Source: Patescibacteria group bacterium (GTDB taxonomy: Bacteria > Patescibacteriota > Patescibacteriia > JAXHNJ01). From it: DNA of 64,000 nucleotides. The stretch spans positions 196,964 through 260,963 of the forward strand of contig JBAZMP010000002.1 of assembly GCA_041649715.1 (NCBI GenBank). The letters run 5' to 3'. A program made the translations under genes and the position numbers. Below, in pieces: positions 1 through 64,000 of the stretch; the first letter of the stretch is position 1; each line of letters opens with the position of its first letter. Below the pieces are notes generated by a model that saw nothing but the letters and a program-made list of their open reading frames with translations, had not been told where the DNA came from and ran no database searches.

Positions 1-537
1 GTTGGCTTCCTCGAGTTCCGTCTCGAGCTTGGCCAGCTTATCGCGGGCCGACATTTCCAGCTTTCGTTCGACCGCCGCGGCGATGACGTGGCTGGCCCTG
101 ATCTCGCCAGCGAGATACCGGCAGAGGAGGTTGCCGTCGGGCACAAAAAGAGTATCAGGGTTTTCATTGATAGGCAATGTGCCGGAGCAGAAATACTTGC
201 CCCTTATCTTGACGGTGAGAGTGGTTTCCGCGACGTGGCACATCTTTTCGGGCAGAGCAAGCCAGGGTTTTACCAGATCGATGTGCCCGTTCTCAACGGA
301 AAGAATATAGCCGTAGTAATGACTCGAATGATTACCCGGGGATATTACGCAGAGGGCGATGGTCCCGGATTTTCCGGTGGGCGCGCAGACAGTGAAACCG
401 CGGACAAAATCGCCTGTTCTGACACTGGTTTCAAAGCTGGAGCCGATGAAGAAAATAGTGGATGAGCCCTTGGCACTAAGCCCAAGGGTTCCTTTTTCCT
501 GGTCGGCTTGAGCGACAAGGAAATCTTCAGGTCTCAT
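1..537 (-). CDS. hypothetical protein, partial (C-terminus outside window)
   Basis: Minus-strand ATG at 537-535 preceded by a GGAGG SD (complement of 545-549). The frame stays open down to position 1, so no stop is seen and the ORF track omits it. Translation begins MRPEDFLVAQADQEKGTLGLSAKG.... The + strand ORFs 2..310 and 88..465 are antisense to it. Confidence 0.45.
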   Translation of the reverse strand, partial: MRPEDFLVAQADQEKGTLGLSAKGSSTIFFIGSSFETSVRTGDFVRGFTVCAPTGKSGTIALCVISPGNHSSHYYGYILSVENGHIDLVKPWLALPEKMCHVAETTLTVKIRGKYFCSGTLPINENPDTLFVPDGNLLCRYLAGEIRASHVIAAAVERKLEMSARDKLAKLETELEEAN

Positions 538-773
538 GATTTGACCTCCACGAATTTATTCCGGCTATTGCCGGATGTGAAAGGTTCTGGGCGGTGGTGT
601 TTAACACAGCCACCTGGGCAGATAATTTGGCACCCTTCTGCCGTAACAGGGTGGTCCGCAGACGTTGTAGCGCTCAGATGATGGACAGAGCATATTAGCA
701 TAAAAATAATCTTTTGTCAATGCGTAAATAAAAAAGCGACCGCAAACAGGCACGGTCGCCCTATTTTTTGATT

Positions 774-1325
774 TTATCGCAGGTATTTAACCAGGTGTAT
801 TTCGTCGACATACCGGCCGTAGTGCTTAAGCCCTCTTTTTAGCCGGCCGTATTCCTCAAAGCCGCAAGTGCGGTAGACTTTTTGGGCCCTTAAGTTAGGC
901 GACATGACCGTAAGAATGACCATGTTTACCCCAAGAATTTTTTTGGCTTCCTGAATGACGATTTTCAGGAGTTTTTTGCCCAAGCCTCTGTTCTGGTATT
1001 CTTTTCGGATCATGATGCCGAAAGTGCCGATATAATGTCTGTCCGGCCCGCCAGCGCTAACTACTTGGCAGTTGCCCACGATTGTTCCATTGGAAATAGC
1101 AAGCAAATGAACAACTTTTTTCTTAGCGATGTTTTTGAGCAAGGCAGACAGCCACTTTTTTTCCTGGCGGAGATTGACCTTTTTTTGAACGGTAAGATAC
1201 GCTCTGTCGGCCACGAGCGCGTTGATCAGGTCTTTTAAGCCGATAAGATCACTGGCTTGGGGATAGCGGATAATGACGTTTTGACCTTCAAATCTGAATA
1301 CCTTGATGATCTTTTGTTTTTTCAA
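774..1325 (-). CDS. GNAT family N-acetyltransferase
   Basis: 183 aa with the acetyl-CoA binding motif QNRGLGKKLL and a RimI-like layout. Confidence 0.8.
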   Translation of the reverse strand: MKKQKIIKVFRFEGQNVIIRYPQASDLIGLKDLINALVADRAYLTVQKKVNLRQEKKWLSALLKNIAKKKVVHLLAISNGTIVGNCQVVSAGGPDRHYIGTFGIMIRKEYQNRGLGKKLLKIVIQEAKKILGVNMVILTVMSPNLRAQKVYRTCGFEEYGRLKRGLKHYGRYVDEIHLVKYLR

Positions 1326-1386
1326 AGGATCGCCTCCTGGCTAGTTGGAAAGTGCACGAATAAACTGATGAATTTGTGATTGATTA

Positions 1387-1415
1387 TATTATCAAAAACG
1401 ATATAATTTGTCAAA
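1387..1415 (-). promoter_or_regulatory. sigma70-like promoter for GNAT gene (TTGACA-17-TAATAT on minus strand)
   Basis: Reverse complement reads TTGACAaattatatcgtttttgaTAATAT. It lies about 60 nt upstream of the GNAT start at 1325. Confidence 0.5.
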
Positions 1416-1466
1416 GAGGGGGTTTTTAAAGTGAGTAAGATATTAAGATAACTAATAGTAAGGCAG

Positions 1467-1496
1467 AAAAAACGGACCTTCACTCAGGTCCGTTTT
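1467..1496 (-). terminator. rho-independent terminator (stem aaaacggacc/ggtccgtttt)
   Basis: Perfect 10-bp stem with an 8-nt loop. On the minus strand it is followed by TTTTTTCTGCC, directly downstream of the stop of the 1516..1938 gene. Confidence 0.6.
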
Positions 1497-1515
1497 GAAT
1501 CTTTAGTCCTATCCT

Positions 1516-1938
1516 TCACAGTGGCCAGTTCATCTCGATGTTCGTGATCATCAAGGAAGTTTTAGTCAAAAGTTGCTCGCGCATCATGCCATCACTTTCT
1601 TCTGGATGGATAACCGCCACGATGCAGATATGACGTTGATCTTCGGTTAAGCCCATTCTCATCCATTTTTCCCCTCGTTGATCCCGGAAGAATGGTTCTT
1701 CATTGGCCATCTTCAATTTCTCGGTTATCTCGCTTATTTTGCCTGACAATTCAGCGATACCGTAGTGAAGAGATATTGCGATACCATTTTGTTCGCTATA
1801 TAATACCTCGGCCATAAAAGTCCTATTGCCTAGGTGAAGAAAACCGGCAAAAACGCCGTCCGCCTCCGGATTCAGGAACCAGAAATCCCTGTCGCCCAAA
1901 ACCGACTTTATCAAATCCGCTATGGCTTCCATTTTCAT
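1516..1938 (-). CDS. hypothetical protein
   Basis: 140-aa ORF with a GGAGGA SD about 8 nt upstream of the ATG. No recognisable motifs. Confidence 0.5.
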   Translation of the reverse strand: MKMEAIADLIKSVLGDRDFWFLNPEADGVFAGFLHLGNRTFMAEVLYSEQNGIAISLHYGIAELSGKISEITEKLKMANEEPFFRDQRGEKWMRMGLTEDQRHICIVAVIHPEESDGMMREQLLTKTSLMITNIEMNWPL

Positions 1939-1976
1939 CTTCAGTCCTCCTTCAAAGTACGATTAATGATAGCCGC

Positions 1977-2005
1977 ATCTTAACAAAGGGGATAAATCTT
2001 GTCAA
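1977..2005 (-). promoter_or_regulatory. sigma70-like promoter (TTGACA-17-TAAGAT, minus strand)
   Basis: Reverse complement reads ccctcTTTGACAagatttatcccctttgtTAAGAT, upstream of the 1938 start. It shares the ccctctTTGACAa context with the GNAT promoter. Confidence 0.4.
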
Positions 2006-2120
2006 AGAGGGTTTTTGAAGAATTTTTCGCTAGCTATATTGTAATTATAGTCAACTTGTGCTATGCTTGTACACACTTAAGAGTAGGTCTAAATTCGTAA
2101 AGTTTGAGGGTTTTTCCATA

Positions 2121-3599
2121 ATGAATATTCTCTTCGTTTATCCCGAGTATCCAGAGACTTTCTGGAGTTTTAAGCATATCCTGAAATTTCTGGCAAAAAA
2201 GGCGGCCTATCCTCCTCTGGGTCTTTTGACCGTATCCGCCATGCTGCCGAAAGAATGGCCGAAAAAACTCGTCGATCTCAATGTCAGGGAATTAAAAGAC
2301 GAGGATATTCTTTGGGCGGATATGGTGTTTATCAGCGCGATGATCGTCCAGAAAAAAAGCGCCCAAGCGGTCATTGACTGGGCGAAAAAAATGGGCAAAA
2401 AAGTGGTTTGCGGCGGCCCGGTCTTCACCAGCCAGCCGGAAGGATTTACCGGCGTCGATCATTTCGTTTTGAACGAAGCCGAGGTAACCCTGCCTCTTTT
2501 TCTTAAGGATTTAGCTAAAGGAAGGCCAAAACATATTTATACTTCCGCCATCCGGCCGGATATATCGCAGACCCCGATACCTGACTGGTCGCTGATCAAG
2601 CTTAAGGATTACGCCGCCATGGTCATTCAGTATTCCCGAGGTTGCCCCTTTAACTGCGAATTCTGCGATATCGTGATCATGAACGGCCGGGGCCAAAGAG
2701 CGAAGAATCCGCCGCAGCTTATCCGGGAATTTGAATCGCTTTACGCCGCCGGCTGGCAAAGCACTTTATTTATCGTGGACGATAATTTTATCGGGAATAA
2801 AGCCAATGTCAAAAAAATGTTGCCGTTTCTTATCGCCTGGCAGAAAGAACATAAATATCCCTTTCAACTGCTGACGGAAGCCAGCCTCAATTTAGCGGAT
2901 GACGAGGAGCTGATGCAGCTGATGAGCGCCGCCAATTTTTATAAAGTATTTTTGGGAATTGAAACTCCCTGCGTGGATAGCCTTAAAGAATGCGGAAAAA
3001 TGCAGAATGTCAGCCGCGATCTGGCGGAGGCCGTGAAGGTCATCCAGCAGCATGGTTTGCAGGTGATGGGCGGTTTTATCGTCGGCTTTGACTCTGATCC
3101 CAAGGGTATCTTTGACGCCCAGATAAGATTTATCCAACAGGTGGGTATTGTCACGGCCATGGTCGGCATTTTGACCGCTTTGCCGCAGACGCGGCTTTGG
3201 CACCGCCTGAAAGCGGAAGGAAGACTAATTGGCGAGACGACCGGCGGCAATACGGACGGCAAGATCAATTTTAAGCCAAAAATGGACCGGCAAAAATTGA
3301 TGGAAGGCTATAAAAAAATTCTGGCCACGATATATTCCCGAAAAAGCTATTACCAAAGGATAAATACATTTATCAAAAGTTACCGGCCGACGGTCAAGTC
3401 AAAGATTAACCGCTATGATTTAAGGGCTTTTTTTATCAGTATTTGGCGGATCGGTTTTGTCTCGCGAGCGAGTTTTCTATACTGGAAGCTGTTGATAAAA
3501 ACTTTTTTGACCAAGCATAAGGCTCTGCCCGTGGCCATCGAGCTGGCTATTGTCGGTCTGCATTATGAAAAAGTGGCCGCCAATGTGATCAATAAATAA
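2121..3599 (+). CDS. B12-binding domain radical SAM protein with C-terminal DUF4070-like region
   Basis: N-terminal B12-binding-like region (GLLTVSAML...VVCGGP). Radical SAM cysteine triad CPFNCEFC. Start placed at the internal ATG 2121 (MNILFVYPEYP) rather than the track's 2058. Confidence 0.8.
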   Translation: MNILFVYPEYPETFWSFKHILKFLAKKAAYPPLGLLTVSAMLPKEWPKKLVDLNVRELKDEDILWADMVFISAMIVQKKSAQAVIDWAKKMGKKVVCGGPVFTSQPEGFTGVDHFVLNEAEVTLPLFLKDLAKGRPKHIYTSAIRPDISQTPIPDWSLIKLKDYAAMVIQYSRGCPFNCEFCDIVIMNGRGQRAKNPPQLIREFESLYAAGWQSTLFIVDDNFIGNKANVKKMLPFLIAWQKEHKYPFQLLTEASLNLADDEELMQLMSAANFYKVFLGIETPCVDSLKECGKMQNVSRDLAEAVKVIQQHGLQVMGGFIVGFDSDPKGIFDAQIRFIQQVGIVTAMVGILTALPQTRLWHRLKAEGRLIGETTGGNTDGKINFKPKMDRQKLMEGYKKILATIYSRKSYYQRINTFIKSYRPTVKSKINRYDLRAFFISIWRIGFVSRASFLYWKLLIKTFLTKHKALPVAIELAIVGLHYEKVAANVINK

Positions 3600-3677
3600 T
3601 ATTGGAAGACTTGAAAAAGCAGGGGTTTGTCTCGATCAATGCTTTTTTGCTGATATCAATAATGTTATAATATATTC

Positions 3678-4427
3678 ATGGTTCAAACCTGGCTGTATAC
3701 AATATTAAGCGTTTTAGGGGTGAGTTTAATTGCTTTTGCCGGGCTTTTCACTTTTTCCCTGAGAATTGAGCGGTTAAAAAAAATACTTTTGTTCTTGATC
3801 AGTTTTGCCGCAGGCTCACTTTTAGGCGATGCTTTTATTCATTTGTTGCCGGAGGCGGTGAGCCTTTCTCCAAAGACACTCGTTGTTTCTTTGTGGATAT
3901 TGGGCGGCCTGGTCTTGTTTTTTGTCATGGAAAAGGTCTTAAAATGGCGGCATTGCCACGAGCTTGATTGTGAAGATCACGTGCACACGGTGGGGATGAT
4001 GAGCTTGATCGGCGACGGCGTCCATAACTTCATTGACGGGGCGATTATCGCCGCCAGTTTCTTGGTCAGTCCGGCCTTGGGATTAGTTACCACCATCGCG
4101 GTGATCTTGCACGAAATCCCCCAGGAGATGGGCGATTTCGGGATTTTGATTCACGCCGGCTACTCAAGAATGCAGGCTTTGTTTTATAATTTTATTTCCG
4201 CTTTGACCGCCGTGGCGGGAGCGGCTTTGACCCTGACTTTTGGCGCTCATATTTCCAGTCTGACGAGCTACCTGGTTCCGCTTACGATAGGCGGCTTTAT
4301 TTATATTGCCACTGCCGATCTGATCCCGGAGTTGCATAAAGAAGTGAGGTTGCGCTATTCGGTTTTTCAGCTTCTTTCTTTCTTGCTCGGTATCGGCCTG
4401 ATGGCCTTGTTGCTTTTGCTTGAATAA
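3678..4427 (+). CDS. ZIP family metal (zinc) transporter
   Basis: Polytopic protein with ZIP signature motifs HNFIDG and HEIPQEMGDF and a His-rich loop HCHELDCEDHVH. Confidence 0.85.
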   Translation: MVQTWLYTILSVLGVSLIAFAGLFTFSLRIERLKKILLFLISFAAGSLLGDAFIHLLPEAVSLSPKTLVVSLWILGGLVLFFVMEKVLKWRHCHELDCEDHVHTVGMMSLIGDGVHNFIDGAIIAASFLVSPALGLVTTIAVILHEIPQEMGDFGILIHAGYSRMQALFYNFISALTAVAGAALTLTFGAHISSLTSYLVPLTIGGFIYIATADLIPELHKEVRLRYSVFQLLSFLLGIGLMALLLLLE

Positions 4428-4449
4428 TATTCACTCTTGACTTTTCCCG

Positions 4450-4480
4450 CCCCCTGGCCTAAGATAGGGGGAGGTTTTTT
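4450..4480 (+). terminator. putative rho-independent terminator after ZIP transporter gene
   Basis: CCCCCT/AGGGGG stem (4450-4455 and 4466-4471) followed by aggTTTTTT. It overlaps the conserved ctggcctaaRataggg motif. Confidence 0.45.
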
Positions 4481-4513
4481 ACAGCATCAAAGTTCATTAA
4501 CAAGGAGGCGTCA

Positions 4514-4840
4514 GTGGCCAAAATGAAGCGTAATGAGACGGGTGAAAAAGGCGTTTTATCTTTTTCTTTGAGCGGTGAATCGTTCGGAGGTCCCGATAAT
4601 TTGGATTTAATGGAAAGGATAGCCGGAACGGTTGAAAGAGCGGGAGAAAAGGTGTCGACGGTTATTGTCGATCTTGAGAAATTGGAATGGATTTCCGGGA
4701 CCGGCGTGGGGCTGCTGGTGACGCTTCGGTCAAGATTGGCCAAACAAGGTATTAAAGTCAAGCTTGAGAAACCGAATGCCAGAGTTTTGAGCGTCCTTCA
4801 GGTTACCCGCCTGAATATGATTTTTGAAGTTATCGAATAA
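4514..4840 (+). CDS. STAS domain protein (anti-sigma-factor antagonist-like)
   Basis: 108 aa with a SpoIIAA-like pattern (TVIVDLEKLEWISGTGVGLLVTL). AAGGAGG SD lies upstream. Confidence 0.65.
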   Translation: MAKMKRNETGEKGVLSFSLSGESFGGPDNLDLMERIAGTVERAGEKVSTVIVDLEKLEWISGTGVGLLVTLRSRLAKQGIKVKLEKPNARVLSVLQVTRLNMIFEVIE

Positions 4841-4854
4841 AAAAGGAGTCAGCT

Positions 4855-5022
4855 ATGAGTCGTTTGAATATTCCCCCTGGTCGTTGCGGCCAAATGGATG
4901 AAATGAAAAAATGTAAGGACTGCCGGTATCGGGTGGTCAATGGTGGTGAGGGCGCTTGCCCTTACATGAATGCAGGTGACGAATGTCCTTATGGCAAGGA
5001 AAAAGCTGATGATACCCTCTAG
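4855..5022 (+). CDS. small Cys-rich protein (55 aa), possible zinc-binding
   Basis: AAAGGAG SD lies 5 nt upstream of the ATG. Translation MSRLNIPPGRCGQMDEMKKCKDCRYRVVNGGEGACPYMNAGDECPYGKEKADDTL contains 6 Cys. It is below the length cutoff of the ORF track. Confidence 0.45.
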   Translation: MSRLNIPPGRCGQMDEMKKCKDCRYRVVNGGEGACPYMNAGDECPYGKEKADDTL

Positions 5023-5153
5023 GCTATTGTTTATTCCCCGCATACTCCTTTCAGCAAACTGAAGGGAGTTTTTTTATTGGGGTGAGTGACCCCGCCAGAA
5101 ATCCCCGCATATTTAAACGAGTGTATATTTATATTGAGTAATTTCTAACGGGG

Positions 5154-5182
5154 TTGACAAATCCATGATTTTGCGCTATATT
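5154..5182 (+). promoter_or_regulatory. sigma70-like promoter TTGACA-17-TATATT
   Basis: gggGTTGACAaatccatgattttgcgcTATATT, about 65 nt upstream of the 5248 start. Confidence 0.55.
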
Positions 5183-5247
5183 AGAGTGTTTCGAACCTTT
5201 AAAATCATTGGTCTTGAATTGACGTTATTGCTGAAGAGGTGGTTATC

Positions 5248-5991
5248 ATGTCACGCAGAGGAAGACAGCCTTGGCGTCTCGTTACCGAAGCGGAAGTCTC
5301 CAAATTTCTGCCTTTGGCAGAAATGTTTGCCGCGGATTTGTACGGTAAGTTCGGCGATTTATGGCCGTTTGTTGAGGTCTTATTCCGCCTGGCGGTCCTG
5401 AAAGATTGTACTCGGCATGATCGTATCCGGATCGCTTACCATTATATCTGGAAAGCGCCGAGCCGGAGCGAAATCAGGCGTCGGCATCCGGAGTGGCAGG
5501 ATTGGCTGGTCGAAGCTCGCTACCAGGATTTCCAAGCACACATCAGGCAATGGGGGCCGGGTGATGTTGAGCTCGTGGCCGTGGATTTGCAGCGTTTCCC
5601 CACCCCCGACGCCATTGATATCACCAGTCTCAATCCGAGTCAATTCCGGCCGGTTCTGATCAACTATCGGACGGGCGCCCATGTTACCGGCGTTATTAAC
5701 CAGATCATCCACTTTGAATGGGATAAAGTGGGTAATAAGCGCATCACGGTTTCTGTCTCCCAGAAGGAATGGGAGATGATTGGGCGTCAGCTCAGTCTTT
5801 ACGTTGATTCTTATCATCATTCCTTCCACAGTCCGGAAGAGATGAGCGATCCGGTGCTCTTGGGCAAGCTGCTTAAACGCCGGCCGATCAGACCGAAATT
5901 GAGGCACTTCTCAAATTCCCTCTGGCGATACTACCAGGTAGTCGAAAAAAACCGAGGGTACGAACCCTGGGAAGTGGAAAACACGGTATGA
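5248..5991 (+). CDS. hypothetical protein
   Basis: Start moved to ATG 5248 (MSRRGRQ), which has a GAGGTGG SD. No known motifs. Local GC is higher than in neighbouring genes. Confidence 0.5.
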   Translation: MSRRGRQPWRLVTEAEVSKFLPLAEMFAADLYGKFGDLWPFVEVLFRLAVLKDCTRHDRIRIAYHYIWKAPSRSEIRRRHPEWQDWLVEARYQDFQAHIRQWGPGDVELVAVDLQRFPTPDAIDITSLNPSQFRPVLINYRTGAHVTGVINQIIHFEWDKVGNKRITVSVSQKEWEMIGRQLSLYVDSYHHSFHSPEEMSDPVLLGKLLKRRPIRPKLRHFSNSLWRYYQVVEKNRGYEPWEVENTV

Positions 5992-6086
5992 GGCGGAAGC
6001 ATTTTCCGCCTCTTTTTTATCCTTGAAATATTTTTAGTTTTACGCTAAGGTTTAAGCGGTTCTTTTTGCCAAGGAGGTTTGAGATA

Positions 6087-6440
6087 ATGAAAGTAATCTG
6101 GGAAGAGGAGGGTGATAGGCGGAAGTATTGTCCGAGCTGCGGCGGGAAGCTTGACGCCTGGGGCCTTTGTCGGGAAGCGGCGGGAAAGATCAGCCTGGAT
6201 CTAGCCAGCGCCTGGCGATTAGCGAGTCAATCCAAAGGGAAGCTATCCCAAAAGGAGATTCGGGAAAGAATAGACGCGATTGCGGCGCAACCCCTTACTT
6301 CGGAGCACGCCGGCAGCATCTGTCTTATTTGTAAGCGTCAGTTTTTGCACGGCGTCTGCCCGGGTTGCGGCTTGCCCATCAAGTATAATTCTCGCCAAGA
6401 AATATTTTTTCTCCACCTTTTCCGAGACTGGCCTAAATAG
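6087..6440 (+). CDS. hypothetical zinc-ribbon protein
   Basis: AAGGAGG SD upstream. Two CxxC...CxxC pairs (CPSCGGKLDAWGLC and CLICK...CPGCG). Confidence 0.5.
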   Translation: MKVIWEEEGDRRKYCPSCGGKLDAWGLCREAAGKISLDLASAWRLASQSKGKLSQKEIRERIDAIAAQPLTSEHAGSICLICKRQFLHGVCPGCGLPIKYNSRQEIFFLHLFRDWPK

Positions 6441-6526
6441 GGAGGCATGAAAAATTGCTTCCCTTGTTTTTTTCCGCCCATTTGCTAAAATATTATTGAC
6501 ATTAAATATTAAGGAGAAATGAAAAC

Positions 6527-6721
6527 ATGCCAGAGAAAAAAATCGCAGTGGACCCGGAAAAATGCATCGGCTGCGGCGCTTGCGTCGCTTTATGCCCGGA
6601 AGTTTTCGAGATAGGCGGGGACGGCAAGTCACGCGTGAAAGACCAGGCCGGTTGTGAAAAATGTGATTGTTCGGGAGCGATTGACGGCTGCCCGCAACAA
6701 GCTATTTTTTGGGAAGAATAA
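6527..6721 (+). CDS. 4Fe-4S ferredoxin
   Basis: 64 aa with CIGCGACVALCP and a second Cys cluster. AAGGAG SD upstream. Confidence 0.8.
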   Translation: MPEKKIAVDPEKCIGCGACVALCPEVFEIGGDGKSRVKDQAGCEKCDCSGAIDGCPQQAIFWEE

Positions 6722-6882
6722 TATTATCCTTTAAAATTAGCCCCCAGGAAATCCCGCGGGCTAATTTTTTTACATAAATAAATAGAAAATACCGAGGTAA
6801 TCTAAAAATGGGATTGACCCTTTTGGAAATCACGGTATATTTAATTATATAGGGGTATTGTCAGATCTGTTCTTGTTTGGGG

Positions 6883-6911
6883 TTGACAAATCAGAAAATT
6901 TGTGCTAATAT
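6883..6911 (+). promoter_or_regulatory. sigma70-like promoter TTGACA-17-TAATAT with TGn extension
   Basis: ggGTTGACAaatcagaaaatttgtgcTAATAT. It ends 12 nt before the 6923 ATG, so the mRNA is nearly leaderless. Confidence 0.55.
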
Positions 6912-6922
6912 AAAACGTTAGG

Positions 6923-8158
6923 ATGACACGTAATATACAATCTATTATGTCATATTTTCACCGGAAAATCCGCGATAGTTTTATTCCCCAGGAGCAAAAT
7001 GAATTTCGCCCCCATGTTTTAAGGCATAAATTTTTGGCTTTTATCGCCTCTTTGGTCATTGTGGTGAAAGTGGGCGTCCTGCTATTAGTTGCCTTGACTC
7101 CTGGTTATGTCTTGCCGGTTGATATTACCAACCAGAATATTGTCAATTTAACCAATCAGCAGCGATTAAATGCGGGTTTATCCGAGCTGAAGTTGAACAG
7201 CCGACTTTCTCAGGCGGCCTCTGCCAAGGCGGCTGACATGCTTTCAAACCAGTATTTTTCCCACTACAGTCCGTCTAATGTCTCGCCTTGGTACTGGTTT
7301 CAGAGCGCCGGCTACGAATACGCCTATGCCGGAGAAAATTTAGCCATGGATTTTGTCACCGCTGAATCTACGGTTAGCGCCTGGATGGCCAGCGAAAGCC
7401 ATAAGAAAAATATCCTGAATTCAAAATTTTCCGAGATCGGCGTCGGGGTGATTGAAGGAGATTTCAAAGGCGCTAAGACGATATTGGTCGTGCAGGAATT
7501 TGCCGCGCCGGCGCCGACGAAGACCGTCGCTTCCAATACGACCGTTACGGAAGTGACTAAGCCGGCCACCACTGAAACAAAACCGGTTCAACAGACCGTG
7601 ACACCGACCGTCGAGGCGGAAAAAAACTTGCCGAAAGTGGAAGCCGAAAAGACCGTTGTCCTGCCGTCACCGGCCAAAGAAGATACTTATGACGTGACCG
7701 TTAAGGTGGAGGAACCTCCGGCGGAAACTCCGCCTGCCGAGCCGCCAGCGGAGATCACGCAAGTGGCGGTTAATTTGGGCGGCAACACGGCAGATTTGAA
7801 TAAGACGGGCGATCAGTACGTCGGCTCGGTCGAGGAGAACCAGAACGGGCAGAAAAACGATTTAGATATATTGGTTCAAAGTACGCAGCCGACCACTGAC
7901 GAGAGCAATGTCATAACGGCCCCCGTCATGAATACGGATTTCTTTAAAACGACGATATTGCGGCCGGATAAATTTTTCACTTCCGAAAAATTGGTCCAGA
8001 TCATCTTATACTCCCGCAATTTTTTCCTGGCCCTGCTGCTTTTCCTGAGTCTTGCCCTTATCCTCAATGTTTTGATTAAAGTCCGCGTACAGCACCGGCC
8101 GACCATTGTTTACAGCCTGCTGGTCATCTATATGATCAGCGTGATTATCATAATTTAA
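6923..8158 (+). CDS. CAP/SCP (YkwD-like) domain protein with Pro/Thr/Glu-rich linker and C-terminal membrane anchor
   Basis: CAP-domain-like stretch NQQRLNAGL...YFSHYSPS...AWMASESHKKNIL. Then an ETPPAEPPAE low-complexity linker and a C-terminal hydrophobic helix. Confidence 0.7.
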   Translation: MTRNIQSIMSYFHRKIRDSFIPQEQNEFRPHVLRHKFLAFIASLVIVVKVGVLLLVALTPGYVLPVDITNQNIVNLTNQQRLNAGLSELKLNSRLSQAASAKAADMLSNQYFSHYSPSNVSPWYWFQSAGYEYAYAGENLAMDFVTAESTVSAWMASESHKKNILNSKFSEIGVGVIEGDFKGAKTILVVQEFAAPAPTKTVASNTTVTEVTKPATTETKPVQQTVTPTVEAEKNLPKVEAEKTVVLPSPAKEDTYDVTVKVEEPPAETPPAEPPAEITQVAVNLGGNTADLNKTGDQYVGSVEENQNGQKNDLDILVQSTQPTTDESNVITAPVMNTDFFKTTILRPDKFFTSEKLVQIILYSRNFFLALLLFLSLALILNVLIKVRVQHRPTIVYSLLVIYMISVIIII

Positions 8159-8461
8159 AGATTTGGGTATTCGCGCGCGCCCTCCCTTTTTTTGAGACAG
8201 GCGGTTTTTGCTTAGTCTTGATTTTATCGGCCTTCCAGACTACGGCCAGTGTGAAAATCGCGTGAAAATGTGACGGAGGGTTCGAATGAATCCCGCCAGG
8301 AAAATACTGAATAGCGGGGCGGAACTCAACATTTTGCCGCCTTAAGCCTTGATTTCAATCGGCGGAAGCCGTCGGCGCGCCCTTATTATCATCCTTGACG
8401 GTTCTTTTGTTTTTTGATAAATTTATAAGTAACTAATAAATAACATTAAGGAGAAAATACA

Positions 8462-9232
8462 ATGCCAGAAAACAGCGGCAAGAAAGAAGGAGGAGGAAAC
8501 AAGGGAATATTGGATGCCCCGCCTAAAACGACGTTTGTCATGGGAATTTTAGTCGGCGTGGTCGTTTGCGCCATTGTCGGCGTGGTTTTATCCCTGACCG
8601 TCGTGCAGACCAAGACTGCCTCAAATACCAATACTGTCGCGGGGGCGAACAGCAACAGTAATACCAATGCGGATGCGGTTGATCCGCGGGTCAGTGCGAC
8701 CAGTATCGCCCAATACGCCAGTGATTTGGGGTTGGATATCACTAAATTCAACTCCTGTATTAATGACGGTGAAAAAACGAAAACCGTCACTGACATGGCG
8801 ACCGCCGGTCAGGCCCTGGGAGTCCAGGGTACGCCCGCGACTTTTGTGAACGGTTATCTTGTGAGCGGTGCGATACCGTACGCGGATTTCAAGGCCATTG
8901 TTGACGAAGTGCTGGCCGGTAACGCGCCGACTTCCCAATACGCGGAAAAAACCGCGGTCGACGTGAAAGTGACTGAGGCCGACCATGTGGAAGGCGACGC
9001 CGGCGTTAAAGTGACACTGGTGGAATATTCGGATTTCCAGTGCCCCTATTGTTTGAATCACGCTTCGACCTTAAAACAAATTCTTGAAGAATATAGCGGC
9101 AAGGTTAAAATAATCTTCCGTCATTTTCCGCTTTCATTCCACGCCAACGCCCAGTTAGCGGCAGAGGCTTCAGAATGCGCCTCGGTTCAGGGAAAATTCT
9201 GGGAGATGCATGACAAGTTATTCGAACTCTAG
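8462..9232 (+). CDS. DsbA-like thiol:disulfide oxidoreductase, apparently circularly permuted, membrane anchored
   Basis: N-terminal TM anchor and Asn/Thr/Ser linker. The domain carries the DsbA C-terminal-type segment (YASDLGLDITKFNSCINDG...GVQGTPATFVNG) BEFORE the N-terminal-type CxxC segment (VTLVEYSDFQCPYC...GKFWEMHDKLF). Confidence 0.7.
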   Translation: MPENSGKKEGGGNKGILDAPPKTTFVMGILVGVVVCAIVGVVLSLTVVQTKTASNTNTVAGANSNSNTNADAVDPRVSATSIAQYASDLGLDITKFNSCINDGEKTKTVTDMATAGQALGVQGTPATFVNGYLVSGAIPYADFKAIVDEVLAGNAPTSQYAEKTAVDVKVTEADHVEGDAGVKVTLVEYSDFQCPYCLNHASTLKQILEEYSGKVKIIFRHFPLSFHANAQLAAEASECASVQGKFWEMHDKLFEL

Positions 9233-9247
9233 TCCGTTGTAAAAAAT

Positions 9248-10003
9248 ATGATACCTTATTTCTCCCTTGAGGAGATTGATATAGGTTTTGTAAAAATCCA
9301 AATTTGGGGCCTGATGTTCGCGTTAGGCCTCATTTTTGGTTTATGGCAGTTTTTCCGGGAAGCCAAGAAAATAAAGACAGAAAAAATCGTCTTTGATCTC
9401 GCTTTGGTCATTATTATCAGCGCCCTAGTCGGAGCAAGGGCGTATTTTGTCCTGAATGAATGGTCTTATTTTAGGGAAAACCTTTTAGATGTATTTAAGG
9501 TCTGGGAGGGCGGGCTGGGTTTTTACGGCGGATTGATTTTCGCCGTTACTTTCGGCTGGCTTTATTTAAAGAAAAAGGGGATCAAATTCTGGCTTGTCTC
9601 CGATATCATGGTTATTTCCCTGGCGCTTGGCGAGGCGATCACCAGGCTCGGCTGTTTTCTTATCCATGACCATTGGGGGAAAATAACGGCCCTGCCCTGG
9701 GGCATTGAATATCTCGGAGAGGTCAGGCACGAAACTTCTTTATATTCTTTTCTTAGTTCTTTAATTTTATTTATTATCCTCTTGATTCTGAGAAAAAAGT
9801 TCATTGGTCAGAAAGAAGGTTTTTTAACCGCTTTTTATCTGACCTGGTACGGTTTAATATCATTTTTTATTTATGGCCTAAGAGCGACGGATTTGCCGGG
9901 TTCGGACCCTTTTTGGGGAATTTTGAGACCGTCACAGTATTTTAGCTTACTATTGTTGGTCTTAGGCATAGTATTATTTGCAAAAAGGAATAGAAAAAAA
10001 TAA
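9248..10003 (+). CDS. lgt: prolipoprotein diacylglyceryl transferase
   Basis: Lgt signature GGLGFYGGLI and a polytopic layout. Confidence 0.85.
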   Translation: MIPYFSLEEIDIGFVKIQIWGLMFALGLIFGLWQFFREAKKIKTEKIVFDLALVIIISALVGARAYFVLNEWSYFRENLLDVFKVWEGGLGFYGGLIFAVTFGWLYLKKKGIKFWLVSDIMVISLALGEAITRLGCFLIHDHWGKITALPWGIEYLGEVRHETSLYSFLSSLILFIILLILRKKFIGQKEGFLTAFYLTWYGLISFFIYGLRATDLPGSDPFWGILRPSQYFSLLLLVLGIVLFAKRNRKK

Positions 10004-10048
10004 TAAAGATAAACAAAAAACAGACTGTATGGGGCCTGTTTTTATTTT

Positions 10049-10170
10049 TGGTACCAGGGGTGGGGATCGAACTTCACCCCGCCTAGAAAGGCGGGGCAAG
10101 CGACCTCGGGCTTATGAGTCCCACGCTCTACTTCACCCCGCCCAACGGGGCGGGGCAAGCTGAGCTACCC
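10049..10170 (-). pseudogene. tRNA-Met-like partial duplicate (equivalent to tRNA positions ~5-76) disrupted by two GC-rich hairpin insertions
   Basis: Three segments (10049-10072, 10102-10131, 10160-10170) are identical to the tRNA-Met at 10420-10495. They are interrupted by ttcaccccgcc-tagaaa-ggcggggcaagc (10073-10101, in the T-stem 5' strand) and ttcaccccgccc-aac-gggcggggcaag (10132-10159, in the D-loop). The acceptor 5' strand is not conserved. Confidence 0.6.
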
Positions 10171-10412
10171 GTGGAAATAGAAATATATTTTTTATATTGA
10201 TTATTCTTTTTCTTTAACCAGATTTCGTGCCGGCGCGCTTCTTTGTAGCTATTATGTTCCTTTAGGTAAACTAACCGATAAGGTTTTTTCTTAGCGGTTA
10301 TTTTCAATTTACCTTGATTATGTTCCGATAGTCTTTTTTGCGGATGGCGAGAAATTCCGGTATAGTAACTCTTTTCCTTTATACTCTGAATAAGATATGT
10401 GTAGACTTTCAT
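10128..10412 (-). CDS. GIY-YIG nuclease family protein (UPF0213/YhbQ-like)
   Basis: KVYTYLIQS...YYTGISRHPQKRLSEHNQG fits the GIY-YIG motif. The last ~15 codons read into the tRNA-like fragment. It begins 8 nt from the tRNA-Met 3' end. Confidence 0.7.
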   Translation of the reverse strand: MKVYTYLIQSIKEKSYYTGISRHPQKRLSEHNQGKLKITAKKKPYRLVYLKEHNSYKEARRHEIWLKKKNNQYKKYISISTGSSACPAPLGGVK

Positions 10413-10419
10413 AAACCTA

Positions 10420-10495
10420 TGGTACCAGGGGTGGGGATCGAACCCACGACCTCGGGCTTATGAGTCCCACGCTCTACCAACTGAGCTACCCTGGC
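10420..10495 (-). tRNA. tRNA-Met (anticodon CAT; elongator-type features, could also be a lysidine-modified Ile2 type)
   Basis: Reverse complement is GCCAGGGTAGCTCAGTTGGTAGAGCGTGGGACTCATAAGCCCGAGGTCGTGGGTTCGATCCCCACCCCTGGTACCA. Cloverleaf folds with a CTCATAA loop, a C11-G24 pair and CCA encoded. Confidence 0.85.
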
Positions 10496-10496
10496 T

Positions 10497-10571
10497 TGGG
10501 TGCGGGGGTGGGATTTGCACCCACGACCTCCGGATTATGAGCCCGGCGAGCTGCTACTGCTCCACCCCGCG
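10497..10571 (-). tRNA. initiator tRNA-fMet (anticodon CAT)
   Basis: Reverse complement is CGCGGGGTGGAGCAGTAGCAGCTCGCCGGGCTCATAATCCGGAGGTCGTGGGTGCAAATCCCACCCCCGCACCA. It has the C1xA72 mismatch, an A11-T24 pair and G-C pairs at the base of the anticodon stem, all typical of bacterial initiators. It sits 1 nt from tRNA-Met. Confidence 0.8.
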
Positions 10572-10618
10572 CGCTGATTACATCTTATATTAACAAAGAT
10601 TATTAATTGAGTCAATAA

Positions 10619-11374
10619 TTAGACTTTTTGGCAGACCCAAACCATTTCCCGGCTCTTGTCCGTGAAATTAGAGCGCTTAAAATCGCCATAGAGTTTTAAA
10701 GGTTTGAAACCGGTTAAGGCCAATAAATGCTCAAATTCAAAACGGAAAATATATCGCATCATCATTTTAAATTCTTTTTTCTCCACTAGAAGATTATGTT
10801 TATCCAATTCTTCGTGAATATATGTTATTTTTAGAATTTGATCGGCCGAATAAAAATGGTTAATGGCCGAGATTTTCACCTTGTTTTTCGTCACCGGATC
10901 TTTTACGTACGAATGGAATTCTTTTTTACCGTTGAAATTCGCCATTCTGTTATAATCCGGGTTAAAAAAATTAAGGATTAGTCTGCCCTTGTTGGTTAGG
11001 TGTTTGTGAATAGAAAGCAAGGCGCTTTTTTGCTCCTTGGCGTTTAAAAGATGAAGAAAGCTGCGGCAGGGAATAATGATTAAATCAAACTTTTTGTTCA
11101 GGTCAAAATTCCGCATGTCAGCCAGGTAGGTTTTGGGTTTTAAGCCGGCCGCCTTGGCTTTTCTTTGCAGGGTTTTCAGCATGCTTGGCGAGTTATCCAA
11201 ACCGTCAATATTAGCCCTGGCTTTTAAGGCGGGGATCATAATTCTACCGGTGCCGCAGGCGATATCAAGCGTTCTTTTTGATTTTTTTATCTCGGATAAA
11301 TAAAACCTCAGGTCTTCTTTAAAGCCTTGAAGTTGCAAATCGTATTCTTCGCCGGAAAATAAATAAGTGTTCAT
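10619..11374 (-). CDS. class I SAM-dependent methyltransferase
   Basis: SAM-binding motif LDIACGTGRI and a motif II/III-like LIIIPCRSF. Confidence 0.8.
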   Translation of the reverse strand: MNTYLFSGEEYDLQLQGFKEDLRFYLSEIKKSKRTLDIACGTGRIMIPALKARANIDGLDNSPSMLKTLQRKAKAAGLKPKTYLADMRNFDLNKKFDLIIIPCRSFLHLLNAKEQKSALLSIHKHLTNKGRLILNFFNPDYNRMANFNGKKEFHSYVKDPVTKNKVKISAINHFYSADQILKITYIHEELDKHNLLVEKKEFKMMMRYIFRFEFEHLLALTGFKPLKLYGDFKRSNFTDKSREMVWVCQKV

Positions 11375-11487
11375 ATTTTTTAGTATTATAAGGTGATTTT
11401 ATCATTAATGTTCCTTTACGGCAAATAAAAAAGGCGTCGTACCCAGGGGGTCGTGCGCCTTAACCTTGTTTGTTATTTTTTGTGAAA

Positions 11488-11518
11488 AGCTCGCGACAGC
11501 AGGTCGCGAGCTCCTTTT
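11488..11518 (-). terminator. rho-independent terminator (bidirectional-looking)
   Basis: Perfect 10-bp stem agctcgcgac/gtcgcgagct (11488-11497 and 11503-11512) with a 5-nt loop. T-tracts on both sides. Directly downstream of the 11517 stop of the small minus gene. Confidence 0.6.
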
Positions 11519-11738
11519 ATTTCTTGGGATTCCAGCCAACCACTATCCCCAACGGTTTAAACGGATCCCGGAGCAATGCTCCTCCCGGGAAATTCCGTAG
11601 ATTTTCCGCTCCGGACACCGGGCCTTCGACACCAGCTATGTCGAAAAGGGCTGTTGCCCCTACGGGACAATCGCATGGTAGATCGTTGTTGCCGGTCTCG
11701 ATCACGCCCGTATCGTTGCACTTCGGGCATTTTGCCAT
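11517..11738 (-). CDS. small Cys-containing hypothetical protein
   Basis: 73 aa, MAKCPKCNDTGV...CDC. AGGAGG SD lies 7 nt upstream. Followed by the strong terminator above. Confidence 0.5.
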   Translation of the reverse strand: MAKCPKCNDTGVIETGNNDLPCDCPVGATALFDIAGVEGPVSGAENLRNFPGGALLRDPFKPLGIVVGWNPKK

Positions 11739-11871
11739 TTCATGCCTCCTTTCAAGGAACCGGAATACTTAAGTCTTAAGTTATTTTGCAAATATTATCC
11801 TATTTGGATAATATAAAACCTTATCAGAAATATTAAGGAATGTCAAGATATAATTTAGAATATAGACAAAA

Positions 11872-11900
11872 TTGACGTAAGTAAGGTTTTGGGTTATAAT
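11872..11900 (+). promoter_or_regulatory. sigma70-like promoter TTGACG-17-TATAAT for tRNA-Leu
   Basis: TTGACG at 11872-11877 and TATAAT at 11895-11900. The tRNA starts at 11920. Confidence 0.55.
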
Positions 11901-11919
11901 TTCACCATTAACCGCCTTT

Positions 11920-12003
11920 GCCGCGGTGGCGGAATTGGTAGACGCGCACGACTCAAAATCGTGTGGGTGTAAATCCATGAGAGTTCGATTCTCTCCCGCG
12001 GCA
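11920..12003 (+). tRNA. tRNA-Leu (anticodon CAA)
   Basis: GCCGCGG acceptor, anticodon loop CTCAAAA, long variable arm and T-loop GTTCGATTC. CCA is not encoded. Confidence 0.85.
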
Positions 12004-12024
12004 TGTTAAAATTTTAAACTATAA

Positions 12025-12783
12025 ATGGCCCGGATAATTTCCATAGTCAATCAAAAAGGAGGAGTGGGGAAGACGACGACCGCCATCAACCTAGGGGCTT
12101 ATCTTTCGCATTTGGGCCAAAGGGTTTTATTAGTTGATATCGATCCGCAAGCCAATGCCAGTTCGGGTTTGGGCGTTGATATCCGCAAGATCGGCCGGGG
12201 AATTTATGATGTTATGATCTTAAACCACCCGATCCACGATGTTATCTTGGAAACGGGTCATCAGGATTACAAGCTGATTCCATCGCACGTGAATCTGGCG
12301 GGAGCGAATGTCGAACTGGTTACTTTTGACGAACGCGAGTTTGTTCTAAGGAAGAAGATCACCGAGCTTGACCATCATTACGATTATATAATTATCGATT
12401 GTCCGCCCTCGCTCGGCCTTTTGACTCTTAACGGCATGGTGGCTTGCCGGGAGATCATCATCCCTGTGCAGGCGGAATATTACGCTTTAGAAGGCTTGGG
12501 TCAGCTCATGGAAACGATTCAGTTGATTAAGGAAAATTTAAATCCTGACTTGGAGGTTTTGGGCGCGCTTTTGACCATGTTTGAACACAAGCATAAGCTT
12601 TCGCGGGATGTCCTGCACGAACTGTACAAATATTTCCCCCGCAAGATTTTTCGGACGGCTATTCCGCGAAGCATCCGGCTGGCGGAAGCGCCTTCGCACG
12701 GTCAAAGCATATTAAAGTACGACAAACGCTCAAAAGGAGCGAAAGCGTATCATAAATTCGCCCGAGAGATATTAGAAAAATAA
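12025..12783 (+). CDS. parA: chromosome partitioning ATPase ParA/Soj
   Basis: Deviant Walker A motif KGGVGKTT. Immediately upstream of parB. Confidence 0.9.
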   Translation: MARIISIVNQKGGVGKTTTAINLGAYLSHLGQRVLLVDIDPQANASSGLGVDIRKIGRGIYDVMILNHPIHDVILETGHQDYKLIPSHVNLAGANVELVTFDEREFVLRKKITELDHHYDYIIIDCPPSLGLLTLNGMVACREIIIPVQAEYYALEGLGQLMETIQLIKENLNPDLEVLGALLTMFEHKHKLSRDVLHELYKYFPRKIFRTAIPRSIRLAEAPSHGQSILKYDKRSKGAKAYHKFAREILEK

Positions 12784-12795
12784 TTTTTTAAACTT

Positions 12796-13647
12796 ATGGC
12801 TAACAATCAGGGTTTAGGCCGGGGGTTAAGCTCGCTTATTCCTTCAAGGAAAAGCGAAGCGAGTCCCATTGTAGAGTTATTGGATCATGAAAAGATTTTA
12901 AAGATAAAAGTTGAGACCATTGAGGCTAATCCCATGCAGCCGCGAGGCCGGATCGACCATGCGGCCCTGGAAGATTTGATAAACTCTATCAGGGAGTACG
13001 GTATTTTGCAGCCCCTGATCGTCAGCCGGTCAGGCGCTGGCTACACGCTAATCGCCGGCGAAAGGCGGTTAAGATCAGCCAAGATACTGGGCTTAAAAAC
13101 CGTGCCGGCCATCGTCCGCGATACCAGCCGTCAGGAAAAACTGGAAATTGCCTTGGTGGAAAATTTGCAGCGCAAGAATTTGAACGCCATTGAAGAAGCG
13201 ATGGCCTACCAGAAGCTGGTCGATGAGTTCAATTTAAACCAGGAAGCGGTCGCCAAAAGAGTGGGCAAAAGCCGCGAGGCGGTCGCCAATACCTTAAGGC
13301 TTCTTTCTTTGCCGCCAGAAGTTCAAAAAGCGATATTAGAGGAAAAAATCAGCGAAGGCCACGCGAAGGCCATTCTTTCCTTGCCCGCCGAAAAGCAACA
13401 GCTGAAACTTCTGAATACGATACTAAAAAGCAATTTGTCCGTCCGTAAAACAGAAAGTTACAGCCGTCAGATAAAAAAACCGCGCTTTTCCGCCCTTGAG
13501 CCGGAAATTATTGAACAGGAGGACAGGCTGCGGGAGCATTTGGGGACGAAGGTGAAAATCGATAAAAAGGGCGGCCGGGGAAAAATCACCATCGAATTCT
13601 ACTCCGAAGCGGAGCTTAATCAAATTGTTAAGAATATAATAAGATAA
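12796..13647 (+). CDS. parB: chromosome partitioning protein ParB/Spo0J
   Basis: ParB box GERRLRSAKILGL and an HTH region. Confidence 0.9.
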   Translation: MANNQGLGRGLSSLIPSRKSEASPIVELLDHEKILKIKVETIEANPMQPRGRIDHAALEDLINSIREYGILQPLIVSRSGAGYTLIAGERRLRSAKILGLKTVPAIVRDTSRQEKLEIALVENLQRKNLNAIEEAMAYQKLVDEFNLNQEAVAKRVGKSREAVANTLRLLSLPPEVQKAILEEKISEGHAKAILSLPAEKQQLKLLNTILKSNLSVRKTESYSRQIKKPRFSALEPEIIEQEDRLREHLGTKVKIDKKGGRGKITIEFYSEAELNQIVKNIIR

Positions 13648-13652
13648 AAAAT

Positions 13653-15956
13653 ATGTCCAATGTAAAAACAAGCGCCATTAAAAATGACAGTAAGAATCTT
13701 TATCAAAAGATCGTGAGAGTCTGCCTCTATTTGTCGGTTTTTTTGATTCCGATTTTTTTCCTGCCCTTTACTTCGGAGTACATTGAGATAAACAAAACCT
13801 TCCTTTTTTACCTTCTTACCTTGGTCGCCGCCGTTTTTTGGCTTCTGGATGTGTCTTCAAAAAAAGAAAAGAAAGTTTGGTTTTCGCCCTTAGGCCTGCC
13901 GATCATCATTTTCGGCCTGCTTTTTTTGGTCGCCACGGTTTTTTCCTACCAGATGGATAATAGCCTGCTGGGTCTATCTTCTTATTATCATCACAGTCTT
14001 TTATCGATTGTACTTTTCACAATTTTCTTTTTTGTCGTCGTCAATAATATCACTAATACGGCTCAGATCAGGAAAATATTCGGATTTTTCCTTGCTTCTT
14101 CGGGGCTCGCCGTGATTTTCGGCTATCTTCAGCTTTTTAAGGTATATATCCTGCCTTGGGCGGGGACGAAAGCCGTAAATTTTAATCTCGTTTCAAATTC
14201 CGTCAATGGTTTTTCGATTTATCTGGCGCTTGTTTTCCTGATCAGTTTTATTTTTATGGTTTTAATCTGGGAAAAACGGCTTAAAATTTTGTTAGCGTCT
14301 TATTCGGCGCTCGTTCTGGCTCTCATTTTATTGCTTGATATCCAGGCCGGTTTAACCGCTCTGATCTTAGGAAGCGCTTTCCTGATTTTTTTCCTGACGG
14401 TCAAGGCACGGGATATCTCCCCCAAATGGACGGTTATAATCGCCCTGGTTTTAGCCTTAGCCGTTATTTTTTCCTTTATCGATGTGGCTGGCTGGCATAA
14501 TTTTGGCTTGCAGAAGGACATAGTGATTGATCAGGGCACGACTTTGGAAATAACCAAGGATAATATAGCCAAGAATTTTCTTTTCGGTTCGGGGCCGGGC
14601 ACTTTTTATTACGATCTCGTGAGGTTCCGTCCGATTAGTTTTAACAACACGCCTTATTGGAATTTAAGCTTTATCAAGGCTCCAAGCGAATGGGGTCAGG
14701 TACTGAACACGGTCGGTGTGTTGGGTTTCCTGGGTTTTGTCGGCTTATTTGTTTATTTTTTAATAAGCTTGCTGCGGAATTTTTACCGGAAAAAACTGGC
14801 CGGTTCAGAGAATTTTTTCCACTTACTGTTTATTTGTCTTACTTCTTTGCTTTTCTTTTCCGGGATTTTTTCCGCCTATTCTTTTGTCCTGATGTTTTGC
14901 CTGATATTGTGCCTGGCCTTGGGCACGGTTCTTTTGCGGAAACCGGAGTTAAAGGAAAAATCTGCAAAGGCCGGTCAAACAAACGCTTTTTCTTCCTTGG
15001 GTTTGTCATTAGTGATTATTTTTGCCATTGTCATTATTTATTTTTCCGGGCGGATATTTTTAGCGGATTGTTATTATACAAAAGCGTCGGTTCTGGTCAA
15101 TGAAAATGCCGATCTTGGCCAAGTGGAAAAGAACTTACAAAAAGCCGTGGATCTTTTCGGCCGTAACGCCAATTATAATTTTAGTTTGGCCCAAAATTAT
15201 CTAGTCCGGGCGCAATTGGCATCTCAAAAATCACAGACGGACAACAGCCAGATTCAAACCTGGGTGACCCAAGCGGTCTTTTTCGGGCAAAAAGGGGTCG
15301 AGCTGGCCGCTAAGGACCCGACCGCTTATTCGGCCCTCGCTTCTATTTATGAGAATATTAGCGTTATCAGCCAAGAAGATATCAGTCAGCTTATCGTCAG
15401 CAATTATCAAAAAGCGATTGAATTGGATTCGAACAATCCTCAAGTTTATTATCAGTTGGGCAGCTATTATGTGACAGCGGGTCAAACTTTAGTCAATTCC
15501 TTATCGACCGCTAAAGAAGAAAACAAAGAAACGGTAAGAGGCCAAGCACAGAGTTTGTTTGATTTAGCTTTAAGCAATTTTAAGAAAGCGGCCGACCTTA
15601 AAAATAACTATGCCCTGGCCGAAGCCGCCTGGGCTTTAACCTATGAATTGAAAGGCGAAACCGACACGGCGATTGCTGAAATCTTGAAACTTACCCAAAA
15701 ATATCCGTCAGACTTCACGCTTTTTTACGAATTGGGGCGGCTGTATCTCAATCAGGAAAAGCTTTCCGAAGCGACCGCCGCTTTTAGCAAGGTCGTGTCG
15801 TTATATCCCGATCATTCCAACGCCCACTGGCAGCTTTCTGCGATTTACGAAAAGCAGGGCCAGAAGGATTTGGCTATTTCTGAGATGGAGATCGTCTTGA
15901 CTTTGAATCCGGACAATGAGCAGGTAAAAGCGAAGCTGGCCGAATTGAAGAAGTAG
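13653..15956 (+). CDS. O-antigen ligase (Wzy_C)-like polytopic membrane protein with C-terminal TPR repeats
   Basis: About 12 predicted TM helices in the N-terminal 450 aa. The C-terminal ~300 aa show TPR-like repeats (AYSALASIYE..., AHWQLSAIYEKQG...). Confidence 0.6.
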   Translation: MSNVKTSAIKNDSKNLYQKIVRVCLYLSVFLIPIFFLPFTSEYIEINKTFLFYLLTLVAAVFWLLDVSSKKEKKVWFSPLGLPIIIFGLLFLVATVFSYQMDNSLLGLSSYYHHSLLSIVLFTIFFFVVVNNITNTAQIRKIFGFFLASSGLAVIFGYLQLFKVYILPWAGTKAVNFNLVSNSVNGFSIYLALVFLISFIFMVLIWEKRLKILLASYSALVLALILLLDIQAGLTALILGSAFLIFFLTVKARDISPKWTVIIALVLALAVIFSFIDVAGWHNFGLQKDIVIDQGTTLEITKDNIAKNFLFGSGPGTFYYDLVRFRPISFNNTPYWNLSFIKAPSEWGQVLNTVGVLGFLGFVGLFVYFLISLLRNFYRKKLAGSENFFHLLFICLTSLLFFSGIFSAYSFVLMFCLILCLALGTVLLRKPELKEKSAKAGQTNAFSSLGLSLVIIFAIVIIYFSGRIFLADCYYTKASVLVNENADLGQVEKNLQKAVDLFGRNANYNFSLAQNYLVRAQLASQKSQTDNSQIQTWVTQAVFFGQKGVELAAKDPTAYSALASIYENISVISQEDISQLIVSNYQKAIELDSNNPQVYYQLGSYYVTAGQTLVNSLSTAKEENKETVRGQAQSLFDLALSNFKKAADLKNNYALAEAAWALTYELKGETDTAIAEILKLTQKYPSDFTLFYELGRLYLNQEKLSEATAAFSKVVSLYPDHSNAHWQLSAIYEKQGQKDLAISEMEIVLTLNPDNEQVKAKLAELKK

Positions 15957-16092
15957 GTATAATATTTATAAAAATAACAAAAAGGCTTGTAAAAAAACAG
16001 GTCTTTTTGTGAATGACCACTTGATTTTTTCTCCAAAATATGCTAAAATAAGAGTGAAATAGGCTAGTATTAACAAATAAAAAATAAAAACT

Positions 16093-18156
16093 ATGGCTAA
16101 ACTAACAGACACCGAAACAGGCGTCAAGCTCGCCGTTCCGGTTACGCAAAAAATTTCTATCGGTATCATGATGGTCGGCGCGTTTGCCGCGCTTTTTGGT
16201 ATCGCTTTAGGTATGAGTTATCAGTTGCCAAAAGAAAAAGCGACGCCGGCGATTGGAGCTCTTGCTTTCAAGCCTCTTTCGCTAAGCGACGGTAAGCCGA
16301 GTACATTGGAAAGCCAATATATTCGCAATTTTAATTTTCGACCTGGTTTTAATGAATCGGCTTTAACTGAAAATGAATACTTGGAAGGATCTTGGAGTGA
16401 ACTTATCGCAGTAGGCGCTGTTCCTGCTGAATTTTCAGATATACATTTATCTGATATTGAAAGAATAAGAATACAGACGCCGGCGGATGATCCATCTCGA
16501 TATTATCCCAATTTGCCAGATGAATACCTGGAATGGATAAATACTAATCAAACAATACCCTGGGATGCCCAAGATGTTAATTTTTCTCCTCATTCTTGGC
16601 ATTTGTTTTACGCAAACACTACGGGCGCGGGCGTGGCCGGTGATTACATTGTATTAATATCGCAGATTACTGATGAAACGCGAGGTTTACACGATGTTGT
16701 TTGGAACGTGCGTTTCTTTTTTGACAGAACCACTAAAAAATTAGCATATGTTGGCTATGTCTGGGCGGATCCGGATGTGGCAACGCCGCCGAATTTAAAT
16801 CTAAATTTTTACCTTTGGGAAGATAGTTCAAACATAATTGGATTTCAATTCTTAAGAGATAATGTCGTAATGGCCACTTACAACCAAGCGGGTTTTACCG
16901 GATTACTAAACGATAACACAAATATTAACAGCGGAGTTTTGTCAGGGACGACATATTCAATTGAAGATCCTCAGCCGGTGATAAGCCCGGGGAGCAAATC
17001 GCCTCTTCAAGTAAAGATAAGCCAAAGCGTGAAAGAAAAGGCAGTCACCCCACCAATGACCTTTAGCCTGGTAACTGATATCGGAGCGAAAACGCTTTGC
17101 TTTCCGTCCAATGTATTAACTCAGAATTCGGTGGTCAGTTATTATTATGATGTTGACGGCACGCCTTACACGGATGTTCGGCTTACCAAGATGGCCACTC
17201 CTAGAACATGTAAGAAAATGTTAGCGGCTGGTTTAAAGCCGACTGATATTATTTCGGGTGTGCCTAATAAAGAATGGGATTTTAACATTCGCGCTTCTCT
17301 TGATTTTAAACGTGAAAATACCTGGCTCGCTCACTATAACTTGCAGGATCAAACATTTTGGGATGATTCTTCGGTGGAAAATAGCAATACCCAAACGCCG
17401 TTGTTTATCGAAGCAGTACATGCAGGGTTTGGAGGTAATATTACCATTAATTCTCAAACATTTATTCTCAACTCGAATTTGGGCACAAATACCATTTGTA
17501 TTCCGAGGACAGATATCATTGAATATAGTCCAGTCAGATACTATTACGATATAAATGGTACGCCCTACTCGGACATATTATTAACAAAACCGATCTTGGA
17601 TAAAGGTTGTGGCGAGTTATTGGTAAATTCCTATAATCCGTCAGATATTACTAGTATGTCTTTGAGTAAAGATTGGGAGGTTAATGCTCGTGCGGCAACG
17701 ATAGAATTTGTGCGGAATAGGACAACCCTTGGTCGTTACCTTATAGAAGAACATAGATATACATCTGATATGACTGCTCAATTGCCCGACAGCAAGTCGC
17801 CACTATACATAAGACTGATGCACGGAGGTTTTATCGGTAATATTAATATTGACGCTCGATTTGCCACTCTTCAAACAAATCTCGGTTCTCTAAAAATATG
17901 TATTCCAGACTCGACTATTATCGAGTATAACCCAACAATCTATTACTACGATAACACTGGTAAGCCGTATAGTGACCCATTTTTAAAGAATTCTGTCGTT
18001 TGTCTTTTGTGCGAAGACGGGACTAGAGCGGATGGATGTAATGCTTCGCAGCAATATTGTAACTCCGATACATTAACTTTAAAAAAAATCTGTGAAAAAT
18101 GTGGTTATACTTGCGAACCTGGCACGGGTAGTAAGTCGATTCCTATTGAAGATTAA
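16093..18156 (+). CDS. secreted/membrane-anchored hypothetical protein with three tandem ~133-aa repeats and Cys-rich C-terminus
   Basis: N-terminal TM/signal ISIGIMMVGAFAALFGIALG. Repeats begin near aa 301, 433 and 567 (nt ~16993-18012), each with HxGFxGNIxI...NLG...ICIP...IIEYxPxxYYYDxxGxPYSD. C-terminal CxxC-rich tail. AT-richer than flanking genes. Confidence 0.6.
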   Translation: MAKLTDTETGVKLAVPVTQKISIGIMMVGAFAALFGIALGMSYQLPKEKATPAIGALAFKPLSLSDGKPSTLESQYIRNFNFRPGFNESALTENEYLEGSWSELIAVGAVPAEFSDIHLSDIERIRIQTPADDPSRYYPNLPDEYLEWINTNQTIPWDAQDVNFSPHSWHLFYANTTGAGVAGDYIVLISQITDETRGLHDVVWNVRFFFDRTTKKLAYVGYVWADPDVATPPNLNLNFYLWEDSSNIIGFQFLRDNVVMATYNQAGFTGLLNDNTNINSGVLSGTTYSIEDPQPVISPGSKSPLQVKISQSVKEKAVTPPMTFSLVTDIGAKTLCFPSNVLTQNSVVSYYYDVDGTPYTDVRLTKMATPRTCKKMLAAGLKPTDIISGVPNKEWDFNIRASLDFKRENTWLAHYNLQDQTFWDDSSVENSNTQTPLFIEAVHAGFGGNITINSQTFILNSNLGTNTICIPRTDIIEYSPVRYYYDINGTPYSDILLTKPILDKGCGELLVNSYNPSDITSMSLSKDWEVNARAATIEFVRNRTTLGRYLIEEHRYTSDMTAQLPDSKSPLYIRLMHGGFIGNINIDARFATLQTNLGSLKICIPDSTIIEYNPTIYYYDNTGKPYSDPFLKNSVVCLLCEDGTRADGCNASQQYCNSDTLTLKKICEKCGYTCEPGTGSKSIPIED

Positions 18157-18175
18157 AAAAAATATAACAAAAAAT

Positions 18176-18203
18176 CCTGTTAAATAAAACAGGCTTTTTT
18201 GTT
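18176..18203. terminator. bidirectional rho-independent terminator
   Basis: cctgtt/aacagg stem with a 6-nt loop and T-tracts on both strands. It lies between the convergent genes ending at 18156 (+) and 18217 (-). Confidence 0.6.
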
Positions 18204-18216
18204 TATGATGAAAAAG

Positions 18217-18735
18217 TTATTTCGCGGCTTCGATTTCTCTTTCAAACTTGCAAGCCTGGTCAGAACAGCGTTCATGATTTTCTTTGGATACAATCATTAA
18301 TTTTCCGCATTCCGGGCATTTGTTGCCTGTGGGTTTGGACCAAAGGGCGAATTTACAGTCGGGGTATTTATTGCAGGAGTAAAAAACTTTGCCTAAACGG
18401 CTTCGGCGCTGGACGATTTCCCCCGAGTTACACTCGGGGCAGGTGACACCGGTGGTGATTTGGATGTTTTTAATATTTTTACAGGCCGGATATTTTGAGC
18501 AGGAAAAGAAAGGGCCAAAACGTCCGTTTTTGCGCACCATCGGCGCCCCGCATTTGTCGCACTTTTGGGGGATGATTTCCATCCTTTCTTGTTTGCCAAT
18601 CGTGCCGTCATCATTTATTTTCTTGGTATTCCGGCAGGCCGGAAAACCGGAGCAGGCCAGGAATTTGCCGAAGCGGCCTTCTTTTTCCCGCATTTCTTTG
18701 CCGCATTTTTCGCATTTGAGGTTGAAATCATCCAT
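18217..18735 (-). CDS. stand-alone topoisomerase-type C4 zinc-ribbon repeat protein
   Basis: Three repeats of CxxC-(x)n-GRFGxFxxCSxYPxC, the same pattern as the TopA C-terminal zinc ribbons. Its ATG is 2 nt after the topA stop (TAAtcATG), in a different frame. Confidence 0.65.
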   Translation of the reverse strand: MDDFNLKCEKCGKEMREKEGRFGKFLACSGFPACRNTKKINDDGTIGKQERMEIIPQKCDKCGAPMVRKNGRFGPFFSCSKYPACKNIKNIQITTGVTCPECNSGEIVQRRSRLGKVFYSCNKYPDCKFALWSKPTGNKCPECGKLMIVSKENHERCSDQACKFEREIEAAK

Positions 18736-18737
18736 GA

Positions 18738-20954
18738 TTATTTCTTTAGTTTATGGGGATTGTGGTTAGGGCAGGTTTTGTCTGAACAGCGTTCGGGGAT
18801 AGTCTTAGTTCCTTCCACCATTAAAGCGCCGCAGACGCCATTCTCGCGCTTGTAATCGCAAGTCCGACCCGTGGGCTTGGCATTTATGGCGTATTTGCAT
18901 TTCGGATAGTCAGAACAGCTGTAAAAAATTCCAAAGCGGCCTCGCCTTTCGACGATCTCGCCCTTTTTACATACCGGACATTTTACGCCCGAGGAATTAT
19001 TATGGTTGTTCTCGCTCTTTTTGATGTATTTGCATTTGGGATAATTGGAGCAGGCGATAAACTTGCCGAAGCGGCCTTCTCTCTCCACCAGTTTGCCGTC
19101 TTTGCACTCCGGACATTTTTCCCCGGTTTCCACCGGGCCGGCCAGCTCCTGCCCTTCAATCGTTCTGGCGCCGGAACAGGCGGGGAATTTGGCGCAGCTT
19201 AAGAATTTTCCGGAGCGTCCGAGTTTGATCACCATTTTTCCGCCGCAAACCGGGCATTTAATATCTTCCGGGCCTTCGCCCAAAGTGGTAATTTTTTCAA
19301 TTTTTTCTTTCGCCTTGATATCCCGGGAGAAAGGTTTATAAAAATCTTCCATTGTCTTTTTATATTCTCTTTGGCCATTGGCGATTTCATCCAACTCGTC
19401 TTCCATTTCCGCGGTGAAGGAGTCACTGATGTATTTGGCAAAATATTTTTCCAGGAAATCGCTTACCACTTCGCCGGTATCCGTCGGCCGCAAAGTCTTA
19501 TTTTCTGATATTACGTAGCCGCGGGCCAGGATGGTATTGATGATGGTGGCATAAGTGCTCGGTCGGCCGATGTCGCGTTTTTCCAGTTCTTTGACGAGAC
19601 CGGCTTCCGTATAACGGGGAGGAGCTTGGGTTTCTTTTTGCAAAGATTCGATTTTTTCCAAAGATAACGGATCGCCGATATTAACTTTGGGCAGGTCAAT
19701 TTCGTTATTTCTGGCGGCGGGATCGGCCGAAAGCCAGCCGGGATTAAGGATGTGCGTGCCGTTGACGCTAAAATCCGGAATTTCCTTCTCTTTGATATTG
19801 GCGGTAATTTTGGTTTTTAAGAGGGTTGCGTCTGTCATTTGGCAGGCTAAAGTCCGCTGCCTGATAAGATTATAAAGTCTTTCCTGGTCGCCTTTGTCCG
19901 CTGATTTCAGGGAAAAATCCGTGGGCCGGATGGCTTCGTGGGCTTCCTGGGCATTTTTACTTCTAGATTTATAATGTCTTTCTTGGAAAAATTCCGCCCC
20001 GAAATCGGCGGTAATCACCCCCTTCATATGGGTAATTGCTTCCGCGCTTAGATTCGTACTGTCTGTGCGCATGTAGGTGATAAGACCGGCTTCATACAAT
20101 CTTTGGGCGATCCTCATGGTGCGCGAGGGAGTAAAGCCGAAACGACTGCTTGCGGTTTGCTGCAAGGTAGAGGTGATAAAGGGAGCGCGTGGCGCTCTTT
20201 TTAAGGTGTTTTCTTTTACTTCTGTAATCAGCCAATTGCCGGCCCGGCCCTTTTTTAAGATAATGTCGACTATTTTTTTATCTCGTGGCTCTTCCCCGCA
20301 AGCAAGGGTTAAAAGATCGCCTTTTTTTGTTTTTAGGGAAGCGGCGATTGTCCAAAAGGTTTCCGGCTTGAATTTTCTGATTTCTCTTTCTTTCTCCATG
20401 ATTATCCTTAAGGCAGGCGACTGGACCCGGCCGGCGGAAAGACCATAGCGCACTTTTTTCCAGATAAGCCCGCTTAAATCATAGCCCACTATCCGATCCA
20501 GGACCCTTCTGGCTTCCTGGGCGATGCGTAAGTTTTGGTCGATCTTTCGGGGGTGGCTTATCGCTTCTTTGATCGCCGATTCCGTGATTTCATGGAAGAC
20601 GACTCTTTTTATCTTTTCCGCGTCAAGACCCAGGATTTCGGCAATATGCCAGGAAATAGCTTCCCCTTCACGGTCGGGGTCGGTCGCGAGCAGTATTTCA
20701 GGGGAATTTTTCGCCAGTTTCTGTAAAGAAGCGACGATCTCTTTTTTGTCGGGTGAAATTTCATAATGAGGAATAAAGCCTCCTTCAATATCAATGGCCT
20801 TTTTGTTGGATTTGGGCAGGTCGCGCAAATGCCCGTAAGATGAGACAATATTAAAATCGTCTCCCAAAAAGCGGGAGATGGTCTTTGCCTTGGTCGGCGA
20901 TTCGACGATGACTAAGTTTTTATTTTTGGCCATTTTATTTTTCGTTCCAATCAA
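18738..20954 (-). CDS. topA: DNA topoisomerase I
   Basis: TOPRIM N-terminus NLVIVESPTKAKTI, type IA core and 3-4 C-terminal zinc ribbons. An alternative start at 20933 (MAKNKN) is possible. Confidence 0.9.
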   Translation of the reverse strand: MIGTKNKMAKNKNLVIVESPTKAKTISRFLGDDFNIVSSYGHLRDLPKSNKKAIDIEGGFIPHYEISPDKKEIVASLQKLAKNSPEILLATDPDREGEAISWHIAEILGLDAEKIKRVVFHEITESAIKEAISHPRKIDQNLRIAQEARRVLDRIVGYDLSGLIWKKVRYGLSAGRVQSPALRIIMEKEREIRKFKPETFWTIAASLKTKKGDLLTLACGEEPRDKKIVDIILKKGRAGNWLITEVKENTLKRAPRAPFITSTLQQTASSRFGFTPSRTMRIAQRLYEAGLITYMRTDSTNLSAEAITHMKGVITADFGAEFFQERHYKSRSKNAQEAHEAIRPTDFSLKSADKGDQERLYNLIRQRTLACQMTDATLLKTKITANIKEKEIPDFSVNGTHILNPGWLSADPAARNNEIDLPKVNIGDPLSLEKIESLQKETQAPPRYTEAGLVKELEKRDIGRPSTYATIINTILARGYVISENKTLRPTDTGEVVSDFLEKYFAKYISDSFTAEMEDELDEIANGQREYKKTMEDFYKPFSRDIKAKEKIEKITTLGEGPEDIKCPVCGGKMVIKLGRSGKFLSCAKFPACSGARTIEGQELAGPVETGEKCPECKDGKLVEREGRFGKFIACSNYPKCKYIKKSENNHNNSSGVKCPVCKKGEIVERRGRFGIFYSCSDYPKCKYAINAKPTGRTCDYKRENGVCGALMVEGTKTIPERCSDKTCPNHNPHKLKK

Positions 20955-21300
20955 TCATCGTATTCTTTCTTTTTGCTTTTTCTTGAGTAAAGCCTTGCGG
21001 ATATCTTTTTTGCAGTTTTTCCCGATTTTCGGCCAAGATTTCCGATAAATCCCAATTAAAGAAATTACAGATCATGGCGGCGTACCATAAGGTATCGCCA
21101 AGATTTTCCCGGATGCCCTCTTTTTGGTCGTTGGCGTGGGCGAATGTTTTCTTAATGCAGCTGGCGACATCGCCGGCTTCCCCGGTTATCCCTAATCCCC
21201 AGGTCATAATTTCTTTTTCCGGGTCAGTGAATTTTTTGGCAGTTGAACGGCACAATCTCTGATATTCAGATAAATCGGTCGTTTCTTTTTTTTCAGACAT
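20935..21300 (-). CDS. MazG-like nucleotide pyrophosphohydrolase domain protein
   Basis: 121 aa with an EExGD...E..GDxLW pattern (GITGEAGDV...ENLGDTLWYA). It overlaps the topA start. Confidence 0.6.
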   Translation of the reverse strand: MSEKKETTDLSEYQRLCRSTAKKFTDPEKEIMTWGLGITGEAGDVASCIKKTFAHANDQKEGIRENLGDTLWYAAMICNFFNWDLSEILAENREKLQKRYPQGFTQEKAKRKNTMIDWNEK

Positions 21301-21341
21301 ATTATTTTTTATAATGTAGAGTTTGTTTAACGAAGAAAGTC

Positions 21342-22433
21342 TTATCGGCCCAAAACATAATGCATGCCGCCGATATTTTTCACCATGCCCTTCATTTCCA
21401 TCAAGGTCAGGGCGGAATTGATAATACTAGGTTTTAGTTTACTACCTTCAATAATTTTGTCAATATGTAAGGGTTGCCGGCTTAAAATTTTTAATATTAT
21501 TTTTTCTTCGGCCGTGTCCGGAGAAATAGTCTGATTTTCTTGAAACTCGCCCGCCATTTCCAAGTTTAAGGGGTTTAAAATATCCGTATAAGAAGTGACC
21601 GGCCGTGCCCCCATTTTAATCAAATTATTCGGCCCGAGTGAATTGGGGGAAAAAATTGAGCCGGGCAGGCAAAAAACCTCCCGGTTTTGTTCCAGGGCGA
21701 AGCGGGCGGTAATCAGCGCTCCGGACCGCAGGGGAGCCTCAATTATCAGGGTGCCTAAAGAGAGGCCGGCAATAACCCGGTTCCTTTGGGGAAAATGAGG
21801 TTTTAAGGGAGGGGAGCCAAGGGGGAATTCCGACAGGATAAGACCTCTGTTTTCCAAGATTTTTTCGGCCAGTCGGTAATTAAGGCGGGGGTGAATTATA
21901 TCCAGGCCCGAGCCTAAAACAGCGATTGTCCGACCGCCGCTATCCAAGGTAGCCTGATGAGCGACCGCATCTATCCCTAAAGCCAGGCCGGAAACAATAG
22001 AGATTTTATTTTGTGCTAGTGGCCTGACGATTTCCTCTGTGGCTTGCCTCCCGTACGAAGAGGGTTTACGCGTGCCGACCACGGCGAAAAGAAATTCCGA
22101 GGGGTTAATGAATTCTCCCTGCCAATAAAGAACAGCCGGCGGGTCGTAGATTTCCTTTAAAAGCGCGGGGTAACCAGTATCTTTGATTGTCATTAAGCTT
22201 ATCTTTTCTTTTTCCAGTTTTTGCCATTCTTTTTCTAGAGCGATCTCTTTTTTCTTATTTTGTATTATGCTGATCATTTTTTCTTCCAGGCCGGCTTTTA
22301 GCAGCTCAAAACTTGAGGCGGCGTAAGCGTCCCCTAGATTTTTAAAATATGAATACAACTTTTTGAATCTGACCGGCCCGATTTCCGGGATCAGAGAGAA
22401 GAACAGCCAGTAGATTTTTTCTTGGCTTGACAT
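21342..22433 (-). CDS. dprA: DNA processing protein DprA (Smf)
   Basis: Rossmann-like core GTRKPSSYG...SGLALGIDAVAHQATL...TIAVLGSGLDIIHP. The dprA-topA adjacency is conserved in many bacteria. Confidence 0.85.
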   Translation of the reverse strand: MSSQEKIYWLFFSLIPEIGPVRFKKLYSYFKNLGDAYAASSFELLKAGLEEKMISIIQNKKKEIALEKEWQKLEKEKISLMTIKDTGYPALLKEIYDPPAVLYWQGEFINPSEFLFAVVGTRKPSSYGRQATEEIVRPLAQNKISIVSGLALGIDAVAHQATLDSGGRTIAVLGSGLDIIHPRLNYRLAEKILENRGLILSEFPLGSPPLKPHFPQRNRVIAGLSLGTLIIEAPLRSGALITARFALEQNREVFCLPGSIFSPNSLGPNNLIKMGARPVTSYTDILNPLNLEMAGEFQENQTISPDTAEEKIILKILSRQPLHIDKIIEGSKLKPSIINSALTLMEMKGMVKNIGGMHYVLGR

Positions 22434-22507
22434 AGTTATTATTTTGTGATAGATTATGAGATTAGTTGACGATTAGGTCTGCTTTCTTTCACAAAAAGAG
22501 GTAAAAG

Positions 22508-22759
22508 ATGTCAGGGATAACAGTTATGGAAGTAATCAGGAATGATGATAAGGCGGTTTTAGCCGTGACCCTCTTGGTGGATGGGGCAGAAATCACTTTC
22601 CGGCCGAAAGACGGCCGATTGATCGAGACTAGCCGCATGAATCCGCCGGGGACAAACGAGGGATCGCCCTATTTTTCTCCCAAGCTTTACGCCCAGCTTA
22701 AACGGGTTGCTGAATCCATCTATGGTGAGGGGCAATCTCGAATCAAAGCCGCTCACTAG
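22508..22759 (+). CDS. hypothetical small protein
   Basis: 83-aa ORF with an AGAGGT SD-like sequence. A stem-loop terminator follows. Confidence 0.4.
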   Translation: MSGITVMEVIRNDDKAVLAVTLLVDGAEITFRPKDGRLIETSRMNPPGTNEGSPYFSPKLYAQLKRVAESIYGEGQSRIKAAH

Positions 22760-22780
22760 AATCTGTGTTCTTTCTTTTCC

Positions 22781-22806
22781 GACAGGCACTCCGTGCCTGT
22801 CTTTTA
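22781..22806 (+). terminator. rho-independent terminator
   Basis: gacaggcac-tcc-gtgcctgtc 9-bp stem followed by TTTTATAAATAAAAAA. Confidence 0.6.
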
Positions 22807-22854
22807 TAAATAAAAAAGCGGCTTTTTCAGCCACCTCTTTGTCAATTCTGCACT

Positions 22855-25800
22855 TTACATGAATATCTTAACATACTCCATTAATTTTGACAACCAGTTT
22901 TTGCCTAACTGCTGTTTGTCGATCTTGATCTGCTCGTCAGTGAAATCCCAGGCGGGTTCTTTCTCAATCAGTTTTTTTATTTTTTCCGGGTATAATTTTT
23001 CGTAGAAATTAACCACCACTTTTTCTTTCTGGATGCCCTCAATATTGATTTTTACCCCGTTTATGCTGGAAACCTTGGCTTTTTGTCCGATAATCTTTAA
23101 CTTTAACAGGGCGAAGAGGTTTTCCAGGGGGGTCGGCAGGGAGCCGTATTTCTTTAAGAAATTATGGCGGTATCCTTCCAGCTCGCCAATGTCAAAGACA
23201 TTGGCCAGTTCCTGGTATATTTTTAAGCGTTTGCCTTCTTCGGGGATCAGCTCTTTCGGCAGGCCTAAACTCAAGGGCAGCTCGATCTGAATGTCTCGGA
23301 TCGGTTTGGCCACTCGGCCGGTTTTTAATTCTTCCATGGCCTGATTTAAAAGCCGTAAATATAGATTAAGACCGATCGCCTTGATGTGCCCGGATTGTTT
23401 ATGGCCTAATAAATTTCCCGAACCTCTGATTTCCAGGTCGCGGAGTGCCAGTTCGAAGCCGCCGCCCAGCTCCTTGGCTTCAAGCAAGGCTTTGAGCCTC
23501 TTGCGAGCCGTGGCTTTCATTTTTTTGGAATCATAAAGAAAGTAAGCGTAGGCTTTTTTATAAGAACGGCCGATGCGTCCGCGCAGCTGGTAGAGATCGG
23601 CCAGGCCGAAATGAGTGGCTTTTTCCACGATCAGAGTATTGGCGTTGGGCAGGTCCAGACCGTTCTCGATGATTGTTGAGCAGACCAGGAGATTTGTTTC
23701 CTGGTTGTCAAAGCGCCGCATTTCCTCCATCAGGTTTTTTTCATTCAGCCGGCCGTGGGCGACGCCGATCTTTGCCTTGGGTATCAGTTTTTGCAAGGCT
23801 CCCGCTTTCAGATTGATTGTTTCCACCTGGTTGTGAAGGTAATAGACCTGACCGTTCCGTTTGAATTCTTCTTCCGTCGCTTTTTTGATCAGTGATTCAT
23901 CGTAAGGAGTGATGTTGGTTTCGACCGCCTGGCGGCCCTCCGGCGGAGTAGTGATCAGAGAGACGTCGCGGAGGCCGGCCAATGAGAAGTTTAGGGTGCG
24001 GGGGATGGGAGTGGCGGAAAGAGTCAGAACATGAGCCTCGGCTCGTAAGCTTTTCAGTTTTTCCTTGTCATGGACCCCGAATCTCTGCTCCTCGTCGATA
24101 ATAATCAGGCCGAGGTCTTTGAATTTTACATCCGGGGAAAGCAGGCGGTGGGTGCCGATGACTATATCATAAAGGCCTGTCTTTATCTTCGCTAGAATTT
24201 CCTTTTGCGTTTTGGGAGAGTCCACCCGGCTTAAAAGCGCGGTATTGATGCCGAAAGAAGCCAGCCGGTTTTTAAAAGTGTCAAAATGTTGCTGGGTTAA
24301 GATCGTGGTCGGACAGAGGAGGACCACCTGTTTTTTATTTATGACGGCTCGGAAAGCGGCCCGCATGGCGACTTCGGTTTTGCCAAATCCGACATCACCG
24401 CAGATAAGCCGGTCCATCGGTTTGTTTTTTTCCAGATCTCCCATCACTTCCGCAATCGCTTTTTTCTGATCAGGCGTTTCCGTGAATTTAAAAGAAGTCG
24501 CCAATTCGTTTTCTTCCGCTTCGTGGGCTTTTAAGGGTACGGCTTTGGCGGTTTGACGGCTGGCATAGAGCTTGATCAGTTCGGAAGCGGTGATTTCCGC
24601 TGATTCTTTCACTTTGCGGGTAAGCTGAAGCCAGGCCGCGCCGGAGAGCCGGTGCAGTTTGGGATGCGATTCACCGATATATTTGCCGATTTTCTCCGCG
24701 TATTCAATGGGAACAAAGAGCTTGTCGTCTTCCGCGTATTCCAGGCAAAAATATTCTTTTTCCAAATCGTTGATTTTTTGGTAGATAATGCCTTTAAAAA
24801 CGGCGATGCCGTGGTCCATATGCACGACGAAATCACCCGGTTTTAGTTCATAGATCAGGGCGAAGTTAATTTTCTTGTGGGGCATTACCTCGTCTTTTTC
24901 CAGGTCGCCGAATATTTCATAGTCGGTAAGAAAAACGATCTTTTTCCGTTCCGAGACAAATCCACGTATTTTTTCGTGGGGCAGGTCCGTGATCTGGCAG
25001 GTATTTTTGACCTGAAACTCCTTGAATAAATGCCGGATAGATTTTTCTTTTTGGGTGGCCACGATTACCCGGAAATCGTTTTTCTGGTAATTTTTGATTT
25101 CCGAGGTGAGCTTTTTGAGGTTATTGAAGAAATAGGGACTAGGTTTGAAATCAAGCGGTTCGGTCTGTTTATTTTTTAAGCTTTGAAAAATTATCCGGGG
25201 GTAATTCTTTATTTTTTCGTCTATTTCCGGCCATTGAGGCGCGAATTCCTCAAAAGATTCCGGATCAGAATAAATAAAAGTGGGGGCGGATCTAAGATAT
25301 TCAAAGATAGGCGATTTAGGCGGGAGAAAATTAATATGAGCAGGTCTGATTATCAGCTCATGAAGATTTTTTTGCGGTTTTTTGCTTAAGAGATCAAATA
25401 CCTTGATCGTCTCGATTTTATTGCCCGAAAACTCGATTTTTAAAGGATTAGGGAGATTGATGGGAAAAACTTCGACCACGCCACCGTGACGGGCAAAACT
25501 GCCCTCCTTGGAGGCAAACTGACTAAATTCATAGCCCAGGTTAGCCAGCCATTGGCTTAAGCGGGCGGGATTAAGCGTAAGGTTGATTTTCAATTTAAGA
25601 GTGCTGTTTTCAAAATCTTGGACGGAAGGCAAAGTCTTGATAATATCGGCCGGCGTACAGACGATGATCAAGGCCTTTTTTTCCATCAGGCGGGAAAGCA
25701 GGCGACCGTCAAGATTAGAGAGATCAAATAAGGGTATTTTAAGCTGGTTCTGGTTCTGCCAATAAGTAAGATTAACTGTTATTTTTTCTTTTTCCTTGGT

Positions 25801-25971
25801 CTCTCTGACACACCAAAAAATCACCGCATTTTCTTTAGTTTTGAGGGCATGGTTTATTATATAATAGGTTTTGGCCGTGGTGTTGGTTACGCCGGTCAGT
25901 TCAACGGGTCTTTCAATAATTCTTTTCATCAATGTCCGCGTGCTTGATTTCTGGTCCAAATTATTTACCAT
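22855..25971 (-). CDS. mfd: transcription-repair coupling factor Mfd
   Basis: 1038 aa. Superfamily-2 helicase motifs ([23 protein letters not shown]) and TRCF-type N- and C-terminal regions. Confidence 0.9.
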
Positions 25972-26042
25972 AAGAGAGGAATAGAAGAATAAATATTTCT
26001 GGCTTATATTAGCCTTTTTATTCTAATTAATAAGGCACACTC

Positions 26043-26071
26043 TTGACGAATGATTCAAGTTGTGCTAATAT
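26043..26071 (+). promoter_or_regulatory. sigma70-like promoter TTGACG-17-TAATAT (extended -10 TGTGc)
   Basis: cTTGACGaatgattcaagttgtgcTAATAT. No protein-coding gene lies downstream on the + strand. Confidence 0.45.
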
Positions 26072-26081
26072 ATTCTATCAA

Positions 26082-26246
26082 TCGTTTACATGAAAAAATT
26101 GTCTTCAGGCTTTCCGGTAGATTTCTACTTACAAGCGGCGATCAAGCGGTATACCCTCCTAAACCGTTTGTAACCTAAGCTAAGGTTTTATTCCTTTAAT
26201 GGATTGGAATCTTACGCTTGTAAGTAGTAATTTGCGGGAAAGTTTT
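26082..26246 (+). ncRNA. candidate structured small RNA (unknown family) in pth-mfd intergenic region
   Basis: Downstream of the promoter above. A 13-bp long-range helix ctacttacaagcg (26126-26138) pairs with cgcttgtaagtag (26214-26226). Ends in a TTTTTTT run at 26238-26244. No convincing ORF or SD. Confidence 0.35.
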
Positions 26247-26247
26247 T

Positions 26248-26775
26248 TTATAAAAGGCTGATTATTTTTCCGGCCGCTTCCTTAATGGCTTCTTTGACGA
26301 TTTTTTCCTCTCGGCTTGTAAAATTTTGCAGAACATAGATCTCCGCCGGCAAATTTTTTTCACGGTTAGAGCCGATGCCGATTTTCAAACGGTTGAAATT
26401 TACTGTTTTTAAATATTCAATCAGGGAGGCGACGCCCTGATGGCCTCCGGCCGAACCTTTGTTTCTGAGCCTGATTTTTCCCAGAGGTAAATCAAGGTCA
26501 TCGTGAATAACCCAGATATCTTCGGGCTTTATTTTATAATAGCGGGCGAATTTTACCGCCGTTTGCCCGGAATTATTCATGAATGTTCGGGGTTTGGCCA
26601 GCATGATTTTCTGACCGGAAATAAGACCCTCGGCCCGCCAGGAAAGAGTGCGCTTGCAGTTTTTAAAAGTCAGCCCTAAGTTGTTGACGAGGGCATCTAT
26701 GGCCATAAAGCCTAAGTTGTGGCGGTTCTTGGCGTATTTTTGACCGGGATTACCTAAGCCTAAGATTAATTTCAT
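26248..26775 (-). CDS. pth: peptidyl-tRNA hydrolase
   Basis: MKLILGLGNPGQKYAKNRHNLGF is the classic Pth N-terminus. Confidence 0.9.
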   Translation of the reverse strand: MKLILGLGNPGQKYAKNRHNLGFMAIDALVNNLGLTFKNCKRTLSWRAEGLISGQKIMLAKPRTFMNNSGQTAVKFARYYKIKPEDIWVIHDDLDLPLGKIRLRNKGSAGGHQGVASLIEYLKTVNFNRLKIGIGSNREKNLPAEIYVLQNFTSREEKIVKEAIKEAAGKIISLL

Positions 26776-26834
26776 GGAAAAATAAAAAATCGCTGAAAGT
26801 TGATGTAATCGTTGGTTTCATCCCCATAAACATA

Positions 26835-28310
26835 TTAACGGTAGGTAAGGGCGTGCGATATCAGGGCGTCTTCGCCTAAGATTATCATTATATCAAAATT
26901 ATTGTTTCCGTTAAAGTTTAAGTTGATATTTTCTATTTGGTTCAAGGCGTTGATATTCATGGTATTGCCGGAAGTCATGTCTTCAAAAATGGCGGGTAAA
27001 TTCGTGATAACGGCGGCGTTGAATTTTTCCTTTAGGGCATCGACAGTATGCGGAAGTTGGCCGCTTGTTTTGTCATAGATAATGGTTTCTTTGATATTTT
27101 TCTCCGGATAATTTTCCACCCCGATAATATCATAATTCAGGGCTTCCAGCTCCCTTGCTTTTAAAGAGGCCAAGCCGGGCGTATTGGTGCCGTTTTCTAG
27201 GACAATTTTCGCCTTTTCTTTTTCTATCTCGTTCTGGCTAAAGATATTTTTTGCCAAAGCCTGCACTTCGGAAAAATCTCCGGCTTTCGGGATTAACAAA
27301 TAGGCGCCGTTTTCCCCGGTTATATTCTTTAACAGGCCATTTTCGGAATTATCAATGACGTAGTTTATAATATTGTCTTTGCCGATATTCTGGGCCAGGG
27401 TGTAAAAGCGCAGCATTTCCCAGACCTCCATATTGGTTTTGGTGTGGGTCCCCAGGGTATTCAAAATTTCTGAGATTTTACTCGGATTAATAAGGGTGGA
27501 AAAAGAAGTGATTTTATCTTTCAGGGCGAGAAGCACTTTTTGTTGTCTGGCCGCCCGTGCGAAATCCGAACCCTCGCCGTTATTACCGTGGCGGGAACGC
27601 ACGTATTTCAAAGCCGTGGCCCCGTCCATCAGTTGGTCTCCGGCCTTGAAGCTGACGGTTTGATAGCCGTAATTATCCGTCGGGTAGGTCGCATCAGAAA
27701 AACTTTTTTCCACGTTTATTCTTACTCCTCCCAGGCCGTCGATCAATTGTTCGAAGCCGGAAAAATCTACCCGGCCGTAGTATTGGATCTCAAGGCCGGT
27801 GACATCACTGACTGTCTTTACCATTAAGGCCTCACCGCCGCCTGCGTAATTCATTTCCTGTCCGAAAAAAAGGCCGTTATTTATTTTTCGGGAATAATAG
27901 GGTGCGGGAAAATCGACGGCTAGGTCGCGGGGCACGGAAAGAAAGGCGACCTGATTGGTTGAGGGTTTAAAGCTGACCAAGATAAGGGTGTCAGTAAGAA
28001 GGGCGCCTTCATGGCCGGTGCCGCCGATTCCCATCAGCAGAATATTGATGCGATCTTTTTCTTCGCCGGCGATCGTGTCATTGGTTTTTGTGAGAAGGTG
28101 GGTGAGCTGGGAAAAAAGTGAGACTTTCGTGTTGGTTGAGTCCTGGTTGGTTTGAATATTCAGGGAAGAAAGGAATTTAATCGAAAGGCCAAGGCCGATG
28201 ATTACGAGAGTGACTAAAAGAGAACCAAAAATCTTGCTCCAGAACAGGAGGGCGGGGTGGGCAGACTTTTTTTTGTTTGGTTTTGAGACCAGGTTGGGTG
28301 TGATATTCAT
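26835..28310 (-). CDS. LytR-CpsA-Psr (LCP) family protein
   Basis: N-terminal TM, then the LCP core RINILLMGIGGTG...DTLILVSF...AFLSVPRDL and an extra C-terminal domain. Confidence 0.8.
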   Translation of the reverse strand: MNITPNLVSKPNKKKSAHPALLFWSKIFGSLLVTLVIIGLGLSIKFLSSLNIQTNQDSTNTKVSLFSQLTHLLTKTNDTIAGEEKDRINILLMGIGGTGHEGALLTDTLILVSFKPSTNQVAFLSVPRDLAVDFPAPYYSRKINNGLFFGQEMNYAGGGEALMVKTVSDVTGLEIQYYGRVDFSGFEQLIDGLGGVRINVEKSFSDATYPTDNYGYQTVSFKAGDQLMDGATALKYVRSRHGNNGEGSDFARAARQQKVLLALKDKITSFSTLINPSKISEILNTLGTHTKTNMEVWEMLRFYTLAQNIGKDNIINYVIDNSENGLLKNITGENGAYLLIPKAGDFSEVQALAKNIFSQNEIEKEKAKIVLENGTNTPGLASLKARELEALNYDIIGVENYPEKNIKETIIYDKTSGQLPHTVDALKEKFNAAVITNLPAIFEDMTSGNTMNINALNQIENINLNFNGNNNFDIMIILGEDALISHALTYR

Positions 28311-28468
28311 TTCGTGTTCTTCGGGTATTTAAAGGAGGTATTTATAACTCCTATGTAGATTATAGGGGTTTAAAGTCTTTTCGTCAACTTAAAAGATTAA
28401 AAATTGTCATTTTTTAAGATTTAGAATAAAATTAAGACAAATCCGAAGATAACGGAATATTTAACAAG

Positions 28469-29272
28469 ATGTTAAGCAGGGCGAAAAAAAGCAAACCATC
28501 CGTCCGCCAAGAAATCGAAATTGAAAATCTAGAAAACGAAGGGGGCGGGGAATTGAAGGAAAAGGCCACTTTTCAGGTCATTTTTTTATCCTTGGCCGTG
28601 CTTTTGATTTTTTTACCCTTTATTACCACTTTTAATGAGGTTTTGACCCGGGTGGTTGAAAAAATATATTTGTATACCTATATCGAGGATTATATCGTTC
28701 CTTATCTTTCCCGTTTGGTTGGCGTGTTCCTTCTTCCCTTTGGCTTTAAAGTCATTGGCACTACTTCCGGCCTTTACCTGCCGGATAAATCGTTAGCCAT
28801 TGATATCGCCTGGAACTGTATCGGCTGGCAGAGCATGATTCTGATTATTATAACTTTTTTCGCGGGCTTGCAGGGTGAGTATACGAAATTTTCCAAGGGG
28901 CAGACAATATTGATCGGTGTATTGGGCACCTTTATCATAAATGTCTTGAGGATTGCCAGCGTGGTCTTGGTCGCCGTGAATTTCGGTTATTTTCCGGCGG
29001 TAATTTATCATGATTATTTTTCCAATTTGCTGATTGTCTTGTGGCTTTTTCTTTTTTGGTGGTTCACTTACGCTTATGTCTTGGAACCGATTATCGTTCG
29101 GGCGGAGCCGCAAAAAAAGAAAACTAATCTATATTCTATCGGTCGGTTCCGACGCCCTTTTTTTCCGATCCGTTCGCGAATAAAAAATTTGTTCAGCCGA
29201 AGAAAGAAAAAGACAAGCCAGAAATCAAAAAAGAATAATATAGCGGGTCAAAAGGGTGTTTCTAAAAAGTGA
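28469..29272 (+). CDS. exosortase/archaeosortase-family-like polytopic membrane protein (tentative)
   Basis: About 6-7 TM helices. Cys117 sits in AWNCIGWQS and Arg161 in NVLRIAS, spaced ~44 aa apart, as the catalytic Cys/Arg are in archaeosortase/exosortase. Lys/Arg-rich C-terminal tail. Confidence 0.45.
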   Translation: MLSRAKKSKPSVRQEIEIENLENEGGGELKEKATFQVIFLSLAVLLIFLPFITTFNEVLTRVVEKIYLYTYIEDYIVPYLSRLVGVFLLPFGFKVIGTTSGLYLPDKSLAIDIAWNCIGWQSMILIIITFFAGLQGEYTKFSKGQTILIGVLGTFIINVLRIASVVLVAVNFGYFPAVIYHDYFSNLLIVLWLFLFWWFTYAYVLEPIIVRAEPQKKKTNLYSIGRFRRPFFPIRSRIKNLFSRRKKKTSQKSKKNNIAGQKGVSKK

Positions 29273-29385
29273 GAAGTCGATCTTAAATTTTGCATTTTTT
29301 GGTACTTCCCAAACTCGCTCATTTATGTTATAGTATGGTATATTATTATACCGATTTTTTTGTTTAATAACGATCAAGATCATTC

Positions 29386-30810
29386 ATGAGAGTTTTGTTA
29401 ATATACCCCCCGTATTCTTTGCATGAAATTTACGATAAGCTAGAGGCTATCGGTAATACTTCGCCACCTCTCGGGATAGGTTATATTGCCGCGGTATTGG
29501 AAAAAGCCGGCCACGTCGTGAAAGTGATCGACGCCCCAACTCTCAGTTATAAATTAAAGGATATCCTCCGGGAGCTTGAGGATTTTCGGCCGGAGGCGGT
29601 CGGCCTAACCTGTTTGACTCCGGATTTTTCCAAAAGCATTGCTTTAGCCGAAGCGATAAAAAAAATCAGTCAGAGGCCGATCATCATTGGTGGTCCACAC
29701 GTGACGGCCGCCCCGGCGGAAACCATCAGGCATGATTGCTTTGATTTCGGGGTGATTGGCGAGGGCGAGGATACTATTGTCGAGCTGATTAATTTTTTAG
29801 AGCATAGAGCGCCGACCAGCCTTTTTGAGATCCGCGGCCTAATTTTTAGAGAGGGAGAAAGGATAATCCGGACCCCACCGCGGCCTTTTATTTCGGACTT
29901 GGACAAAATTCCTTTCCCAGCGCGGCATTTGATGCCGACCTTTGACCAGTATCACCCGACACCGGCTTCTTACAAACATTTGCCCCTGGGAACTTTGGTT
30001 ACTTCGCGGGGTTGCCCGTTTCATTGTGTTTACTGTGACCGGGCGATTTTTGGGAATATGTACCGTTTTCGGAGTGCCAAAAATGTGGTGGATGAAATAG
30101 AATTGCTAGTTAAAAAATACGGCGCCAGAGAACTACGGCTTTGGGATGATACTTTTAACGCTCAAATTTCTCGGGTTATCGAAATTTGCCAGGAAATTGT
30201 CCGGCGGGGGATTAAAGTGACCTGGACCTGTCTCGGCCGGGTGAATTTCGTGACTGACGATTTGATTAAGTGGATGAAAAGAGCCGGCTGCTGGCAGATT
30301 TCTTTCGGCATTGAGTCCGGCGATGACGAAGTTTTGAAAAAAATCAAAAAAGGTCAGACAAAAGAAATGGTGCGGAAAGCCTTTAAGATCTGCCAGAGGC
30401 AAAAAATGGGCACCCGGGGTTTTTTCATCATCGGTTTGCCGGGTGATACCGAGGAAACAATGCAGGCAACGATTGATTTTGCCAAAGAATTGCCCCTGGA
30501 TGTCGCCGGTTTTTACGTGACCATTCCCTTTCCCGGCACCGAACTCACCGATACCGCAAAAAAGACCGGAGAGCTTTTAATGTCCGAGCATGACCAGTGT
30601 ATGTATGATCAATTCCTAGTTAATTTACCGGACAAACTTTTTTATGTGCCGAATGGTCTTAGCGAGACAGTCATTAGGAAATATCAAAAAAGGGCCTATC
30701 ATGAATTTTATATGCGACCGCGCTATATTTTAAAGCAATTTTTGCAAATCCAGAGCCTAAAAGAATTACTTAATAAAATTAAAGCCTTTTTCGTCATAAG
30801 GGAAATATAA
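29386..30810 (+). CDS. B12-binding domain radical SAM protein
   Basis: B12-binding-like N-terminus (LGIGYIAAVLEKAGHVVKVID...IIIGGPH). Radical SAM triad CPFHCVYC. Confidence 0.85.
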   Translation: MRVLLIYPPYSLHEIYDKLEAIGNTSPPLGIGYIAAVLEKAGHVVKVIDAPTLSYKLKDILRELEDFRPEAVGLTCLTPDFSKSIALAEAIKKISQRPIIIGGPHVTAAPAETIRHDCFDFGVIGEGEDTIVELINFLEHRAPTSLFEIRGLIFREGERIIRTPPRPFISDLDKIPFPARHLMPTFDQYHPTPASYKHLPLGTLVTSRGCPFHCVYCDRAIFGNMYRFRSAKNVVDEIELLVKKYGARELRLWDDTFNAQISRVIEICQEIVRRGIKVTWTCLGRVNFVTDDLIKWMKRAGCWQISFGIESGDDEVLKKIKKGQTKEMVRKAFKICQRQKMGTRGFFIIGLPGDTEETMQATIDFAKELPLDVAGFYVTIPFPGTELTDTAKKTGELLMSEHDQCMYDQFLVNLPDKLFYVPNGLSETVIRKYQKRAYHEFYMRPRYILKQFLQIQSLKELLNKIKAFFVIREI

Positions 30811-30813
30811 ATC

Positions 30814-32916
30814 ATGTCAGTCGGGTTGAAGAAAAATGCGCAAAAATTCATCTTTTTGGTCATTGTGCCAGTCTTGTTGGTGATTTTGAATATCTACATT
30901 ATTTATCCTCTGTTCAGCGGCGACTATAATCAGAATATTTCCTCCATTGAAGTAGCATTCTTCACCGACGCGAAATTTATCTACGATCACTTTCCTCATC
31001 TGACCTGGATGCCGGACTGGTACATCGGTTTTCCTTTTCATAATATCTATACGCCGTTCTTGCCTTTTATGATTGCTTTGCTGCATTGGCTGGTAGGGGG
31101 CGTGACTTTTGCTCACTTTTATCGGATCTTAATGGCCCTTTTCTATATCATCGGGCCAGTCAGTCTTTACTTTTTTGTCCGCTATTTAACCGGCCGTCAC
31201 TTTGCGGGCTTGTTCGCCGCCATCGGTTATTCCATCCTGCCCTCTTTCAGCTATTTAATCGGCGGGACAAGCGCTTACGGCGATATGATCCACCGCGGCC
31301 CGGTTCAATTAGTGATTCTACAAGTCTTCGGGGAGGGACCGCATTTGGCGGCTTTATCTTTGGCGCCACTGGCCGCTTTGGCCTTTTTATGGGCTTTACG
31401 TCAGCCAAAATTCAGCCATCATTTGCTGGCGGCCGTGGCCATCGGGCTGGTGGGCTTGATTAACTGGTTTGGTTTGGTGACTTTGATCTTGATGCTTTTA
31501 GCCGTCTGGCTGTCCGAGATCTTTAAAGGCGAGGGAGGAAGAAAAACCAAAAATACTATAACTATCTTTTCAATGGCCTATGGCTTGATCGCTTTTTGGT
31601 TTAATCTTTCTTTTATCAAGTCAAGCTTAGGTTTTGGCGGCGGCGGTCGGGCCGAAGGAGATATCTTGGCCAATTATCTCAAATTGTTGCCGATGATACC
31701 GATTTTGCTCCCCGTCATCGTGGCCTTGGGCTGGCTTTTGAGCAAAAAGATTAAAAAGTTGCCGGGTTTATTCGTCGGTCTACTCTGGCTCATTATTTTC
31801 TTAATCGTGACCGTTAGTTGGTATCGCTGGGGGATTGCTTTTCTGCCCCAGCCGCCCCGATTTTTAACGGAAGTGAACTTAGCGGCTTTTATCGTTTTGG
31901 CCATCTTCCAGGATGGGATTTTAAAAAAGATTTTACCAGACAGTCAGGCAGGAGAAAAAAAAATAGGCAAGGGGAAACATGTCTTTGGTGGTCTGTATGT
32001 TGTGTTGGTCCTGTTAGCCATATTTTATTTTTCTCGAAGTTTTTTGGCTAATCCGCATGATTTATTGAAGCCTCATGAAGATATCACCAAAACATACCCT
32101 TTTGAAGTGGCGAAATTTTTAGACAGTAACGTCAGTCAAAATGAACGGGTACTGGCCAGCGGGAATATCGCTTTCTGGCTGGATTATTTTTCTGATGTCA
32201 GCCAGGTGAAAGGAGCCGCCGACCAGGCCGCCACTCACCCTTTTTGGAGCCACGCGATTTATCAAATAACCACCGGGGAAAATGCCCCGGAGGGCCGGGC
32301 CGGTGAGATGGCCTTGGTCTGGTTAAAAGCTTTGAACGCGAATTATATCGTGGTTAATACGCCGCTTTCTCACGATCCTTTCTATGATTTTAAGGACCCG
32401 GAAAAATTTGAGACCCTGGAAAAAGTTTATGAATCTCAGGGCGACGTGGTCTATGCCGTGCCTTTAACCAATCCATCTTTGGCGCAGGTCGTGGATGAGG
32501 ACAGATATGGTAGATTAGAAGCCCCGACCAACGGCGTTGATTATCAAAGCGTAAAAGCTTACGCCGACTGGGTAGATAAGCAAGCTAAGCCCGCTAACTT
32601 CAATTGGATAAATAATGATACTTTTGAAATTCAAGCCGACGTTAATGATGGTGATCTAGTTTCAGCCCAGATCACATTTGATAAAGGCTGGCAGATTACA
32701 GGCTCGGGCCATCGTTTGAAAACGGCAAAAGACGTCATGGGCAATCTGGTGATTTTTCCCCGTACTTCGGGCCAATTAATTATCAGAGGACGCTATAAGA
32801 ACACCTGGGATGTCGGTTTTGGCTACTTAATTACTTTGGTCTCCGTCGTCTATTGTATTATTACTCTTATAAGAAATAGAAAAAAGTATGGAATTGAAAA
32901 AAGGGAAAAAAAATGA
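30814..32916 (+). CDS. polytopic membrane protein, GT-C-fold glycosyltransferase-like (paralog 0, lacks WW-KDE tail)
   Basis: N-terminal ~420-aa multi-TM domain with a conserved Asp after TM1 (SGDYNQ) and a FPHLTWMPDWYIGFP loop. A ~250-aa soluble C-terminal domain and a final TM helix. Confidence 0.5.
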   Translation: MSVGLKKNAQKFIFLVIVPVLLVILNIYIIYPLFSGDYNQNISSIEVAFFTDAKFIYDHFPHLTWMPDWYIGFPFHNIYTPFLPFMIALLHWLVGGVTFAHFYRILMALFYIIGPVSLYFFVRYLTGRHFAGLFAAIGYSILPSFSYLIGGTSAYGDMIHRGPVQLVILQVFGEGPHLAALSLAPLAALAFLWALRQPKFSHHLLAAVAIGLVGLINWFGLVTLILMLLAVWLSEIFKGEGGRKTKNTITIFSMAYGLIAFWFNLSFIKSSLGFGGGGRAEGDILANYLKLLPMIPILLPVIVALGWLLSKKIKKLPGLFVGLLWLIIFLIVTVSWYRWGIAFLPQPPRFLTEVNLAAFIVLAIFQDGILKKILPDSQAGEKKIGKGKHVFGGLYVVLVLLAIFYFSRSFLANPHDLLKPHEDITKTYPFEVAKFLDSNVSQNERVLASGNIAFWLDYFSDVSQVKGAADQAATHPFWSHAIYQITTGENAPEGRAGEMALVWLKALNANYIVVNTPLSHDPFYDFKDPEKFETLEKVYESQGDVVYAVPLTNPSLAQVVDEDRYGRLEAPTNGVDYQSVKAYADWVDKQAKPANFNWINNDTFEIQADVNDGDLVSAQITFDKGWQITGSGHRLKTAKDVMGNLVIFPRTSGQLIIRGRYKNTWDVGFGYLITLVSVVYCIITLIRNRKKYGIEKREKK

Positions 32917-35731
32917 TAGTAAACCCAGGCGTCGCTGGTTAACACTCATATTTTTGTTGTTCTCTTTGGCTTTTATGGTCTTTTGCGGCTATCTTTGGCA
33001 GGCCTGGACGGGATTCCCCAAGGGCGTGGATTCCTACGTTCATATGACCAGAATAAAATACGTTCTGGATTTTTTCCCGCATATTGATTGGCAGTACCAC
33101 TGGGCCAATGGCATGCTTCTTTTTTCCTACGCCTCCATTCATTTTATTTTCGGCGCCATTTTAGTCAAGCTCGCGGGTATATCGGCGGCTAAATCCCTTA
33201 TCGTATTGGCCCTTTTCAGTTATAGTTTGATGACCGTCGGAATTTTTGCCATAGTTTACCAAGTGACCAAAAAAGCTTGGCCCGCTTTATTAGCGGTCAT
33301 TTTAACTTTTTCCAGTTTCGGCGCTTGGAACTGGATGGTGATGGACGGGAACTATCCGCGCCTGCTTGGCTTGGGCTTTATGTTTTTAGCCATATATTTT
33401 TATATTAAACTTCTGTCAGAAAGTGGCGAAGGAACAAAATCTAATAAAAAATGGATCATTCTATCCATTATTTTCCTTTTTTCCGCCCTTGTCTCGCACG
33501 TTTTAGCGGCAATGTTCGGTTTTTTGACCTTATTCTTTCTGACCCTATTTTCAAAAATGAAATTCGGCCGTAAATTTAAATATTTATTTATGGTCATTTT
33601 ATCCTCTTTTGCCCTCGCTTCATTTTTCTACTTTTCTCAGATTATTCATTTCTTTTATTTTTCGGGTAATTATGTCGGGGCGATTGGCGATATCGTCCCC
33701 ATGAAGATTTCCTACGTATTTCAAGATACCTTGGGTATCGGATTTCTCCTTCTGCCACTTTTGTTAATATTGGTTCTTGTCAATATTTTTCTTAAACCGG
33801 AGGCAGACAAAGGCCCTTTTGTTTTTTCTTACAGCCGTTATATTTGGTCCTTTATTATTATGTTATTCTTGTTTCTCACATACGCTTTTATCGGTTACAC
33901 CGGCTTGAAGCCTCAATATTACAGCATCCGGGGCTTTATCCCTTTTTCCATGAATATTTTGATTGTCATCTTCAGCAGTCTGCTAATCGGGATAATGCTG
34001 GGGAGGATTTCGGTAAAAAGGGGTATTTATACCCGGATTTTTCTCAGCCTCATGGCTTTAGTGATCATTGGTTATTCTGCCCTCCTGGTTTGGCGATCTT
34101 ACGATACGGTGAGTCATTGCCGGCTAACCCGATATATTTATGATTCATCCTCAGCCAAGCTGTGTGATTCTTTCGCCAGTCATGAATATGTTTCCTCTCA
34201 TTTTTACACTTTTCCAGAAGGCGAGGATTATCAACATCGTTTCGCCCCCTATGACGCCTACGATGCTATCTGGTTCAATTACGCGTATAAAATTCCCCAA
34301 GAGAGGGATTATCATGCCCACGGCGTGCTTTATCCGGATTGGCGCTACTGGTTTGAGCAGGTGGTTTGGAAGCCGAAAGAGTTTACTATGGATGAAGCAA
34401 AATCAGCTTTTGATTGGTTTGCCATTCGTTGGTTTGGCGACCGCGCCGCGGTCGATGAGAAAGCTTACGCTAATTTAGTGGAAAAGACGGCAAATACCCT
34501 AGAGGACAAGCTGGCCGCGATCAATTCCCGCTATCTGAAAGACAAGGATTTTTCTTTAGTAAAATCTGACGCGAACACAGTCACGACACAAAATTTGAGT
34601 CTGGAAATAGAAGTGAAAAATCCCAGCCAGATCTTGGCCGCCAGCAACACACCCACCATCTTATATATCGGCGGAAACGAAGGATACAATCCGTTTTTCT
34701 TCAACCTGACCCTGCATAATTACAACAGTCAGGACATTATCCCCGTCAAAGGCGAAAAATACGTCGATAGTTATAGGCTTAACGATCTCAAACAGTTTGA
34801 TGCCATTTTTCTTTACAGCTACCAATACAAAAACAAGGAAAATGCTTACTCGCTATTGAAGGGTTACGTGGAAGGAGGCGGCAACCTCATTTGGGAGGCC
34901 TGGAACTCTGAAGATGCTCAGGTCCTCCAAAAAGAAACCAATAAAAATAACATTCAGGCTAATAAGGTGAGCTTACCCGAACCTTCGCCGGTCAGCGAGC
35001 TTTCTCTTACGGAGATTTCCGGCGAATGGGATTTTCAAGCCACTAGCGAGCCAATATTCGGTCAGATCAATTTCACAAAATTCAGCCCCCCTAAATATCT
35101 CAGCTCTCCCTGGAAGGTGGCGGTGCCGACTCAAAGCTCAGCGGTTAGAAACTGGGCAAAAGTGATTCTTTCCAGCCAGGACCACCCCGTGATGATCAGT
35201 GGGCAGTATGGCCAGGGCCATATCCTGTGGACCGGTTTTAATTTCAATTATCATATTACCGACACCAAAAATTTTGAGGAAGCGAAGCTGCTGATCAGCA
35301 TCATCAAAAGTCTGGTCGGCAACAAGGGTGAATCAGCCATGGCTGAGGCAAAATTCATCAATCCTGATTTACGGGAAATCAGCCTGGAAAATCCGGCCAA
35401 GGGTGTTTTATTCCGAGAGAGTTTTTACCCCAATTGGCGGGCTCGTTTAAGCGATGGGCAGAAATTGGCCGTTCTTTACGCTGGACCGGGTCTGATGTAT
35501 GTGCCTCTTCCTGAAAACTTAGAGACCGGCTTAAAAGTGATTCTATACTATGATAAGAGCCTGACCGAAAAAATCGGAAGCGTTCTTTCTCTGGTCAGTT
35601 TACTGATTTTTTTGATCTATGTTTTGGAGGGCTGGCTATTCAAGCCGATCCTTTCCCGATTAAGCCAGAAAATCTTCCAAAAATCAACCCATAATTTAAA
35701 AAACTGGTGGGCGAAGGACGAAGATGAATAA
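32888..35731 (+). CDS. giant polytopic membrane protein, GT-C-like (paralog A1) with C-terminal TM + WWAKDEDE tail
   Basis: 947 aa. N-terminal multi-TM domain (GVDSYVH...FPHIDWQYHWANGM). A ~450-aa extracytoplasmic domain. Final TM (VLSLVSLLIFLIYVLEGWLF) then KNWWAKDEDE. Confidence 0.5.
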   Translation: MELKKGKKNDSKPRRRWLTLIFLLFSLAFMVFCGYLWQAWTGFPKGVDSYVHMTRIKYVLDFFPHIDWQYHWANGMLLFSYASIHFIFGAILVKLAGISAAKSLIVLALFSYSLMTVGIFAIVYQVTKKAWPALLAVILTFSSFGAWNWMVMDGNYPRLLGLGFMFLAIYFYIKLLSESGEGTKSNKKWIILSIIFLFSALVSHVLAAMFGFLTLFFLTLFSKMKFGRKFKYLFMVILSSFALASFFYFSQIIHFFYFSGNYVGAIGDIVPMKISYVFQDTLGIGFLLLPLLLILVLVNIFLKPEADKGPFVFSYSRYIWSFIIMLFLFLTYAFIGYTGLKPQYYSIRGFIPFSMNILIVIFSSLLIGIMLGRISVKRGIYTRIFLSLMALVIIGYSALLVWRSYDTVSHCRLTRYIYDSSSAKLCDSFASHEYVSSHFYTFPEGEDYQHRFAPYDAYDAIWFNYAYKIPQERDYHAHGVLYPDWRYWFEQVVWKPKEFTMDEAKSAFDWFAIRWFGDRAAVDEKAYANLVEKTANTLEDKLAAINSRYLKDKDFSLVKSDANTVTTQNLSLEIEVKNPSQILAASNTPTILYIGGNEGYNPFFFNLTLHNYNSQDIIPVKGEKYVDSYRLNDLKQFDAIFLYSYQYKNKENAYSLLKGYVEGGGNLIWEAWNSEDAQVLQKETNKNNIQANKVSLPEPSPVSELSLTEISGEWDFQATSEPIFGQINFTKFSPPKYLSSPWKVAVPTQSSAVRNWAKVILSSQDHPVMISGQYGQGHILWTGFNFNYHITDTKNFEEAKLLISIIKSLVGNKGESAMAEAKFINPDLREISLENPAKGVLFRESFYPNWRARLSDGQKLAVLYAGPGLMYVPLPENLETGLKVILYYDKSLTEKIGSVLSLVSLLIFLIYVLEGWLFKPILSRLSQKIFQKSTHNLKNWWAKDEDE

Positions 35732-38459
35732 TACCAAAGTCACAAAGGGGATAAAATGGGGCGTCTTTATAACCGCCGGTATATTGCTGGTGATTATCGC
35801 CTTTACTTTTTTAATATCTTATCTTACCACTCTTTCAGGTTACTACCCGATGCTGGGATACAATGATTTTTTGGCCAATGCCTCCCGCGCGCGTTTTATG
35901 CTGGACTTCTGGCCGCATATTAACTGGAATCATGAGTGGGGCTCAGGGATGCCTTTCTTTTTGTGGTACGCCCCCTTTCCTTTTTATTTGATAATTTTAT
36001 TCGCCAAAATATTCTCGGACATTGAGATGGGATTAGCGGTGATTAATGTTTTGAGCTTCGCTTTTATGGGGGTGGGGGTTTACGGTATAGTCTATACGGT
36101 GACCAGAAAGAGATTATTGGCGGTATTTTCCGCTTTTTTATCCATCAGCTTGCCGGCTTATTGGTATCGTATTCTTGCCGGAACCGTTCCCCGAACAATT
36201 TCTACCGCTTTTATGATGGTCAGCCTTTGGTTTCTAGTCCGGCTCTTAAAGGATTATTATGAAAATAATCAAAAGATAAATAAAAAAATATTTGTTTTTT
36301 TGATAATCTTTCTGACTTTAAGTTTGCAAAACCACATCTATATTACCGCCGTGACCGGTCTATTCGTTTTGATCATTATTTTTGTACTGGTCCGCGGCTT
36401 AAAAGAAAAAATAAAGATGTTGTTTAAAATAGTCACTTTGCCCCTGTTGCTGAGTTTTTATTTTTTATTCCCGTTTTTTGTCACCTTATCGCAATCCGTT
36501 CTCATAAAAAAAACGTCCATTGGTATTTACAAAGCCGAACCGGCGGATCTGGCTTTGTATCTTTTTCATAATCCAGACAAATTAGTGATCAATGGAGGGG
36601 GCTTAAATCCGCTCGTCCTGCCTTTTATCGTCATTTTTTTGTTGGTGGTTTTATTCGGCCGGCTAACCCGGGGTGATTCTTTTGGTAAAAGGATGATCAT
36701 CTGTTTTTTTCTTTTAACCGTGATGCTAGTCCTTTTTGGGACAGCCATCTATTTGGGTTACCCGGCCAACTGGTACTCGGTCAATTCCGTGCCCGATGAA
36801 GGATTTTATTTTCTTGCTTTAGTCACGCCTGTTCTCTGGGGCATTTTATTTTATTACATTTTCGGTAAACGGCGCTTCCTTTACTATACCTTTATGGCGG
36901 CCTTTTTTGTCGCCTTGGGCCTGGTTATCTGGTGGCAGTATCCGCAAAGGAACACTTATTCTGTTCGCAGTCACGATAACTACCCCACCAGTCAGGAAAA
37001 CCGTGAAGCGAATACGATTAACAAGATGCTAAAAAACGATATGACCGAATTGCAGTATCGCTTTGCCCACCCGGCTACGGAAATTGCCTTATATTTTAAC
37101 TATATTTATCGCATTCCCCAAACCCGAGATTTTTTCGCCCAGGGGGATTTACACCCTGACTGGCGGCCGTGGCTTGAGAATGCCATTTGGGAATGGAAAA
37201 ATAATTACAACGAAGTCAACTTCCTTTTAGATTGGTATGGGATAAAATGGTTTGCCGTTTGTAGTCCGGCGGATGTGGTAACCATGAGCGAAAAATACGA
37301 AAAAGAGCCGGATTTATACCAGAGGGCGGTAGAAAACGACAATTTTCAGGGCTTTATTTATAAAAACTTTTCACCGATTCTTTCCGCCAGCCAGTCCCCA
37401 AGCTTGTTAATTGTGGGAGCCAAAGAACAGAACAAATCTTACGACCCCGTTTTAAGAGACTTGGCCTTGCTTAATATCAATAGTCAGTATTTAATTCCGG
37501 TAAGAGGAAAAGATTATATTGAGGATTATAGTTTAGATGAACTGTCAAAATTTGATTCGGTTATTCTTTACCAGTATAAAATAAAAAATATCGAGAAGAT
37601 GGCGAATCTACTCAACAATTACGTGGAAAATGGCGGGGGCTTAATTATTGAAGCCAGCGACTTCGTTGATGATAGCCTGAAGTCCGAACTCGCCAAAAAA
37701 ATACTAGGCGTTTATATAAGGGAAATAAATGTCAACAGAGATTGGCAGTTTGAAGCGGGCAACTCCGCAATTGCCTCCGGCATTGATTTCACCGAATTTT
37801 CCCCAGCCCTTTATTTAGACAGCCCCTGGAAAGTTTACGTGAACCCAGTAAAAAACGATCAAGTTGAGAATGTTTTGCTGACCGATGGCCAGCCGGTGGT
37901 CATGGCCAAAAACTTTGGTCAAGGAAGGGTTATTTTTTCCGGCCTTAACCTGCCTTATCATATTCGTAACAATAACCAGCTTAATCTTGAAGAGACGAAA
38001 TTCCTGAATAATATGTATAAGTGGGTATTGAACGGTGACTTGGAAAAAGCCGTCCCGGTAAATTATGAGATGAAGTTCATTAGTCCGGAAAAAAGGGAAG
38101 TATCGTTGCGGGAAGAAGCAAGTGGCGTGGTCTTTAAGGAAAATTACTTTGCTAACTGGCACGCCTACTTAGAACAGGAGGGGGGCAAGACAAATTTGAC
38201 CATTTATCCGGCCGGGCCGGATTTCATGTATGTGCCTTTGCCAAGAAATTCGACGGGGGCGACACTTGTTTTTCAGTATAAAAAATCAACCCTGGAAGAT
38301 GTCAGCTTATACATCACCATCGTTATCGGTTTTGGCTTCGTCATCTATATCTTGGAAGGCTGGCTTTTTAAACCTATTCTGCCCAAGCTAAAACAATTGA
38401 CTCTCGGCCGGTTTTCCAAGCAAACACAAAAATGGTGGAATAAAGATGAAGAAGGGTAA
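35724..38459 (+). CDS. giant polytopic membrane protein, GT-C-like (paralog A2) with C-terminal TM + WWNKDEEG tail
   Basis: 911 aa, paralogous to 32888..35731 (GYNDFLA...WPHINWNHEWGSGMP; shared YILEGWLFKPIL helix). Tail is QKWWNKDEEG. Confidence 0.5.
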   Translation: MNNTKVTKGIKWGVFITAGILLVIIAFTFLISYLTTLSGYYPMLGYNDFLANASRARFMLDFWPHINWNHEWGSGMPFFLWYAPFPFYLIILFAKIFSDIEMGLAVINVLSFAFMGVGVYGIVYTVTRKRLLAVFSAFLSISLPAYWYRILAGTVPRTISTAFMMVSLWFLVRLLKDYYENNQKINKKIFVFLIIFLTLSLQNHIYITAVTGLFVLIIIFVLVRGLKEKIKMLFKIVTLPLLLSFYFLFPFFVTLSQSVLIKKTSIGIYKAEPADLALYLFHNPDKLVINGGGLNPLVLPFIVIFLLVVLFGRLTRGDSFGKRMIICFFLLTVMLVLFGTAIYLGYPANWYSVNSVPDEGFYFLALVTPVLWGILFYYIFGKRRFLYYTFMAAFFVALGLVIWWQYPQRNTYSVRSHDNYPTSQENREANTINKMLKNDMTELQYRFAHPATEIALYFNYIYRIPQTRDFFAQGDLHPDWRPWLENAIWEWKNNYNEVNFLLDWYGIKWFAVCSPADVVTMSEKYEKEPDLYQRAVENDNFQGFIYKNFSPILSASQSPSLLIVGAKEQNKSYDPVLRDLALLNINSQYLIPVRGKDYIEDYSLDELSKFDSVILYQYKIKNIEKMANLLNNYVENGGGLIIEASDFVDDSLKSELAKKILGVYIREINVNRDWQFEAGNSAIASGIDFTEFSPALYLDSPWKVYVNPVKNDQVENVLLTDGQPVVMAKNFGQGRVIFSGLNLPYHIRNNNQLNLEETKFLNNMYKWVLNGDLEKAVPVNYEMKFISPEKREVSLREEASGVVFKENYFANWHAYLEQEGGKTNLTIYPAGPDFMYVPLPRNSTGATLVFQYKKSTLEDVSLYITIVIGFGFVIYILEGWLFKPILPKLKQLTLGRFSKQTQKWWNKDEEG

Positions 38460-38463
38460 CCAT

Positions 38464-39180
38464 ATGTCTAGAATATCTATTGCCGAGGAAAAAAGATATT
38501 TCTGGCGGACAGCCAACCCGTACCTTAAAAAAATTGAAAGTGAATTATTGGATTCAATTTTCAGGCCTCTGGCCGGCGGCAATATCCTAGAGGTCGGTTG
38601 CGGCACCGGCGCCAACTTTTTTTTCCTAAAAAAATATTTTTCTGATTTAACCGGCGTGGACCCTTCGGAGAAATCTTTGTCAATCGGGCGCCAACAGGTT
38701 AAGGAAGCAAAATTTTTTTCTGGTCGTGCACAAGTCTTGCCCTTTCCTGATGAGAGTTTTGACGTTATTTTTATGCGGGATGTCTTGCATCATATTTCTG
38801 ACATTCAGGATAAGAGATTGTCCTTGAGGGAAATGAAAAGAGTCTGCCGGAAAGGCGGACAGATCATCCTAATTGAACCTAATTACCGAAATATCATTAT
38901 ATTTTTTCAGTGGTTGTTACGGCCGGAAGAGAAAGGCCTGAAGGATTCAAGAGCCGATTGGCTCAAGAGATGGTTTGAAGAAGAAAATTTTAGTAGAATA
39001 GAAATCAGTCAGGCGGAGCCGCTGCCCCTGGATCGTTTGATCCTCCATTTCCGGACCGGCTGGCCGGCCTTAAGCCGTTTCTTTCTTTTTCGAAAATCAT
39101 TATCTTTTATCAATTCGATCTATAAATTATTAATTCCCCGGAAATTTTGGGCGTATCTTATCTTAAAAACCGAGAAATAA
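38464..39180 (+). CDS. class I SAM-dependent methyltransferase
   Basis: ILEVGCGTGANFFFL motif I. Start set at ATG 38464. Confidence 0.75.
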   Translation: MSRISIAEEKRYFWRTANPYLKKIESELLDSIFRPLAGGNILEVGCGTGANFFFLKKYFSDLTGVDPSEKSLSIGRQQVKEAKFFSGRAQVLPFPDESFDVIFMRDVLHHISDIQDKRLSLREMKRVCRKGGQIILIEPNYRNIIIFFQWLLRPEEKGLKDSRADWLKRWFEEENFSRIEISQAEPLPLDRLILHFRTGWPALSRFFLFRKSLSFINSIYKLLIPRKFWAYLILKTEK

Positions 39181-39182
39181 AT

Positions 39183-39860
39183 ATGAAAGTCAGTATTATC
39201 GTCCCAACAAAAAATGAGGAGAAAAATATCAAGGAGATTTTAGATAAAGCCAAAAAATTTGGCGAGGAAATTTTAGTCGTAGACGGTCATTCCACGGATA
39301 AAACGCCAGATATCGTGCAAGCAACGGGCGTGAAACTAATAGAGGATCAGGGTTTAGGCAAGGGAGAAGCCCTGCGTCGAGCAATTAAGGAAACTTCAGC
39401 TGATATCATGGTTTTTATAGATGCAGACGGTTCGCATAATTCCGAGGATATCCCGAAACTGATTGAGCCTATAAAAGATAACCAAGCCGATTTAGTGATC
39501 GCTTCCCGGAGGACCGGCGGATCGGACGAATTGTACGGCGACCTCAATAAGTTTTTCCGCGAATTAGGCAGCAATATTATTACTCTGCTGATCAACCATC
39601 ATTTTAAGACCGCCGTGACCGACAGCCAAAATGGTTTCCGGGCAATTAAAGCGTCCTTGGCAAAAGAATTGGATTTAAAAGAAAACATCACCACCATTGA
39701 ACAAGAAATGTTAATTAAGGTTTTAAGGAAAGGTGGCCGGGTGACGGAAATACCCAGTCATGAAAATAAAAGGAAATATGGCTGTTCTGTCATTAAATTG
39801 TCAAAGGTTTGGTGGCGCTATATATACAGTTGTCTTAAATATTTATATTTTTATTCATGA
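39183..39860 (+). CDS. family 2 glycosyltransferase (polyprenyl-phosphate sugar synthase-like)
   Basis: MKVSIIVPTKNEEKNI...VVDGHSTD...FIDADGSH is the GT2 DxD-type layout, as in DPM1/GtrB-like enzymes. Confidence 0.75.
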   Translation: MKVSIIVPTKNEEKNIKEILDKAKKFGEEILVVDGHSTDKTPDIVQATGVKLIEDQGLGKGEALRRAIKETSADIMVFIDADGSHNSEDIPKLIEPIKDNQADLVIASRRTGGSDELYGDLNKFFRELGSNIITLLINHHFKTAVTDSQNGFRAIKASLAKELDLKENITTIEQEMLIKVLRKGGRVTEIPSHENKRKYGCSVIKLSKVWWRYIYSCLKYLYFYS

Positions 39861-41272
39861 GAATATATCTAGTGAATCCTCCCGCTCCCGATGGCATAGC
39901 CATGGTCAGAGAGGGGAGATGCATGCAACGTAAAGGGGCGTGGACCGCGGTTTGGGCGCCAATTTCTCTAGCGACCATGGGAGCCATCTTTGAAAAAGAA
40001 GGCTATGCGGTTAAATTGAACGATTGCATCGTGGAAAACATTGATTTTAGGCAATTGGAAAAGATTATACGGCAATTTTCCCCGTCGGTAGTGATTATTA
40101 ACACGGCCACTCCCTCGATTGAGAGCGATTTAAAAGTGGCGGCTCTGGCCAAATCAATTGACCGCCGTATTCTGACCGTGGTTTTTGGCATCCACGTCAC
40201 CGCTTTGCCCAAAGAAACGTTAGAAATGGCAAAAGATCTTGACCTAGTGGTGCGCGGGGAGCCCGAGGAAACGGTTAAAGAGATTGCCGCTTATTTAAAT
40301 CGAGGCGATAGATTGGAAAACATAAAAGGCCTTTCCTACCGGAAGAACGGCCAGATTATTCAACAAGAAGACCGGCCCCTGGTTCAAAATTTGGACACCT
40401 TTCCCTTTCCGGCTTGGCACTTGGTGGATATTTCAAAATACACCTTGCCTTTTAAAAACAAACCCTTCCTATTAGTGGATACCGGCCGCGGCTGTCCCTT
40501 CAACTGCACCTTTTGTTCCGCGGCCGCATTTTACGGCCATCAGGTAAGATTACGCTCGGTAAAAAATTTAGTCGATGAGCTGGTTTACATAAAGGATAAA
40601 TACAAGGTTGATGAATTTCTTTTCTGGACGGAAAGTTTCACTTTAAATAATGATTATGCTAAGGCCGTCTGTCGGGAAATAATCAGCCGGCATTTAAAGA
40701 TCGGTTTTGTCTGTAATTCTCGCGTGACCGGGATCGACAGGGAACTGCTGGCCTTAATCAAAAAGGCGGGTGGTTGGATGATCGGCTACGGGGTGGAATC
40801 AGGTAGCCAGAAAATACTTGACCAGGCAAAGAAGGGAATCACGCTCAAGCAGATCGAAGAAGCGGTCAATCTGGCGAAAGAGGTGGGTTTAGATGTGACG
40901 GCTCATGTGATTTTTGGTCTGCCCGGCGAAACGCAGGAAACGATGCGAGAAACCTTAAAATTTTGTTTAAGATTACCCTTGGATTATGCCCAGTTTTACT
41001 GCGCCGTGCCTTTTCCCGGCTCCCAGTTTTATCAAGAGGCCAAGCAGAATAATTGGCTCGTGGATTCGCGCTGGCCCTACCTTGAACAGAATTTCTGTGT
41101 CATAGATTATTTCTCTCTTTCCAGCCGCCAGATCATGGATTTTCGGCGCCAAGCCTTTCGTAAGTTTTACCTGCGGCCGAAAATGATTTTCAAGGCGCTC
41201 GGAAGGATTGATTCGTGGTGGAGCATTAAATATTTCTTCTCCATGCTTAAGGATTTTTTAACCTGGATTTAA
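39857..41272 (+). CDS. B12-binding domain radical SAM protein
   Basis: N-terminal B12-binding-like domain. Triad CPFNCTFC. Confidence 0.85.
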   Translation: MRIYLVNPPAPDGIAMVREGRCMQRKGAWTAVWAPISLATMGAIFEKEGYAVKLNDCIVENIDFRQLEKIIRQFSPSVVIINTATPSIESDLKVAALAKSIDRRILTVVFGIHVTALPKETLEMAKDLDLVVRGEPEETVKEIAAYLNRGDRLENIKGLSYRKNGQIIQQEDRPLVQNLDTFPFPAWHLVDISKYTLPFKNKPFLLVDTGRGCPFNCTFCSAAAFYGHQVRLRSVKNLVDELVYIKDKYKVDEFLFWTESFTLNNDYAKAVCREIISRHLKIGFVCNSRVTGIDRELLALIKKAGGWMIGYGVESGSQKILDQAKKGITLKQIEEAVNLAKEVGLDVTAHVIFGLPGETQETMRETLKFCLRLPLDYAQFYCAVPFPGSQFYQEAKQNNWLVDSRWPYLEQNFCVIDYFSLSSRQIMDFRRQAFRKFYLRPKMIFKALGRIDSWWSIKYFFSMLKDFLTWI

Positions 41273-41273
41273 T

Positions 41274-42161
41274 ATGACCGCCTGCGATATCGGGATCATG
41301 GCCTACAATGAAGAAAAGAATATCAGCCGATTGCTGGAAGCTTTGCTTAACCAAAAATTGAGCCGAGTCAAAATCTCCCATATTTTTGTCATTGCCTCGG
41401 GCTGTACTGACCGGACGGAAGAAATCGTCCGCGAATATATAAAAAAGGATAATCGCATCAGGCTAATCAGTCAGAAAAAGCGGGAGGGTAAATCCTCGGC
41501 CATTAATTTTTTTATCAAGGAAGCCAGGGAGAATATCTTGGTCTTGGAAAGCGGCGATACTTTACCGGTAGAAAATACCATTGAGAACCTCATTTTGCCC
41601 TTTTCCGAACCTGAAGTCGGGATGACCGGAGCCCATGTCATTCCTTTAAACAAGGATAATACCCCTGTTGGTTTTGCGGTCCAAACACTTTGGCGGCTGC
41701 ATCATCTTATCGCCTTAAAAATCCCCAAAATGGGGGAGCTCGTCGCTTTCCGGAAAATTTTCCAAATGATACCCAAAACCTCAGCCGTGGACGAGGCCAA
41801 CATCGAGCCTTTGGTAAAAGGACAGGGTTATCGTTTGGTTTATGTGCCGGAAGCGATCGTCTATAACCGCGGGCCGGAGAATGTCCGCGAATTTATCCGC
41901 CAGCGCAAAAGAATTAACATCGGCCTTTTGGCGTTGAAAGAGAACCAGGGCTATATGGTGGCTACGATGAGCGGCCGGCGGGTTTTCCTGACGCTGATGA
42001 GAAACTTTAAATTTTCCGTCAAATCTCTCGCCTATACTCCCATCGTCATCGGGCTAGAAGTATGGGCAAGGATCTTGGCGGCTTATGCCTATCATTATAA
42101 AAAAGACAGTCAGACCGTGTGGGAGATCTGTCCTTCCACCAAGAAACTTAATCATGATTAG
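41274..42161 (+). CDS. family 2 glycosyltransferase
   Basis: IGIMAYNEEKNISRLL...VIASGCTD...LESGD GT2 motifs. Confidence 0.7.
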   Translation: MTACDIGIMAYNEEKNISRLLEALLNQKLSRVKISHIFVIASGCTDRTEEIVREYIKKDNRIRLISQKKREGKSSAINFFIKEARENILVLESGDTLPVENTIENLILPFSEPEVGMTGAHVIPLNKDNTPVGFAVQTLWRLHHLIALKIPKMGELVAFRKIFQMIPKTSAVDEANIEPLVKGQGYRLVYVPEAIVYNRGPENVREFIRQRKRINIGLLALKENQGYMVATMSGRRVFLTLMRNFKFSVKSLAYTPIVIGLEVWARILAAYAYHYKKDSQTVWEICPSTKKLNHD

Positions 42162-43224
42162 AATATTTTTAAAAACCTTTTTATACCGTCTTTTCCGGCG
42201 CTTTGGCTGGCCAAAAGTCAAGCCAGTCAATTTTACTTTAGGTATTTCTTGCGTCTGTAATTCTCGTTGCCAAACCTGCCATATCTGGGAGAAAAAAGTG
42301 GAAGAGCTAAAAATAGAGGAATGGGAAAAGATATTAAAAAAAATCGGGTCAGGTATTTTTTGGGTGACTATTTCCGGAGGCGAGCCTTTTTTGGCCTCTC
42401 ATCTGGTGGCATTAGTCAAATTGGTGAAAATTTATCTCCAACCAAATATTATCACCATTCCGACTAACGGTCTGCTGACAGAAGTGATTATAGATAAAGT
42501 CAAGAGGATTTGTGAAGAAAATAATAAAGTGAAAATAATAATCAATTTCTCTTTGGACGGTTTAGGGCCAAGACAAGATGAGATCAGGGGAGTTGAGGGG
42601 TCTTTCGAGAAGTTAATCAAAACTTATCGGGGGGTAAAACAGCTCGATTATGACAATTTGACGGTGGGGATCCACACCGTCATTTCCAAACTTAATACTA
42701 AAGATCTGCCGACACTCTTTAATTTCGTCCTGGACGAATTAAAACCGGATCAATATATCACCGAGATCGCCGAGAGGAGAGTAGAGCTAGACAATTTAAC
42801 TTATGACATTACGCCCTCGCCGGAAGAATACAGCCTGATTATTGATTCGCTGCGTGAAAAAATAAAAAAGCATGAATTTAAAAAAGTCGGCCGTATTACT
42901 GAAGCTTTCCGCCTGGAATATTATCAAGCAGTCAAGAGAATTTTGCGCGAGGAGACACAAGTAATTCCTTGCTACGCAGGAGTGGCTTCGGCGCAGATTT
43001 CGGCGGACGGGCAGATCTGGCCCTGCTGTATCCGAGCGGATAATTTGGGCAATTTGAGAGACAATAATTATGATTTCAAAAAGGTTTGGTTTTCTCCGGA
43101 AGCAGGAAAAGTGAGGCGAAGCATTAAAAACAAAGAATGCGCCTGTCCCTTGGCCAATGCTTTTTACACCAATATGTTGGGTCATAACCGCACTTTACTT
43201 AAAGTCATTACTCATTTAAGATGA
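42154..43224 (+). CDS. radical SAM protein with C-terminal SPASM/twitch-like Cys cluster
   Basis: CxxxCxxC triad in CNSRCQTC. C-terminal CYAGV...PCC...C.C Cys-rich region. Start at internal ATG 42154. Confidence 0.7.
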   Translation: MIRIFLKTFLYRLFRRFGWPKVKPVNFTLGISCVCNSRCQTCHIWEKKVEELKIEEWEKILKKIGSGIFWVTISGGEPFLASHLVALVKLVKIYLQPNIITIPTNGLLTEVIIDKVKRICEENNKVKIIINFSLDGLGPRQDEIRGVEGSFEKLIKTYRGVKQLDYDNLTVGIHTVISKLNTKDLPTLFNFVLDELKPDQYITEIAERRVELDNLTYDITPSPEEYSLIIDSLREKIKKHEFKKVGRITEAFRLEYYQAVKRILREETQVIPCYAGVASAQISADGQIWPCCIRADNLGNLRDNNYDFKKVWFSPEAGKVRRSIKNKECACPLANAFYTNMLGHNRTLLKVITHLR

Positions 43225-44129
43225 TGAACAATTTAAAAAAAATAATCGTCTGCCCCGTGTGTCTTAAGGGTTTATCCCTTAAAATGGGCCATTATTATTG
43301 TCCAGAGTGCGGCCGATCTTATGCCGTAAAAGAAGGAATACCGGTTTTAGTGAAAGGAGAAATATTCGACTCACAGATCCAAAATAAGGAATATGAGTGG
43401 AAAAGAAAGGAGATATTGGTTTTTGATGCAGTTGATGATTACGAGAAATTCATGTCCCGGCCTTATTTCCGCGATTTAAAAGAACAAATCAGCCAGGAGC
43501 TGAAACTCTTAAAAGATAATAAAAACGAGGTTTTGGAAGTCGGGGCGGGGATCAGTCTTTTCGCGCCGATGTTCGCCGATAAAAATCTGGTTTTAACCGA
43601 TTTAAGCTTTTCTCTTTTAAGAAAAAACGAAGCCCATATTTTCAAAGTGGTGGCGGACGGAGAATATCTGCCCTTTGCCGATCAAAGTTTTGATTTTATT
43701 TATGTGATTGGTTTGATCCATCATCTCCCGAACCAAAGGAGAGGTTTAAAAGAGCTCAAACGCCTAGTCAGGCCCGGCGGCCAGATTTTTTTAAGCGAGC
43801 CGACTAAATGGAGTTTTAATTTGATTTATTATCTGGTCCGCCGCCTCTTATTAAAAATTATGGGTGAAAGATGGCTGAAACGACTGAGCGGCTGCGGCAC
43901 GCCTTATGAATCCTTTATTAATTTAAAGTTGGTCAAAGAAATATTTAAAGATGATTTTGAAATAAAAGTGAAGAAAATTTTCCCTTGCCGCTGGCCACCT
44001 CTGTTATTCTTAGAGAAAATGAAGATTATCGTGCCCCTGAATAAATTTTGGCAGAAAGTGCCACTGGTCCGGAATTTCGGCAGCATTATTTTTATCACCC
44101 TGACGCGGAAAAAATACTATGGAGTATGA
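43221..44129 (+). CDS. SAM methyltransferase with N-terminal Trm112-like zinc ribbon
   Basis: CPVC...CPEC...GIPVLV Trm112-like N-terminus. Then VLEVGAG...GEYLPFADQSFDFIY as the methyltransferase core. Confidence 0.65.
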   Translation: MMNNLKKIIVCPVCLKGLSLKMGHYYCPECGRSYAVKEGIPVLVKGEIFDSQIQNKEYEWKRKEILVFDAVDDYEKFMSRPYFRDLKEQISQELKLLKDNKNEVLEVGAGISLFAPMFADKNLVLTDLSFSLLRKNEAHIFKVVADGEYLPFADQSFDFIYVIGLIHHLPNQRRGLKELKRLVRPGGQIFLSEPTKWSFNLIYYLVRRLLLKIMGERWLKRLSGCGTPYESFINLKLVKEIFKDDFEIKVKKIFPCRWPPLLFLEKMKIIVPLNKFWQKVPLVRNFGSIIFITLTRKKYYGV

Positions 44130-44733
44130 CGAAAAAATCGGCTACGGCTCCAATTATGAAAAATATCTATTAAGCGGGATTTTCCGCCGTTTGATTGAAA
44201 AACTCAAGATTCAAGCCGTTTTAGAATATCCCGCGAATCGTTTAATGGGGAACCATGAAGAGCTGTTTGAAGGTTTGGATATAAAAATCAATCCGCCGAC
44301 GGCGGATCTGGTCTGGAATTTCTGCGAGTATGAGCAAAGTGAAGACCGGGATTTGCTTTTTAAAGAAATGCTCAATCGGAGCCAAAAGTACATATTAGTC
44401 ATTACCGGCAATAAAAGAAATTTAGGGGTAATTTTGCACCGGCTTTGGCATTTAATGATTTTTAAATCTTGGGACCATGGCCGACTGGATTTGATGGATT
44501 ATAAAAAAGTAGAAAAGAGGGCGAAAAGATTTGATCATTTGAAAATCATCAAGAAGGGAACTTTTGACGTACCCTGGTTTATTTTGGACGTCTATGAGTG
44601 TGGCCGGTTTCTAAAAAAATTTATCCCTCATAAGGATGATATGCCGGTAAAGCCGTCATTTTGGGAAAGATGGCCGTGGTTTATCAAGAAATATATGGCG
44701 CATCATTTTTATGTGCTGATGGAAAAAATATGA
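44119..44733 (+). CDS. hypothetical protein
   Basis: 204-aa ORF, translationally coupled to its neighbours (ATGA overlap at 44730). No motifs recognised. Confidence 0.45.
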   Translation: MEYDEKIGYGSNYEKYLLSGIFRRLIEKLKIQAVLEYPANRLMGNHEELFEGLDIKINPPTADLVWNFCEYEQSEDRDLLFKEMLNRSQKYILVITGNKRNLGVILHRLWHLMIFKSWDHGRLDLMDYKKVEKRAKRFDHLKIIKKGTFDVPWFILDVYECGRFLKKFIPHKDDMPVKPSFWERWPWFIKKYMAHHFYVLMEKI

Positions 44734-46118
44734 AGGTTCTCTTGATTTATCCGAAAAGCAAAATTTGGAATATGCCGACCCAAAGGCCGCTGGGTTTGGG
44801 TTACTTGGCGGCGGTTTTAGAAAAAGCCGGTCATGAGGTAAAAATTTTTGATTGTATGGTAGAAGAAGGGTCGGCGGTGGACTACTGTTCTAATTTTTCG
44901 CCAGAGTTAGTCGGGATATCAGCTAATACTCCTTTGATCAAAAGCGCGTGGGAAATAGCCTCAGAAATCAAGAAAAAAGGTAATTCCTTTATCGTTTTGG
45001 GCGGGCCGCACCCCACGGCTTTGCCAGAGGAGTCTCTTAAACTCCCCTATATTGATGCCGTGGTGAGAGGTGAAGGAGAAGAAACGGTATTGGAATTGGT
45101 TGAAGCTTTGGCGGAGAAAAAAGGTTTGGCCGATATTTCCGGTCTTTCTTTTAAAGAAGGGGATAGTCTAATTCATAATCCGGCCAGGCCGTTGAATAAT
45201 AACCTAGACACTTTGCCTTGGCCGGCTTATCATCTTTACCAAAGTGACAAATATTCAGTGACCCAACCTTTACGTGACCGGCCTTTTGGAAAAGCCAAAG
45301 CATTTTATCTGATGACTTCACGGGGTTGCCCGTACGCCTGCAGTTTTTGTTTCAAGGGGATTTATGGCCTCTCCTGGCGACCCCGCACGCCAGAAAACGT
45401 AGTCGCCGAGTGGGACTTTTTAGTCAATAAGTTAGGCGCCACGGAGATCGGTGTCCAGGATGATTTGTTTAATTTCGACAAAAAAAGAGCCCTGAGAATT
45501 TGTGATCTGTTAGTCGAGAAGAATTTGAGTCATGTGCCTTGGATTACGAATAATGGTATCCGCGTCAATTTTGTCGATGAAGAGCTTTTAGCCGCCATGA
45601 AAAAAGCCGGTTGCAAAAGAGTGGCTTTTGGGGTGGAAAGCGGGGATCAGCGAATATTGGACCACATTCACAAAAAAATCACCTTGGAAATGGTAAGGAA
45701 GGCTTTTACGGCTGCTAAGAAAGTCGGTTTGGAAACCATGGGCTTTTTCATGTTCGGCAACCTGGGAGAAAATGAGGGAACAATGGAAAAGACGATTCAA
45801 TTTGCTTTAGAATTAGACCCTTTAGTTTCGCATTTCAGTGTGGCGACTCCCTTTCCGGGCACGGAGTTCTTTCAGAAAGTGGAAAAAGAAGGAAAATTTC
45901 TCACCCGCAATTGGGACGACTACGGCCTTTTAGAAGGCAGGGCCGTTTTCGAGCGGGGAGAAATAAAAGCGCCGCTTTTGGAAAGAAAGTGGCACGAAGC
46001 TTACCGACGATTTTATCTGAGGTCAAGAAGGATATTCCGAGAAATTTTCAAATTAAGCAACTGGTTGAATTTGCCTCGGCTGCTTAAGGCTGGTTTTCAG
46101 TATTTTTTTGGGAGCTGA
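44730..46118 (+). CDS. B12-binding domain radical SAM protein
   Basis: Paralog of 29386 (LGLGYLAAVLEKAGHEVKIFD). Triad CPYACSFC. Start at ATG 44730. Confidence 0.85.
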   Translation: MKVLLIYPKSKIWNMPTQRPLGLGYLAAVLEKAGHEVKIFDCMVEEGSAVDYCSNFSPELVGISANTPLIKSAWEIASEIKKKGNSFIVLGGPHPTALPEESLKLPYIDAVVRGEGEETVLELVEALAEKKGLADISGLSFKEGDSLIHNPARPLNNNLDTLPWPAYHLYQSDKYSVTQPLRDRPFGKAKAFYLMTSRGCPYACSFCFKGIYGLSWRPRTPENVVAEWDFLVNKLGATEIGVQDDLFNFDKKRALRICDLLVEKNLSHVPWITNNGIRVNFVDEELLAAMKKAGCKRVAFGVESGDQRILDHIHKKITLEMVRKAFTAAKKVGLETMGFFMFGNLGENEGTMEKTIQFALELDPLVSHFSVATPFPGTEFFQKVEKEGKFLTRNWDDYGLLEGRAVFERGEIKAPLLERKWHEAYRRFYLRSRRIFREIFKLSNWLNLPRLLKAGFQYFFGS

Positions 46119-46527
46119 GACTAGTCGGCCAGATGATCAGCTCATAGACGGCAAAATTCAGGGCGGCGCAGATGATGATGGCGATACCCAAGGCGAGAAG
46201 ATAATGCCAGCCGTAATTCAAAAGCACGTTATAAATAAAAAAATTCAAAGCCACGGTTAAAGCGGTCATCAAATAATAAAAGATTATTTTTTTGGTAAAT
46301 TCGCCGAGTTTTTTCACGCTTCTTTCCGACCAGGTCCAGAAATTGTTTAAGAAAAAGTTACTTAAGAGGGCCAGAAAGGTGGAGAAATACCAAGCCAGCC
46401 GGGGATTGATATGGAACCATTCCACCTCGGCGGTAATAACGGCGAAACCGACGACCACCCCGACCAGACCGACCAGACCGAATTTTATCACTTTGATAAA
46501 CATATTCATAATCATACCAAATATCAT
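46084..46527 (-). CDS. GtrA-family membrane protein (polyprenyl-sugar flippase component)
   Basis: 147 aa, four TM helices, with the GtrA-like KFGLVGLVGVVVGFAV N-terminus. Encoded antisense inside the + strand array. It overlaps the end of the upstream gene by 35 nt and starts 3 nt from the next + gene. Confidence 0.6.
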   Translation of the reverse strand: MIFGMIMNMFIKVIKFGLVGLVGVVVGFAVITAEVEWFHINPRLAWYFSTFLALLSNFFLNNFWTWSERSVKKLGEFTKKIIFYYLMTALTVALNFFIYNVLLNYGWHYLLALGIAIIICAALNFAVYELIIWPTSLSSQKNTENQP

Positions 46528-46530
46528 TCT

Positions 46531-47241
46531 ATGAAGCCAATCGAACTCTCTCTCATCTTAACGCTATACAATGAAGGACCGACTTTGCCGGCCAGTCTGG
46601 GGCGTATTTATAATCTTTTAAACCAATCCGGCCTGGTTTACGAAATAATTATTATTGACGATCGGGGTCAGGATGAATCTTGCGCCTTGGCCCAGGATTT
46701 CTGCCTGAAGCAGGATAATTGCCAGCTTTATCAAAATGCCGTTAATCTTGGCCGGGGCGGCGCGGTTTCCCGGGGCATGAGAATGGCCAAGGGGCGTGTG
46801 GTCGGTTTTATCGATACTGACCTAGAACTCTCACCCGAGAGGATACCCGAAGCCGCAAGAATGATTTTGAAAGGTGAAGTTGATGTGGTGACGGGGAAAA
46901 GGAATTATACCTTTGGGCCGGCCTCACACTTGCGCTGGATTTTGACAAAAGGGTATCACGAGCTGGTTAGATTAATCTTGAACCTCCCCCTTAAAGATAC
47001 GGAAACGGGCTTTAAATTTTTTAACCGGGAAAAAATCCAGCCTGTGCTTGAAAAGGTCCAAGACAAGCGCTGGTTCTGGGATACGGAAATCATGGCCAGA
47101 AGCTTTAATGCCGGTTTAAAAATTAAAGAAATTGAAGTATTATATAAGAGAAAGATGGACAAGAAAACAAGCGTCAGGTTCTTCCGGGATTCCCTGGCCT
47201 ACTTGGGGAAATTAGTCCGCTTCAAATTCAAAAAGAAATAA
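46531..47241 (+). CDS. family 2 glycosyltransferase
   Basis: LSLILTLYNEG...IIIDDRGQDES...FIDTDLE GT2 motifs. Start at ATG 46531. Confidence 0.7.
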   Translation: MKPIELSLILTLYNEGPTLPASLGRIYNLLNQSGLVYEIIIIDDRGQDESCALAQDFCLKQDNCQLYQNAVNLGRGGAVSRGMRMAKGRVVGFIDTDLELSPERIPEAARMILKGEVDVVTGKRNYTFGPASHLRWILTKGYHELVRLILNLPLKDTETGFKFFNREKIQPVLEKVQDKRWFWDTEIMARSFNAGLKIKEIEVLYKRKMDKKTSVRFFRDSLAYLGKLVRFKFKKK

Positions 47242-47244
47242 TAT

Positions 47245-49992
47245 ATGTCCTCTAATAAAAGTTTACCTGTAAATAAGGAGGAGAAAAAAACCCGAAGCGG
47301 CCTTCGCTTTCTTTGGTTTTTTCTTTTTACCCTTTTTGGCGGCGCCTTAATTTTTGCCGCCTTTTATATGATGGCTAGGGTCTATTACGGCTATTATCCT
47401 CCGCTCGGCAATGATTTTTATCACTCTTTTAATTTATCGAATTATTTCAAAGATAATTTAACCTGGCCGCCGGGCAGCTGGCGGTATATCTGGCAGTACG
47501 GCGGACCGACGATTATCGCCTATCCCTGGCTAAATTTTTACCTGGTTCAACCGGTTATCCATTTTTTCGGAGTTTTCCAAGGGACGATGTATTATTTTTT
47601 GGCCACTCTTTTTCTTTACGGTTTTTTCGCCTATTTTCTTTTTTACCGTTTATGCAAATCATATCTGGTTTCAATTGGTCTAGCCGTAGCTCTGCTTTGG
47701 TCGGCCAGCACCTGGCGGCTGCTTATTGCCGGTTCCCTGACCTTGACCGCTAACCAGCTTTTCCTTATTTTGACTTTGCTATTAATCTTTATTTATCTCC
47801 AGAATAAGAAATTAATATATTTATTGCTCTCGGCCATGGTGGCCGGTATCTCGATCATCAGTCAGTCAGGGAGCGGCTCTCCCTTTATCGTGCCCTTGGG
47901 TTTTTTAATTATTTGGGGTACCTGGGGAGAAAAAGAGGGGTTCTGGCGGGCCAGCAAGATAAAACACAGTTTAATCTATCTTCTTGTCGCCGGATTAATG
48001 GCCAGTTACTACTTATATTTCACGTTTATTAACGTTCTCGCCTCCCGAGCCACTCGGGAAATATCCGATTGGATAACAAAAGAAGCCTTCACTTCCATCA
48101 TCACTAAAACCAATCCGATGATATTGGTTCTTTTCGTCATATTATTACCAGTTGTAATAATCGGAAAAAAACTAAAAGTCAGCTTAAGGAAAATAATGCC
48201 GGTAATATTTGCCTTTTTGTATCTTATTCTTTTTAATTTGGCCACGGTCATCGGCATTAATCCTTATAGCTCTTCTTTGCCGCCGCCGGAGAACTGGTTT
48301 ATACTGACGCTTTTAATCGCCTTAGCGGTGGCTATTTTCTGGGGAGAAGCCAAAGAAGTGATAAGGAGTCATAGCCGTCAGTGGCTTGTCGGTTTTATCA
48401 CCCTGGCAATATTTTTGCTTCTTCTGACTCCTTTCGGTTATTGGCAAAGCCTAAACATCTTACAGACTTATGATAAAAGTAACGCCGTGGCGGGTGCGCC
48501 GGCTGACGCAATTCATCAGGCCGTCGTTAAGGGGGATTTTACTGCTTTGGAAAAAGCGATACCCGACTGGGTGGATAAGAATAATATCAATGAACGTATC
48601 TTTTCCTCGGGCTTGGATTTGTGGTGGAACGCCATCTATAAAACTCCCCTGACCGGCGGTTATGACCAGGTTCTAGTCAATGATATCAACACCAATTATA
48701 TCAATTGGACCAACGAATTATTCAACGGCAGTCAGCTGAAGAGGGGTTTACCCGCGGCCATCGCTAAAAACAGCCTGCTCTTTCATATTGACTGGCTGGC
48801 TATCCGTAATATTGAATTCGTGTCTGGCTTCTCTTATTATGACGATCCGGATATCGTCGATTTGGGCCATCGACTCGGGGATTATCAGATCTTAGGGGTC
48901 AATAAAAATAATTTTTCCCCGATTATCCGGCCGACTAATACCCCGAGTTTGTTAGTGGTGGCTGATCAGGAGGGTTACGATACCATCTTGAGAATTTTGG
49001 CTCAGGAAAATCTTAATTCCCGCTATATTATTCCGATCAAAGGCCCGGAATACATTGATAAGCTGAGCGATCATGATTTAATGCCTTTTGACGCGGTACT
49101 GCTTTATGATTATCACTATAAAAAAGAGAAAAATTTTCAGAAAGTTCCCCAAGAGCCCTGGCAGAAACTGGCGGCCTATGTGAAGGCGGGGGGTAAGCTG
49201 TTTATCGAGGGAGGCTCGGACGTCAAGGAATCGGATATCAGTAATCTGCCCGACGGGACTTTGCCGGAGGTTTTTCCGGTGGCCAGAACTACTCGTGATC
49301 AACTAGGCAGTGAGTGGCAAACCGAGATTAAAGACAACAGTCTGTTTTCAGGGATTGCCGTTAAGGATTTTGGCAAACTTCTATATCAGGATTCCCCCTG
49401 GAAACTTTCTTATGCCGACCTTAATCAAGTTAAAGACGGAGCAGAAGTTATTTTGACCCAAAAAGGAGAGGCGGTTTTAGCTCAACAAAAATTGGGCCAG
49501 GGCGAAGTGATCTGGTCGGGTTTAAATCTCCCTTATCACATCCAGAGCTATAACAATTTAGCAGAGAGTCATTTATTTAACCATCTTTTAGGTAAGCTAG
49601 TCATTTTAAAAGAAGAAGAGTTATCGCCCTTTGATTGGCAGAGGCCGACGGCGGAAAATATCATGATCGGCGCGGGAAATTACAAGGGTGTGCTTTTCAA
49701 AGAGTATTTTTATCCCGGCTGGCAGGCCAAGCAAGGCCAGGATGACTTAAAAATATACTCGGCTGGTTTTGACTTCATGTATATTCCCGTCCGTAACCAA
49801 GCTCCGTTCAGTCTTCATTACAAAGGAGACGCGAAATACTGGATCATGTTTATTATTTCTTTAGTGACTATCTTTTTAATCTTGATTTATCTGGTGTTCG
49901 GTCGGGGCCTAAGCCTTGCTTGCCGAAAATTATTCCGATTAAATAAAATAAAGAAAAAAACCACCTCCTGGTGGGAAAAAGATGAAGAATGA
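47245..49992 (+). CDS. giant polytopic membrane protein, GT-C-like (paralog B1) with C-terminal TM + SWWEKDEE tail
   Basis: 915 aa. PLGNDFYH after TM1 and a WPPGSWRYIWQYGGP loop. Soluble domain with LLYDYHYKKEKNFQKV...GGKLFIEGGSD. Final TM then RKLFRLNKIKKKTTSWWEKDEE. Confidence 0.5.
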   Translation: MSSNKSLPVNKEEKKTRSGLRFLWFFLFTLFGGALIFAAFYMMARVYYGYYPPLGNDFYHSFNLSNYFKDNLTWPPGSWRYIWQYGGPTIIAYPWLNFYLVQPVIHFFGVFQGTMYYFLATLFLYGFFAYFLFYRLCKSYLVSIGLAVALLWSASTWRLLIAGSLTLTANQLFLILTLLLIFIYLQNKKLIYLLLSAMVAGISIISQSGSGSPFIVPLGFLIIWGTWGEKEGFWRASKIKHSLIYLLVAGLMASYYLYFTFINVLASRATREISDWITKEAFTSIITKTNPMILVLFVILLPVVIIGKKLKVSLRKIMPVIFAFLYLILFNLATVIGINPYSSSLPPPENWFILTLLIALAVAIFWGEAKEVIRSHSRQWLVGFITLAIFLLLLTPFGYWQSLNILQTYDKSNAVAGAPADAIHQAVVKGDFTALEKAIPDWVDKNNINERIFSSGLDLWWNAIYKTPLTGGYDQVLVNDINTNYINWTNELFNGSQLKRGLPAAIAKNSLLFHIDWLAIRNIEFVSGFSYYDDPDIVDLGHRLGDYQILGVNKNNFSPIIRPTNTPSLLVVADQEGYDTILRILAQENLNSRYIIPIKGPEYIDKLSDHDLMPFDAVLLYDYHYKKEKNFQKVPQEPWQKLAAYVKAGGKLFIEGGSDVKESDISNLPDGTLPEVFPVARTTRDQLGSEWQTEIKDNSLFSGIAVKDFGKLLYQDSPWKLSYADLNQVKDGAEVILTQKGEAVLAQQKLGQGEVIWSGLNLPYHIQSYNNLAESHLFNHLLGKLVILKEEELSPFDWQRPTAENIMIGAGNYKGVLFKEYFYPGWQAKQGQDDLKIYSAGFDFMYIPVRNQAPFSLHYKGDAKYWIMFIISLVTIFLILIYLVFGRGLSLACRKLFRLNKIKKKTTSWWEKDEE

Positions 49993-52756
49993 GATTAAAA
50001 AAGAAAAGAAGAGCTTTTGGCGGGCTAAGCCGGTTTCGATGTTTGCCCACCTGATTTTAATCGTCCTGACCGGCCTTTCTTTTTGGCCTTTCGCGAGTTT
50101 TTACTACCACCATGTGACCCCATTGGGAGGGGATTTTTACCAAACTTCCTCTTATTTCGGCTATTTCTATCGTTTTGCCACTTGGCCGCCGATGCTTTGG
50201 AAATATATCTGGTTCAATGGCCTGCCGGCCGTTTTTGACTATCCCTGGTTGCATATGTATTTAGGGGCGCCCTTGCTTAATTTTTTTACCAGCGTCACCG
50301 CCAATCGGATTTATTCCCTGGCGACACTTTTTTTGTTTTTTGTCTTCAGTTATGCCCTATTTAATAAACTCTCTAAAAATAAAATATTTGCCGTTTTCCT
50401 GGCGAGTCTCTTAATTTGGTCACGCGGTATTTATGTGAATTTGTTCGGCGCGGGCGCTGGCGCCTTTTCCGCCACCATGCTTTTTACGCCGCTCGTTTTT
50501 TATTTATTATTGAAATATTTCGACCGGGGGCAGGCTAAATGGTTGTTGATGGCGGCCGTTTTAAGCGGTCTTTCGGTCGCCGGACATCAGGGGATGAGTG
50601 GTTTATTCGTTTTTATCCCTAGTCTTATTCTTCTCTTCTTTAATAGTGATCCGAATCATAAATTTTTCTCGGGCAAGAAATTCAAGGATCTATTCCTTTA
50701 CCTCCTTTTTTTCCTGCTCTCGGGGGGCTTGGCTTTATACCCGTATATCTTGGCTTTTTTGGGTTCGCTATTTGGTTTTGAAACTATGCTGGAGACGGCC
50801 ACTCAGGCTTGGGCCAAGAAAGACGCTCTGCCCGGGCTTTTTACTTTTACCAACCCCGCTTTTTATTTTACTTCGGGTCTGCTGATTATTTTTATTCTGC
50901 TCCGGAAGAAATTTAGGGAGGCGCTAAAAAAATCCCTAGGTTTCATTATTTTAAGCCTTTATGTGATTATTTATGAAGTCCTGATGTACTACGGGAAAAA
51001 CTTCTTTGCCGAAACCTTAGGGTCGGATCGCGCCTTTTGGTTTTTCCCTCTGGCCTTAGGGGGAATACTGGCGATTTTTTTTCAAAAGATTAGGGCGGAA
51101 AAAAACGCCCAGGTAAAAGTATCTTTCGGCTTTATTTTAAAGGGTTTGGCCATTGCGGCGGTAGCTACCGGCTTTATTTTTGCGCCCAGCATTTACTGGG
51201 TCGTGAGGAATACGACTGGCTTATCCGTTATTACCACCCCGGCGGAGAACCTGATGGCACACCCCAATGAGGCTAACAAAGAGGAGGTGATGCCGGATTG
51301 GTTGGATACGGCGGATAAAAACCACCGTTTGCACACGGCCGGCGCCATGAACATCTGGTGGAATGCCCTGTACGATCTGCCATTGACCGGCGGTTATGCT
51401 GACCCCGAAGGGCCGAAAATGCGCGCTTATAAGTATTGGCGGGATACTTCCATGACCGGGGAGGCCATGGAGCATTTCAAGCAGCCGGAGCCGATTGCCA
51501 AGAATTACGCCTTTTTCTTGATTGATTGGTATGCCATCAAATATATCGAATACTCGAGCGGCAGTTATGCCGCGCCTTCCTATCTTTATACCAATCCGGA
51601 TTTTGTGGCCAAAGAGCAGCTGATGCCCCAAACCGGCTACCATTTTTACCAGGCCAAGGATCAATATTACTCACCGATTGTCAGGCCGACCAATGCCCCT
51701 ACGGTTCTAATCATTTCGACCCAGGAAAGTTATAATACCTTACTGCGCATCATCGCCATGGAAAATATTAATTCCCAATCCCTTATTCCGATTCGTTATT
51801 CCCAATATATTGATGATCTAACTAAAGTTAATTTGAATGATTTTGACGCGGTCTTGCTCTATGATTACCATTATAAAAAAGAGAAAAATTTTCAGAAAGT
51901 TCCCCAAGAGCCTTGGCAGAAACTGGCGGCTTATGTGAAGACGGGGGGCAAGCTATTTATAGAGGGAGGCTCGGATGTCAAGGAGTCGGATATTGGTAAT
52001 CTGCCCGACGGGACTTTGCCTGAGGTTTTTCCGGTGACTAAAACTCAGCGCGAAGATCTGGGCTCGGTCTGGCAATTGGCCATTAAAGAGCCCGATTTGC
52101 TGAAAAACATTAATCCGCAGAAATTTGACGCTTTAGTCTACCAGGACGGTCCCTGGAATCTTTCTTACGCGGAACCGGCGGCGATAAAATCCGGCGCGCA
52201 AATCGTTTTGACCCAAAATGATAAGGCCATTTTAGTGCAGGAAAATTTGGGTCAGGGTCAGGTGCTTTGGTCGGGGATGAATCTGCCCTACCACATTAAA
52301 AGCTATAACAACATTGAAGAAGGCAGGCTTTTCCGGGTCCTATTAAATTCCTTAGTGACCCTGGCGCCAGAAACTCCCCCGCCTTTTAGCTTGGAAAGAA
52401 ATAAATCAGAAGAGATTAAGATCACCAGCCAAAATTTCAAAGGCATTCTTTTCAAGGAAACCTATTACGGCGGCTGGCGGGCTACCCTTTCCGGCGAGAA
52501 AAAGAAGCCTTACGAGGCCGGGGTGGGCATGATGTATTTTCCCTTGGGCAGCGACAAAAATGCGACCGTCGAGGTTTACTACCGGGGTTTGTTTATTTAT
52601 TGGTTGTTGTTCGGGCTAATGATTTTCTCGATCGTCTTCGCGCTCTTCAGTTTGATTTTCGGGGAAAAATTGAACGCTGTCTTTAAAAAACTATTTCGCG
52701 TGGAAAAGATTAAAAAGAAGACCACGTCTTGGTGGGAAAAAGATGAACAGGAATAA
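49982..52756 (+). CDS. giant polytopic membrane protein, GT-C-like (paralog B2) with C-terminal TM + SWWEKDEQE tail
   Basis: 924 aa, tandem paralog of B1 (PLGGDFYQ; WPPMLWKYIWFNGLP). Tail KKLFRVEKIKKKTTSWWEKDEQE. Confidence 0.5.
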   Translation: MKNEIKKEKKSFWRAKPVSMFAHLILIVLTGLSFWPFASFYYHHVTPLGGDFYQTSSYFGYFYRFATWPPMLWKYIWFNGLPAVFDYPWLHMYLGAPLLNFFTSVTANRIYSLATLFLFFVFSYALFNKLSKNKIFAVFLASLLIWSRGIYVNLFGAGAGAFSATMLFTPLVFYLLLKYFDRGQAKWLLMAAVLSGLSVAGHQGMSGLFVFIPSLILLFFNSDPNHKFFSGKKFKDLFLYLLFFLLSGGLALYPYILAFLGSLFGFETMLETATQAWAKKDALPGLFTFTNPAFYFTSGLLIIFILLRKKFREALKKSLGFIILSLYVIIYEVLMYYGKNFFAETLGSDRAFWFFPLALGGILAIFFQKIRAEKNAQVKVSFGFILKGLAIAAVATGFIFAPSIYWVVRNTTGLSVITTPAENLMAHPNEANKEEVMPDWLDTADKNHRLHTAGAMNIWWNALYDLPLTGGYADPEGPKMRAYKYWRDTSMTGEAMEHFKQPEPIAKNYAFFLIDWYAIKYIEYSSGSYAAPSYLYTNPDFVAKEQLMPQTGYHFYQAKDQYYSPIVRPTNAPTVLIISTQESYNTLLRIIAMENINSQSLIPIRYSQYIDDLTKVNLNDFDAVLLYDYHYKKEKNFQKVPQEPWQKLAAYVKTGGKLFIEGGSDVKESDIGNLPDGTLPEVFPVTKTQREDLGSVWQLAIKEPDLLKNINPQKFDALVYQDGPWNLSYAEPAAIKSGAQIVLTQNDKAILVQENLGQGQVLWSGMNLPYHIKSYNNIEEGRLFRVLLNSLVTLAPETPPPFSLERNKSEEIKITSQNFKGILFKETYYGGWRATLSGEKKKPYEAGVGMMYFPLGSDKNATVEVYYRGLFIYWLLFGLMIFSIVFALFSLIFGEKLNAVFKKLFRVEKIKKKTTSWWEKDEQE

Positions 52757-52771
52757 ACGGGCAAGAAATTT

Positions 52772-54238
52772 ATGAAAATACTTTTTGTTATCCCGGAACT
52801 TCTATTAAGCGAACCCTTAGGTTTAATGCGGCTTTCGGCGGATTGCAAAAAATACGGTCACCAAACCAAATTGGCCGTCTTAAAGAAAGATTCGATCATC
52901 CAAAAAATCGAAGAATTCCAGCCCGTCCTGATCGGCTACAGCACCATGACACCTGATGCGCCTCTTTTTAAAGAGGCGGATGAACTCGTTCAAAAATGGC
53001 GCCGGCGGACCGGCCGGAAAGTATACAGGATCATGGGCGGTCCCCACCCGACTTTTTATCCCGAAGTTTTAAGTGAATTGAATCTTGAGGCGATTTGTCT
53101 CGGGGAGGGTGACCGGGCGATCATAGAGATAATAAAAAGAATAGAAAAGGGCGAGAATTTTTCCGGTATTCCCAATGTGATGAGTCAAGCCAGCAAATCG
53201 GTCCAATTGGAATTAATCGACAATTTAGACGCTCTGCCTTTTGCCGACCGCGATATTATTTATGAAGCAGCTCCTTACTATCGTTCCGCGGCATTGCGGT
53301 CTTTTTTAACCGCTCGGGGCTGCCCCTATAATTGCACCTATTGTTATAATCATCTTTACAATAAAATGTTTGGGGGTTGCGGGACGATTATGCGACGAAG
53401 GTCGGTGGCCAATGTAATTGAAGAAATAAAAAAGGTGATTAGGGAGTATCCCCCCGTCCGTTTTATCCGTTTCGCGGACGATACTTTCGTCCATCAGGTC
53501 GATGACTGGCTGAAGGAATTTGCCCGCCGGTATAAAAAAGAAATAAATCTTCCTTTTTATTGCATTACGCGTTCAAACACGATCACGGAAGAAGGGGCGA
53601 AAATCCTAAAAGAGGCGGGTTGCCACTCTATCGGTATGGCGGTGGAAACGGGCGATGAGGCGGTGAGAAACCGGATTTTAAAAAGAAATCTGCCTAATGA
53701 GGTCGTGATCAGATCTTTTGCGATCACCCGTAAATATCATTTTAAGACTTACGGCAACACCATGCTGGCTATTCCCGGTACGACGACCAAACAAGATTTT
53801 GACTCTTTTATTTTCATGAAGAAATTAAGGTTATCCGCCCCCACCTTTGGCATTTTTTCGCCTTATCCCAATACCGAGCTGACGGATTATGCCCTCCAAA
53901 AGGGGTTTTTAAAGGATAAATTCACTCCCACCAAATACGGCTTGAAATCGGTCTTGAACAACTATACGGAAGACGAGAAAGATTGGCAGATTAGGCTGGC
54001 GTATTTGGGCCCGTTATTTTGCGCCTTGCCCGATTTTTTCCTCCCCGTATTCAAATTCTTGCTTAAACTGAAGTTGACGAAGTTTTACATATGGATCGGT
54101 TCAATCTACACCAGCTATATCACTTACGCCAAAACATTCCCCGGCATTTTACCGCGCCAGCCGGTAAAGTTATTTAAGATCGTGAGGGACGCCGTTCGTT
54201 ATTCTCGGCCCGAGGCCGAGGAAAAAATCAGAAATTGA
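52772..54238 (+). CDS. B12-binding domain radical SAM protein
   Basis: Triad CPYNCTYC and an N-terminal B12-binding-like region. Confidence 0.8.
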   Translation: MKILFVIPELLLSEPLGLMRLSADCKKYGHQTKLAVLKKDSIIQKIEEFQPVLIGYSTMTPDAPLFKEADELVQKWRRRTGRKVYRIMGGPHPTFYPEVLSELNLEAICLGEGDRAIIEIIKRIEKGENFSGIPNVMSQASKSVQLELIDNLDALPFADRDIIYEAAPYYRSAALRSFLTARGCPYNCTYCYNHLYNKMFGGCGTIMRRRSVANVIEEIKKVIREYPPVRFIRFADDTFVHQVDDWLKEFARRYKKEINLPFYCITRSNTITEEGAKILKEAGCHSIGMAVETGDEAVRNRILKRNLPNEVVIRSFAITRKYHFKTYGNTMLAIPGTTTKQDFDSFIFMKKLRLSAPTFGIFSPYPNTELTDYALQKGFLKDKFTPTKYGLKSVLNNYTEDEKDWQIRLAYLGPLFCALPDFFLPVFKFLLKLKLTKFYIWIGSIYTSYITYAKTFPGILPRQPVKLFKIVRDAVRYSRPEAEEKIRN

Positions 54239-54255
54239 ACTAAAACCGGAAAGGG

Positions 54256-54924
54256 GTGGGGCGAGAAATAAAATTTATGGTTGATCAAGAAAAATTAGAC
54301 AAGAAGCATGCCGAGGTGCCGCCGGATTATTACGAGGTCGGCTTAGCCAAAAATTTTTGGCAGAAGATTTGGCATCGCCGCCGGCTCAAAACGCTTTTAT
54401 CCCTGGTCCCAAGGCGGAAAGTTAGGTATCTGGATATCGGCTGTCACGGGGGTTTTTTGATGAATCAAGTGGCGAATCAATTAGGCGAAGTCGAGGGGCA
54501 TGGAGTGGATATTTCTCCCGCCAGTATCGCCTATTGTAAAAAAAAGTATCCGCGGTTTAATTATCAGGTGGCTGACGCTTTAAGCCTGCCTTTTCCTAAC
54601 GACTCTTTTGATTTTATCACCTGTTTTGAGGTTATTGAACATTTGGTTGAACCGAAGAAAGCGCTTTATGAAATGAGACGGGTTTTGAAAAAAGACGGGG
54701 AGATTATGGTCCTGATGCCGACGGAAAGTCTGATTTTTCGTGTTATTTGGTTTGTCTGGACGCGGTTGGGGCGGGGCAAAGTTTGGCACGAGACACATCT
54801 CAACAAGATAAAATCCCGCGATTTGGCACCATTGCTTCAAACGATGGGTTTTGCTATAATCAAAAGACAAAAATCACACGGCGGCATGCTCTTGGCCCTT
54901 AAGGCGCGCTTAATGAATAAATAA
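54256..54924 (+). CDS. class I SAM-dependent methyltransferase
   Basis: YLDIGCHGGF motif I and ITCFEVIEHL motif. Confidence 0.7.
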   Translation: MGREIKFMVDQEKLDKKHAEVPPDYYEVGLAKNFWQKIWHRRRLKTLLSLVPRRKVRYLDIGCHGGFLMNQVANQLGEVEGHGVDISPASIAYCKKKYPRFNYQVADALSLPFPNDSFDFITCFEVIEHLVEPKKALYEMRRVLKKDGEIMVLMPTESLIFRVIWFVWTRLGRGKVWHETHLNKIKSRDLAPLLQTMGFAIIKRQKSHGGMLLALKARLMNK

Positions 54925-54931
54925 ATATTCT

Positions 54932-55639
54932 ATGAAAATAGGTTTACTCATCGGCACTTATAATGAAGCGGAAAATATCAAGAATATCGTGGCGGCCGTT
55001 TTCAGCCAAAACATCGCCGGTTTGGAAATTGTCATTATAGACGATAATTCTCCGGACGGCACGGGTCAAATCGCCGACGGACTAAAAAGCCAGGACCGGC
55101 GCGTTCATGTCATCCACCGGCCGAGCAAACTCGGTTTGGGCACCGCCTATATCGCGGGCATAAAATACGCTTTTGAAAGAGGAGCTGAATATATTATAGA
55201 AATGGACGCGGATTTTTCGCATGATCCCAAACGTTTGCCCGTCATGATTGAAAGATTGGAGAAAGACGCGGATGTGGTTATCGGTTCGCGTTTTGTCGAA
55301 TGGGGAAAAAACGACGTGGATTTTATCCGGCGAGTCGTCAGCCGGTTCGGCGGGATTTACACCCGTTTAGTTTTAGGCCCGCCCATCAATGATTTCACCG
55401 GCGGCTTTAACGCTTTCCGGCGGAAGGTTCTGGAAAGCATCGGTCTGGAAAAAATACGCGCCTCAAATTTTTCTTTTCACATTGAGACCAAATACCGGGC
55501 TTACAAAAAAAAATTCCGCGTCGTCGAAATACCTATTATTTTTCCCCGCCGAAAATCGGGGAAAACAAAATTTTATTTCCGGATGCTTTTGGAAAGCATG
55601 TGGTCGGTCTTGAAATTGAGATTCCGAAAAATAGATTGA
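54932..55639 (+). CDS. family 2 glycosyltransferase (dolichyl/polyprenyl-phosphate sugar synthase-like)
   Basis: GTYNEAENI...IIDDNSPDGT...EMDADFSHDP DPM1-like motifs. Confidence 0.8.
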   Translation: MKIGLLIGTYNEAENIKNIVAAVFSQNIAGLEIVIIDDNSPDGTGQIADGLKSQDRRVHVIHRPSKLGLGTAYIAGIKYAFERGAEYIIEMDADFSHDPKRLPVMIERLEKDADVVIGSRFVEWGKNDVDFIRRVVSRFGGIYTRLVLGPPINDFTGGFNAFRRKVLESIGLEKIRASNFSFHIETKYRAYKKKFRVVEIPIIFPRRKSGKTKFYFRMLLESMWSVLKLRFRKID

Positions 55640-55664
55640 TTTTTCGTTTTTTTTGTGCTATAAT
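55637..55664 (+). promoter_or_regulatory. sigma70-like promoter TTGATT-16-TATAAT (TGTGc extended -10) for tRNA-Val
   Basis: TTGATT at 55637-55642 and TATAAT at 55659-55664. Confidence 0.5.
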
Positions 55665-55708
55665 TTGGGTAAATTTGGCTTATATTCGCCAAAAAGCGCG
55701 TTTTTAGG

Positions 55709-55785
55709 GGGCGCGTAGCTCAGTTGGTTAGAGCGTACGGTTCACATCCGTAAGGTCATAGGTCCGACTCCTATCGCGCCCACCA
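55709..55785 (+). tRNA. tRNA-Val (anticodon CAC)
   Basis: GGGCGCG acceptor, D-arm GCTCAGTTGGTTAGAGC, anticodon loop TTCACAT, and CCA encoded. Confidence 0.85.
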
Positions 55786-55827
55786 TTGATAAAGAATCTA
55801 AAAATAGATAAAAAATTAATTAAAATT

Positions 55828-56535
55828 ATGCCGGAAAAACAATCGGCCCAAGGCCGATCCGCCTCGGGCGGAGAAGAAAAAAAAAGCGAAAGTGAAGATC
55901 AAATTGACGCTAGTCATGTAAGGCCGGGTTTTAAGCGGCTAGCCAGGCTGCAGCGGAAAGAAGAATTTTTGCCTTCGTTCAGCAAGTCTTTCCTTTCTTT
56001 TGTGATAGAGGTAGTGAAGGTCGTGGTGATTTCTTTGGCCATTATCATTCCCATCCGGTATTTTCTTATCCAGCCTTTTTATGTGCGAGGCGCTTCCATG
56101 GAACCGAATTTTCACGACAACGAGTATTTGATCATCAATGAGATCGGTTACCGTTTTTCTGCCCCGCAGAGAGGGGACATTGTGGTCATTAAAAGCAAGC
56201 TTGTCGCCAAAGAGTACTTGATTAAAAGAGTGATCGGCTTGCCTCAAGAAAAAATAGAGATCAACGGCGGAGAAGTCAAAATTTACAATAAAGATAATCC
56301 AGAGGGAAGGGTTTTGAAAGAAGAATATCTGGCTAAAGATATTACGACCAGCGGCAATAATATCATTACTTTGAAAAGCGATGAATATTATGTCATGGGC
56401 GACAACCGTCCGTCATCCTTGGATTCGCGGAGCTTCGGCGCCATAAAAAGGGACGAGATCGTCGGCCAGGCGTGGCTGCGGGCCTGGCCTTTCTATAAAT
56501 TGAAGCATTTTACTACTCCCGAATATAATCTATAA
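55828..56535 (+). CDS. lepB: signal peptidase I
   Basis: S26 motifs GASMEPNF, VMGDNRPSSLDSR and GAIKRDEIVGQA. Start set at ATG 55828 to avoid overlap with the tRNA. Confidence 0.85.
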   Translation: MPEKQSAQGRSASGGEEKKSESEDQIDASHVRPGFKRLARLQRKEEFLPSFSKSFLSFVIEVVKVVVISLAIIIPIRYFLIQPFYVRGASMEPNFHDNEYLIINEIGYRFSAPQRGDIVVIKSKLVAKEYLIKRVIGLPQEKIEINGGEVKIYNKDNPEGRVLKEEYLAKDITTSGNNIITLKSDEYYVMGDNRPSSLDSRSFGAIKRDEIVGQAWLRAWPFYKLKHFTTPEYNL

Positions 56536-56539
56536 AATT

Positions 56540-57865
56540 ATGAACAAGAAAAAAGAAGCGAAGATAACGCCACCCGCGCTTTTGCGCGGCATGAAGGATA
56601 TCCTGCCTTCAGACCAAGACTATTGGTTCTGGCTAGGCGATAAAGTGAGGGCGATGGCGGCCGCCTACGGTTTTGAAAGAATCGATACCCCGATCATGGA
56701 GGGGACCTCTCTTTTCTCCCGTTCCATAGGCGAGGAAACAGATATTGTCAGCAAGGAAATGTATTCTTTCGTCGACCAGGGCGGCGATAAAATCACCCTG
56801 AGGCCGGAGGGCACGGCCCCGATCGCTCGAGCCTATATCGAGCACGGGATGATTAATCAGCCCCAGCCGATCAAGCTCTATTATTGGGGGCCCTTTTTCC
56901 GGCATGAAAGGCCGCAGGCGGGGCGTTATCGTCAGCTCTGGCAACTCGGCTTTGAGGTTTTAGGCGAAGCGGACCCGGTGATTGACGCTGAGATTATCCT
57001 TTTGGTCCATTCTTTTTACCAGGAAATCGGCTTGCCGGTGACCATCCAGGTGAACAGTATCGGCTGCCCGGTCTGCCGCGAGGATTACAAGCTGGTTTTG
57101 GTGGATTTTTTCCGGCCGCGCCGCAGTTCGCTGTGTGAAGATTGCAAAAAAAGACTGGTAAAAAATCCCTTAAGGATTTTAGACTGTAAGGTTAAGGAAT
57201 GCGCAGAGATCGCCAAGGAAGTGCCGCAGATTGTTGATCATCTCTGCGAGGATTGCCGTCTTCATTTTACCCAGGTTTTGGAATTTTTAGATGATCTGGA
57301 AATATCCTACTCCTTGAATCCTCATTTAGTGAGGGGTTTGGATTATTACACTAAGACCATTTTTGAGGTCTGGACGGCCGACGGAGAGGTCGGCAGTCAG
57401 TCGGCCTTGGCTGGCGGCGGACGCTACAATAATCTGGTGGAGAGCCTGGGCGGCCGGCCGACGCCGGCGATCGGTTTTGCCGCAGGCATAGAAAGGATGA
57501 TCATTAAACTGAAGGAAAAAAATATCGCGGCCCCGGCGGCCGACAGACGAGAGATTTTTGTCGCTCAATTAGGCGACAAGGCGCGGAAAAAATGCCTGAA
57601 ACTTTTCGAGGAGCTGCGCCGGGATGGTTTTAAGGTAAGAGAGAATTTGTCCAAGAACGGATTGAAAGATCAGCTGGAAGTGGCTAACAAACTCGGCGTG
57701 AAGTTTGCCCTGATTATCGGCCAGAAGGAAATCATGGATGACACGGTCCTTATCCGCGATATGGAAAGCGGCATTCAGGAAGTGTTGGATTATAAAAGGA
57801 TCGCTCAAGAAGTGAGGAAGCGTCTGGAAAAATCCAACACCAATTTTATCAACCATACGCCCTAA
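56540..57865 (+). CDS. hisS: histidyl-tRNA synthetase
   Basis: Class II aaRS motifs (FRHERPQAGRYRQ, GGGRYNNLV) and HisRS-type architecture. Confidence 0.85.
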   Translation: MNKKKEAKITPPALLRGMKDILPSDQDYWFWLGDKVRAMAAAYGFERIDTPIMEGTSLFSRSIGEETDIVSKEMYSFVDQGGDKITLRPEGTAPIARAYIEHGMINQPQPIKLYYWGPFFRHERPQAGRYRQLWQLGFEVLGEADPVIDAEIILLVHSFYQEIGLPVTIQVNSIGCPVCREDYKLVLVDFFRPRRSSLCEDCKKRLVKNPLRILDCKVKECAEIAKEVPQIVDHLCEDCRLHFTQVLEFLDDLEISYSLNPHLVRGLDYYTKTIFEVWTADGEVGSQSALAGGGRYNNLVESLGGRPTPAIGFAAGIERMIIKLKEKNIAAPAADRREIFVAQLGDKARKKCLKLFEELRRDGFKVRENLSKNGLKDQLEVANKLGVKFALIIGQKEIMDDTVLIRDMESGIQEVLDYKRIAQEVRKRLEKSNTNFINHTP

Positions 57866-57867
57866 AA

Positions 57868-58200
57868 ATGGAAGATTGTATTTTTTGCCAAATTGTCGCC
57901 AAAAAAATTCCCGCGCGCATTTTTTGGCAAAATGATGAATTTCTCGTTTTCTATGAAATCAAACCCAGGGCACCTCTTCATCTCCTGGTCATTCCTAAAA
58001 AACACCTCGTTCTTGACGAAGTCGGAGAAGGAGAAGCCAACCTTTTGGCAAACCTTATTTTAACGGCCAAAAAAGTGGCGGAAAAAGCGGGTTTGTCGCA
58101 GGGTTATCGCCTGGTCATAAATAATGGTCGGCAGGCAGGCCAGGAAGTTGACCACTTGCATCTGCATCTCCTGGGCGGCGGTAAGCTGGCGGCTTTTTAG
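57868..58200 (+). CDS. HIT family protein
   Basis: Histidine triad HLHLHLLGG. Confidence 0.85.
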   Translation: MEDCIFCQIVAKKIPARIFWQNDEFLVFYEIKPRAPLHLLVIPKKHLVLDEVGEGEANLLANLILTAKKVAEKAGLSQGYRLVINNGRQAGQEVDHLHLHLLGGGKLAAF

Positions 58201-58201
58201 T

Positions 58202-58230
58202 TTGACTTAATACAATTAAAATGTTATATT
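58202..58230 (+). promoter_or_regulatory. sigma70-like promoter TTGACT-17-TATATT for rpsU-yqeY
   Basis: TTGACT at 58202-58207 and TATATT at 58225-58230. A 12-bp perfect inverted repeat overlaps the -10. Confidence 0.5.
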
Positions 58231-58274
58231 ATTAAAGCTAATAATATAACACTTTTGAAAAGGAGGTGAACAAC

Positions 58275-58559
58275 TTGGTCGAGGTACGGAAAAGAGACGG
58301 AGAATCGGTGGAAAGCCTCTTGAGGCGTTTTACCAGGCGAATGCAACAAAGCGGAACATTGCTCCGGGCCAAGAAAGGGAGATTCTACCAGCCCCCCAAA
58401 AACAAAAGACAAGTGAAAGAAGAAGCTTTGCGGCGGAAATCCTTGCGGGAAACCAAGGAATATTTGCGTAAAACGGGGCAAATAGATGACATCCGTGATC
58501 CCAAAAAATTGAGCCAGATTCTAAAACTTACTTTAAAGCAAAAAGAAAAAAAGAAATGA
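58275..58559 (+). CDS. rpsU: 30S ribosomal protein S21
   Basis: VEVRKRDGESVESLLRRFTRR...GRFYQPP is S21-like. A TTG start at 58275 lies 8 nt after the AGGAGG SD; the track's start at 58266 overlaps the SD. Confidence 0.75.
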   Translation: MVEVRKRDGESVESLLRRFTRRMQQSGTLLRAKKGRFYQPPKNKRQVKEEALRRKSLRETKEYLRKTGQIDDIRDPKKLSQILKLTLKQKEKKK

Positions 58560-59014
58560 CCCTAAAGGAGCGACTGGAAGAAGATTATAAAACGGCTTTC
58601 AAACAGGGCCGCCATTTGGCCGTGGAGGCTTTAAGGATGCTAAAGGCCGAGGTGAAAAACGCCGAAATCGCCAAACGGAAAGATTTTGACGATCATGACG
58701 TGTTGGAAGTGATCCTGCGCGTGGCCAAACGACACCAGGATTCTATCACTGCTTTTAACAAAGGAGGGCGTCAAGATCTAGCCGACCACGAAAAAGAGCA
58801 GCTGGCGGTTTTGCAAGCTTATCTGCCGGCAAAACTTTCCGAAGAAGAACTTAGGGATATTATCAATGAATTGATAGCGGAAAGCGGAGCCAAGGGTCCG
58901 GCGGATTTCGGCCGGGTAATGGGTTCGGTCATGAAGCAGGTAAAAGGCCAGGCCGACGGCACGCTGATCAGTAAAATCGTCAAAGAAGAACTAAATAAAA
59001 AACAAACCACTTAA
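58556..59014 (+). CDS. GatB/YqeY domain protein
   Basis: YqeY-like sequence, in the usual position downstream of rpsU. Confidence 0.75.
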   Translation: MTLKERLEEDYKTAFKQGRHLAVEALRMLKAEVKNAEIAKRKDFDDHDVLEVILRVAKRHQDSITAFNKGGRQDLADHEKEQLAVLQAYLPAKLSEEELRDIINELIAESGAKGPADFGRVMGSVMKQVKGQADGTLISKIVKEELNKKQTT

Positions 59015-59028
59015 AAAGCCTGATTCGT

Positions 59029-62000
59029 ATGGGCAGAGGAGGCAAAAAAAATATTTATCTTGGTATCCTCGCGGTCGTTTTTTTGTCGGTCGGCGGTTTT
59101 TTTGTCTGCGCTCATTTAGCCTCCGCCCAGACGGCGTTGCAGTTAGAAGATGTCGGTGGCACCCTTGGCTTGACGACCGTAAACTTAAAGACCCTGGTCA
59201 TTAATATTATCAGATGGTTTTTAGGCATTATCAGCCTGGTGGCGGTGGCTTATCTTATCTACGGCGGAATTTTGTGGCTGACCTCGGCGGGCAACGAAGA
59301 AAAGATCAAAAAAGCGAAAAAGACAATATTAAACGCCATTATCGGTGTAATCATTGTGTTGCTGTCCTGGGCGATTTTTTTGCTGGTCACTCATTTTATC
59401 ACCGACGCGACTAACGGGAATGGAAATCAGGCCTGCACGCCCCCGGCCCATACCGCGGATGATTGTTATGTCTGTCAAGGATCGCCGCCGGTTTGGGTGC
59501 CCAACGGCAGTCCGGCCAATCCCGCCCTTTGCTTGGCTTTTCCCACGGATTTTAGGCTGAACGACATAGAAACCAGCGCTATTTCCGACCTCTCGGAAAT
59601 TTATACCTGCAGCAATATCCAATCGCGGTTCAATAACGGCGTCTACGGTACCTCGGTCGATAGCGCGGTGACGGCCGATACTTTAAAGATCGAGAAAGTC
59701 GATGGTTCAGTGAAAAAGGAAGGAGCCTGGCAGACTAACGCCAGGACGGTTACCTTCTATCCCAGGCGATGCTCGAATCCGCCCAATGATCCCTGCCGGT
59801 ACGACGCCGATTGCGGCGGCGGCAATACCTGCGATGTGGTCTACTTTGACGATCTTTCCGATTACAGGCTGCATCTGCCAAAAAGCATTCAGGATGTGTC
59901 GGCCCCCGTCAGGAAGAATCTTTCAAGTTTTGATACTCTTGTTCTTGGCCCATGGTGCCAAGACGCCGGAACAGAAATCCAGTGCACTTTTCATACCAGT
60001 GATCAGAAGGATATTGCCGAACCCATCCTGGTGAGCGCTTATCCCGTATTATCAACCCAAGCTGGTTATCCCGACACAAACGTGCCGCGGCTACCGACCA
60101 TTTCCGTGCTTTTTTCCGAAAATGTTGACGCCGGCACCGTGGTCGATTCAGTTAACCCGTCTTTGCCTAACAGCAATAATATTTTCATACAGCAATACGA
60201 CGCCCAAAACGGAAGCCTAAAAGTAGGCGGCGCGGTCGACTCAAATTCGGATGGGACCGTCGACCCGGACAAGTTAAGGGTGGGCGAAGCAGCTAATGGC
60301 TTTAATCTTTTCCTCCAGGGCGGTTATTTCGAAGCTTTTACCTGGTATAAAATAACGGTCCAAAATATTGAGGATCTTTGCGGTAACACCATGACGCCGG
60401 CCTCGGTCGAATGGTGGTTTGAAACCAACGATGTCGTGCCCGGCTTTACCGGATTTTATCCCACCGGCAACAATGAATGTCCGGACGTCCATGCTTGGGC
60501 GACTTTTGGCACGGCCATGTACATGTATGACGTGACTTTAACGATCAACGATATTTCTGCTGGGCCCAAAGACGCGCCACGAGTCATCGGTATAAACGGC
60601 AGCACGACCACAACGGGGAGCGCAAGCAACTATGCCGGTACCTTGACCATTCGGGATTTTAACGAGAGTACGCCGGCCAACGGCAACAAATGGTATGAGT
60701 TTGTTCCAGCCACGCCATTTTCTCCCAGCCATACCTACGCGGCGACGATCGCGACCAATCTGGTCATTGATACGTCTGGCGGCACGCTTGCTACTGCTTG
60801 GCAATTTAAGGTGGCGACCGCCGCCGATTGCACCTGTACCCCCGCTATCGCTTCCTTGAGCCCGGCCCCATCGGCCGGCCTGATCGGCGAATGCCTGACC
60901 ATCAACGGCAGCTGTTTTACCGGTACCGCTGCCCACGCGGCGACACCGATAAATTTGACTTTTGGCAGCTTAACAGCTGATATTCAGGGTTTTGGAAACA
61001 ATTTTATTACCACCATCTCGCCTGATCCGCGTCCCGTCACTTTTCCCAATACCGTGGCCATTAAATTTTCTATTGATTACGGCGCGACTTACGGCGTGCA
61101 AAACACGGCCGCCGGCTATAACTATACCTATAATAGCGACAAGGAAGCCACCGGCCCCTGTCTTTTTTCTATTTCGCCAAGCGTGACCTATCCGGGCACG
61201 GCCGTCACTTTAACCGGAATCCGGTTTAACCCGGCCAACCCGGCGACGAGAAGAATTGACTTCATTCCGCCTGGATTGTCGCCCTCCATTTCTTCTTGGT
61301 CAGACGGACAAATATACAGTTCGGTTCCAAGCACCTCCTTTAGCGGGACCAGCAACGCTAGCCTCACTAATGATATCGGTACTTCAAATAGCGTTCCTTT
61401 TACAATCAATCAGTACCCGCCTGGCGTGCCGGTAGTCACCCGGTATTGGCCGACTTGCGATTCGGCCTGCACCAACGCGGTGGCCGGGGCCACGTTCAGT
61501 GAAGAGATGGACAGGAATACGATGACGACCGCTAATATCAAATTAGACCATTGCACAGATATTGATTGTAATGATTTTGTTATGCCGGCTCCCGTATATT
61601 CCGTAAGTTATGATATCCCGGGCAAGACATTAACCATCATTCCTTCCGCTAACATGTTGCCTGACAGTTGGTATAAAGTGACCCTGCTCGAGGGAATCAA
61701 GAGCACGGCAAACGTGAGCATCGGCAATCCTAATGATGGAACCAGTTTTATTTGGAAATATAAAACTAAGAATGACGCCTCATTGTGCGCCCCGGCTTCA
61801 GTGGATGTCTCGCCGGCGACTTACACGGCGAAGATCAATCAGACTGATCTGCCATATACGGCCTATGCTAAAGGTTCGCCGGACAGCTGTAATGCCGGCG
61901 GTCAGATATTAAACGGCAATGCCTATGACTGGTCTTGGACCAGTTTGCCGTTGGGTTTGGCCAATGTCAGCAATACCGACAGCAATGGCGACGGCAATGT

Positions 62001-64000
62001 AGATTCTGCTCAAAGGGTTGCCACTCTGGGAAATCCGGGCGCGACCAATATATTCGCTTCAGTCGGCAGCTTAAACAATCGTGGTGTTTTAAATATTACA
62101 GTCGATCCGACCTATTGTTATGCCGACGCGGATTGCAACCCGCAACCGGCGAATCCTTGTCCGGGCAGTGTCTGCAGGGACAATCATTGCACGCCGGTGA
62201 TAAATTCCTTTTTACCCACGGACGGCGCCGTCGGCACCTGGGTGACGATTAACGGCTGTTGGTTCGGCAATTTCGAGGATGGTAAAAGCAAGGTATTATT
62301 TAGAGGTATTGGCGGCGATAAAGAGGGGATTGTTCCCAATCCGATGATTTGCGGTCCGGGTACCTGGACAAATACCCGGATTGTCCGCGAGTCCCCAAAC
62401 GCTTCGACCGCCGACCTTGCGGATGACGCGATTGACGGGTCGATAAAGGTCGTGCGGGGTTTTGATTCGGCGGAAGTGAGCACAGCCACTAATTTTGACG
62501 TAAACAATCTTTCTCATCCCGGCATTTGCTATGTCAATCCGGAAAGCGGCCGCGAAGGCATCACGGAGGTGCAGATTAGGGGCAAAAATTTCGGGACCAG
62601 CAAGCAATCCACCGATCATGTCACTTTTTATAATTCAGTCGGCCGGATTGAAGCGGATTATACGCCGGCCATTTGGGAAGATAATAATATCAGGGTTATC
62701 GTGCCGGTCGGCGCTCAGACTTCCTTAAACGAGGGCCTTAAAATTACGAAGGGTGCGATTGACAGCAATCCTTGGCCTTTTACCGTAGCGGCCGCCGACT
62801 GTACGCCTTGTACCGCCGACAGCGAGTGCGCGGCGCGCGCCTGCGGAGCGGATAAATGCTGTCATGATCGTCCGAGCGTCGCTTCTACCACGCCGTTGGA
62901 CGGCGCGACCAATGTCTGTTTGAATACGGTGATCGAGGTCCGTTTTAACCAAGATATGGATGTTGCTACTTTCACGCCTGGAAATATCACTGTTATGCGT
63001 TCCGGGCCACCGGCCGGACCCGTGCCCGTGAATTCACAAAATATCACCGCTGGCAGCCGTTGGTTGCGCCTGAACTTTGGTCTTTTGGCGGGTAATAACC
63101 AATACGTTATCAGGTTAGCCGCGGGCATCAAAAACGCGCAAGGAATCGCGATGGGCGGTGATTATCAATTCGGATTCACCACGGCCAATACTTCCGATCC
63201 CTGCCAGCTTTCTCGGATTACGATTGATCCGACTGTTCATACTTTTATGAAGTCTGATCCGGCAAAAGAATTTTCCGCTCAAGCCTACGATAATAATAAT
63301 AACCAAATAAATCGAATCCCCGGGGTTTATAGCTGGACGTGGTCTTGGTCAGTCGCCGACAGCAGTATTCTTGTCTTGAATGCCCCAGGTGATTCTGATA
63401 CGGTCAACGCTCAGCCCGCTGCTCCCCGGAAAAATGGCAACACTACTTTAAAAGTCGAAGCTAAGGCCCTAGACCCAGTGATTGGTTTCACTGGCAGCAA
63501 AGAGGCGACAGCGGCGGTGCGCGTGATCAATTGTGATGTGGCCTGGACTTTTACCGACCAGGCAAATAATTGCGAAAGTGACGTAATTTTTGGCGGATGC
63601 GGCAATAGCTATAATTTCCGCTTAGAATATTGTCGCGGTCTATACGGTCTATGCCAAGGCGGTTCAGCCGCGGATGTTTGTTCCGCCAATTACGCCGCCA
63701 CTTGTCCGACGGGAGAGACTTGTTGTCCAGCCGCGACTCCGAATTGTACTTTTACTAATAATAAGCCCTTGCCCTTTTTTGACATTCAGACGGCGAGCGG
63801 CCAGACCGGGAACGTTTTGAAACAGTTTCTTTTCAAGGAATCAGATGACACGAAGAAAGACGGCATCGGAGTGCGCATTTTTGCCAATCCCGAACTGCTT
63901 TCCCCGACCGCCTGGTATGATATTAATATTAAGATAAAAGGTTCGCCGCAGACGACGACCGTTGATGGATATGAGGCGATCAGAGACGGCCGGACCGTTT
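59029..64000 (+). CDS. giant surface protein (more than 1650 aa, 3' end outside window): N-terminal two-TM pilin-like segment plus Cys-rich IPT/TIG-like repeats
   Basis: Frame-1 ORF from ATG 59029 (MGRGGKKNIYLGILAVVFLS...). No listed ORF occupies this frame to the window end, consistent with a frame that has no stop and is therefore not listed. Two hydrophobic helices flank LTSAGNEEKIKKAKK. Later repeats resemble IPT/TIG (ISPSVTYPGTAVTLTGIRFNP; INSFLPTDGAVGTWVTINGCWFG). Confidence 0.6.
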   Translation, partial: MGRGGKKNIYLGILAVVFLSVGGFFVCAHLASAQTALQLEDVGGTLGLTTVNLKTLVINIIRWFLGIISLVAVAYLIYGGILWLTSAGNEEKIKKAKKTILNAIIGVIIVLLSWAIFLLVTHFITDATNGNGNQACTPPAHTADDCYVCQGSPPVWVPNGSPANPALCLAFPTDFRLNDIETSAISDLSEIYTCSNIQSRFNNGVYGTSVDSAVTADTLKIEKVDGSVKKEGAWQTNARTVTFYPRRCSNPPNDPCRYDADCGGGNTCDVVYFDDLSDYRLHLPKSIQDVSAPVRKNLSSFDTLVLGPWCQDAGTEIQCTFHTSDQKDIAEPILVSAYPVLSTQAGYPDTNVPRLPTISVLFSENVDAGTVVDSVNPSLPNSNNIFIQQYDAQNGSLKVGGAVDSNSDGTVDPDKLRVGEAANGFNLFLQGGYFEAFTWYKITVQNIEDLCGNTMTPASVEWWFETNDVVPGFTGFYPTGNNECPDVHAWATFGTAMYMYDVTLTINDISAGPKDAPRVIGINGSTTTTGSASNYAGTLTIRDFNESTPANGNKWYEFVPATPFSPSHTYAATIATNLVIDTSGGTLATAWQFKVATAADCTCTPAIASLSPAPSAGLIGECLTINGSCFTGTAAHAATPINLTFGSLTADIQGFGNNFITTISPDPRPVTFPNTVAIKFSIDYGATYGVQNTAAGYNYTYNSDKEATGPCLFSISPSVTYPGTAVTLTGIRFNPANPATRRIDFIPPGLSPSISSWSDGQIYSSVPSTSFSGTSNASLTNDIGTSNSVPFTINQYPPGVPVVTRYWPTCDSACTNAVAGATFSEEMDRNTMTTANIKLDHCTDIDCNDFVMPAPVYSVSYDIPGKTLTIIPSANMLPDSWYKVTLLEGIKSTANVSIGNPNDGTSFIWKYKTKNDASLCAPASVDVSPATYTAKINQTDLPYTAYAKGSPDSCNAGGQILNGNAYDWSWTSLPLGLANVSNTDSNGDGNVDSAQRVATLGNPGATNIFASVGSLNNRGVLNITVDPTYCYADADCNPQPANPCPGSVCRDNHCTPVINSFLPTDGAVGTWVTINGCWFGNFEDGKSKVLFRGIGGDKEGIVPNPMICGPGTWTNTRIVRESPNASTADLADDAIDGSIKVVRGFDSAEVSTATNFDVNNLSHPGICYVNPESGREGITEVQIRGKNFGTSKQSTDHVTFYNSVGRIEADYTPAIWEDNNIRVIVPVGAQTSLNEGLKITKGAIDSNPWPFTVAAADCTPCTADSECAARACGADKCCHDRPSVASTTPLDGATNVCLNTVIEVRFNQDMDVATFTPGNITVMRSGPPAGPVPVNSQNITAGSRWLRLNFGLLAGNNQYVIRLAAGIKNAQGIAMGGDYQFGFTTANTSDPCQLSRITIDPTVHTFMKSDPAKEFSAQAYDNNNNQINRIPGVYSWTWSWSVADSSILVLNAPGDSDTVNAQPAAPRKNGNTTLKVEAKALDPVIGFTGSKEATAAVRVINCDVAWTFTDQANNCESDVIFGGCGNSYNFRLEYCRGLYGLCQGGSAADVCSANYAATCPTGETCCPAATPNCTFTNNKPLPFFDIQTASGQTGNVLKQFLFKESDDTKKDGIGVRIFANPELLSPTAWYDINIKIKGSPQTTTVDGYEAIRDGRTV

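Follow-up and report, generated by a model that had tools for sequence, protein, structure and literature searches.

The locus raises the question of why four membrane proteins that have otherwise diverged widely end in the same few residues behind a hydrophobic helix, and whether an exosortase-like gene at the head of the same cluster makes that end a sorting signal. The whole stretch of DNA analysed, termed the window, comprises 64,000 nucleotides (64 kb) of a Patescibacteria genome. An initial annotation had described four giant paralogs with a shared C-terminal tail. Four + strand open reading frames are present exactly at the positions and with the ends it had written, while 'giant' overstates lengths of 911–947 aa. 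A1 (32888..35731; 947 aa, from the open reading frame and its translation) and A2 (35724..38459; 911 aa) are the upstream and downstream members of one pair, B1 (47245..49992; 915 aa) and B2 (49982..52756; 924 aa) those of another, and their C-terminal sequences are ...NLKNWWAKDEDE, ...TQKWWNKDEEG, ...TTSWWEKDEE and ...TTSWWEKDEQE, respectively. The common order is a hydrophobic helix, a basic linker of 23–26 residues and WWxKDE(x) at the free C-terminus. Kyte-Doolittle hydropathy finds one hydrophobic segment before each tail, as had been noted. In A1, the last transmembrane helix (35573..35626, aa 896–913) is followed by the basic linker EGWLFKPILSRLSQKIFQKSTHNLKN (35627..35704, aa 914–939; from coordinates and the family logo) and the terminal motif WWAKDEDE (35705..35728). 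The corresponding parts of A2 are the last transmembrane helix at 38301..38354 (aa 860–877; helix 856–877 in the AlphaFold model), the basic linker at 38355..38432 (aa 878–903) and WWNKDEEG at 38433..38456, with residues 886–910 forming one unbroken helix in the model (pLDDT 73–82 there). B1 has its last helix at 49837..49899 (aa 865–885), the basic linker GRGLSLACRKLFRLNKIKKKTTS at 49900..49968 and WWEKDEE at 49969..49989; for B2 these are 52598..52660 (aa 873–893), GEKLNAVFKKLFRVEKIKKKTTS at 52661..52729 and WWEKDEQE at 52730..52753, all on the + strand. Six-frame translation of the window yields four matches to WW.K[DE][DE], all of them the C-termini of A1, A2, B1 and B2, versus 0.008 expected from the residue frequencies of the window. 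Identity between the A and B pairs is 24–26%, which bears out the claim that they are diverged outside the tail, and reaches 33–35% for A1/A2 and 41.6% for B1/B2. When the four are aligned, the tail columns of WW, K, D and E show no variation.

The four proteins form two tandem pairs of paralogs, all of them glycosyltransferases of GT-C fold in the PF10131 ('PTPS_related') family. PF10131 is placed in the Pfam GT-C clan with function unknown (PMC7801869); this listing was all that turned up in the literature on the family, and a limited search gave no mention of its C-terminal helix or of the WW-acidic tail. A2 exceeds the gathering score of the PF10131 model (4.8e-13, 48.9 bits, cut-off 26.4), A1 matches weakly under that cut-off (16.7 bits), and B1 and B2 give no direct match to the model. 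All four are nonetheless mutually homologous and are recovered with the family profile, by hmmsearch in the case of B1 and B2, and orthologs of A2 carry the PF10131 annotation. The AlphaFold model of A2 (pLDDT 91.1, pTM 0.91) has STT3, AglB, PglB, DPY19, AftA and AftD as its top Foldseek matches, with E 2e-7 to 1e-5 and a TM-score of 0.33–0.41 on the query for STT3/AglB/PglB, and there is a weak sequence match to TMEM260. The first extracytoplasmic loop contains an acidic position, D48 in A2, that does not vary among the 4 or the 6 sequences of the smaller alignments and keeps at least 90% conservation when 80 or 135 sequences are aligned. The N-terminal part is predicted from the model to start inside the cell and to cross the membrane with 11 helices, its first outside loop holding the conserved Asp. 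Next comes a predicted extracytoplasmic domain of ~450 aa, after which a 12th helix would bring the chain back to the cytoplasm, leaving a cytoplasmic tail of ~30 residues. The conserved motif is located after this last helix, on the predicted cytoplasmic side. With the model helices taken as N-in and alternating, the short loops of the inner side are basic (NNQKINKK, RGLKEK, GRLTRGDSFGKR and GKRR).

The setting is a Patescibacteria envelope-glycan locus, where the neighbouring genes encode GT2 enzymes lacking transmembrane helices, four B12-radical-SAM proteins, one SPASM radical-SAM protein and three methyltransferases. Multi-component transmembrane glycosylation systems pair GT2 with GT-C enzymes (PMC8035078). 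A tail-less comparison is available within the cluster in a shorter, 700-aa paralog-like membrane protein (30814..32916, + strand), which ends in a helix and basic tail, RNRKKYGIEKREKK, without WW. The gene order from the 700-aa protein to A1 to A2 is conserved elsewhere, and the best foreign matches of A1 are the upstream members of tandem pairs in other loci. The + strand cluster is headed by an exosortase/archaeosortase family gene (28469..29272). The initial annotation had called its product exosortase-like, and it is a genuine relative: it matches TIGR04178 with 32.1 bits (cut-off 23), and in 16 homologs the WNC.GWQS, N..R and HDY motifs, which hold the conserved Cys, Arg and His, reach at least 90% conservation. 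None of the XrtG, ArtC, ArtF and CrtC subfamily models reaches its cut-off against this protein, and a mention of XrtG/Firmicu-CTERM was all that turned up in the literature on XrtG.

Beyond the window, the tail marks a large part of the PF10131 GT-C family and is ancient. The family is large and lacks a characterised member, with an exhaustive HMMER search returning 3349 representatives at E<=1e-3 from a library clustered at 50% identity. A full-length word-index search returned 3 proteins only, and the family was opened up by the exhaustive HMMER search and a genome scan; a tail-only profile of the last 55–58 residues gave 117 word candidates in a 5.8-billion-protein index, none at E<=10. 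Among 152 family proteins, nearly all representatives of 50%-identity clusters, the strict WW.[KR][DE][DE] is present in 58, a terminal WW in 36 more and a single W in 28. About a fifth of the closest relatives are without any tail Trp and end in a helix and an Arg cluster. Median identity among strict carriers (n=56) is 25.6%, and the taxonomic range of the tail covers several classes of Patescibacteria and the Anaerolineae, with a variant in Dormibacterota. That the tail might be missing from other proteins and from orthologous loci, as the initial annotation had allowed, proved not to be the case given these 58 carriers and a syntenic orthologous locus (L197) in which both orthologs keep it; its occurrence family-wide and across phyla agrees with the earlier view that it is more than paralog inheritance within one genome. 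The tail is a basic helix with hydrophobic residues every 3–4 positions that ends W-W-[E/D]-[K/R]-[E/D]-[E/D]-[E], 3–7 residues from the free carboxyl end (127 of 133 tails have 3–7 residues after WW). In the family logo, hydrophobic residues occupy -18, -14, -10/-11, -7, -3, 0 and +1, K/R occupies -16, -8, -5, -4 and +3, and D/E accounts for 96%, 90% and 84% at +4, +5 and +6. Median net charge of the linker behind the last helix is +5. Amphipathicity is moderate, with a median z of 1.07 versus shuffles, 31% of tails above 1.64 and a narrow hydrophobic stripe. Helix-bearing carriers belong to this one family in 45 of 45 cases from related loci (~1.1 Mb; 3903 ORFs from 77 loci and the window) and in 24 of 24 from a metagenome pattern scan, and no non-homologous protein with helix and tail was found in either set. 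The metagenome DNA pattern permitted TGG at the stop-codon position and so also caught KWWDKDEEW inside hexapeptide acetyltransferases and WWDKEDE at the ends of soluble proteins; both kinds were dropped, being without the helix and non-homologous to the family.

Selection on the tail acts on the protein because synonymous codons vary within it. The DNA of B1 and B2 is alignable by blastn in two stretches only, and the tail is one of them (77% over 61 nt), so the earlier statement that their tail DNA is diverged needs qualification: the tail still aligns, but of the 17 identical residues with degenerate codons among the last 25, the same codon is used in only 7. The argument for selection at the protein level therefore holds for B1/B2, as had been proposed, and the tail itself reaches far beyond this genome.

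An explanation at the DNA level nevertheless has to be weighed, in which the tail is kept since its TGGTGG resembles a Shine-Dalgarno sequence and its GATGAA contains an ATG, coupling an overlapping downstream gene. Three of the four window tails do hold a downstream start codon with TGGTGG 5–13 nt upstream: the final GAT GAA TAA of A1 contains the A2 ATG (35724), GAT GAA of A2 a possible methyltransferase ATG (38446) of the downstream gene, and GAT GAA GAA TGA of B1 the B2 ATG (49982), 5 nt upstream of which TGGTGGGA is located. The B2 motif is not overlapped, the next start being at 52772. Across all loci, 17 of 48 tail-bearing genes overlap a downstream start, but 31 do not, and tail-less family genes overlap the downstream gene about equally often (20/72); as the main cause, dual coding was rejected on these counts. 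In addition, some tails are followed by hundreds to thousands of gene-free bases, many tails read WWEKEEE, without ATG, and the K-D-E of A1 is itself coded AAG GAC GAA, again without ATG. Coupling as the reason for conservation is thus barely credible, while dual coding as a secondary use in the window is plausible. A ribosome-stalling or termination role for WW and the acidic run is speculation. The sorting reading, suggested in the initial annotation, holds that the exosortase-like protein of 28469–29272 recognises the tail as a sorting or processing signal and that the last helix and tail are cleaved or used for retention. A genuine exosortase relative heading the locus, its homologs lying within 10 kb of the GT-C family in 16 of 74 loci, archaeal ones included, and protein ends built of a helix and then basic residues all speak for it. 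The order of parts does not: tripartite sorting signals run from signature motif to helix to Arg cluster (bioRxiv 10.1101/2023.06.07.544157), while here the motif lies 23–26 residues C-terminal to the helix rather than abutting its outer side, and the terminus is acidic rather than Arg-rich, the last 4–5 residues being 84–96% D/E. N-terminal of the last helix there is a weak S/T-x-x-E cap only, also common to tail-less relatives. Neither the full proteins nor their last 61–64 residues matched an NCBIfam sorting-domain model at E up to 10, in agreement with the earlier remark that the tail matches no known sorting signal, and the confinement of carriers to one protein family also argues against such a signal. 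The co-occurrence that had been proposed as a check points the same way, an exosortase-like gene lying within 10 kb of 3 of 29 tail-bearing loci versus 13 of 45 tail-less loci and being absent from locus L197, where both tails persist. The exosortase-like gene accompanies the GT-C family, not the tail. Since nothing obvious would be gained by re-anchoring a 12-helix enzyme either, the sorting reading is very improbable and can be considered largely refuted already.

The reading that we favour, at a probability a little short of even, is that the tail forms a basic helix next to the membrane on the cytoplasmic side, held down by WW and with acidic residues as its cap, and that it anchors or locks the last transmembrane helix. 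The basic helix would lie on the inner-leaflet surface beside the basic cytoplasmic loops of the enzyme, the two Trp would pin its end in the membrane interface and the acidic tip would remain in the cytosol. Together these elements may determine the topology and placement of the last helix, which would be made only ~30 residues before the stop codon, and the helix so fixed may in turn keep the outside domain in place at the catalytic core. The tail would stay uncleaved, and its purine-rich DNA (TGGTGG...GATGAA) may secondarily provide a ribosome-binding site and downstream start in three of the four cases here. The tail is dispensable for the fold because about a fifth of the closest relatives do without its Trp. 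A strict WW-x-K-acidic end at a fixed distance from the free terminus looks, however, more specific than a generic anchor would require, which favours a recognition role, and the narrow 3.5-residue hydrophobic stripe suits helix–helix packing as well as membrane binding. It is possible, if rather doubtful, that the cytoplasmic helix and free end act as a short linear motif for docking, close to the cytoplasmic handle for soluble rSAM/GT2 enzymes that the initial annotation had raised. The bound partner may be the tandem paralog, through its tail or its core, in a heterodimer such as EmbA-EmbB or PMT1-PMT2, or by analogy could be a cytosolic pathway enzyme, for example a GT2 enzyme without transmembrane helices that makes a lipid-linked sugar. 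The very strong conservation of WW, K/R and the acidic run is consistent with docking, as are the tail usually being on both members of a tandem pair and the conserved pair order, in which upstream members best match upstream members 23 to 3 and downstream members downstream members 21 to 5. None of the window's four GT2 enzymes has a membrane helix, and GT-A enzymes with small membrane partners are documented (GacI/GacJ; PMC8035078). Against docking, no partner family tracks the tail, a short GT2 enzyme without transmembrane helices being near 10 tail-bearing and 11 tail-less loci, and no alignment column outside the tail convincingly separates carriers from non-carriers or reveals a partner patch. 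Families enriched near tails in unbiased gene clustering (GT2 of ~300 aa, B12-rSAM, PMT_2, GT4 and carbamoyltransferase) were rejected as partners: they follow phylogeny, namely Microgenomates synteny, and each is a generic glycan enzyme. A parallel coiled coil is disfavoured by the strongly basic character of both tails in a pair. The fuller proposal, that WW-x-K-(D/E)3 is a dedicated cytoplasmic docking peptide by which outward-facing GT-C transferases recruit the paired paralog, GT2 enzymes without transmembrane helices or radical-SAM enzymes, is unlikely.

If true, such a docking peptide would be a physical link between the steps of envelope glycan synthesis inside and outside the cell, with GT2/radical-SAM partners that build and modify the lipid-linked donor, and a short linear motif not described before by which trans-membrane glycosylation complexes assemble in Patescibacteria and other single-membrane lineages. 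Whichever reading holds, PF10131 proteins are abundant among CPR bacteria, Chloroflexi, Dormibacterota and some archaea, all organisms with poorly understood envelopes, and an enzyme that acts outside the cell but has a strictly conserved cytoplasmic end of 7 residues offers a cheap experimental handle on how GT-C enzymes are positioned, paired and supplied with donor. A tempting misreading is also corrected, as an exosortase neighbour and a C-terminal helix do not add up to a sorting signal. Annotation and specialists in glycan assembly stand to benefit from the result, which overturns nothing.

Comparison with known systems places the tail and its enzymes more closely. The tail resembles LPXTG, PEP-CTERM, PGF-CTERM, GlyGly-CTERM and MYXO-CTERM in its extreme C-terminal position, its one hydrophobic helix followed by basic residues and the nearby exosortase relative. 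It differs from them in the reversed order of parts, the 23–26 residue spacer and the acidic end, and in being confined to one protein family with no model match and no co-occurring sortase-like gene. A2 has in common with STT3, AglB and PglB a soluble domain that lies outside and an Asp in the first outside loop, but sequence identity is 10–14% and the outside domain of A2 is ThuA-like plus a beta-sandwich. To our knowledge, STT3, AglB and PglB are without an extra C-terminal membrane helix returning to the cytoplasm. A2 shares with PF10131 the multi-helix N-terminal domain and outside domain, whereas B1 and B2 alone fall below the Pfam model, and the Pfam match, which in A2 stops at residue 746, well before the last helix and tail, excludes both of these. 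Several GT2 and several GT-C enzymes at one locus recall CsbB/GtcA/YfhO, GtlA/GtlB and GacI/J/K/L, in which a GT-A/GT2 lipid-sugar synthase and a flippase act with a GT-C enzyme; the present locus differs in adding B12-radical-SAM, SPASM radical-SAM and methyltransferase genes and in that the annotated stretch yielded no recognisable flippase of GtrA or Wzx type. EmbA-EmbB and PMT1-PMT2 are heterodimeric GT-C paralog pairs, which the adjacent paralogous GT-C genes in conserved order resemble, by resemblance only. DPM3 tethers DPM1, a GT2 enzyme without transmembrane helices, to the membrane. GacJ acts as a membrane tether or helper of GacI (PMC8035078), and to both of these pairs the GT2 enzymes of the window, themselves without membrane helices, bear a likeness that is again one of resemblance only.

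The plus-strand ORFs of the tandem pairs A1 (32888-35731, 947 aa) and A2 (35724-38459, 911 aa), and B1 (47245-49992, 915 aa) and B2 (49982-52756, 924 aa), end in ...NLKNWWAKDEDE, ...TQKWWNKDEEG, ...TTSWWEKDEE and ...TTSWWEKDEQE, respectively. Six-frame translation of the window yields four matches to WW.K[DE][DE], all of them these C-termini, against 0.008 expected from residue frequencies. Upstream of every motif lies one hydrophobic helix, joined to it by 23-26 residues of basic linker. The shared tail described in the initial annotation is confirmed, and the results below extend it. Identity is 24-26% between A and B proteins, 33-35% between A1 and A2 and 41.6% between B1 and B2. In the last 25 residues B1 and B2 share 19, and because only 7 of the 17 of these with degenerate codons use the same codon, conservation acts at the protein level, as had been proposed. 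The accompanying claim that the B1 and B2 tail DNA is itself diverged holds for the codons, yet the tail (77% over 61 nt) is one of only two stretches where the DNA of the two genes can still be aligned. A block within the outside domain (B1 48916-49556, residues about 609-684; B2 51671-52311) has 83-97% protein identity and about 90-93% DNA identity at its core, and most of its codons are the same. In genes that are 41.6% identical overall, it looks like a recent gene-conversion tract.

A2 matches Pfam PF10131 (PTPS_related), a GT-C clan member of unknown function (PMC7801869), at 4.8e-13; the match of A1 is weak, and B1 and B2 have none. An AlphaFold model of A2 built from an alignment of 80 sequences (pLDDT 91.1, pTM 0.91) has STT3, AglB, PglB, DPY19 and AftA as its top fold matches, and a profile search of PDB sequences weakly matched the membrane part to TMEM260 and residues 584-717 to the ThuA-like protein 2gk3. 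The model has 11 membrane helices in its N-terminal part, an outside domain (residues 406-855) and a 12th helix (856-877), followed by a short turn and a continuous helix (886-910, pLDDT 73-82) that holds the whole tail. An inside N-terminus with alternating helices would place the short basic loops NNQKINKK, RGLKEK, GRLTRGDSFGKR and GKRR at the inner face and the nearly invariant D48 in the first outside loop. This topology predicts that the tail is cytoplasmic.

An exhaustive HMMER search returned 3349 family representatives at E<=1e-3 (629 at E<=1e-30). Among 152 family proteins, the 150 best of these representatives plus two earlier matches, WW.[KR][DE][DE] lies within the last 14 residues of 58; a terminal WW without the full motif is seen in 36 others, a lone W in 28 and no W in 30. 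Scanning a single genome for each species gave 77 loci, among which the tail is found in Anaerolineae and across several classes of Patescibacteria; its variant in Dormibacterota is GWWxRRTxxWxSEDG, and a helix with an Arg cluster is the plain ending of many Chloroflexi, Actinomycetota and archaeal relatives. Median identity among 56 strict carriers in a 135-sequence alignment is 25.6%. Profiles of 133-148 non-redundant tails aligned on WW place hydrophobic residues at -18, -14, -10/-11, -7 and -3 and K/R at -16, -8, -5 and -4, followed by E/D at +2, K/R at +3 (82%) and D/E at +4 (96%), +5 (90%) and +6 (84%). The chain ends 3-7 residues beyond WW in 127 of 133 tails, and the linker, counted between the hydrophobic window and WW, has a median length of 18 residues and a net charge of +5.

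The module of helix, linker and motif is restricted to one family within everything sampled, because all 45 ORFs with a WW and acidic ending among 3903 (77 loci plus the window) are family members, as are all 24 metagenome matches with a real stop and an upstream hydrophobic helix. These 24 come from 120 matches to DNA encoding WW[DE]K[DE][DE][DE] plus stop; the other real-stop matches are soluble proteins or short frames, including 13 S4-domain proteins. The latter, Hsp15-like proteins of about 140 aa on large metagenome contigs (L081 1747-1770, L100 7747-7770, L102, L117, L121, L134, L145, L146, L149, L150, L152, L154 and L165), end in ...DDLQ(A/S)S(D/E)WW(D/E)KEDE, such as WWDKEDE, and share the terminal heptad after a basic stretch without a membrane helix; this is either coincidence or a shared recognition motif. 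Hexapeptide-repeat acetyltransferases with a well-conserved internal KWWDKDEEW (L080, L084, L087, L089 and about 55 other loci) were matched because the DNA pattern accepted TGG in place of the stop.

The initial annotation raised a sorting signal as one reading of the tail, and this is not borne out. C-terminal sorting signals run from signature motif through helix to Arg cluster and are carried by numerous proteins of a genome (bioRxiv 10.1101/2023.06.07.544157), whereas here the motif follows the helix, the end is acidic and one family alone carries it; no sorting-domain model matches the proteins or their ends. The exosortase-like label given to the gene at 28469-29272 does stand: with a TIGR04178 score of 32.1 bits (cut-off 23) and with Cys, Arg and His kept across 16 homologs, the product is, judged by its sequence, a true exosortase/archaeosortase relative. 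However, it does not co-occur with the tail: such a gene lies within 10 kb of 3/29 tail-bearing but 13/45 tail-less loci. It is also absent from the syntenic orthologous locus L197, where both orthologs keep their tails (WWAKDDEEE, WWDKDEDE). The exosortase relative thus accompanies the GT-C family and not the tail. Dual coding was considered as the cause of conservation, since the next gene's ATG lies inside the tails of A1, A2 and B1, 5-13 nt downstream of TGGTGG, and the tail DNA doubles as a probable ribosome-binding site for translational coupling. In these tails (35705-35731, 38433-38459 and 49969-49992) GAT GAA is read as G-ATG-AA. As the main cause this explanation is ruled out: 31 of 48 tail-bearing genes across all loci have no overlapping downstream start, tail-less relatives overlap about as frequently (20/72), and many tails read WWEKEEE, which holds no ATG. 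The start-codon overlap is a secondary use of the tail DNA.

The tail is thus a conserved helix that is specific to the family, is selected at the level of the protein, is predicted to lie in the cytoplasm and is unrelated to sorting. With its basic helix and hydrophobic stripe, terminal Trp-Trp and acidic tip, it may act as a juxtamembrane element at the inner-leaflet surface that would set how the last helix, made only about 30 residues ahead of the stop codon, is oriented. A docking role is a strong rival because the tails are moderately amphipathic (median z of 1.07) and a generic anchor would not call for so exact a motif. Tandem pairs conserved in fixed order and GT2 enzymes without membrane helices are candidate partners, but no partner was found to track the tail. 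Whether it serves as juxtamembrane element or docking site, the tail is a real hallmark at the C-terminus of a GT-C family that is itself uncharacterised, previously undescribed as a feature within the literature searchable here, of modest interest but useful as an annotation feature and experimental handle.

The exosortase relative is small (core of about 190 aa, with conserved WNC.GWQS, N..R and HDY), reaches the cut-off of none of the subfamily models XrtG, ArtC, ArtF and CrtC, and recurs beside the GT-C family in Patescibacteria, Chloroflexi, Dormibacterota and Aigarchaeota/Caldarchaeales (L001 527-1096, L004 3514-4146, L013 7112-7807, L017 3975-4520, L063 5233-5823, L064 1170-1775 and others). 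A frequent gene order is exosortase-like gene, 700-aa paralog and A-type 900-aa GT-C gene. The 700-aa membrane protein (window 30814-32916; L197 5109-7214; L001 5168-7261; L035 6748-8841), encoded in conserved order upstream of the A pair, has no Pfam match; the family profile recovers it as a distant relative of the 900-aa proteins, and it ends in a helix and basic tail without WW. A soluble 204-aa protein (44119-44733) has no Pfam or NCBIfam match and no detectable homolog encoded in any of the 77 species-genome loci (L001-L077); a 205-aa ORF without a Pfam match occupies the same position in the syntenic locus (L197 18452-19069).

The window locus belongs to a Patescibacteria MAG and is of the envelope-glycan type. 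Beside the shorter paralog-like 700-aa protein it encodes a LytR-CpsA-Psr protein, three methyltransferases, four GT2 enzymes that lack membrane helices, and four B12-binding and one SPASM radical-SAM enzyme (29386-30810, 39857-41272, 44661-46118, 52772-54238 and 42085-43224), their genes interspersed with those for GT2 enzymes and methyltransferases. B12-binding radical-SAM genes lie near 6/29 tail-bearing and 1/45 tail-less loci. The radical-SAM set points to unusual C-methylation, or radical chemistry of another kind, on the glycan or the molecule that carries it. In its make-up the locus resembles multi-component transmembrane glycosylation systems, which combine GT-A and GT-C enzymes (PMC8035078).

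Follow-up and report, generated by a model that had tools for sequence, protein, structure and literature searches.

What does the reading frame that runs off the 3′ end of this 64-kb window, the whole stretch of DNA analysed here, encode? The preliminary description reported a giant surface-protein ORF that stays open to the window end for more than 1650 codons and that is missing from the accompanying ORF list. Translation of positions 59029–64000 agrees with both statements: frame 1 from ATG 59029 runs for 1657 codons through base 63999 without meeting a stop, and the ORF is unlisted because frames that run past the end of the source sequence were left out. The stop-to-stop frame opens at 58999, and its first start codon is ATG 59029, 14 nt past the yqeY stop. 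Followed into the adjacent contig region, as that description had suggested, the gene is completed 627 nt past the window end (Table 1), and the window covers the N-terminal 89% of an 1866-aa protein. This complete protein, P0001, is 100% identical across the whole query, lies on a 262-kb Patescibacteria metagenome-assembled (MAG) contig and carries the sole annotation "Ig-like domain-containing protein"; a sequence search of P0001 against PDB chains gave no match. The source names of the matches assign the organism to the CPR/Patescibacteria, in line with the preliminary description, which had called such a protein typical of episymbiotic or CPR-like bacteria.

An open frame of 1657 codons has a chance of ~2.8e-35 under a uniform-codon model, and DNA tandem repeats of note are absent from the gene. 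The orthologue at one locus (L012/L090) is broken into two ORFs, one of 175 aa and the other of at least 1197 aa, as might be expected if the open frame were a chance product, an assembly artefact or a decaying pseudogene. Such an origin is contradicted by the chance figure (~3e-35), by the presence of the identical protein on two independently assembled contigs, and by dozens of intact orthologues that share 27–45% identity and keep domain order and synteny. We regard it as effectively refuted, with a negligible residual probability. The open frame is a genuine gene of an ultrasmall CPR/Patescibacteria bacterium and encodes a cell-surface protein of 1866 residues.

Table 1. Features of the giant gene and its upstream flank, in window coordinates (aa, residues of the 1866-aa protein).
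Feature	Coordinates	Strand	Basis
Upstream neighbours: signal peptidase I, HisRS, HIT, (S21), YqeY	55828..59014	+	Pfam; shared gene order
Giant gene, first 1657 of 1866 codons (P0001)	59029..64000	+	No stop; full-length identical protein; entire gene at L001 10001-15601
Predicted Sec signal peptide, aa 1-33	59029..59127	+	KK n-region, hydrophobic core aa 7-27, AF2 helix 5-32
VirB2-type pilin hairpin: helix 53-85, turn/loop SAGNEEKIKKAKK, helix 90-128	59185..59412	+	PF18895 at aa 53-117, AF2
Cys-rich linker (aa 136-170), then first Ig-like beta-sandwich (aa ~175-325) with disulfide-rich insert	59434..60018	+	AF2 pLDDT 80-90, Foldseek
Two Big_5 (PF13205) modules, aa ~335-465 and ~470-594, boundaries inferred	60031..60810	+	Partial matches
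First IPT/TIG pair, aa 603-795	60835..61413	+	TIG E 0.012 in P0001; homologous segments
Big_5 module, aa 801-909	61429..61755	+	32.8 bits, cutoff 23.6
Beta-rich module, aa 920-1025, without Pfam match	61786..62103	+	Collinear, conserved in homologues; Ig-like fold only inferred
Cys-rich knot, aa 1030-1054, 5 Cys	62116..62190	+	Cys positions
Second IPT/TIG pair, aa 1055-1250	62191..62778	+	PF01833 on segment 1052-1256
Cys-rich knot, aa 1258-1278, 6 Cys including CTPC	62800..62862	+	Cys positions
Big_5 module, aa 1281-1385, strongest Big_5 match	62869..63183	+	59.6 bits, profile positions 4-105 of 105
Beta-rich module without Pfam match (aa 1392-1500), then Cys-rich region (aa 1502-1573, 10 Cys)	63202..63747	+	Cys positions
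Start of conserved C-terminal module (module aa 1575-1866; aa 1575-1657 in window)	63751..64000	+	AF2, hhalign

All three hydrophobic segments of the protein are confined to aa 1–128 in the hydropathy profile. The preliminary description had noted two hydrophobic helices flanking LTSAGNEEKIKKAKK and had likened them to a pilin/VirB2 hairpin. Both points hold: hydropathy peaks at aa 53–70 and 96–110 fall within helices predicted by AF2 (helices 5–32, 53–85 and 90–128; hairpin pLDDT 72–80), and PF18895 (T4SS_pilin), which has a cutoff of 26.6, is matched at 42.1 bits by the whole translation and at 45.8 bits by aa 1–250. A leader followed by two hydrophobic helices with a short basic loop between them is the layout of the PF18895 family. 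The NCBIfam Mbov_0395 pilin-like model reaches 37.9, slightly short of its cutoff of 40; PF04956 (TrbC/VirB2) finds no match in the giant protein and scores 28.1 bits (cutoff 27.9) in a small relative at locus L035. Foldseek with the N-terminal model retrieved no solved VirB2/TraA pilin, only Ig-like domains (E 0.03–0.07), as expected for a bare helical hairpin.

The leader carries an A-S-A↓Q motif at which it is presumably cleaved, and AxA-Q is kept in 20 homologues. The hairpin, whose helices are joined by a conserved GNEEKIxKAKK loop, is the best-conserved stretch of the protein, with 57% mean identity versus 16–46% in other parts. Since a generic membrane anchor need not be the most conserved part of a protein, the hairpin probably does more than anchor. 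No other ORF in the window encodes such a hairpin. VirB2 sensu stricto consists essentially of the hairpin alone in ~70–150 aa, a size far exceeded here, where 1740 of 1866 aa follow the hairpin.

This ectodomain is built from ~11 beta-sandwich modules (Big_5, IPT/TIG) with Cys-rich knots between them. IPT/TIG-like modules and CxxC motifs had been suggested before, and the domain search recovers both. PF01833 scores 24.6 bits (cutoff 20.9) on segment 1052–1256 and matches 13 of 16 homologous segments, eight for each TIG pair with both pairs scanned jointly (best 1.1e-17). CxxC motifs lie at C146/C149 and C1258/C1261, and the whole protein contains 57 Cys. Big_5, a family that the preliminary description had not named, is the strongest Ig-like family in the whole-protein Pfam scan, with 109.5 bits over four stretches; its partial matches cover aa 348–394 (26.2 bits) and aa 548–594 (29.5 bits). 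The best Foldseek matches of the first ectodomain module are the Ig-like domains of TssM, ECAM, LdtMt2 and the S-layer protein SbsC (probability ~1, E 0.03–0.07).

The chain ends in a conserved module for which AF2 gives a confident model (pLDDT 85.8, pTM 0.85) that shows a 27-residue helix followed by strands. Its proximal half is a conserved alpha/beta subdomain of ~120 aa with no assigned fold. The distal half contains a pilin-head-like part (aa ~1712–1841), which lies outside the window. Aligned with hhalign to a profile of 30 Patescibacteria type IV pilins, the distal half gives a probability of 95.1% (E 3.2e-8, 98 columns), a match that is convincing only with the 30-sequence profile and falls to 49% against a single pilin. 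The match spans pilin columns 50–156 of 176 and begins after alpha1-N. PF07963 (N_methyl) has no match in the whole protein or in 250-aa pieces, and the class III signal peptide and the alpha1-N helix are absent. No PDB structure matched the C-terminal model significantly in Foldseek (best E 0.0098, TM <0.25), so the link to the pilin head comes solely from the profile–profile comparison; the C-terminal profile gave noise only against PDB chain sequences. PsbP, SciW and Bet v 1-like folds were among the weak Foldseek matches. Judged from the alignments, the distal half and the globular head of type IV pilins from the same lineage appear to be homologous.

The same C-terminal module also occurs in stand-alone secreted proteins. 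In the orthologues P0002–4, P0007 and P0008 and in the fragment P0021, the head contains an insertion of ~120–140 aa, annotated as PF02018 (CBM_4_9) in P0004 and P0021. Because these insertions sit inside the head, the distal tip looks like a binding site.

We favour, with moderate confidence, an extended surface fibre that is anchored in the membrane, displays a binding module at its distal end and would act as an adhesin. Signal peptidase I would remove the leader, and the hairpin would then reside in the cytoplasmic membrane, its Lys-rich loop (EEKIKKAKK) facing the cytoplasm, which would place residues ~130–1866 outside the cell. At an assumed ~4 nm per module, the Ig-like modules would form an extended stalk of ~45–50 nm that carries the C-terminal module off the cell. 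That module would bind a host-cell ligand or a surface glycan, and the protein would thereby serve as an adhesin or a spacer. Attachment, which the preliminary description had put forward as a possible role, is plausible for the protein: the topology, the stalk of Ig-like modules, the resemblance of the distal module to a pilin head and the insertion of CBMs in orthologues are all consistent with it. Among the lineages that carry the gene, Kerfeldbacteria have been reported to attach unusually strongly to their hosts (PMC7906910).

The gene stands in a conserved neighbourhood, ordered SPase-HisRS-S21-YqeY-GIANT-TSP3 protein-PsbP-like protein-YbeY-DgkA-FtsA-FtsZ. The 14-nt gap from yqeY contains no terminator-like site, and the upstream neighbours are probably co-transcribed with the giant gene. 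Six divergent genomes have the order from S21 to FtsZ in common; the upstream order is matched in L003, L005, L007 and L008, and L009 retains YqeY alone upstream. Across 80 species-representative loci, the upstream neighbours are present at 65 and ORFs of at least 1400 aa number 52, with the C-terminal module in 45 of these 52. Of the 80 species-level genomes from the scan, 50 or more carry the giant gene, as a single copy at a fixed chromosomal position, and the named relatives are Kerfeld-, Kuenen-, Falkow-, Magasanik-, Uhr- and Buchananbacteria. It is a vertically inherited, syntenic core gene of this Patescibacteria lineage. The two downstream genes, co-oriented with it, encode single-pass proteins with Ca-binding TSP3 repeats (TSP3_bac, 60 bits) and PsbP-like domains (PsbP, 27.4 bits), and the giant protein probably acts together with them. 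Host-range adhesins usually vary fast and are located in variable regions, and it is atypical for them to be encoded by a single-copy gene of collinear domain order within a housekeeping operon.

This setting could also suit a structural envelope component, an S-layer-like or periplasm-spanning scaffold or spacer that is possibly coordinated with division and is not an adhesin. It would agree with a core gene that is collinear, single-copy and placed in a housekeeping operon just ahead of ybeY-dgkA-ftsA-ftsZ, with neighbours that encode Ca-binding TSP3 partners, and with the Big_5 modules and the SbsC match of the first ectodomain module; Bacillus-type S-layer proteins have Big_5 as their Ig-like domain. 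However, Pfam scans of the whole protein and of its pieces revealed no SLH or other known S-layer anchor domain, and gene order kept in reduced CPR genomes need not mean a functional link to FtsA/FtsZ. Moreover, orthologues differ more than twofold in length (1458 to >3600 aa) and their distal modules gain CBM insertions, both of which fit a projecting ligand-binding fibre better than a lattice. We consider an envelope role unlikely.

The hairpin raises the further question of whether the gene belongs to a type IV secretion system (T4SS). It is not part of a T4SS locus: virB4, virB6 and virD4 are absent from the largest ORFs of the window and from the 10-kb flanks of the giant gene at six related loci. 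A T4SS locus was rejected because a scan of most of the large window ORFs and of these six flanking regions revealed only glycan-modification and housekeeping genes. Stand-alone pilins of 117–146 aa exist and share 55–70% identity with the entire N-terminal module of the giant (mature N-terminal peptide plus hairpin). Small pilins are 61–62% identical to the giant P0014 of the same genome, the small pilin at L046 is 66.7% identical to its same-genome giant at L013, and P0119 is 58% identical to P0001. At L035 a pilin array adjoins SBP and DUF2079 genes, and at L046 the small pilin is flanked by dnaB and a P-type ATPase gene; neither of these two giant-like small pilins has virB4, virB6 or virD4 beside it. 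A further candidate small pilin, P0056 (175 aa, 64% identity), was rejected as the N-terminal fragment of a broken giant orthologue.

These pilins suggest that the giant may co-assemble with them. Under this reading, which refines the surface-fibre model and does not exclude it, the N-terminal module would polymerise, and the giant would be built into a small-pilin filament or membrane platform, whether at its tip, at its base or only sporadically. In addition to the identity of the small pilins to the whole N-terminal module, its supports are the hairpin's standing as the giant's most conserved region and the very large size of the PF18895 superfamily, with 37,520 cluster representatives at E <=1e-3. 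The pilin termini of F-type pili point outward, an arrangement that would allow a C-terminal extension to be displayed. The VirB2-like pilin array of Saccharibacteria is essential (PMC10633639; PMC12857230). VirB2-like pilins are reported to be widespread among the monoderm Patescibacteria and essential in the single species tested (PMC12102498, PMC12857230). Against co-assembly, virB4, virB6 and virD4 are missing within 10 kb of the giant at the examined loci as well as beside the two small pilins, and small pilins show only a marginal preference for the giant hairpin of their own genome. A 1740-aa extension on a 95-aa pilin would be sterically hard to fit in a helical filament, and the literature so far records no PF18895 pilus observed in any Patescibacteria. 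We hold polymerisation with the small pilins to be possible though rather doubtful. Equally tentative is the suggestion that the giant is the first VirB2-type pilin with its own adhesin, co-assembling in a monoderm and bearing a type IV pilin-like head at the tip of a ~50 nm stalk.

Patescibacteria represent a substantial part of bacterial diversity, and most of them live in attachment to other cells. To our knowledge, no attachment machinery has been established in them beyond Saccharibacteria, and the giant gene is a concrete, easily located attachment candidate. The role of Patescibacteria VirB2-like pilins has been left unexplained (PMC12102498, PMC12857230). In the giant family a VirB2-like pilin module is followed by an extended Ig-like stalk and, at the far end, by a head like that of type IV pilins; if the giant does co-assemble with the small pilins, one polypeptide would merge modules of two unrelated bacterial pilus systems, and the VirB2-like pilins would gain a concrete role in host attachment. 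The family could also help to show whether PF18895 hairpins serve for assembly or simply as anchors. The literature on PF18895, on PF13205 in Patescibacteria and on giant CPR surface proteins contains no description of such an architecture, and the combination of hairpin, stalk and head defines a conserved family with no prior characterisation.

Among known systems, the Patescibacteria VirB2-like PF18895 pilins (Wang 2023, PMC10633639; Quinonero-Coronel 2025, PMC12102498) likewise have a long leader, two hydrophobic helices and a short basic loop. Those described are all small, and PrgB-like adhesins are reported as undetected in Patescibacteria; one of two recent papers found no adhesins with the T4SS (PMC12102498, PMC12857230). 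The giant has 1866 aa where they have ~120, fuses a 1740-aa ectodomain C-terminal of the hairpin, and is encoded in a housekeeping operon and not near virB4, virB6 or virD4. With SiiE, the Bap/LapA-type T1SS adhesins and the LPXTG-anchored fibrillar adhesins, it shares an Ig-like beta-sandwich stalk with a distinct terminal module, and like such giant adhesins it is predicted to be extracellular. Unlike them, it would be anchored by an N-terminal pilin-type hairpin and lacks a C-terminal anchor: the C-terminus (...CFNYRITGP) has no LPXTG motif with hydrophobic segment and basic tail, and nothing hydrophobic lies past aa 128. Pfam scans of the whole protein and of 250-aa pieces found no RTX/HemolysinCabind families, and the protein has a Sec-type leader instead. 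Its modules also differ from those of giant Ig-like adhesins in being divergent, ordered and collinear in homologues, and not recent tandem repeats.

The sole link to the S-layer proteins SbsA/SbsC is that one Ig-like module weakly resembles SbsC in structure. The closest counterparts of the distal subdomain are the Patescibacteria type IV pilins and T2SS GspG-like pseudopilins (PF07963), whose entire globular head aligns with it and shares the motifs RDxKRxxDL...L..Y....YP, LPxDP and Y.Y....Y.L.a.lE. In contrast to type IV pilins, the giant's module stands at the end of a Sec-exported protein and has neither a class III signal peptide nor a hydrophobic alpha1-N; canonical entry into a type IV pilus is therefore precluded. 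FimH-type two-domain tip adhesins differ in fold and assembly system, and co-assembly of the giant is put forward only as a hypothesis. They nevertheless offer a functional analogy, since in them too a pilin-type assembly module is coupled to a distinct part for binding, and the assembly module recurs in small paralogues.

The preliminary description had proposed that an open frame beginning at ATG 59029 continues to the window end over more than 1650 codons and encodes a giant surface protein. Translation of frame 1 across 59029–64000 confirmed the open frame, yielding 1657 codons without a stop, a run with a chance probability of ~3e-35 under a uniform-codon model. No start codon precedes ATG 59029 in the stop-to-stop frame, and 14 nt, free of any terminator-like site, separate it from the yqeY stop. 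The frame is absent from the ORF listing, as had been remarked, solely because it runs past the window end. A protein search returned P0001, an 1866-aa protein with 100% identity across the entire query, encoded on a 262-kb contig in the MAG of a "Patescibacteria group bacterium", where its sole name is "Ig-like domain-containing protein". The complete gene is present on two independently assembled contigs and, followed into the adjacent contig region, ends 627 nt beyond the window. An artefact or pseudogene is thereby excluded. At species level, the nearest orthologue (L012/L090, 10001–14288; best segment 64% identical) is broken into two ORFs, one of 175 aa and one of at least 1197 aa, through a frameshift or an assembly error, unless it is a recent pseudogene.

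All three hydrophobic segments of the protein lie within aa 1–128. The first (aa 7–27), with KK before it and A-S-A|Q after it, resembles a Sec signal peptide, and the AxA-Q motif is kept in 20 homologues. The second and third segments, separated by the loop SAGNEEKIKKAKK, had been described as a pilin/VirB2-like hairpin. Consistent with this, they match PF18895 (T4SS_pilin) at 42–46 bits (cutoff 26.6), and an AF2 model places helices at 53–85 and 90–128 (pLDDT 72–80); at 37.9, the match to the pilin-like NCBIfam model Mbov_0395 falls slightly below that model's cutoff of 40. The hairpin is homologous to VirB2-like pilins.

Beyond the hairpin, the protein contains Ig-like modules. Big_5 (PF13205) matches at 109 bits over four stretches, most strongly at aa 1281–1385. 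The predicted IPT/TIG-like modules were only marginal when the whole protein was scanned; segment 1052–1256 taken separately reaches 24.6 bits with PF01833 (cutoff 20.9), and 13 of 16 homologous segments also match this family (best 1.1e-17). The first module after the hairpin (aa 175–325) is modelled as an Ig-like sandwich (AF2, pLDDT 80–90), whose Foldseek neighbours, the Ig-like domains of TssM, ECAM, LdtMt2 and the S-layer protein SbsC, score with high probability yet E values of 0.03–0.07. The beta-rich modules at aa 920–1025 and 1392–1500 matched no family. The expected Cys-rich character is also evident, with 57 Cys, CxxC pairs among them, clustered in short knots (aa 1030–1054, 1258–1278 and 1502–1573). 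The absence of DNA tandem repeats from the gene indicates that its modules are old and divergent.

The C-terminal module (residues 1575–1866), of which the window covers just aa 1575–1657, matched no Pfam family. It ranks second in conservation, at 45–46% identity versus 16–40% for most of the stalk. Searching with this region recovered 31 Patescibacteria proteins of ~200–500 aa, a few of them fragments; most of those inspected carry their own signal peptide, and the module therefore also occurs as a stand-alone secreted protein. The core module of these stand-alone proteins (P0022–P0049) matched no Pfam family in any member. The same proteins frequently bear extra Cys-rich segments, some have C-terminal Ig-like extensions, and P0044 has a Laminin_G_3-type insertion. 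An AF2 model built on a 32-sequence alignment (pLDDT 85.8, pTM 0.85) comprises an alpha/beta subdomain, a 27-residue helix and a small sheet. A resemblance between the motif ARDLRRVSDLRTI..LE.YR...YP and the alpha1-C helix of type IV pilins from CPR bacteria led us to compare the module with such pilins. One pilin, from locus L009, gave a probability of only 49%, and 30 diverse PF07963 pilins combined in a profile gave 95.1% (E 3.2e-8, 98 columns). The aligned columns, 50–156 of 176, span the entire globular head and exclude the hydrophobic alpha1-N helix. By profile comparison, the C-terminal part and type IV pilin heads are homologous. Five orthologues (P0002–4, P0007 and P0008) and fragment P0021 carry an extra domain of ~120–140 aa within the head, after LE.YR, annotated PF02018 (CBM_4_9) in P0004 and P0021.

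We propose that the leader would be cleaved and that the basic loop would be cytoplasmic by the positive-inside rule, placing residues ~130–1866 outside either way. About 11 sandwich modules would then form a stalk of ~45–50 nm, and the CBM insertions and free secreted form of the C-terminal module suggest that it may be a distal binding site. The product is probably a membrane-anchored surface fibre or adhesin, and the pilin-like hairpin and Ig-like modules lend overall support to the surface-protein interpretation first put forward.

An exhaustive phmmer search with aa 1–135 retrieved 37,520 cluster representatives at E <=1e-3. The best 150 fell into three groups: ~55 giants (1272–3568 aa, 42–59% identity) with one N-terminal hairpin each, many proteins with 2–17 tandem hairpins, and a few small single-hairpin proteins. 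Tandem-hairpin proteins of Patescibacteria type include P0052–P0055, P0062 (1775 aa, 17 matched stretches; P0054 has 8 in 820 aa), P0076 and P0170, among others. The literature on Patescibacteria pilins reports separate pilin genes in arrays, and fused poly-hairpin proteins are not mentioned in the published work searched.

A stand-alone subclass of small pilins (117–146 aa) shares 55–70% identity with the giants' entire N-terminal module, spanning mature N-terminal peptide and hairpin. Two genes at L035 are 61–62% identical to giant P0014 of the same genome, the L046 pilin and the giant of its own genome (L013) share 66.7% identity, and P0119 is 58% identical to P0001; the preference for the same-genome giant is marginal. 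The giant amounts to a small pilin with a ~1740-aa C-terminal extension. The main refinement of the fibre model, in which the hairpin is an assembly unit packing with small paralogues, is less likely than not. No T4SS genes lie beside the small pilins at the two loci examined (L035 and L046), nor is a T4SS ATPase gene among the L035 neighbours scanned. L035 also encodes a 389-aa protein (8651–9820) fusing a PF18895 hairpin to a PG_binding_1 domain, so the hairpin is a modular N-terminal unit for various ectodomains; its gene heads an array in which three genes encode small pilins (125, 146 and 123 aa).

Six orthologues (27–44% identity, contigs up to 1 Mb) share the order (SPase-HisRS-HIT)-S21-YqeY-GIANT-TSP3-repeat protein-second single-pass protein-YbeY-DgkA-FtsA-FtsZ. 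A 168-aa gene directly follows the giant in L001 (15642–16148), and two single-pass membrane proteins follow it in every one of L003, L005, L007, L008 and L009. The first carries TSP3 Ca-binding repeats (TSP3_bac, 60 bits); the second matches PsbP (27.4 bits) and has Asn/Thr-rich low-complexity spacers and DxDxDG motifs. Both are possible partners of the giant.

Scanning one genome per species gave 80 loci from Kerfeld-, Kuenen-, Falkow-, Magasanik-, Uhr-, Buchananbacteria and other Patescibacteria. SPase, HisRS, S21 or YqeY lies immediately upstream in 65 of the 80; among 52 ORFs of at least 1400 aa, 50 retain the upstream synteny and 45 the C-terminal module. Complete giant ORFs number 34 (1458 to 3411 aa, median 2308), and downstream genes were visible in the flank at 27 loci. 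Domain order and synteny are conserved, and the giant is thus a core gene of the lineage, inherited vertically and confined to a single locus. It is neither mobile nor conjugation-associated, and the window ORFs scanned include no T4SS genes. An envelope or S-layer-like scaffold, the main though unlikely alternative to the surface fibre or adhesin, is suggested by the gene's core status, its Big_5 domains and the Ca-binding proteins encoded beside it. Many public MAG records titled 'uncultured Gammaproteobacteria bacterium' (L013, L018, L026, L027, L029, L031, L036, L039 and others) contain the giant gene, which is specific to Patescibacteria, in Patescibacteria-type synteny; their record-level taxonomy appears wrong.

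Features of the window around the giant gene
Feature	Position	Strand	Remark
Secreted CAP/SCP-domain protein, 411 aa	6923–8158		ordinary gene
Two adjacent tRNA-Met(CAT)	10420–10571	minus	
tRNA-Leu(CAA)	11919–12004		
DprA, topoisomerase I, Mfd	18738–25971	minus	clustered; ordinary genes
Pth, LytR (with the Mfd listed above)	upstream part; LytR 26835–28310	LytR minus	
Glycosyltransferases, B12-binding radical-SAM enzymes, methyltransferases, large membrane proteins	28469–55639		~27-kb cluster after LytR
tRNA-Val(CAC)	55709–55785		
Signal peptidase I, HisRS, HIT, YqeY	between ~27-kb cluster and giant		

GC is 0.51 within the giant gene (window 60001–64000) and 0.40–0.49 in the remaining window; the composition of a Gly/Ala/Thr/Pro-rich ectodomain is a more likely cause than recent horizontal transfer because synteny is conserved. 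The ~27-kb cluster between LytR and tRNA-Val/signal peptidase encodes at least five radical-SAM enzymes, of which four have a B12-binding domain and one is of the SPASM type, alongside three methyltransferases, five glycosyltransferases of the GT2 family and five large membrane proteins of 700–947 aa (two PTPS_related matches, three without a Pfam match). The equivalent interval in L003, L005 and L008 has no more than a single GT2 gene plus one small additional gene, so the cluster looks like a lineage-specific surface-glycan island beside tRNA-Val. The TTG start listed for the signal peptidase (55786) directly adjoins tRNA-Val, making 55828 the more plausible start.

The papers defining Patescibacteria T4SS pilins treat small pilins only (PMC12102498, PMC12857230, PMC10633639), one of them stating that PrgB-like adhesins went undetected, and the literature searched contains no description of the giant's architecture. 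As context only, Kerfeldbacteria are reported to be attached to their hosts with unusual firmness (He et al. 2021, PMC7906910). The giant contains a PF18895 domain but, given its size and genomic context, is no VirB2 pilin in the strict sense. Its logic is similar to that of giant Ig-like adhesins, although anchoring features of the RTX/T1SS and LPXTG types are both missing. At the C-terminus it shares homology with type IV pilin heads, but the class III signal peptide and alpha1-N of those pilins are absent. Already public under a generic name, the gene is an ordinary member of its own family; that family is uncharacterised and unusual in that a VirB2-type anchor and a tip resembling type IV pilins occur together in a protein whose gene has a fixed place in the core genome.
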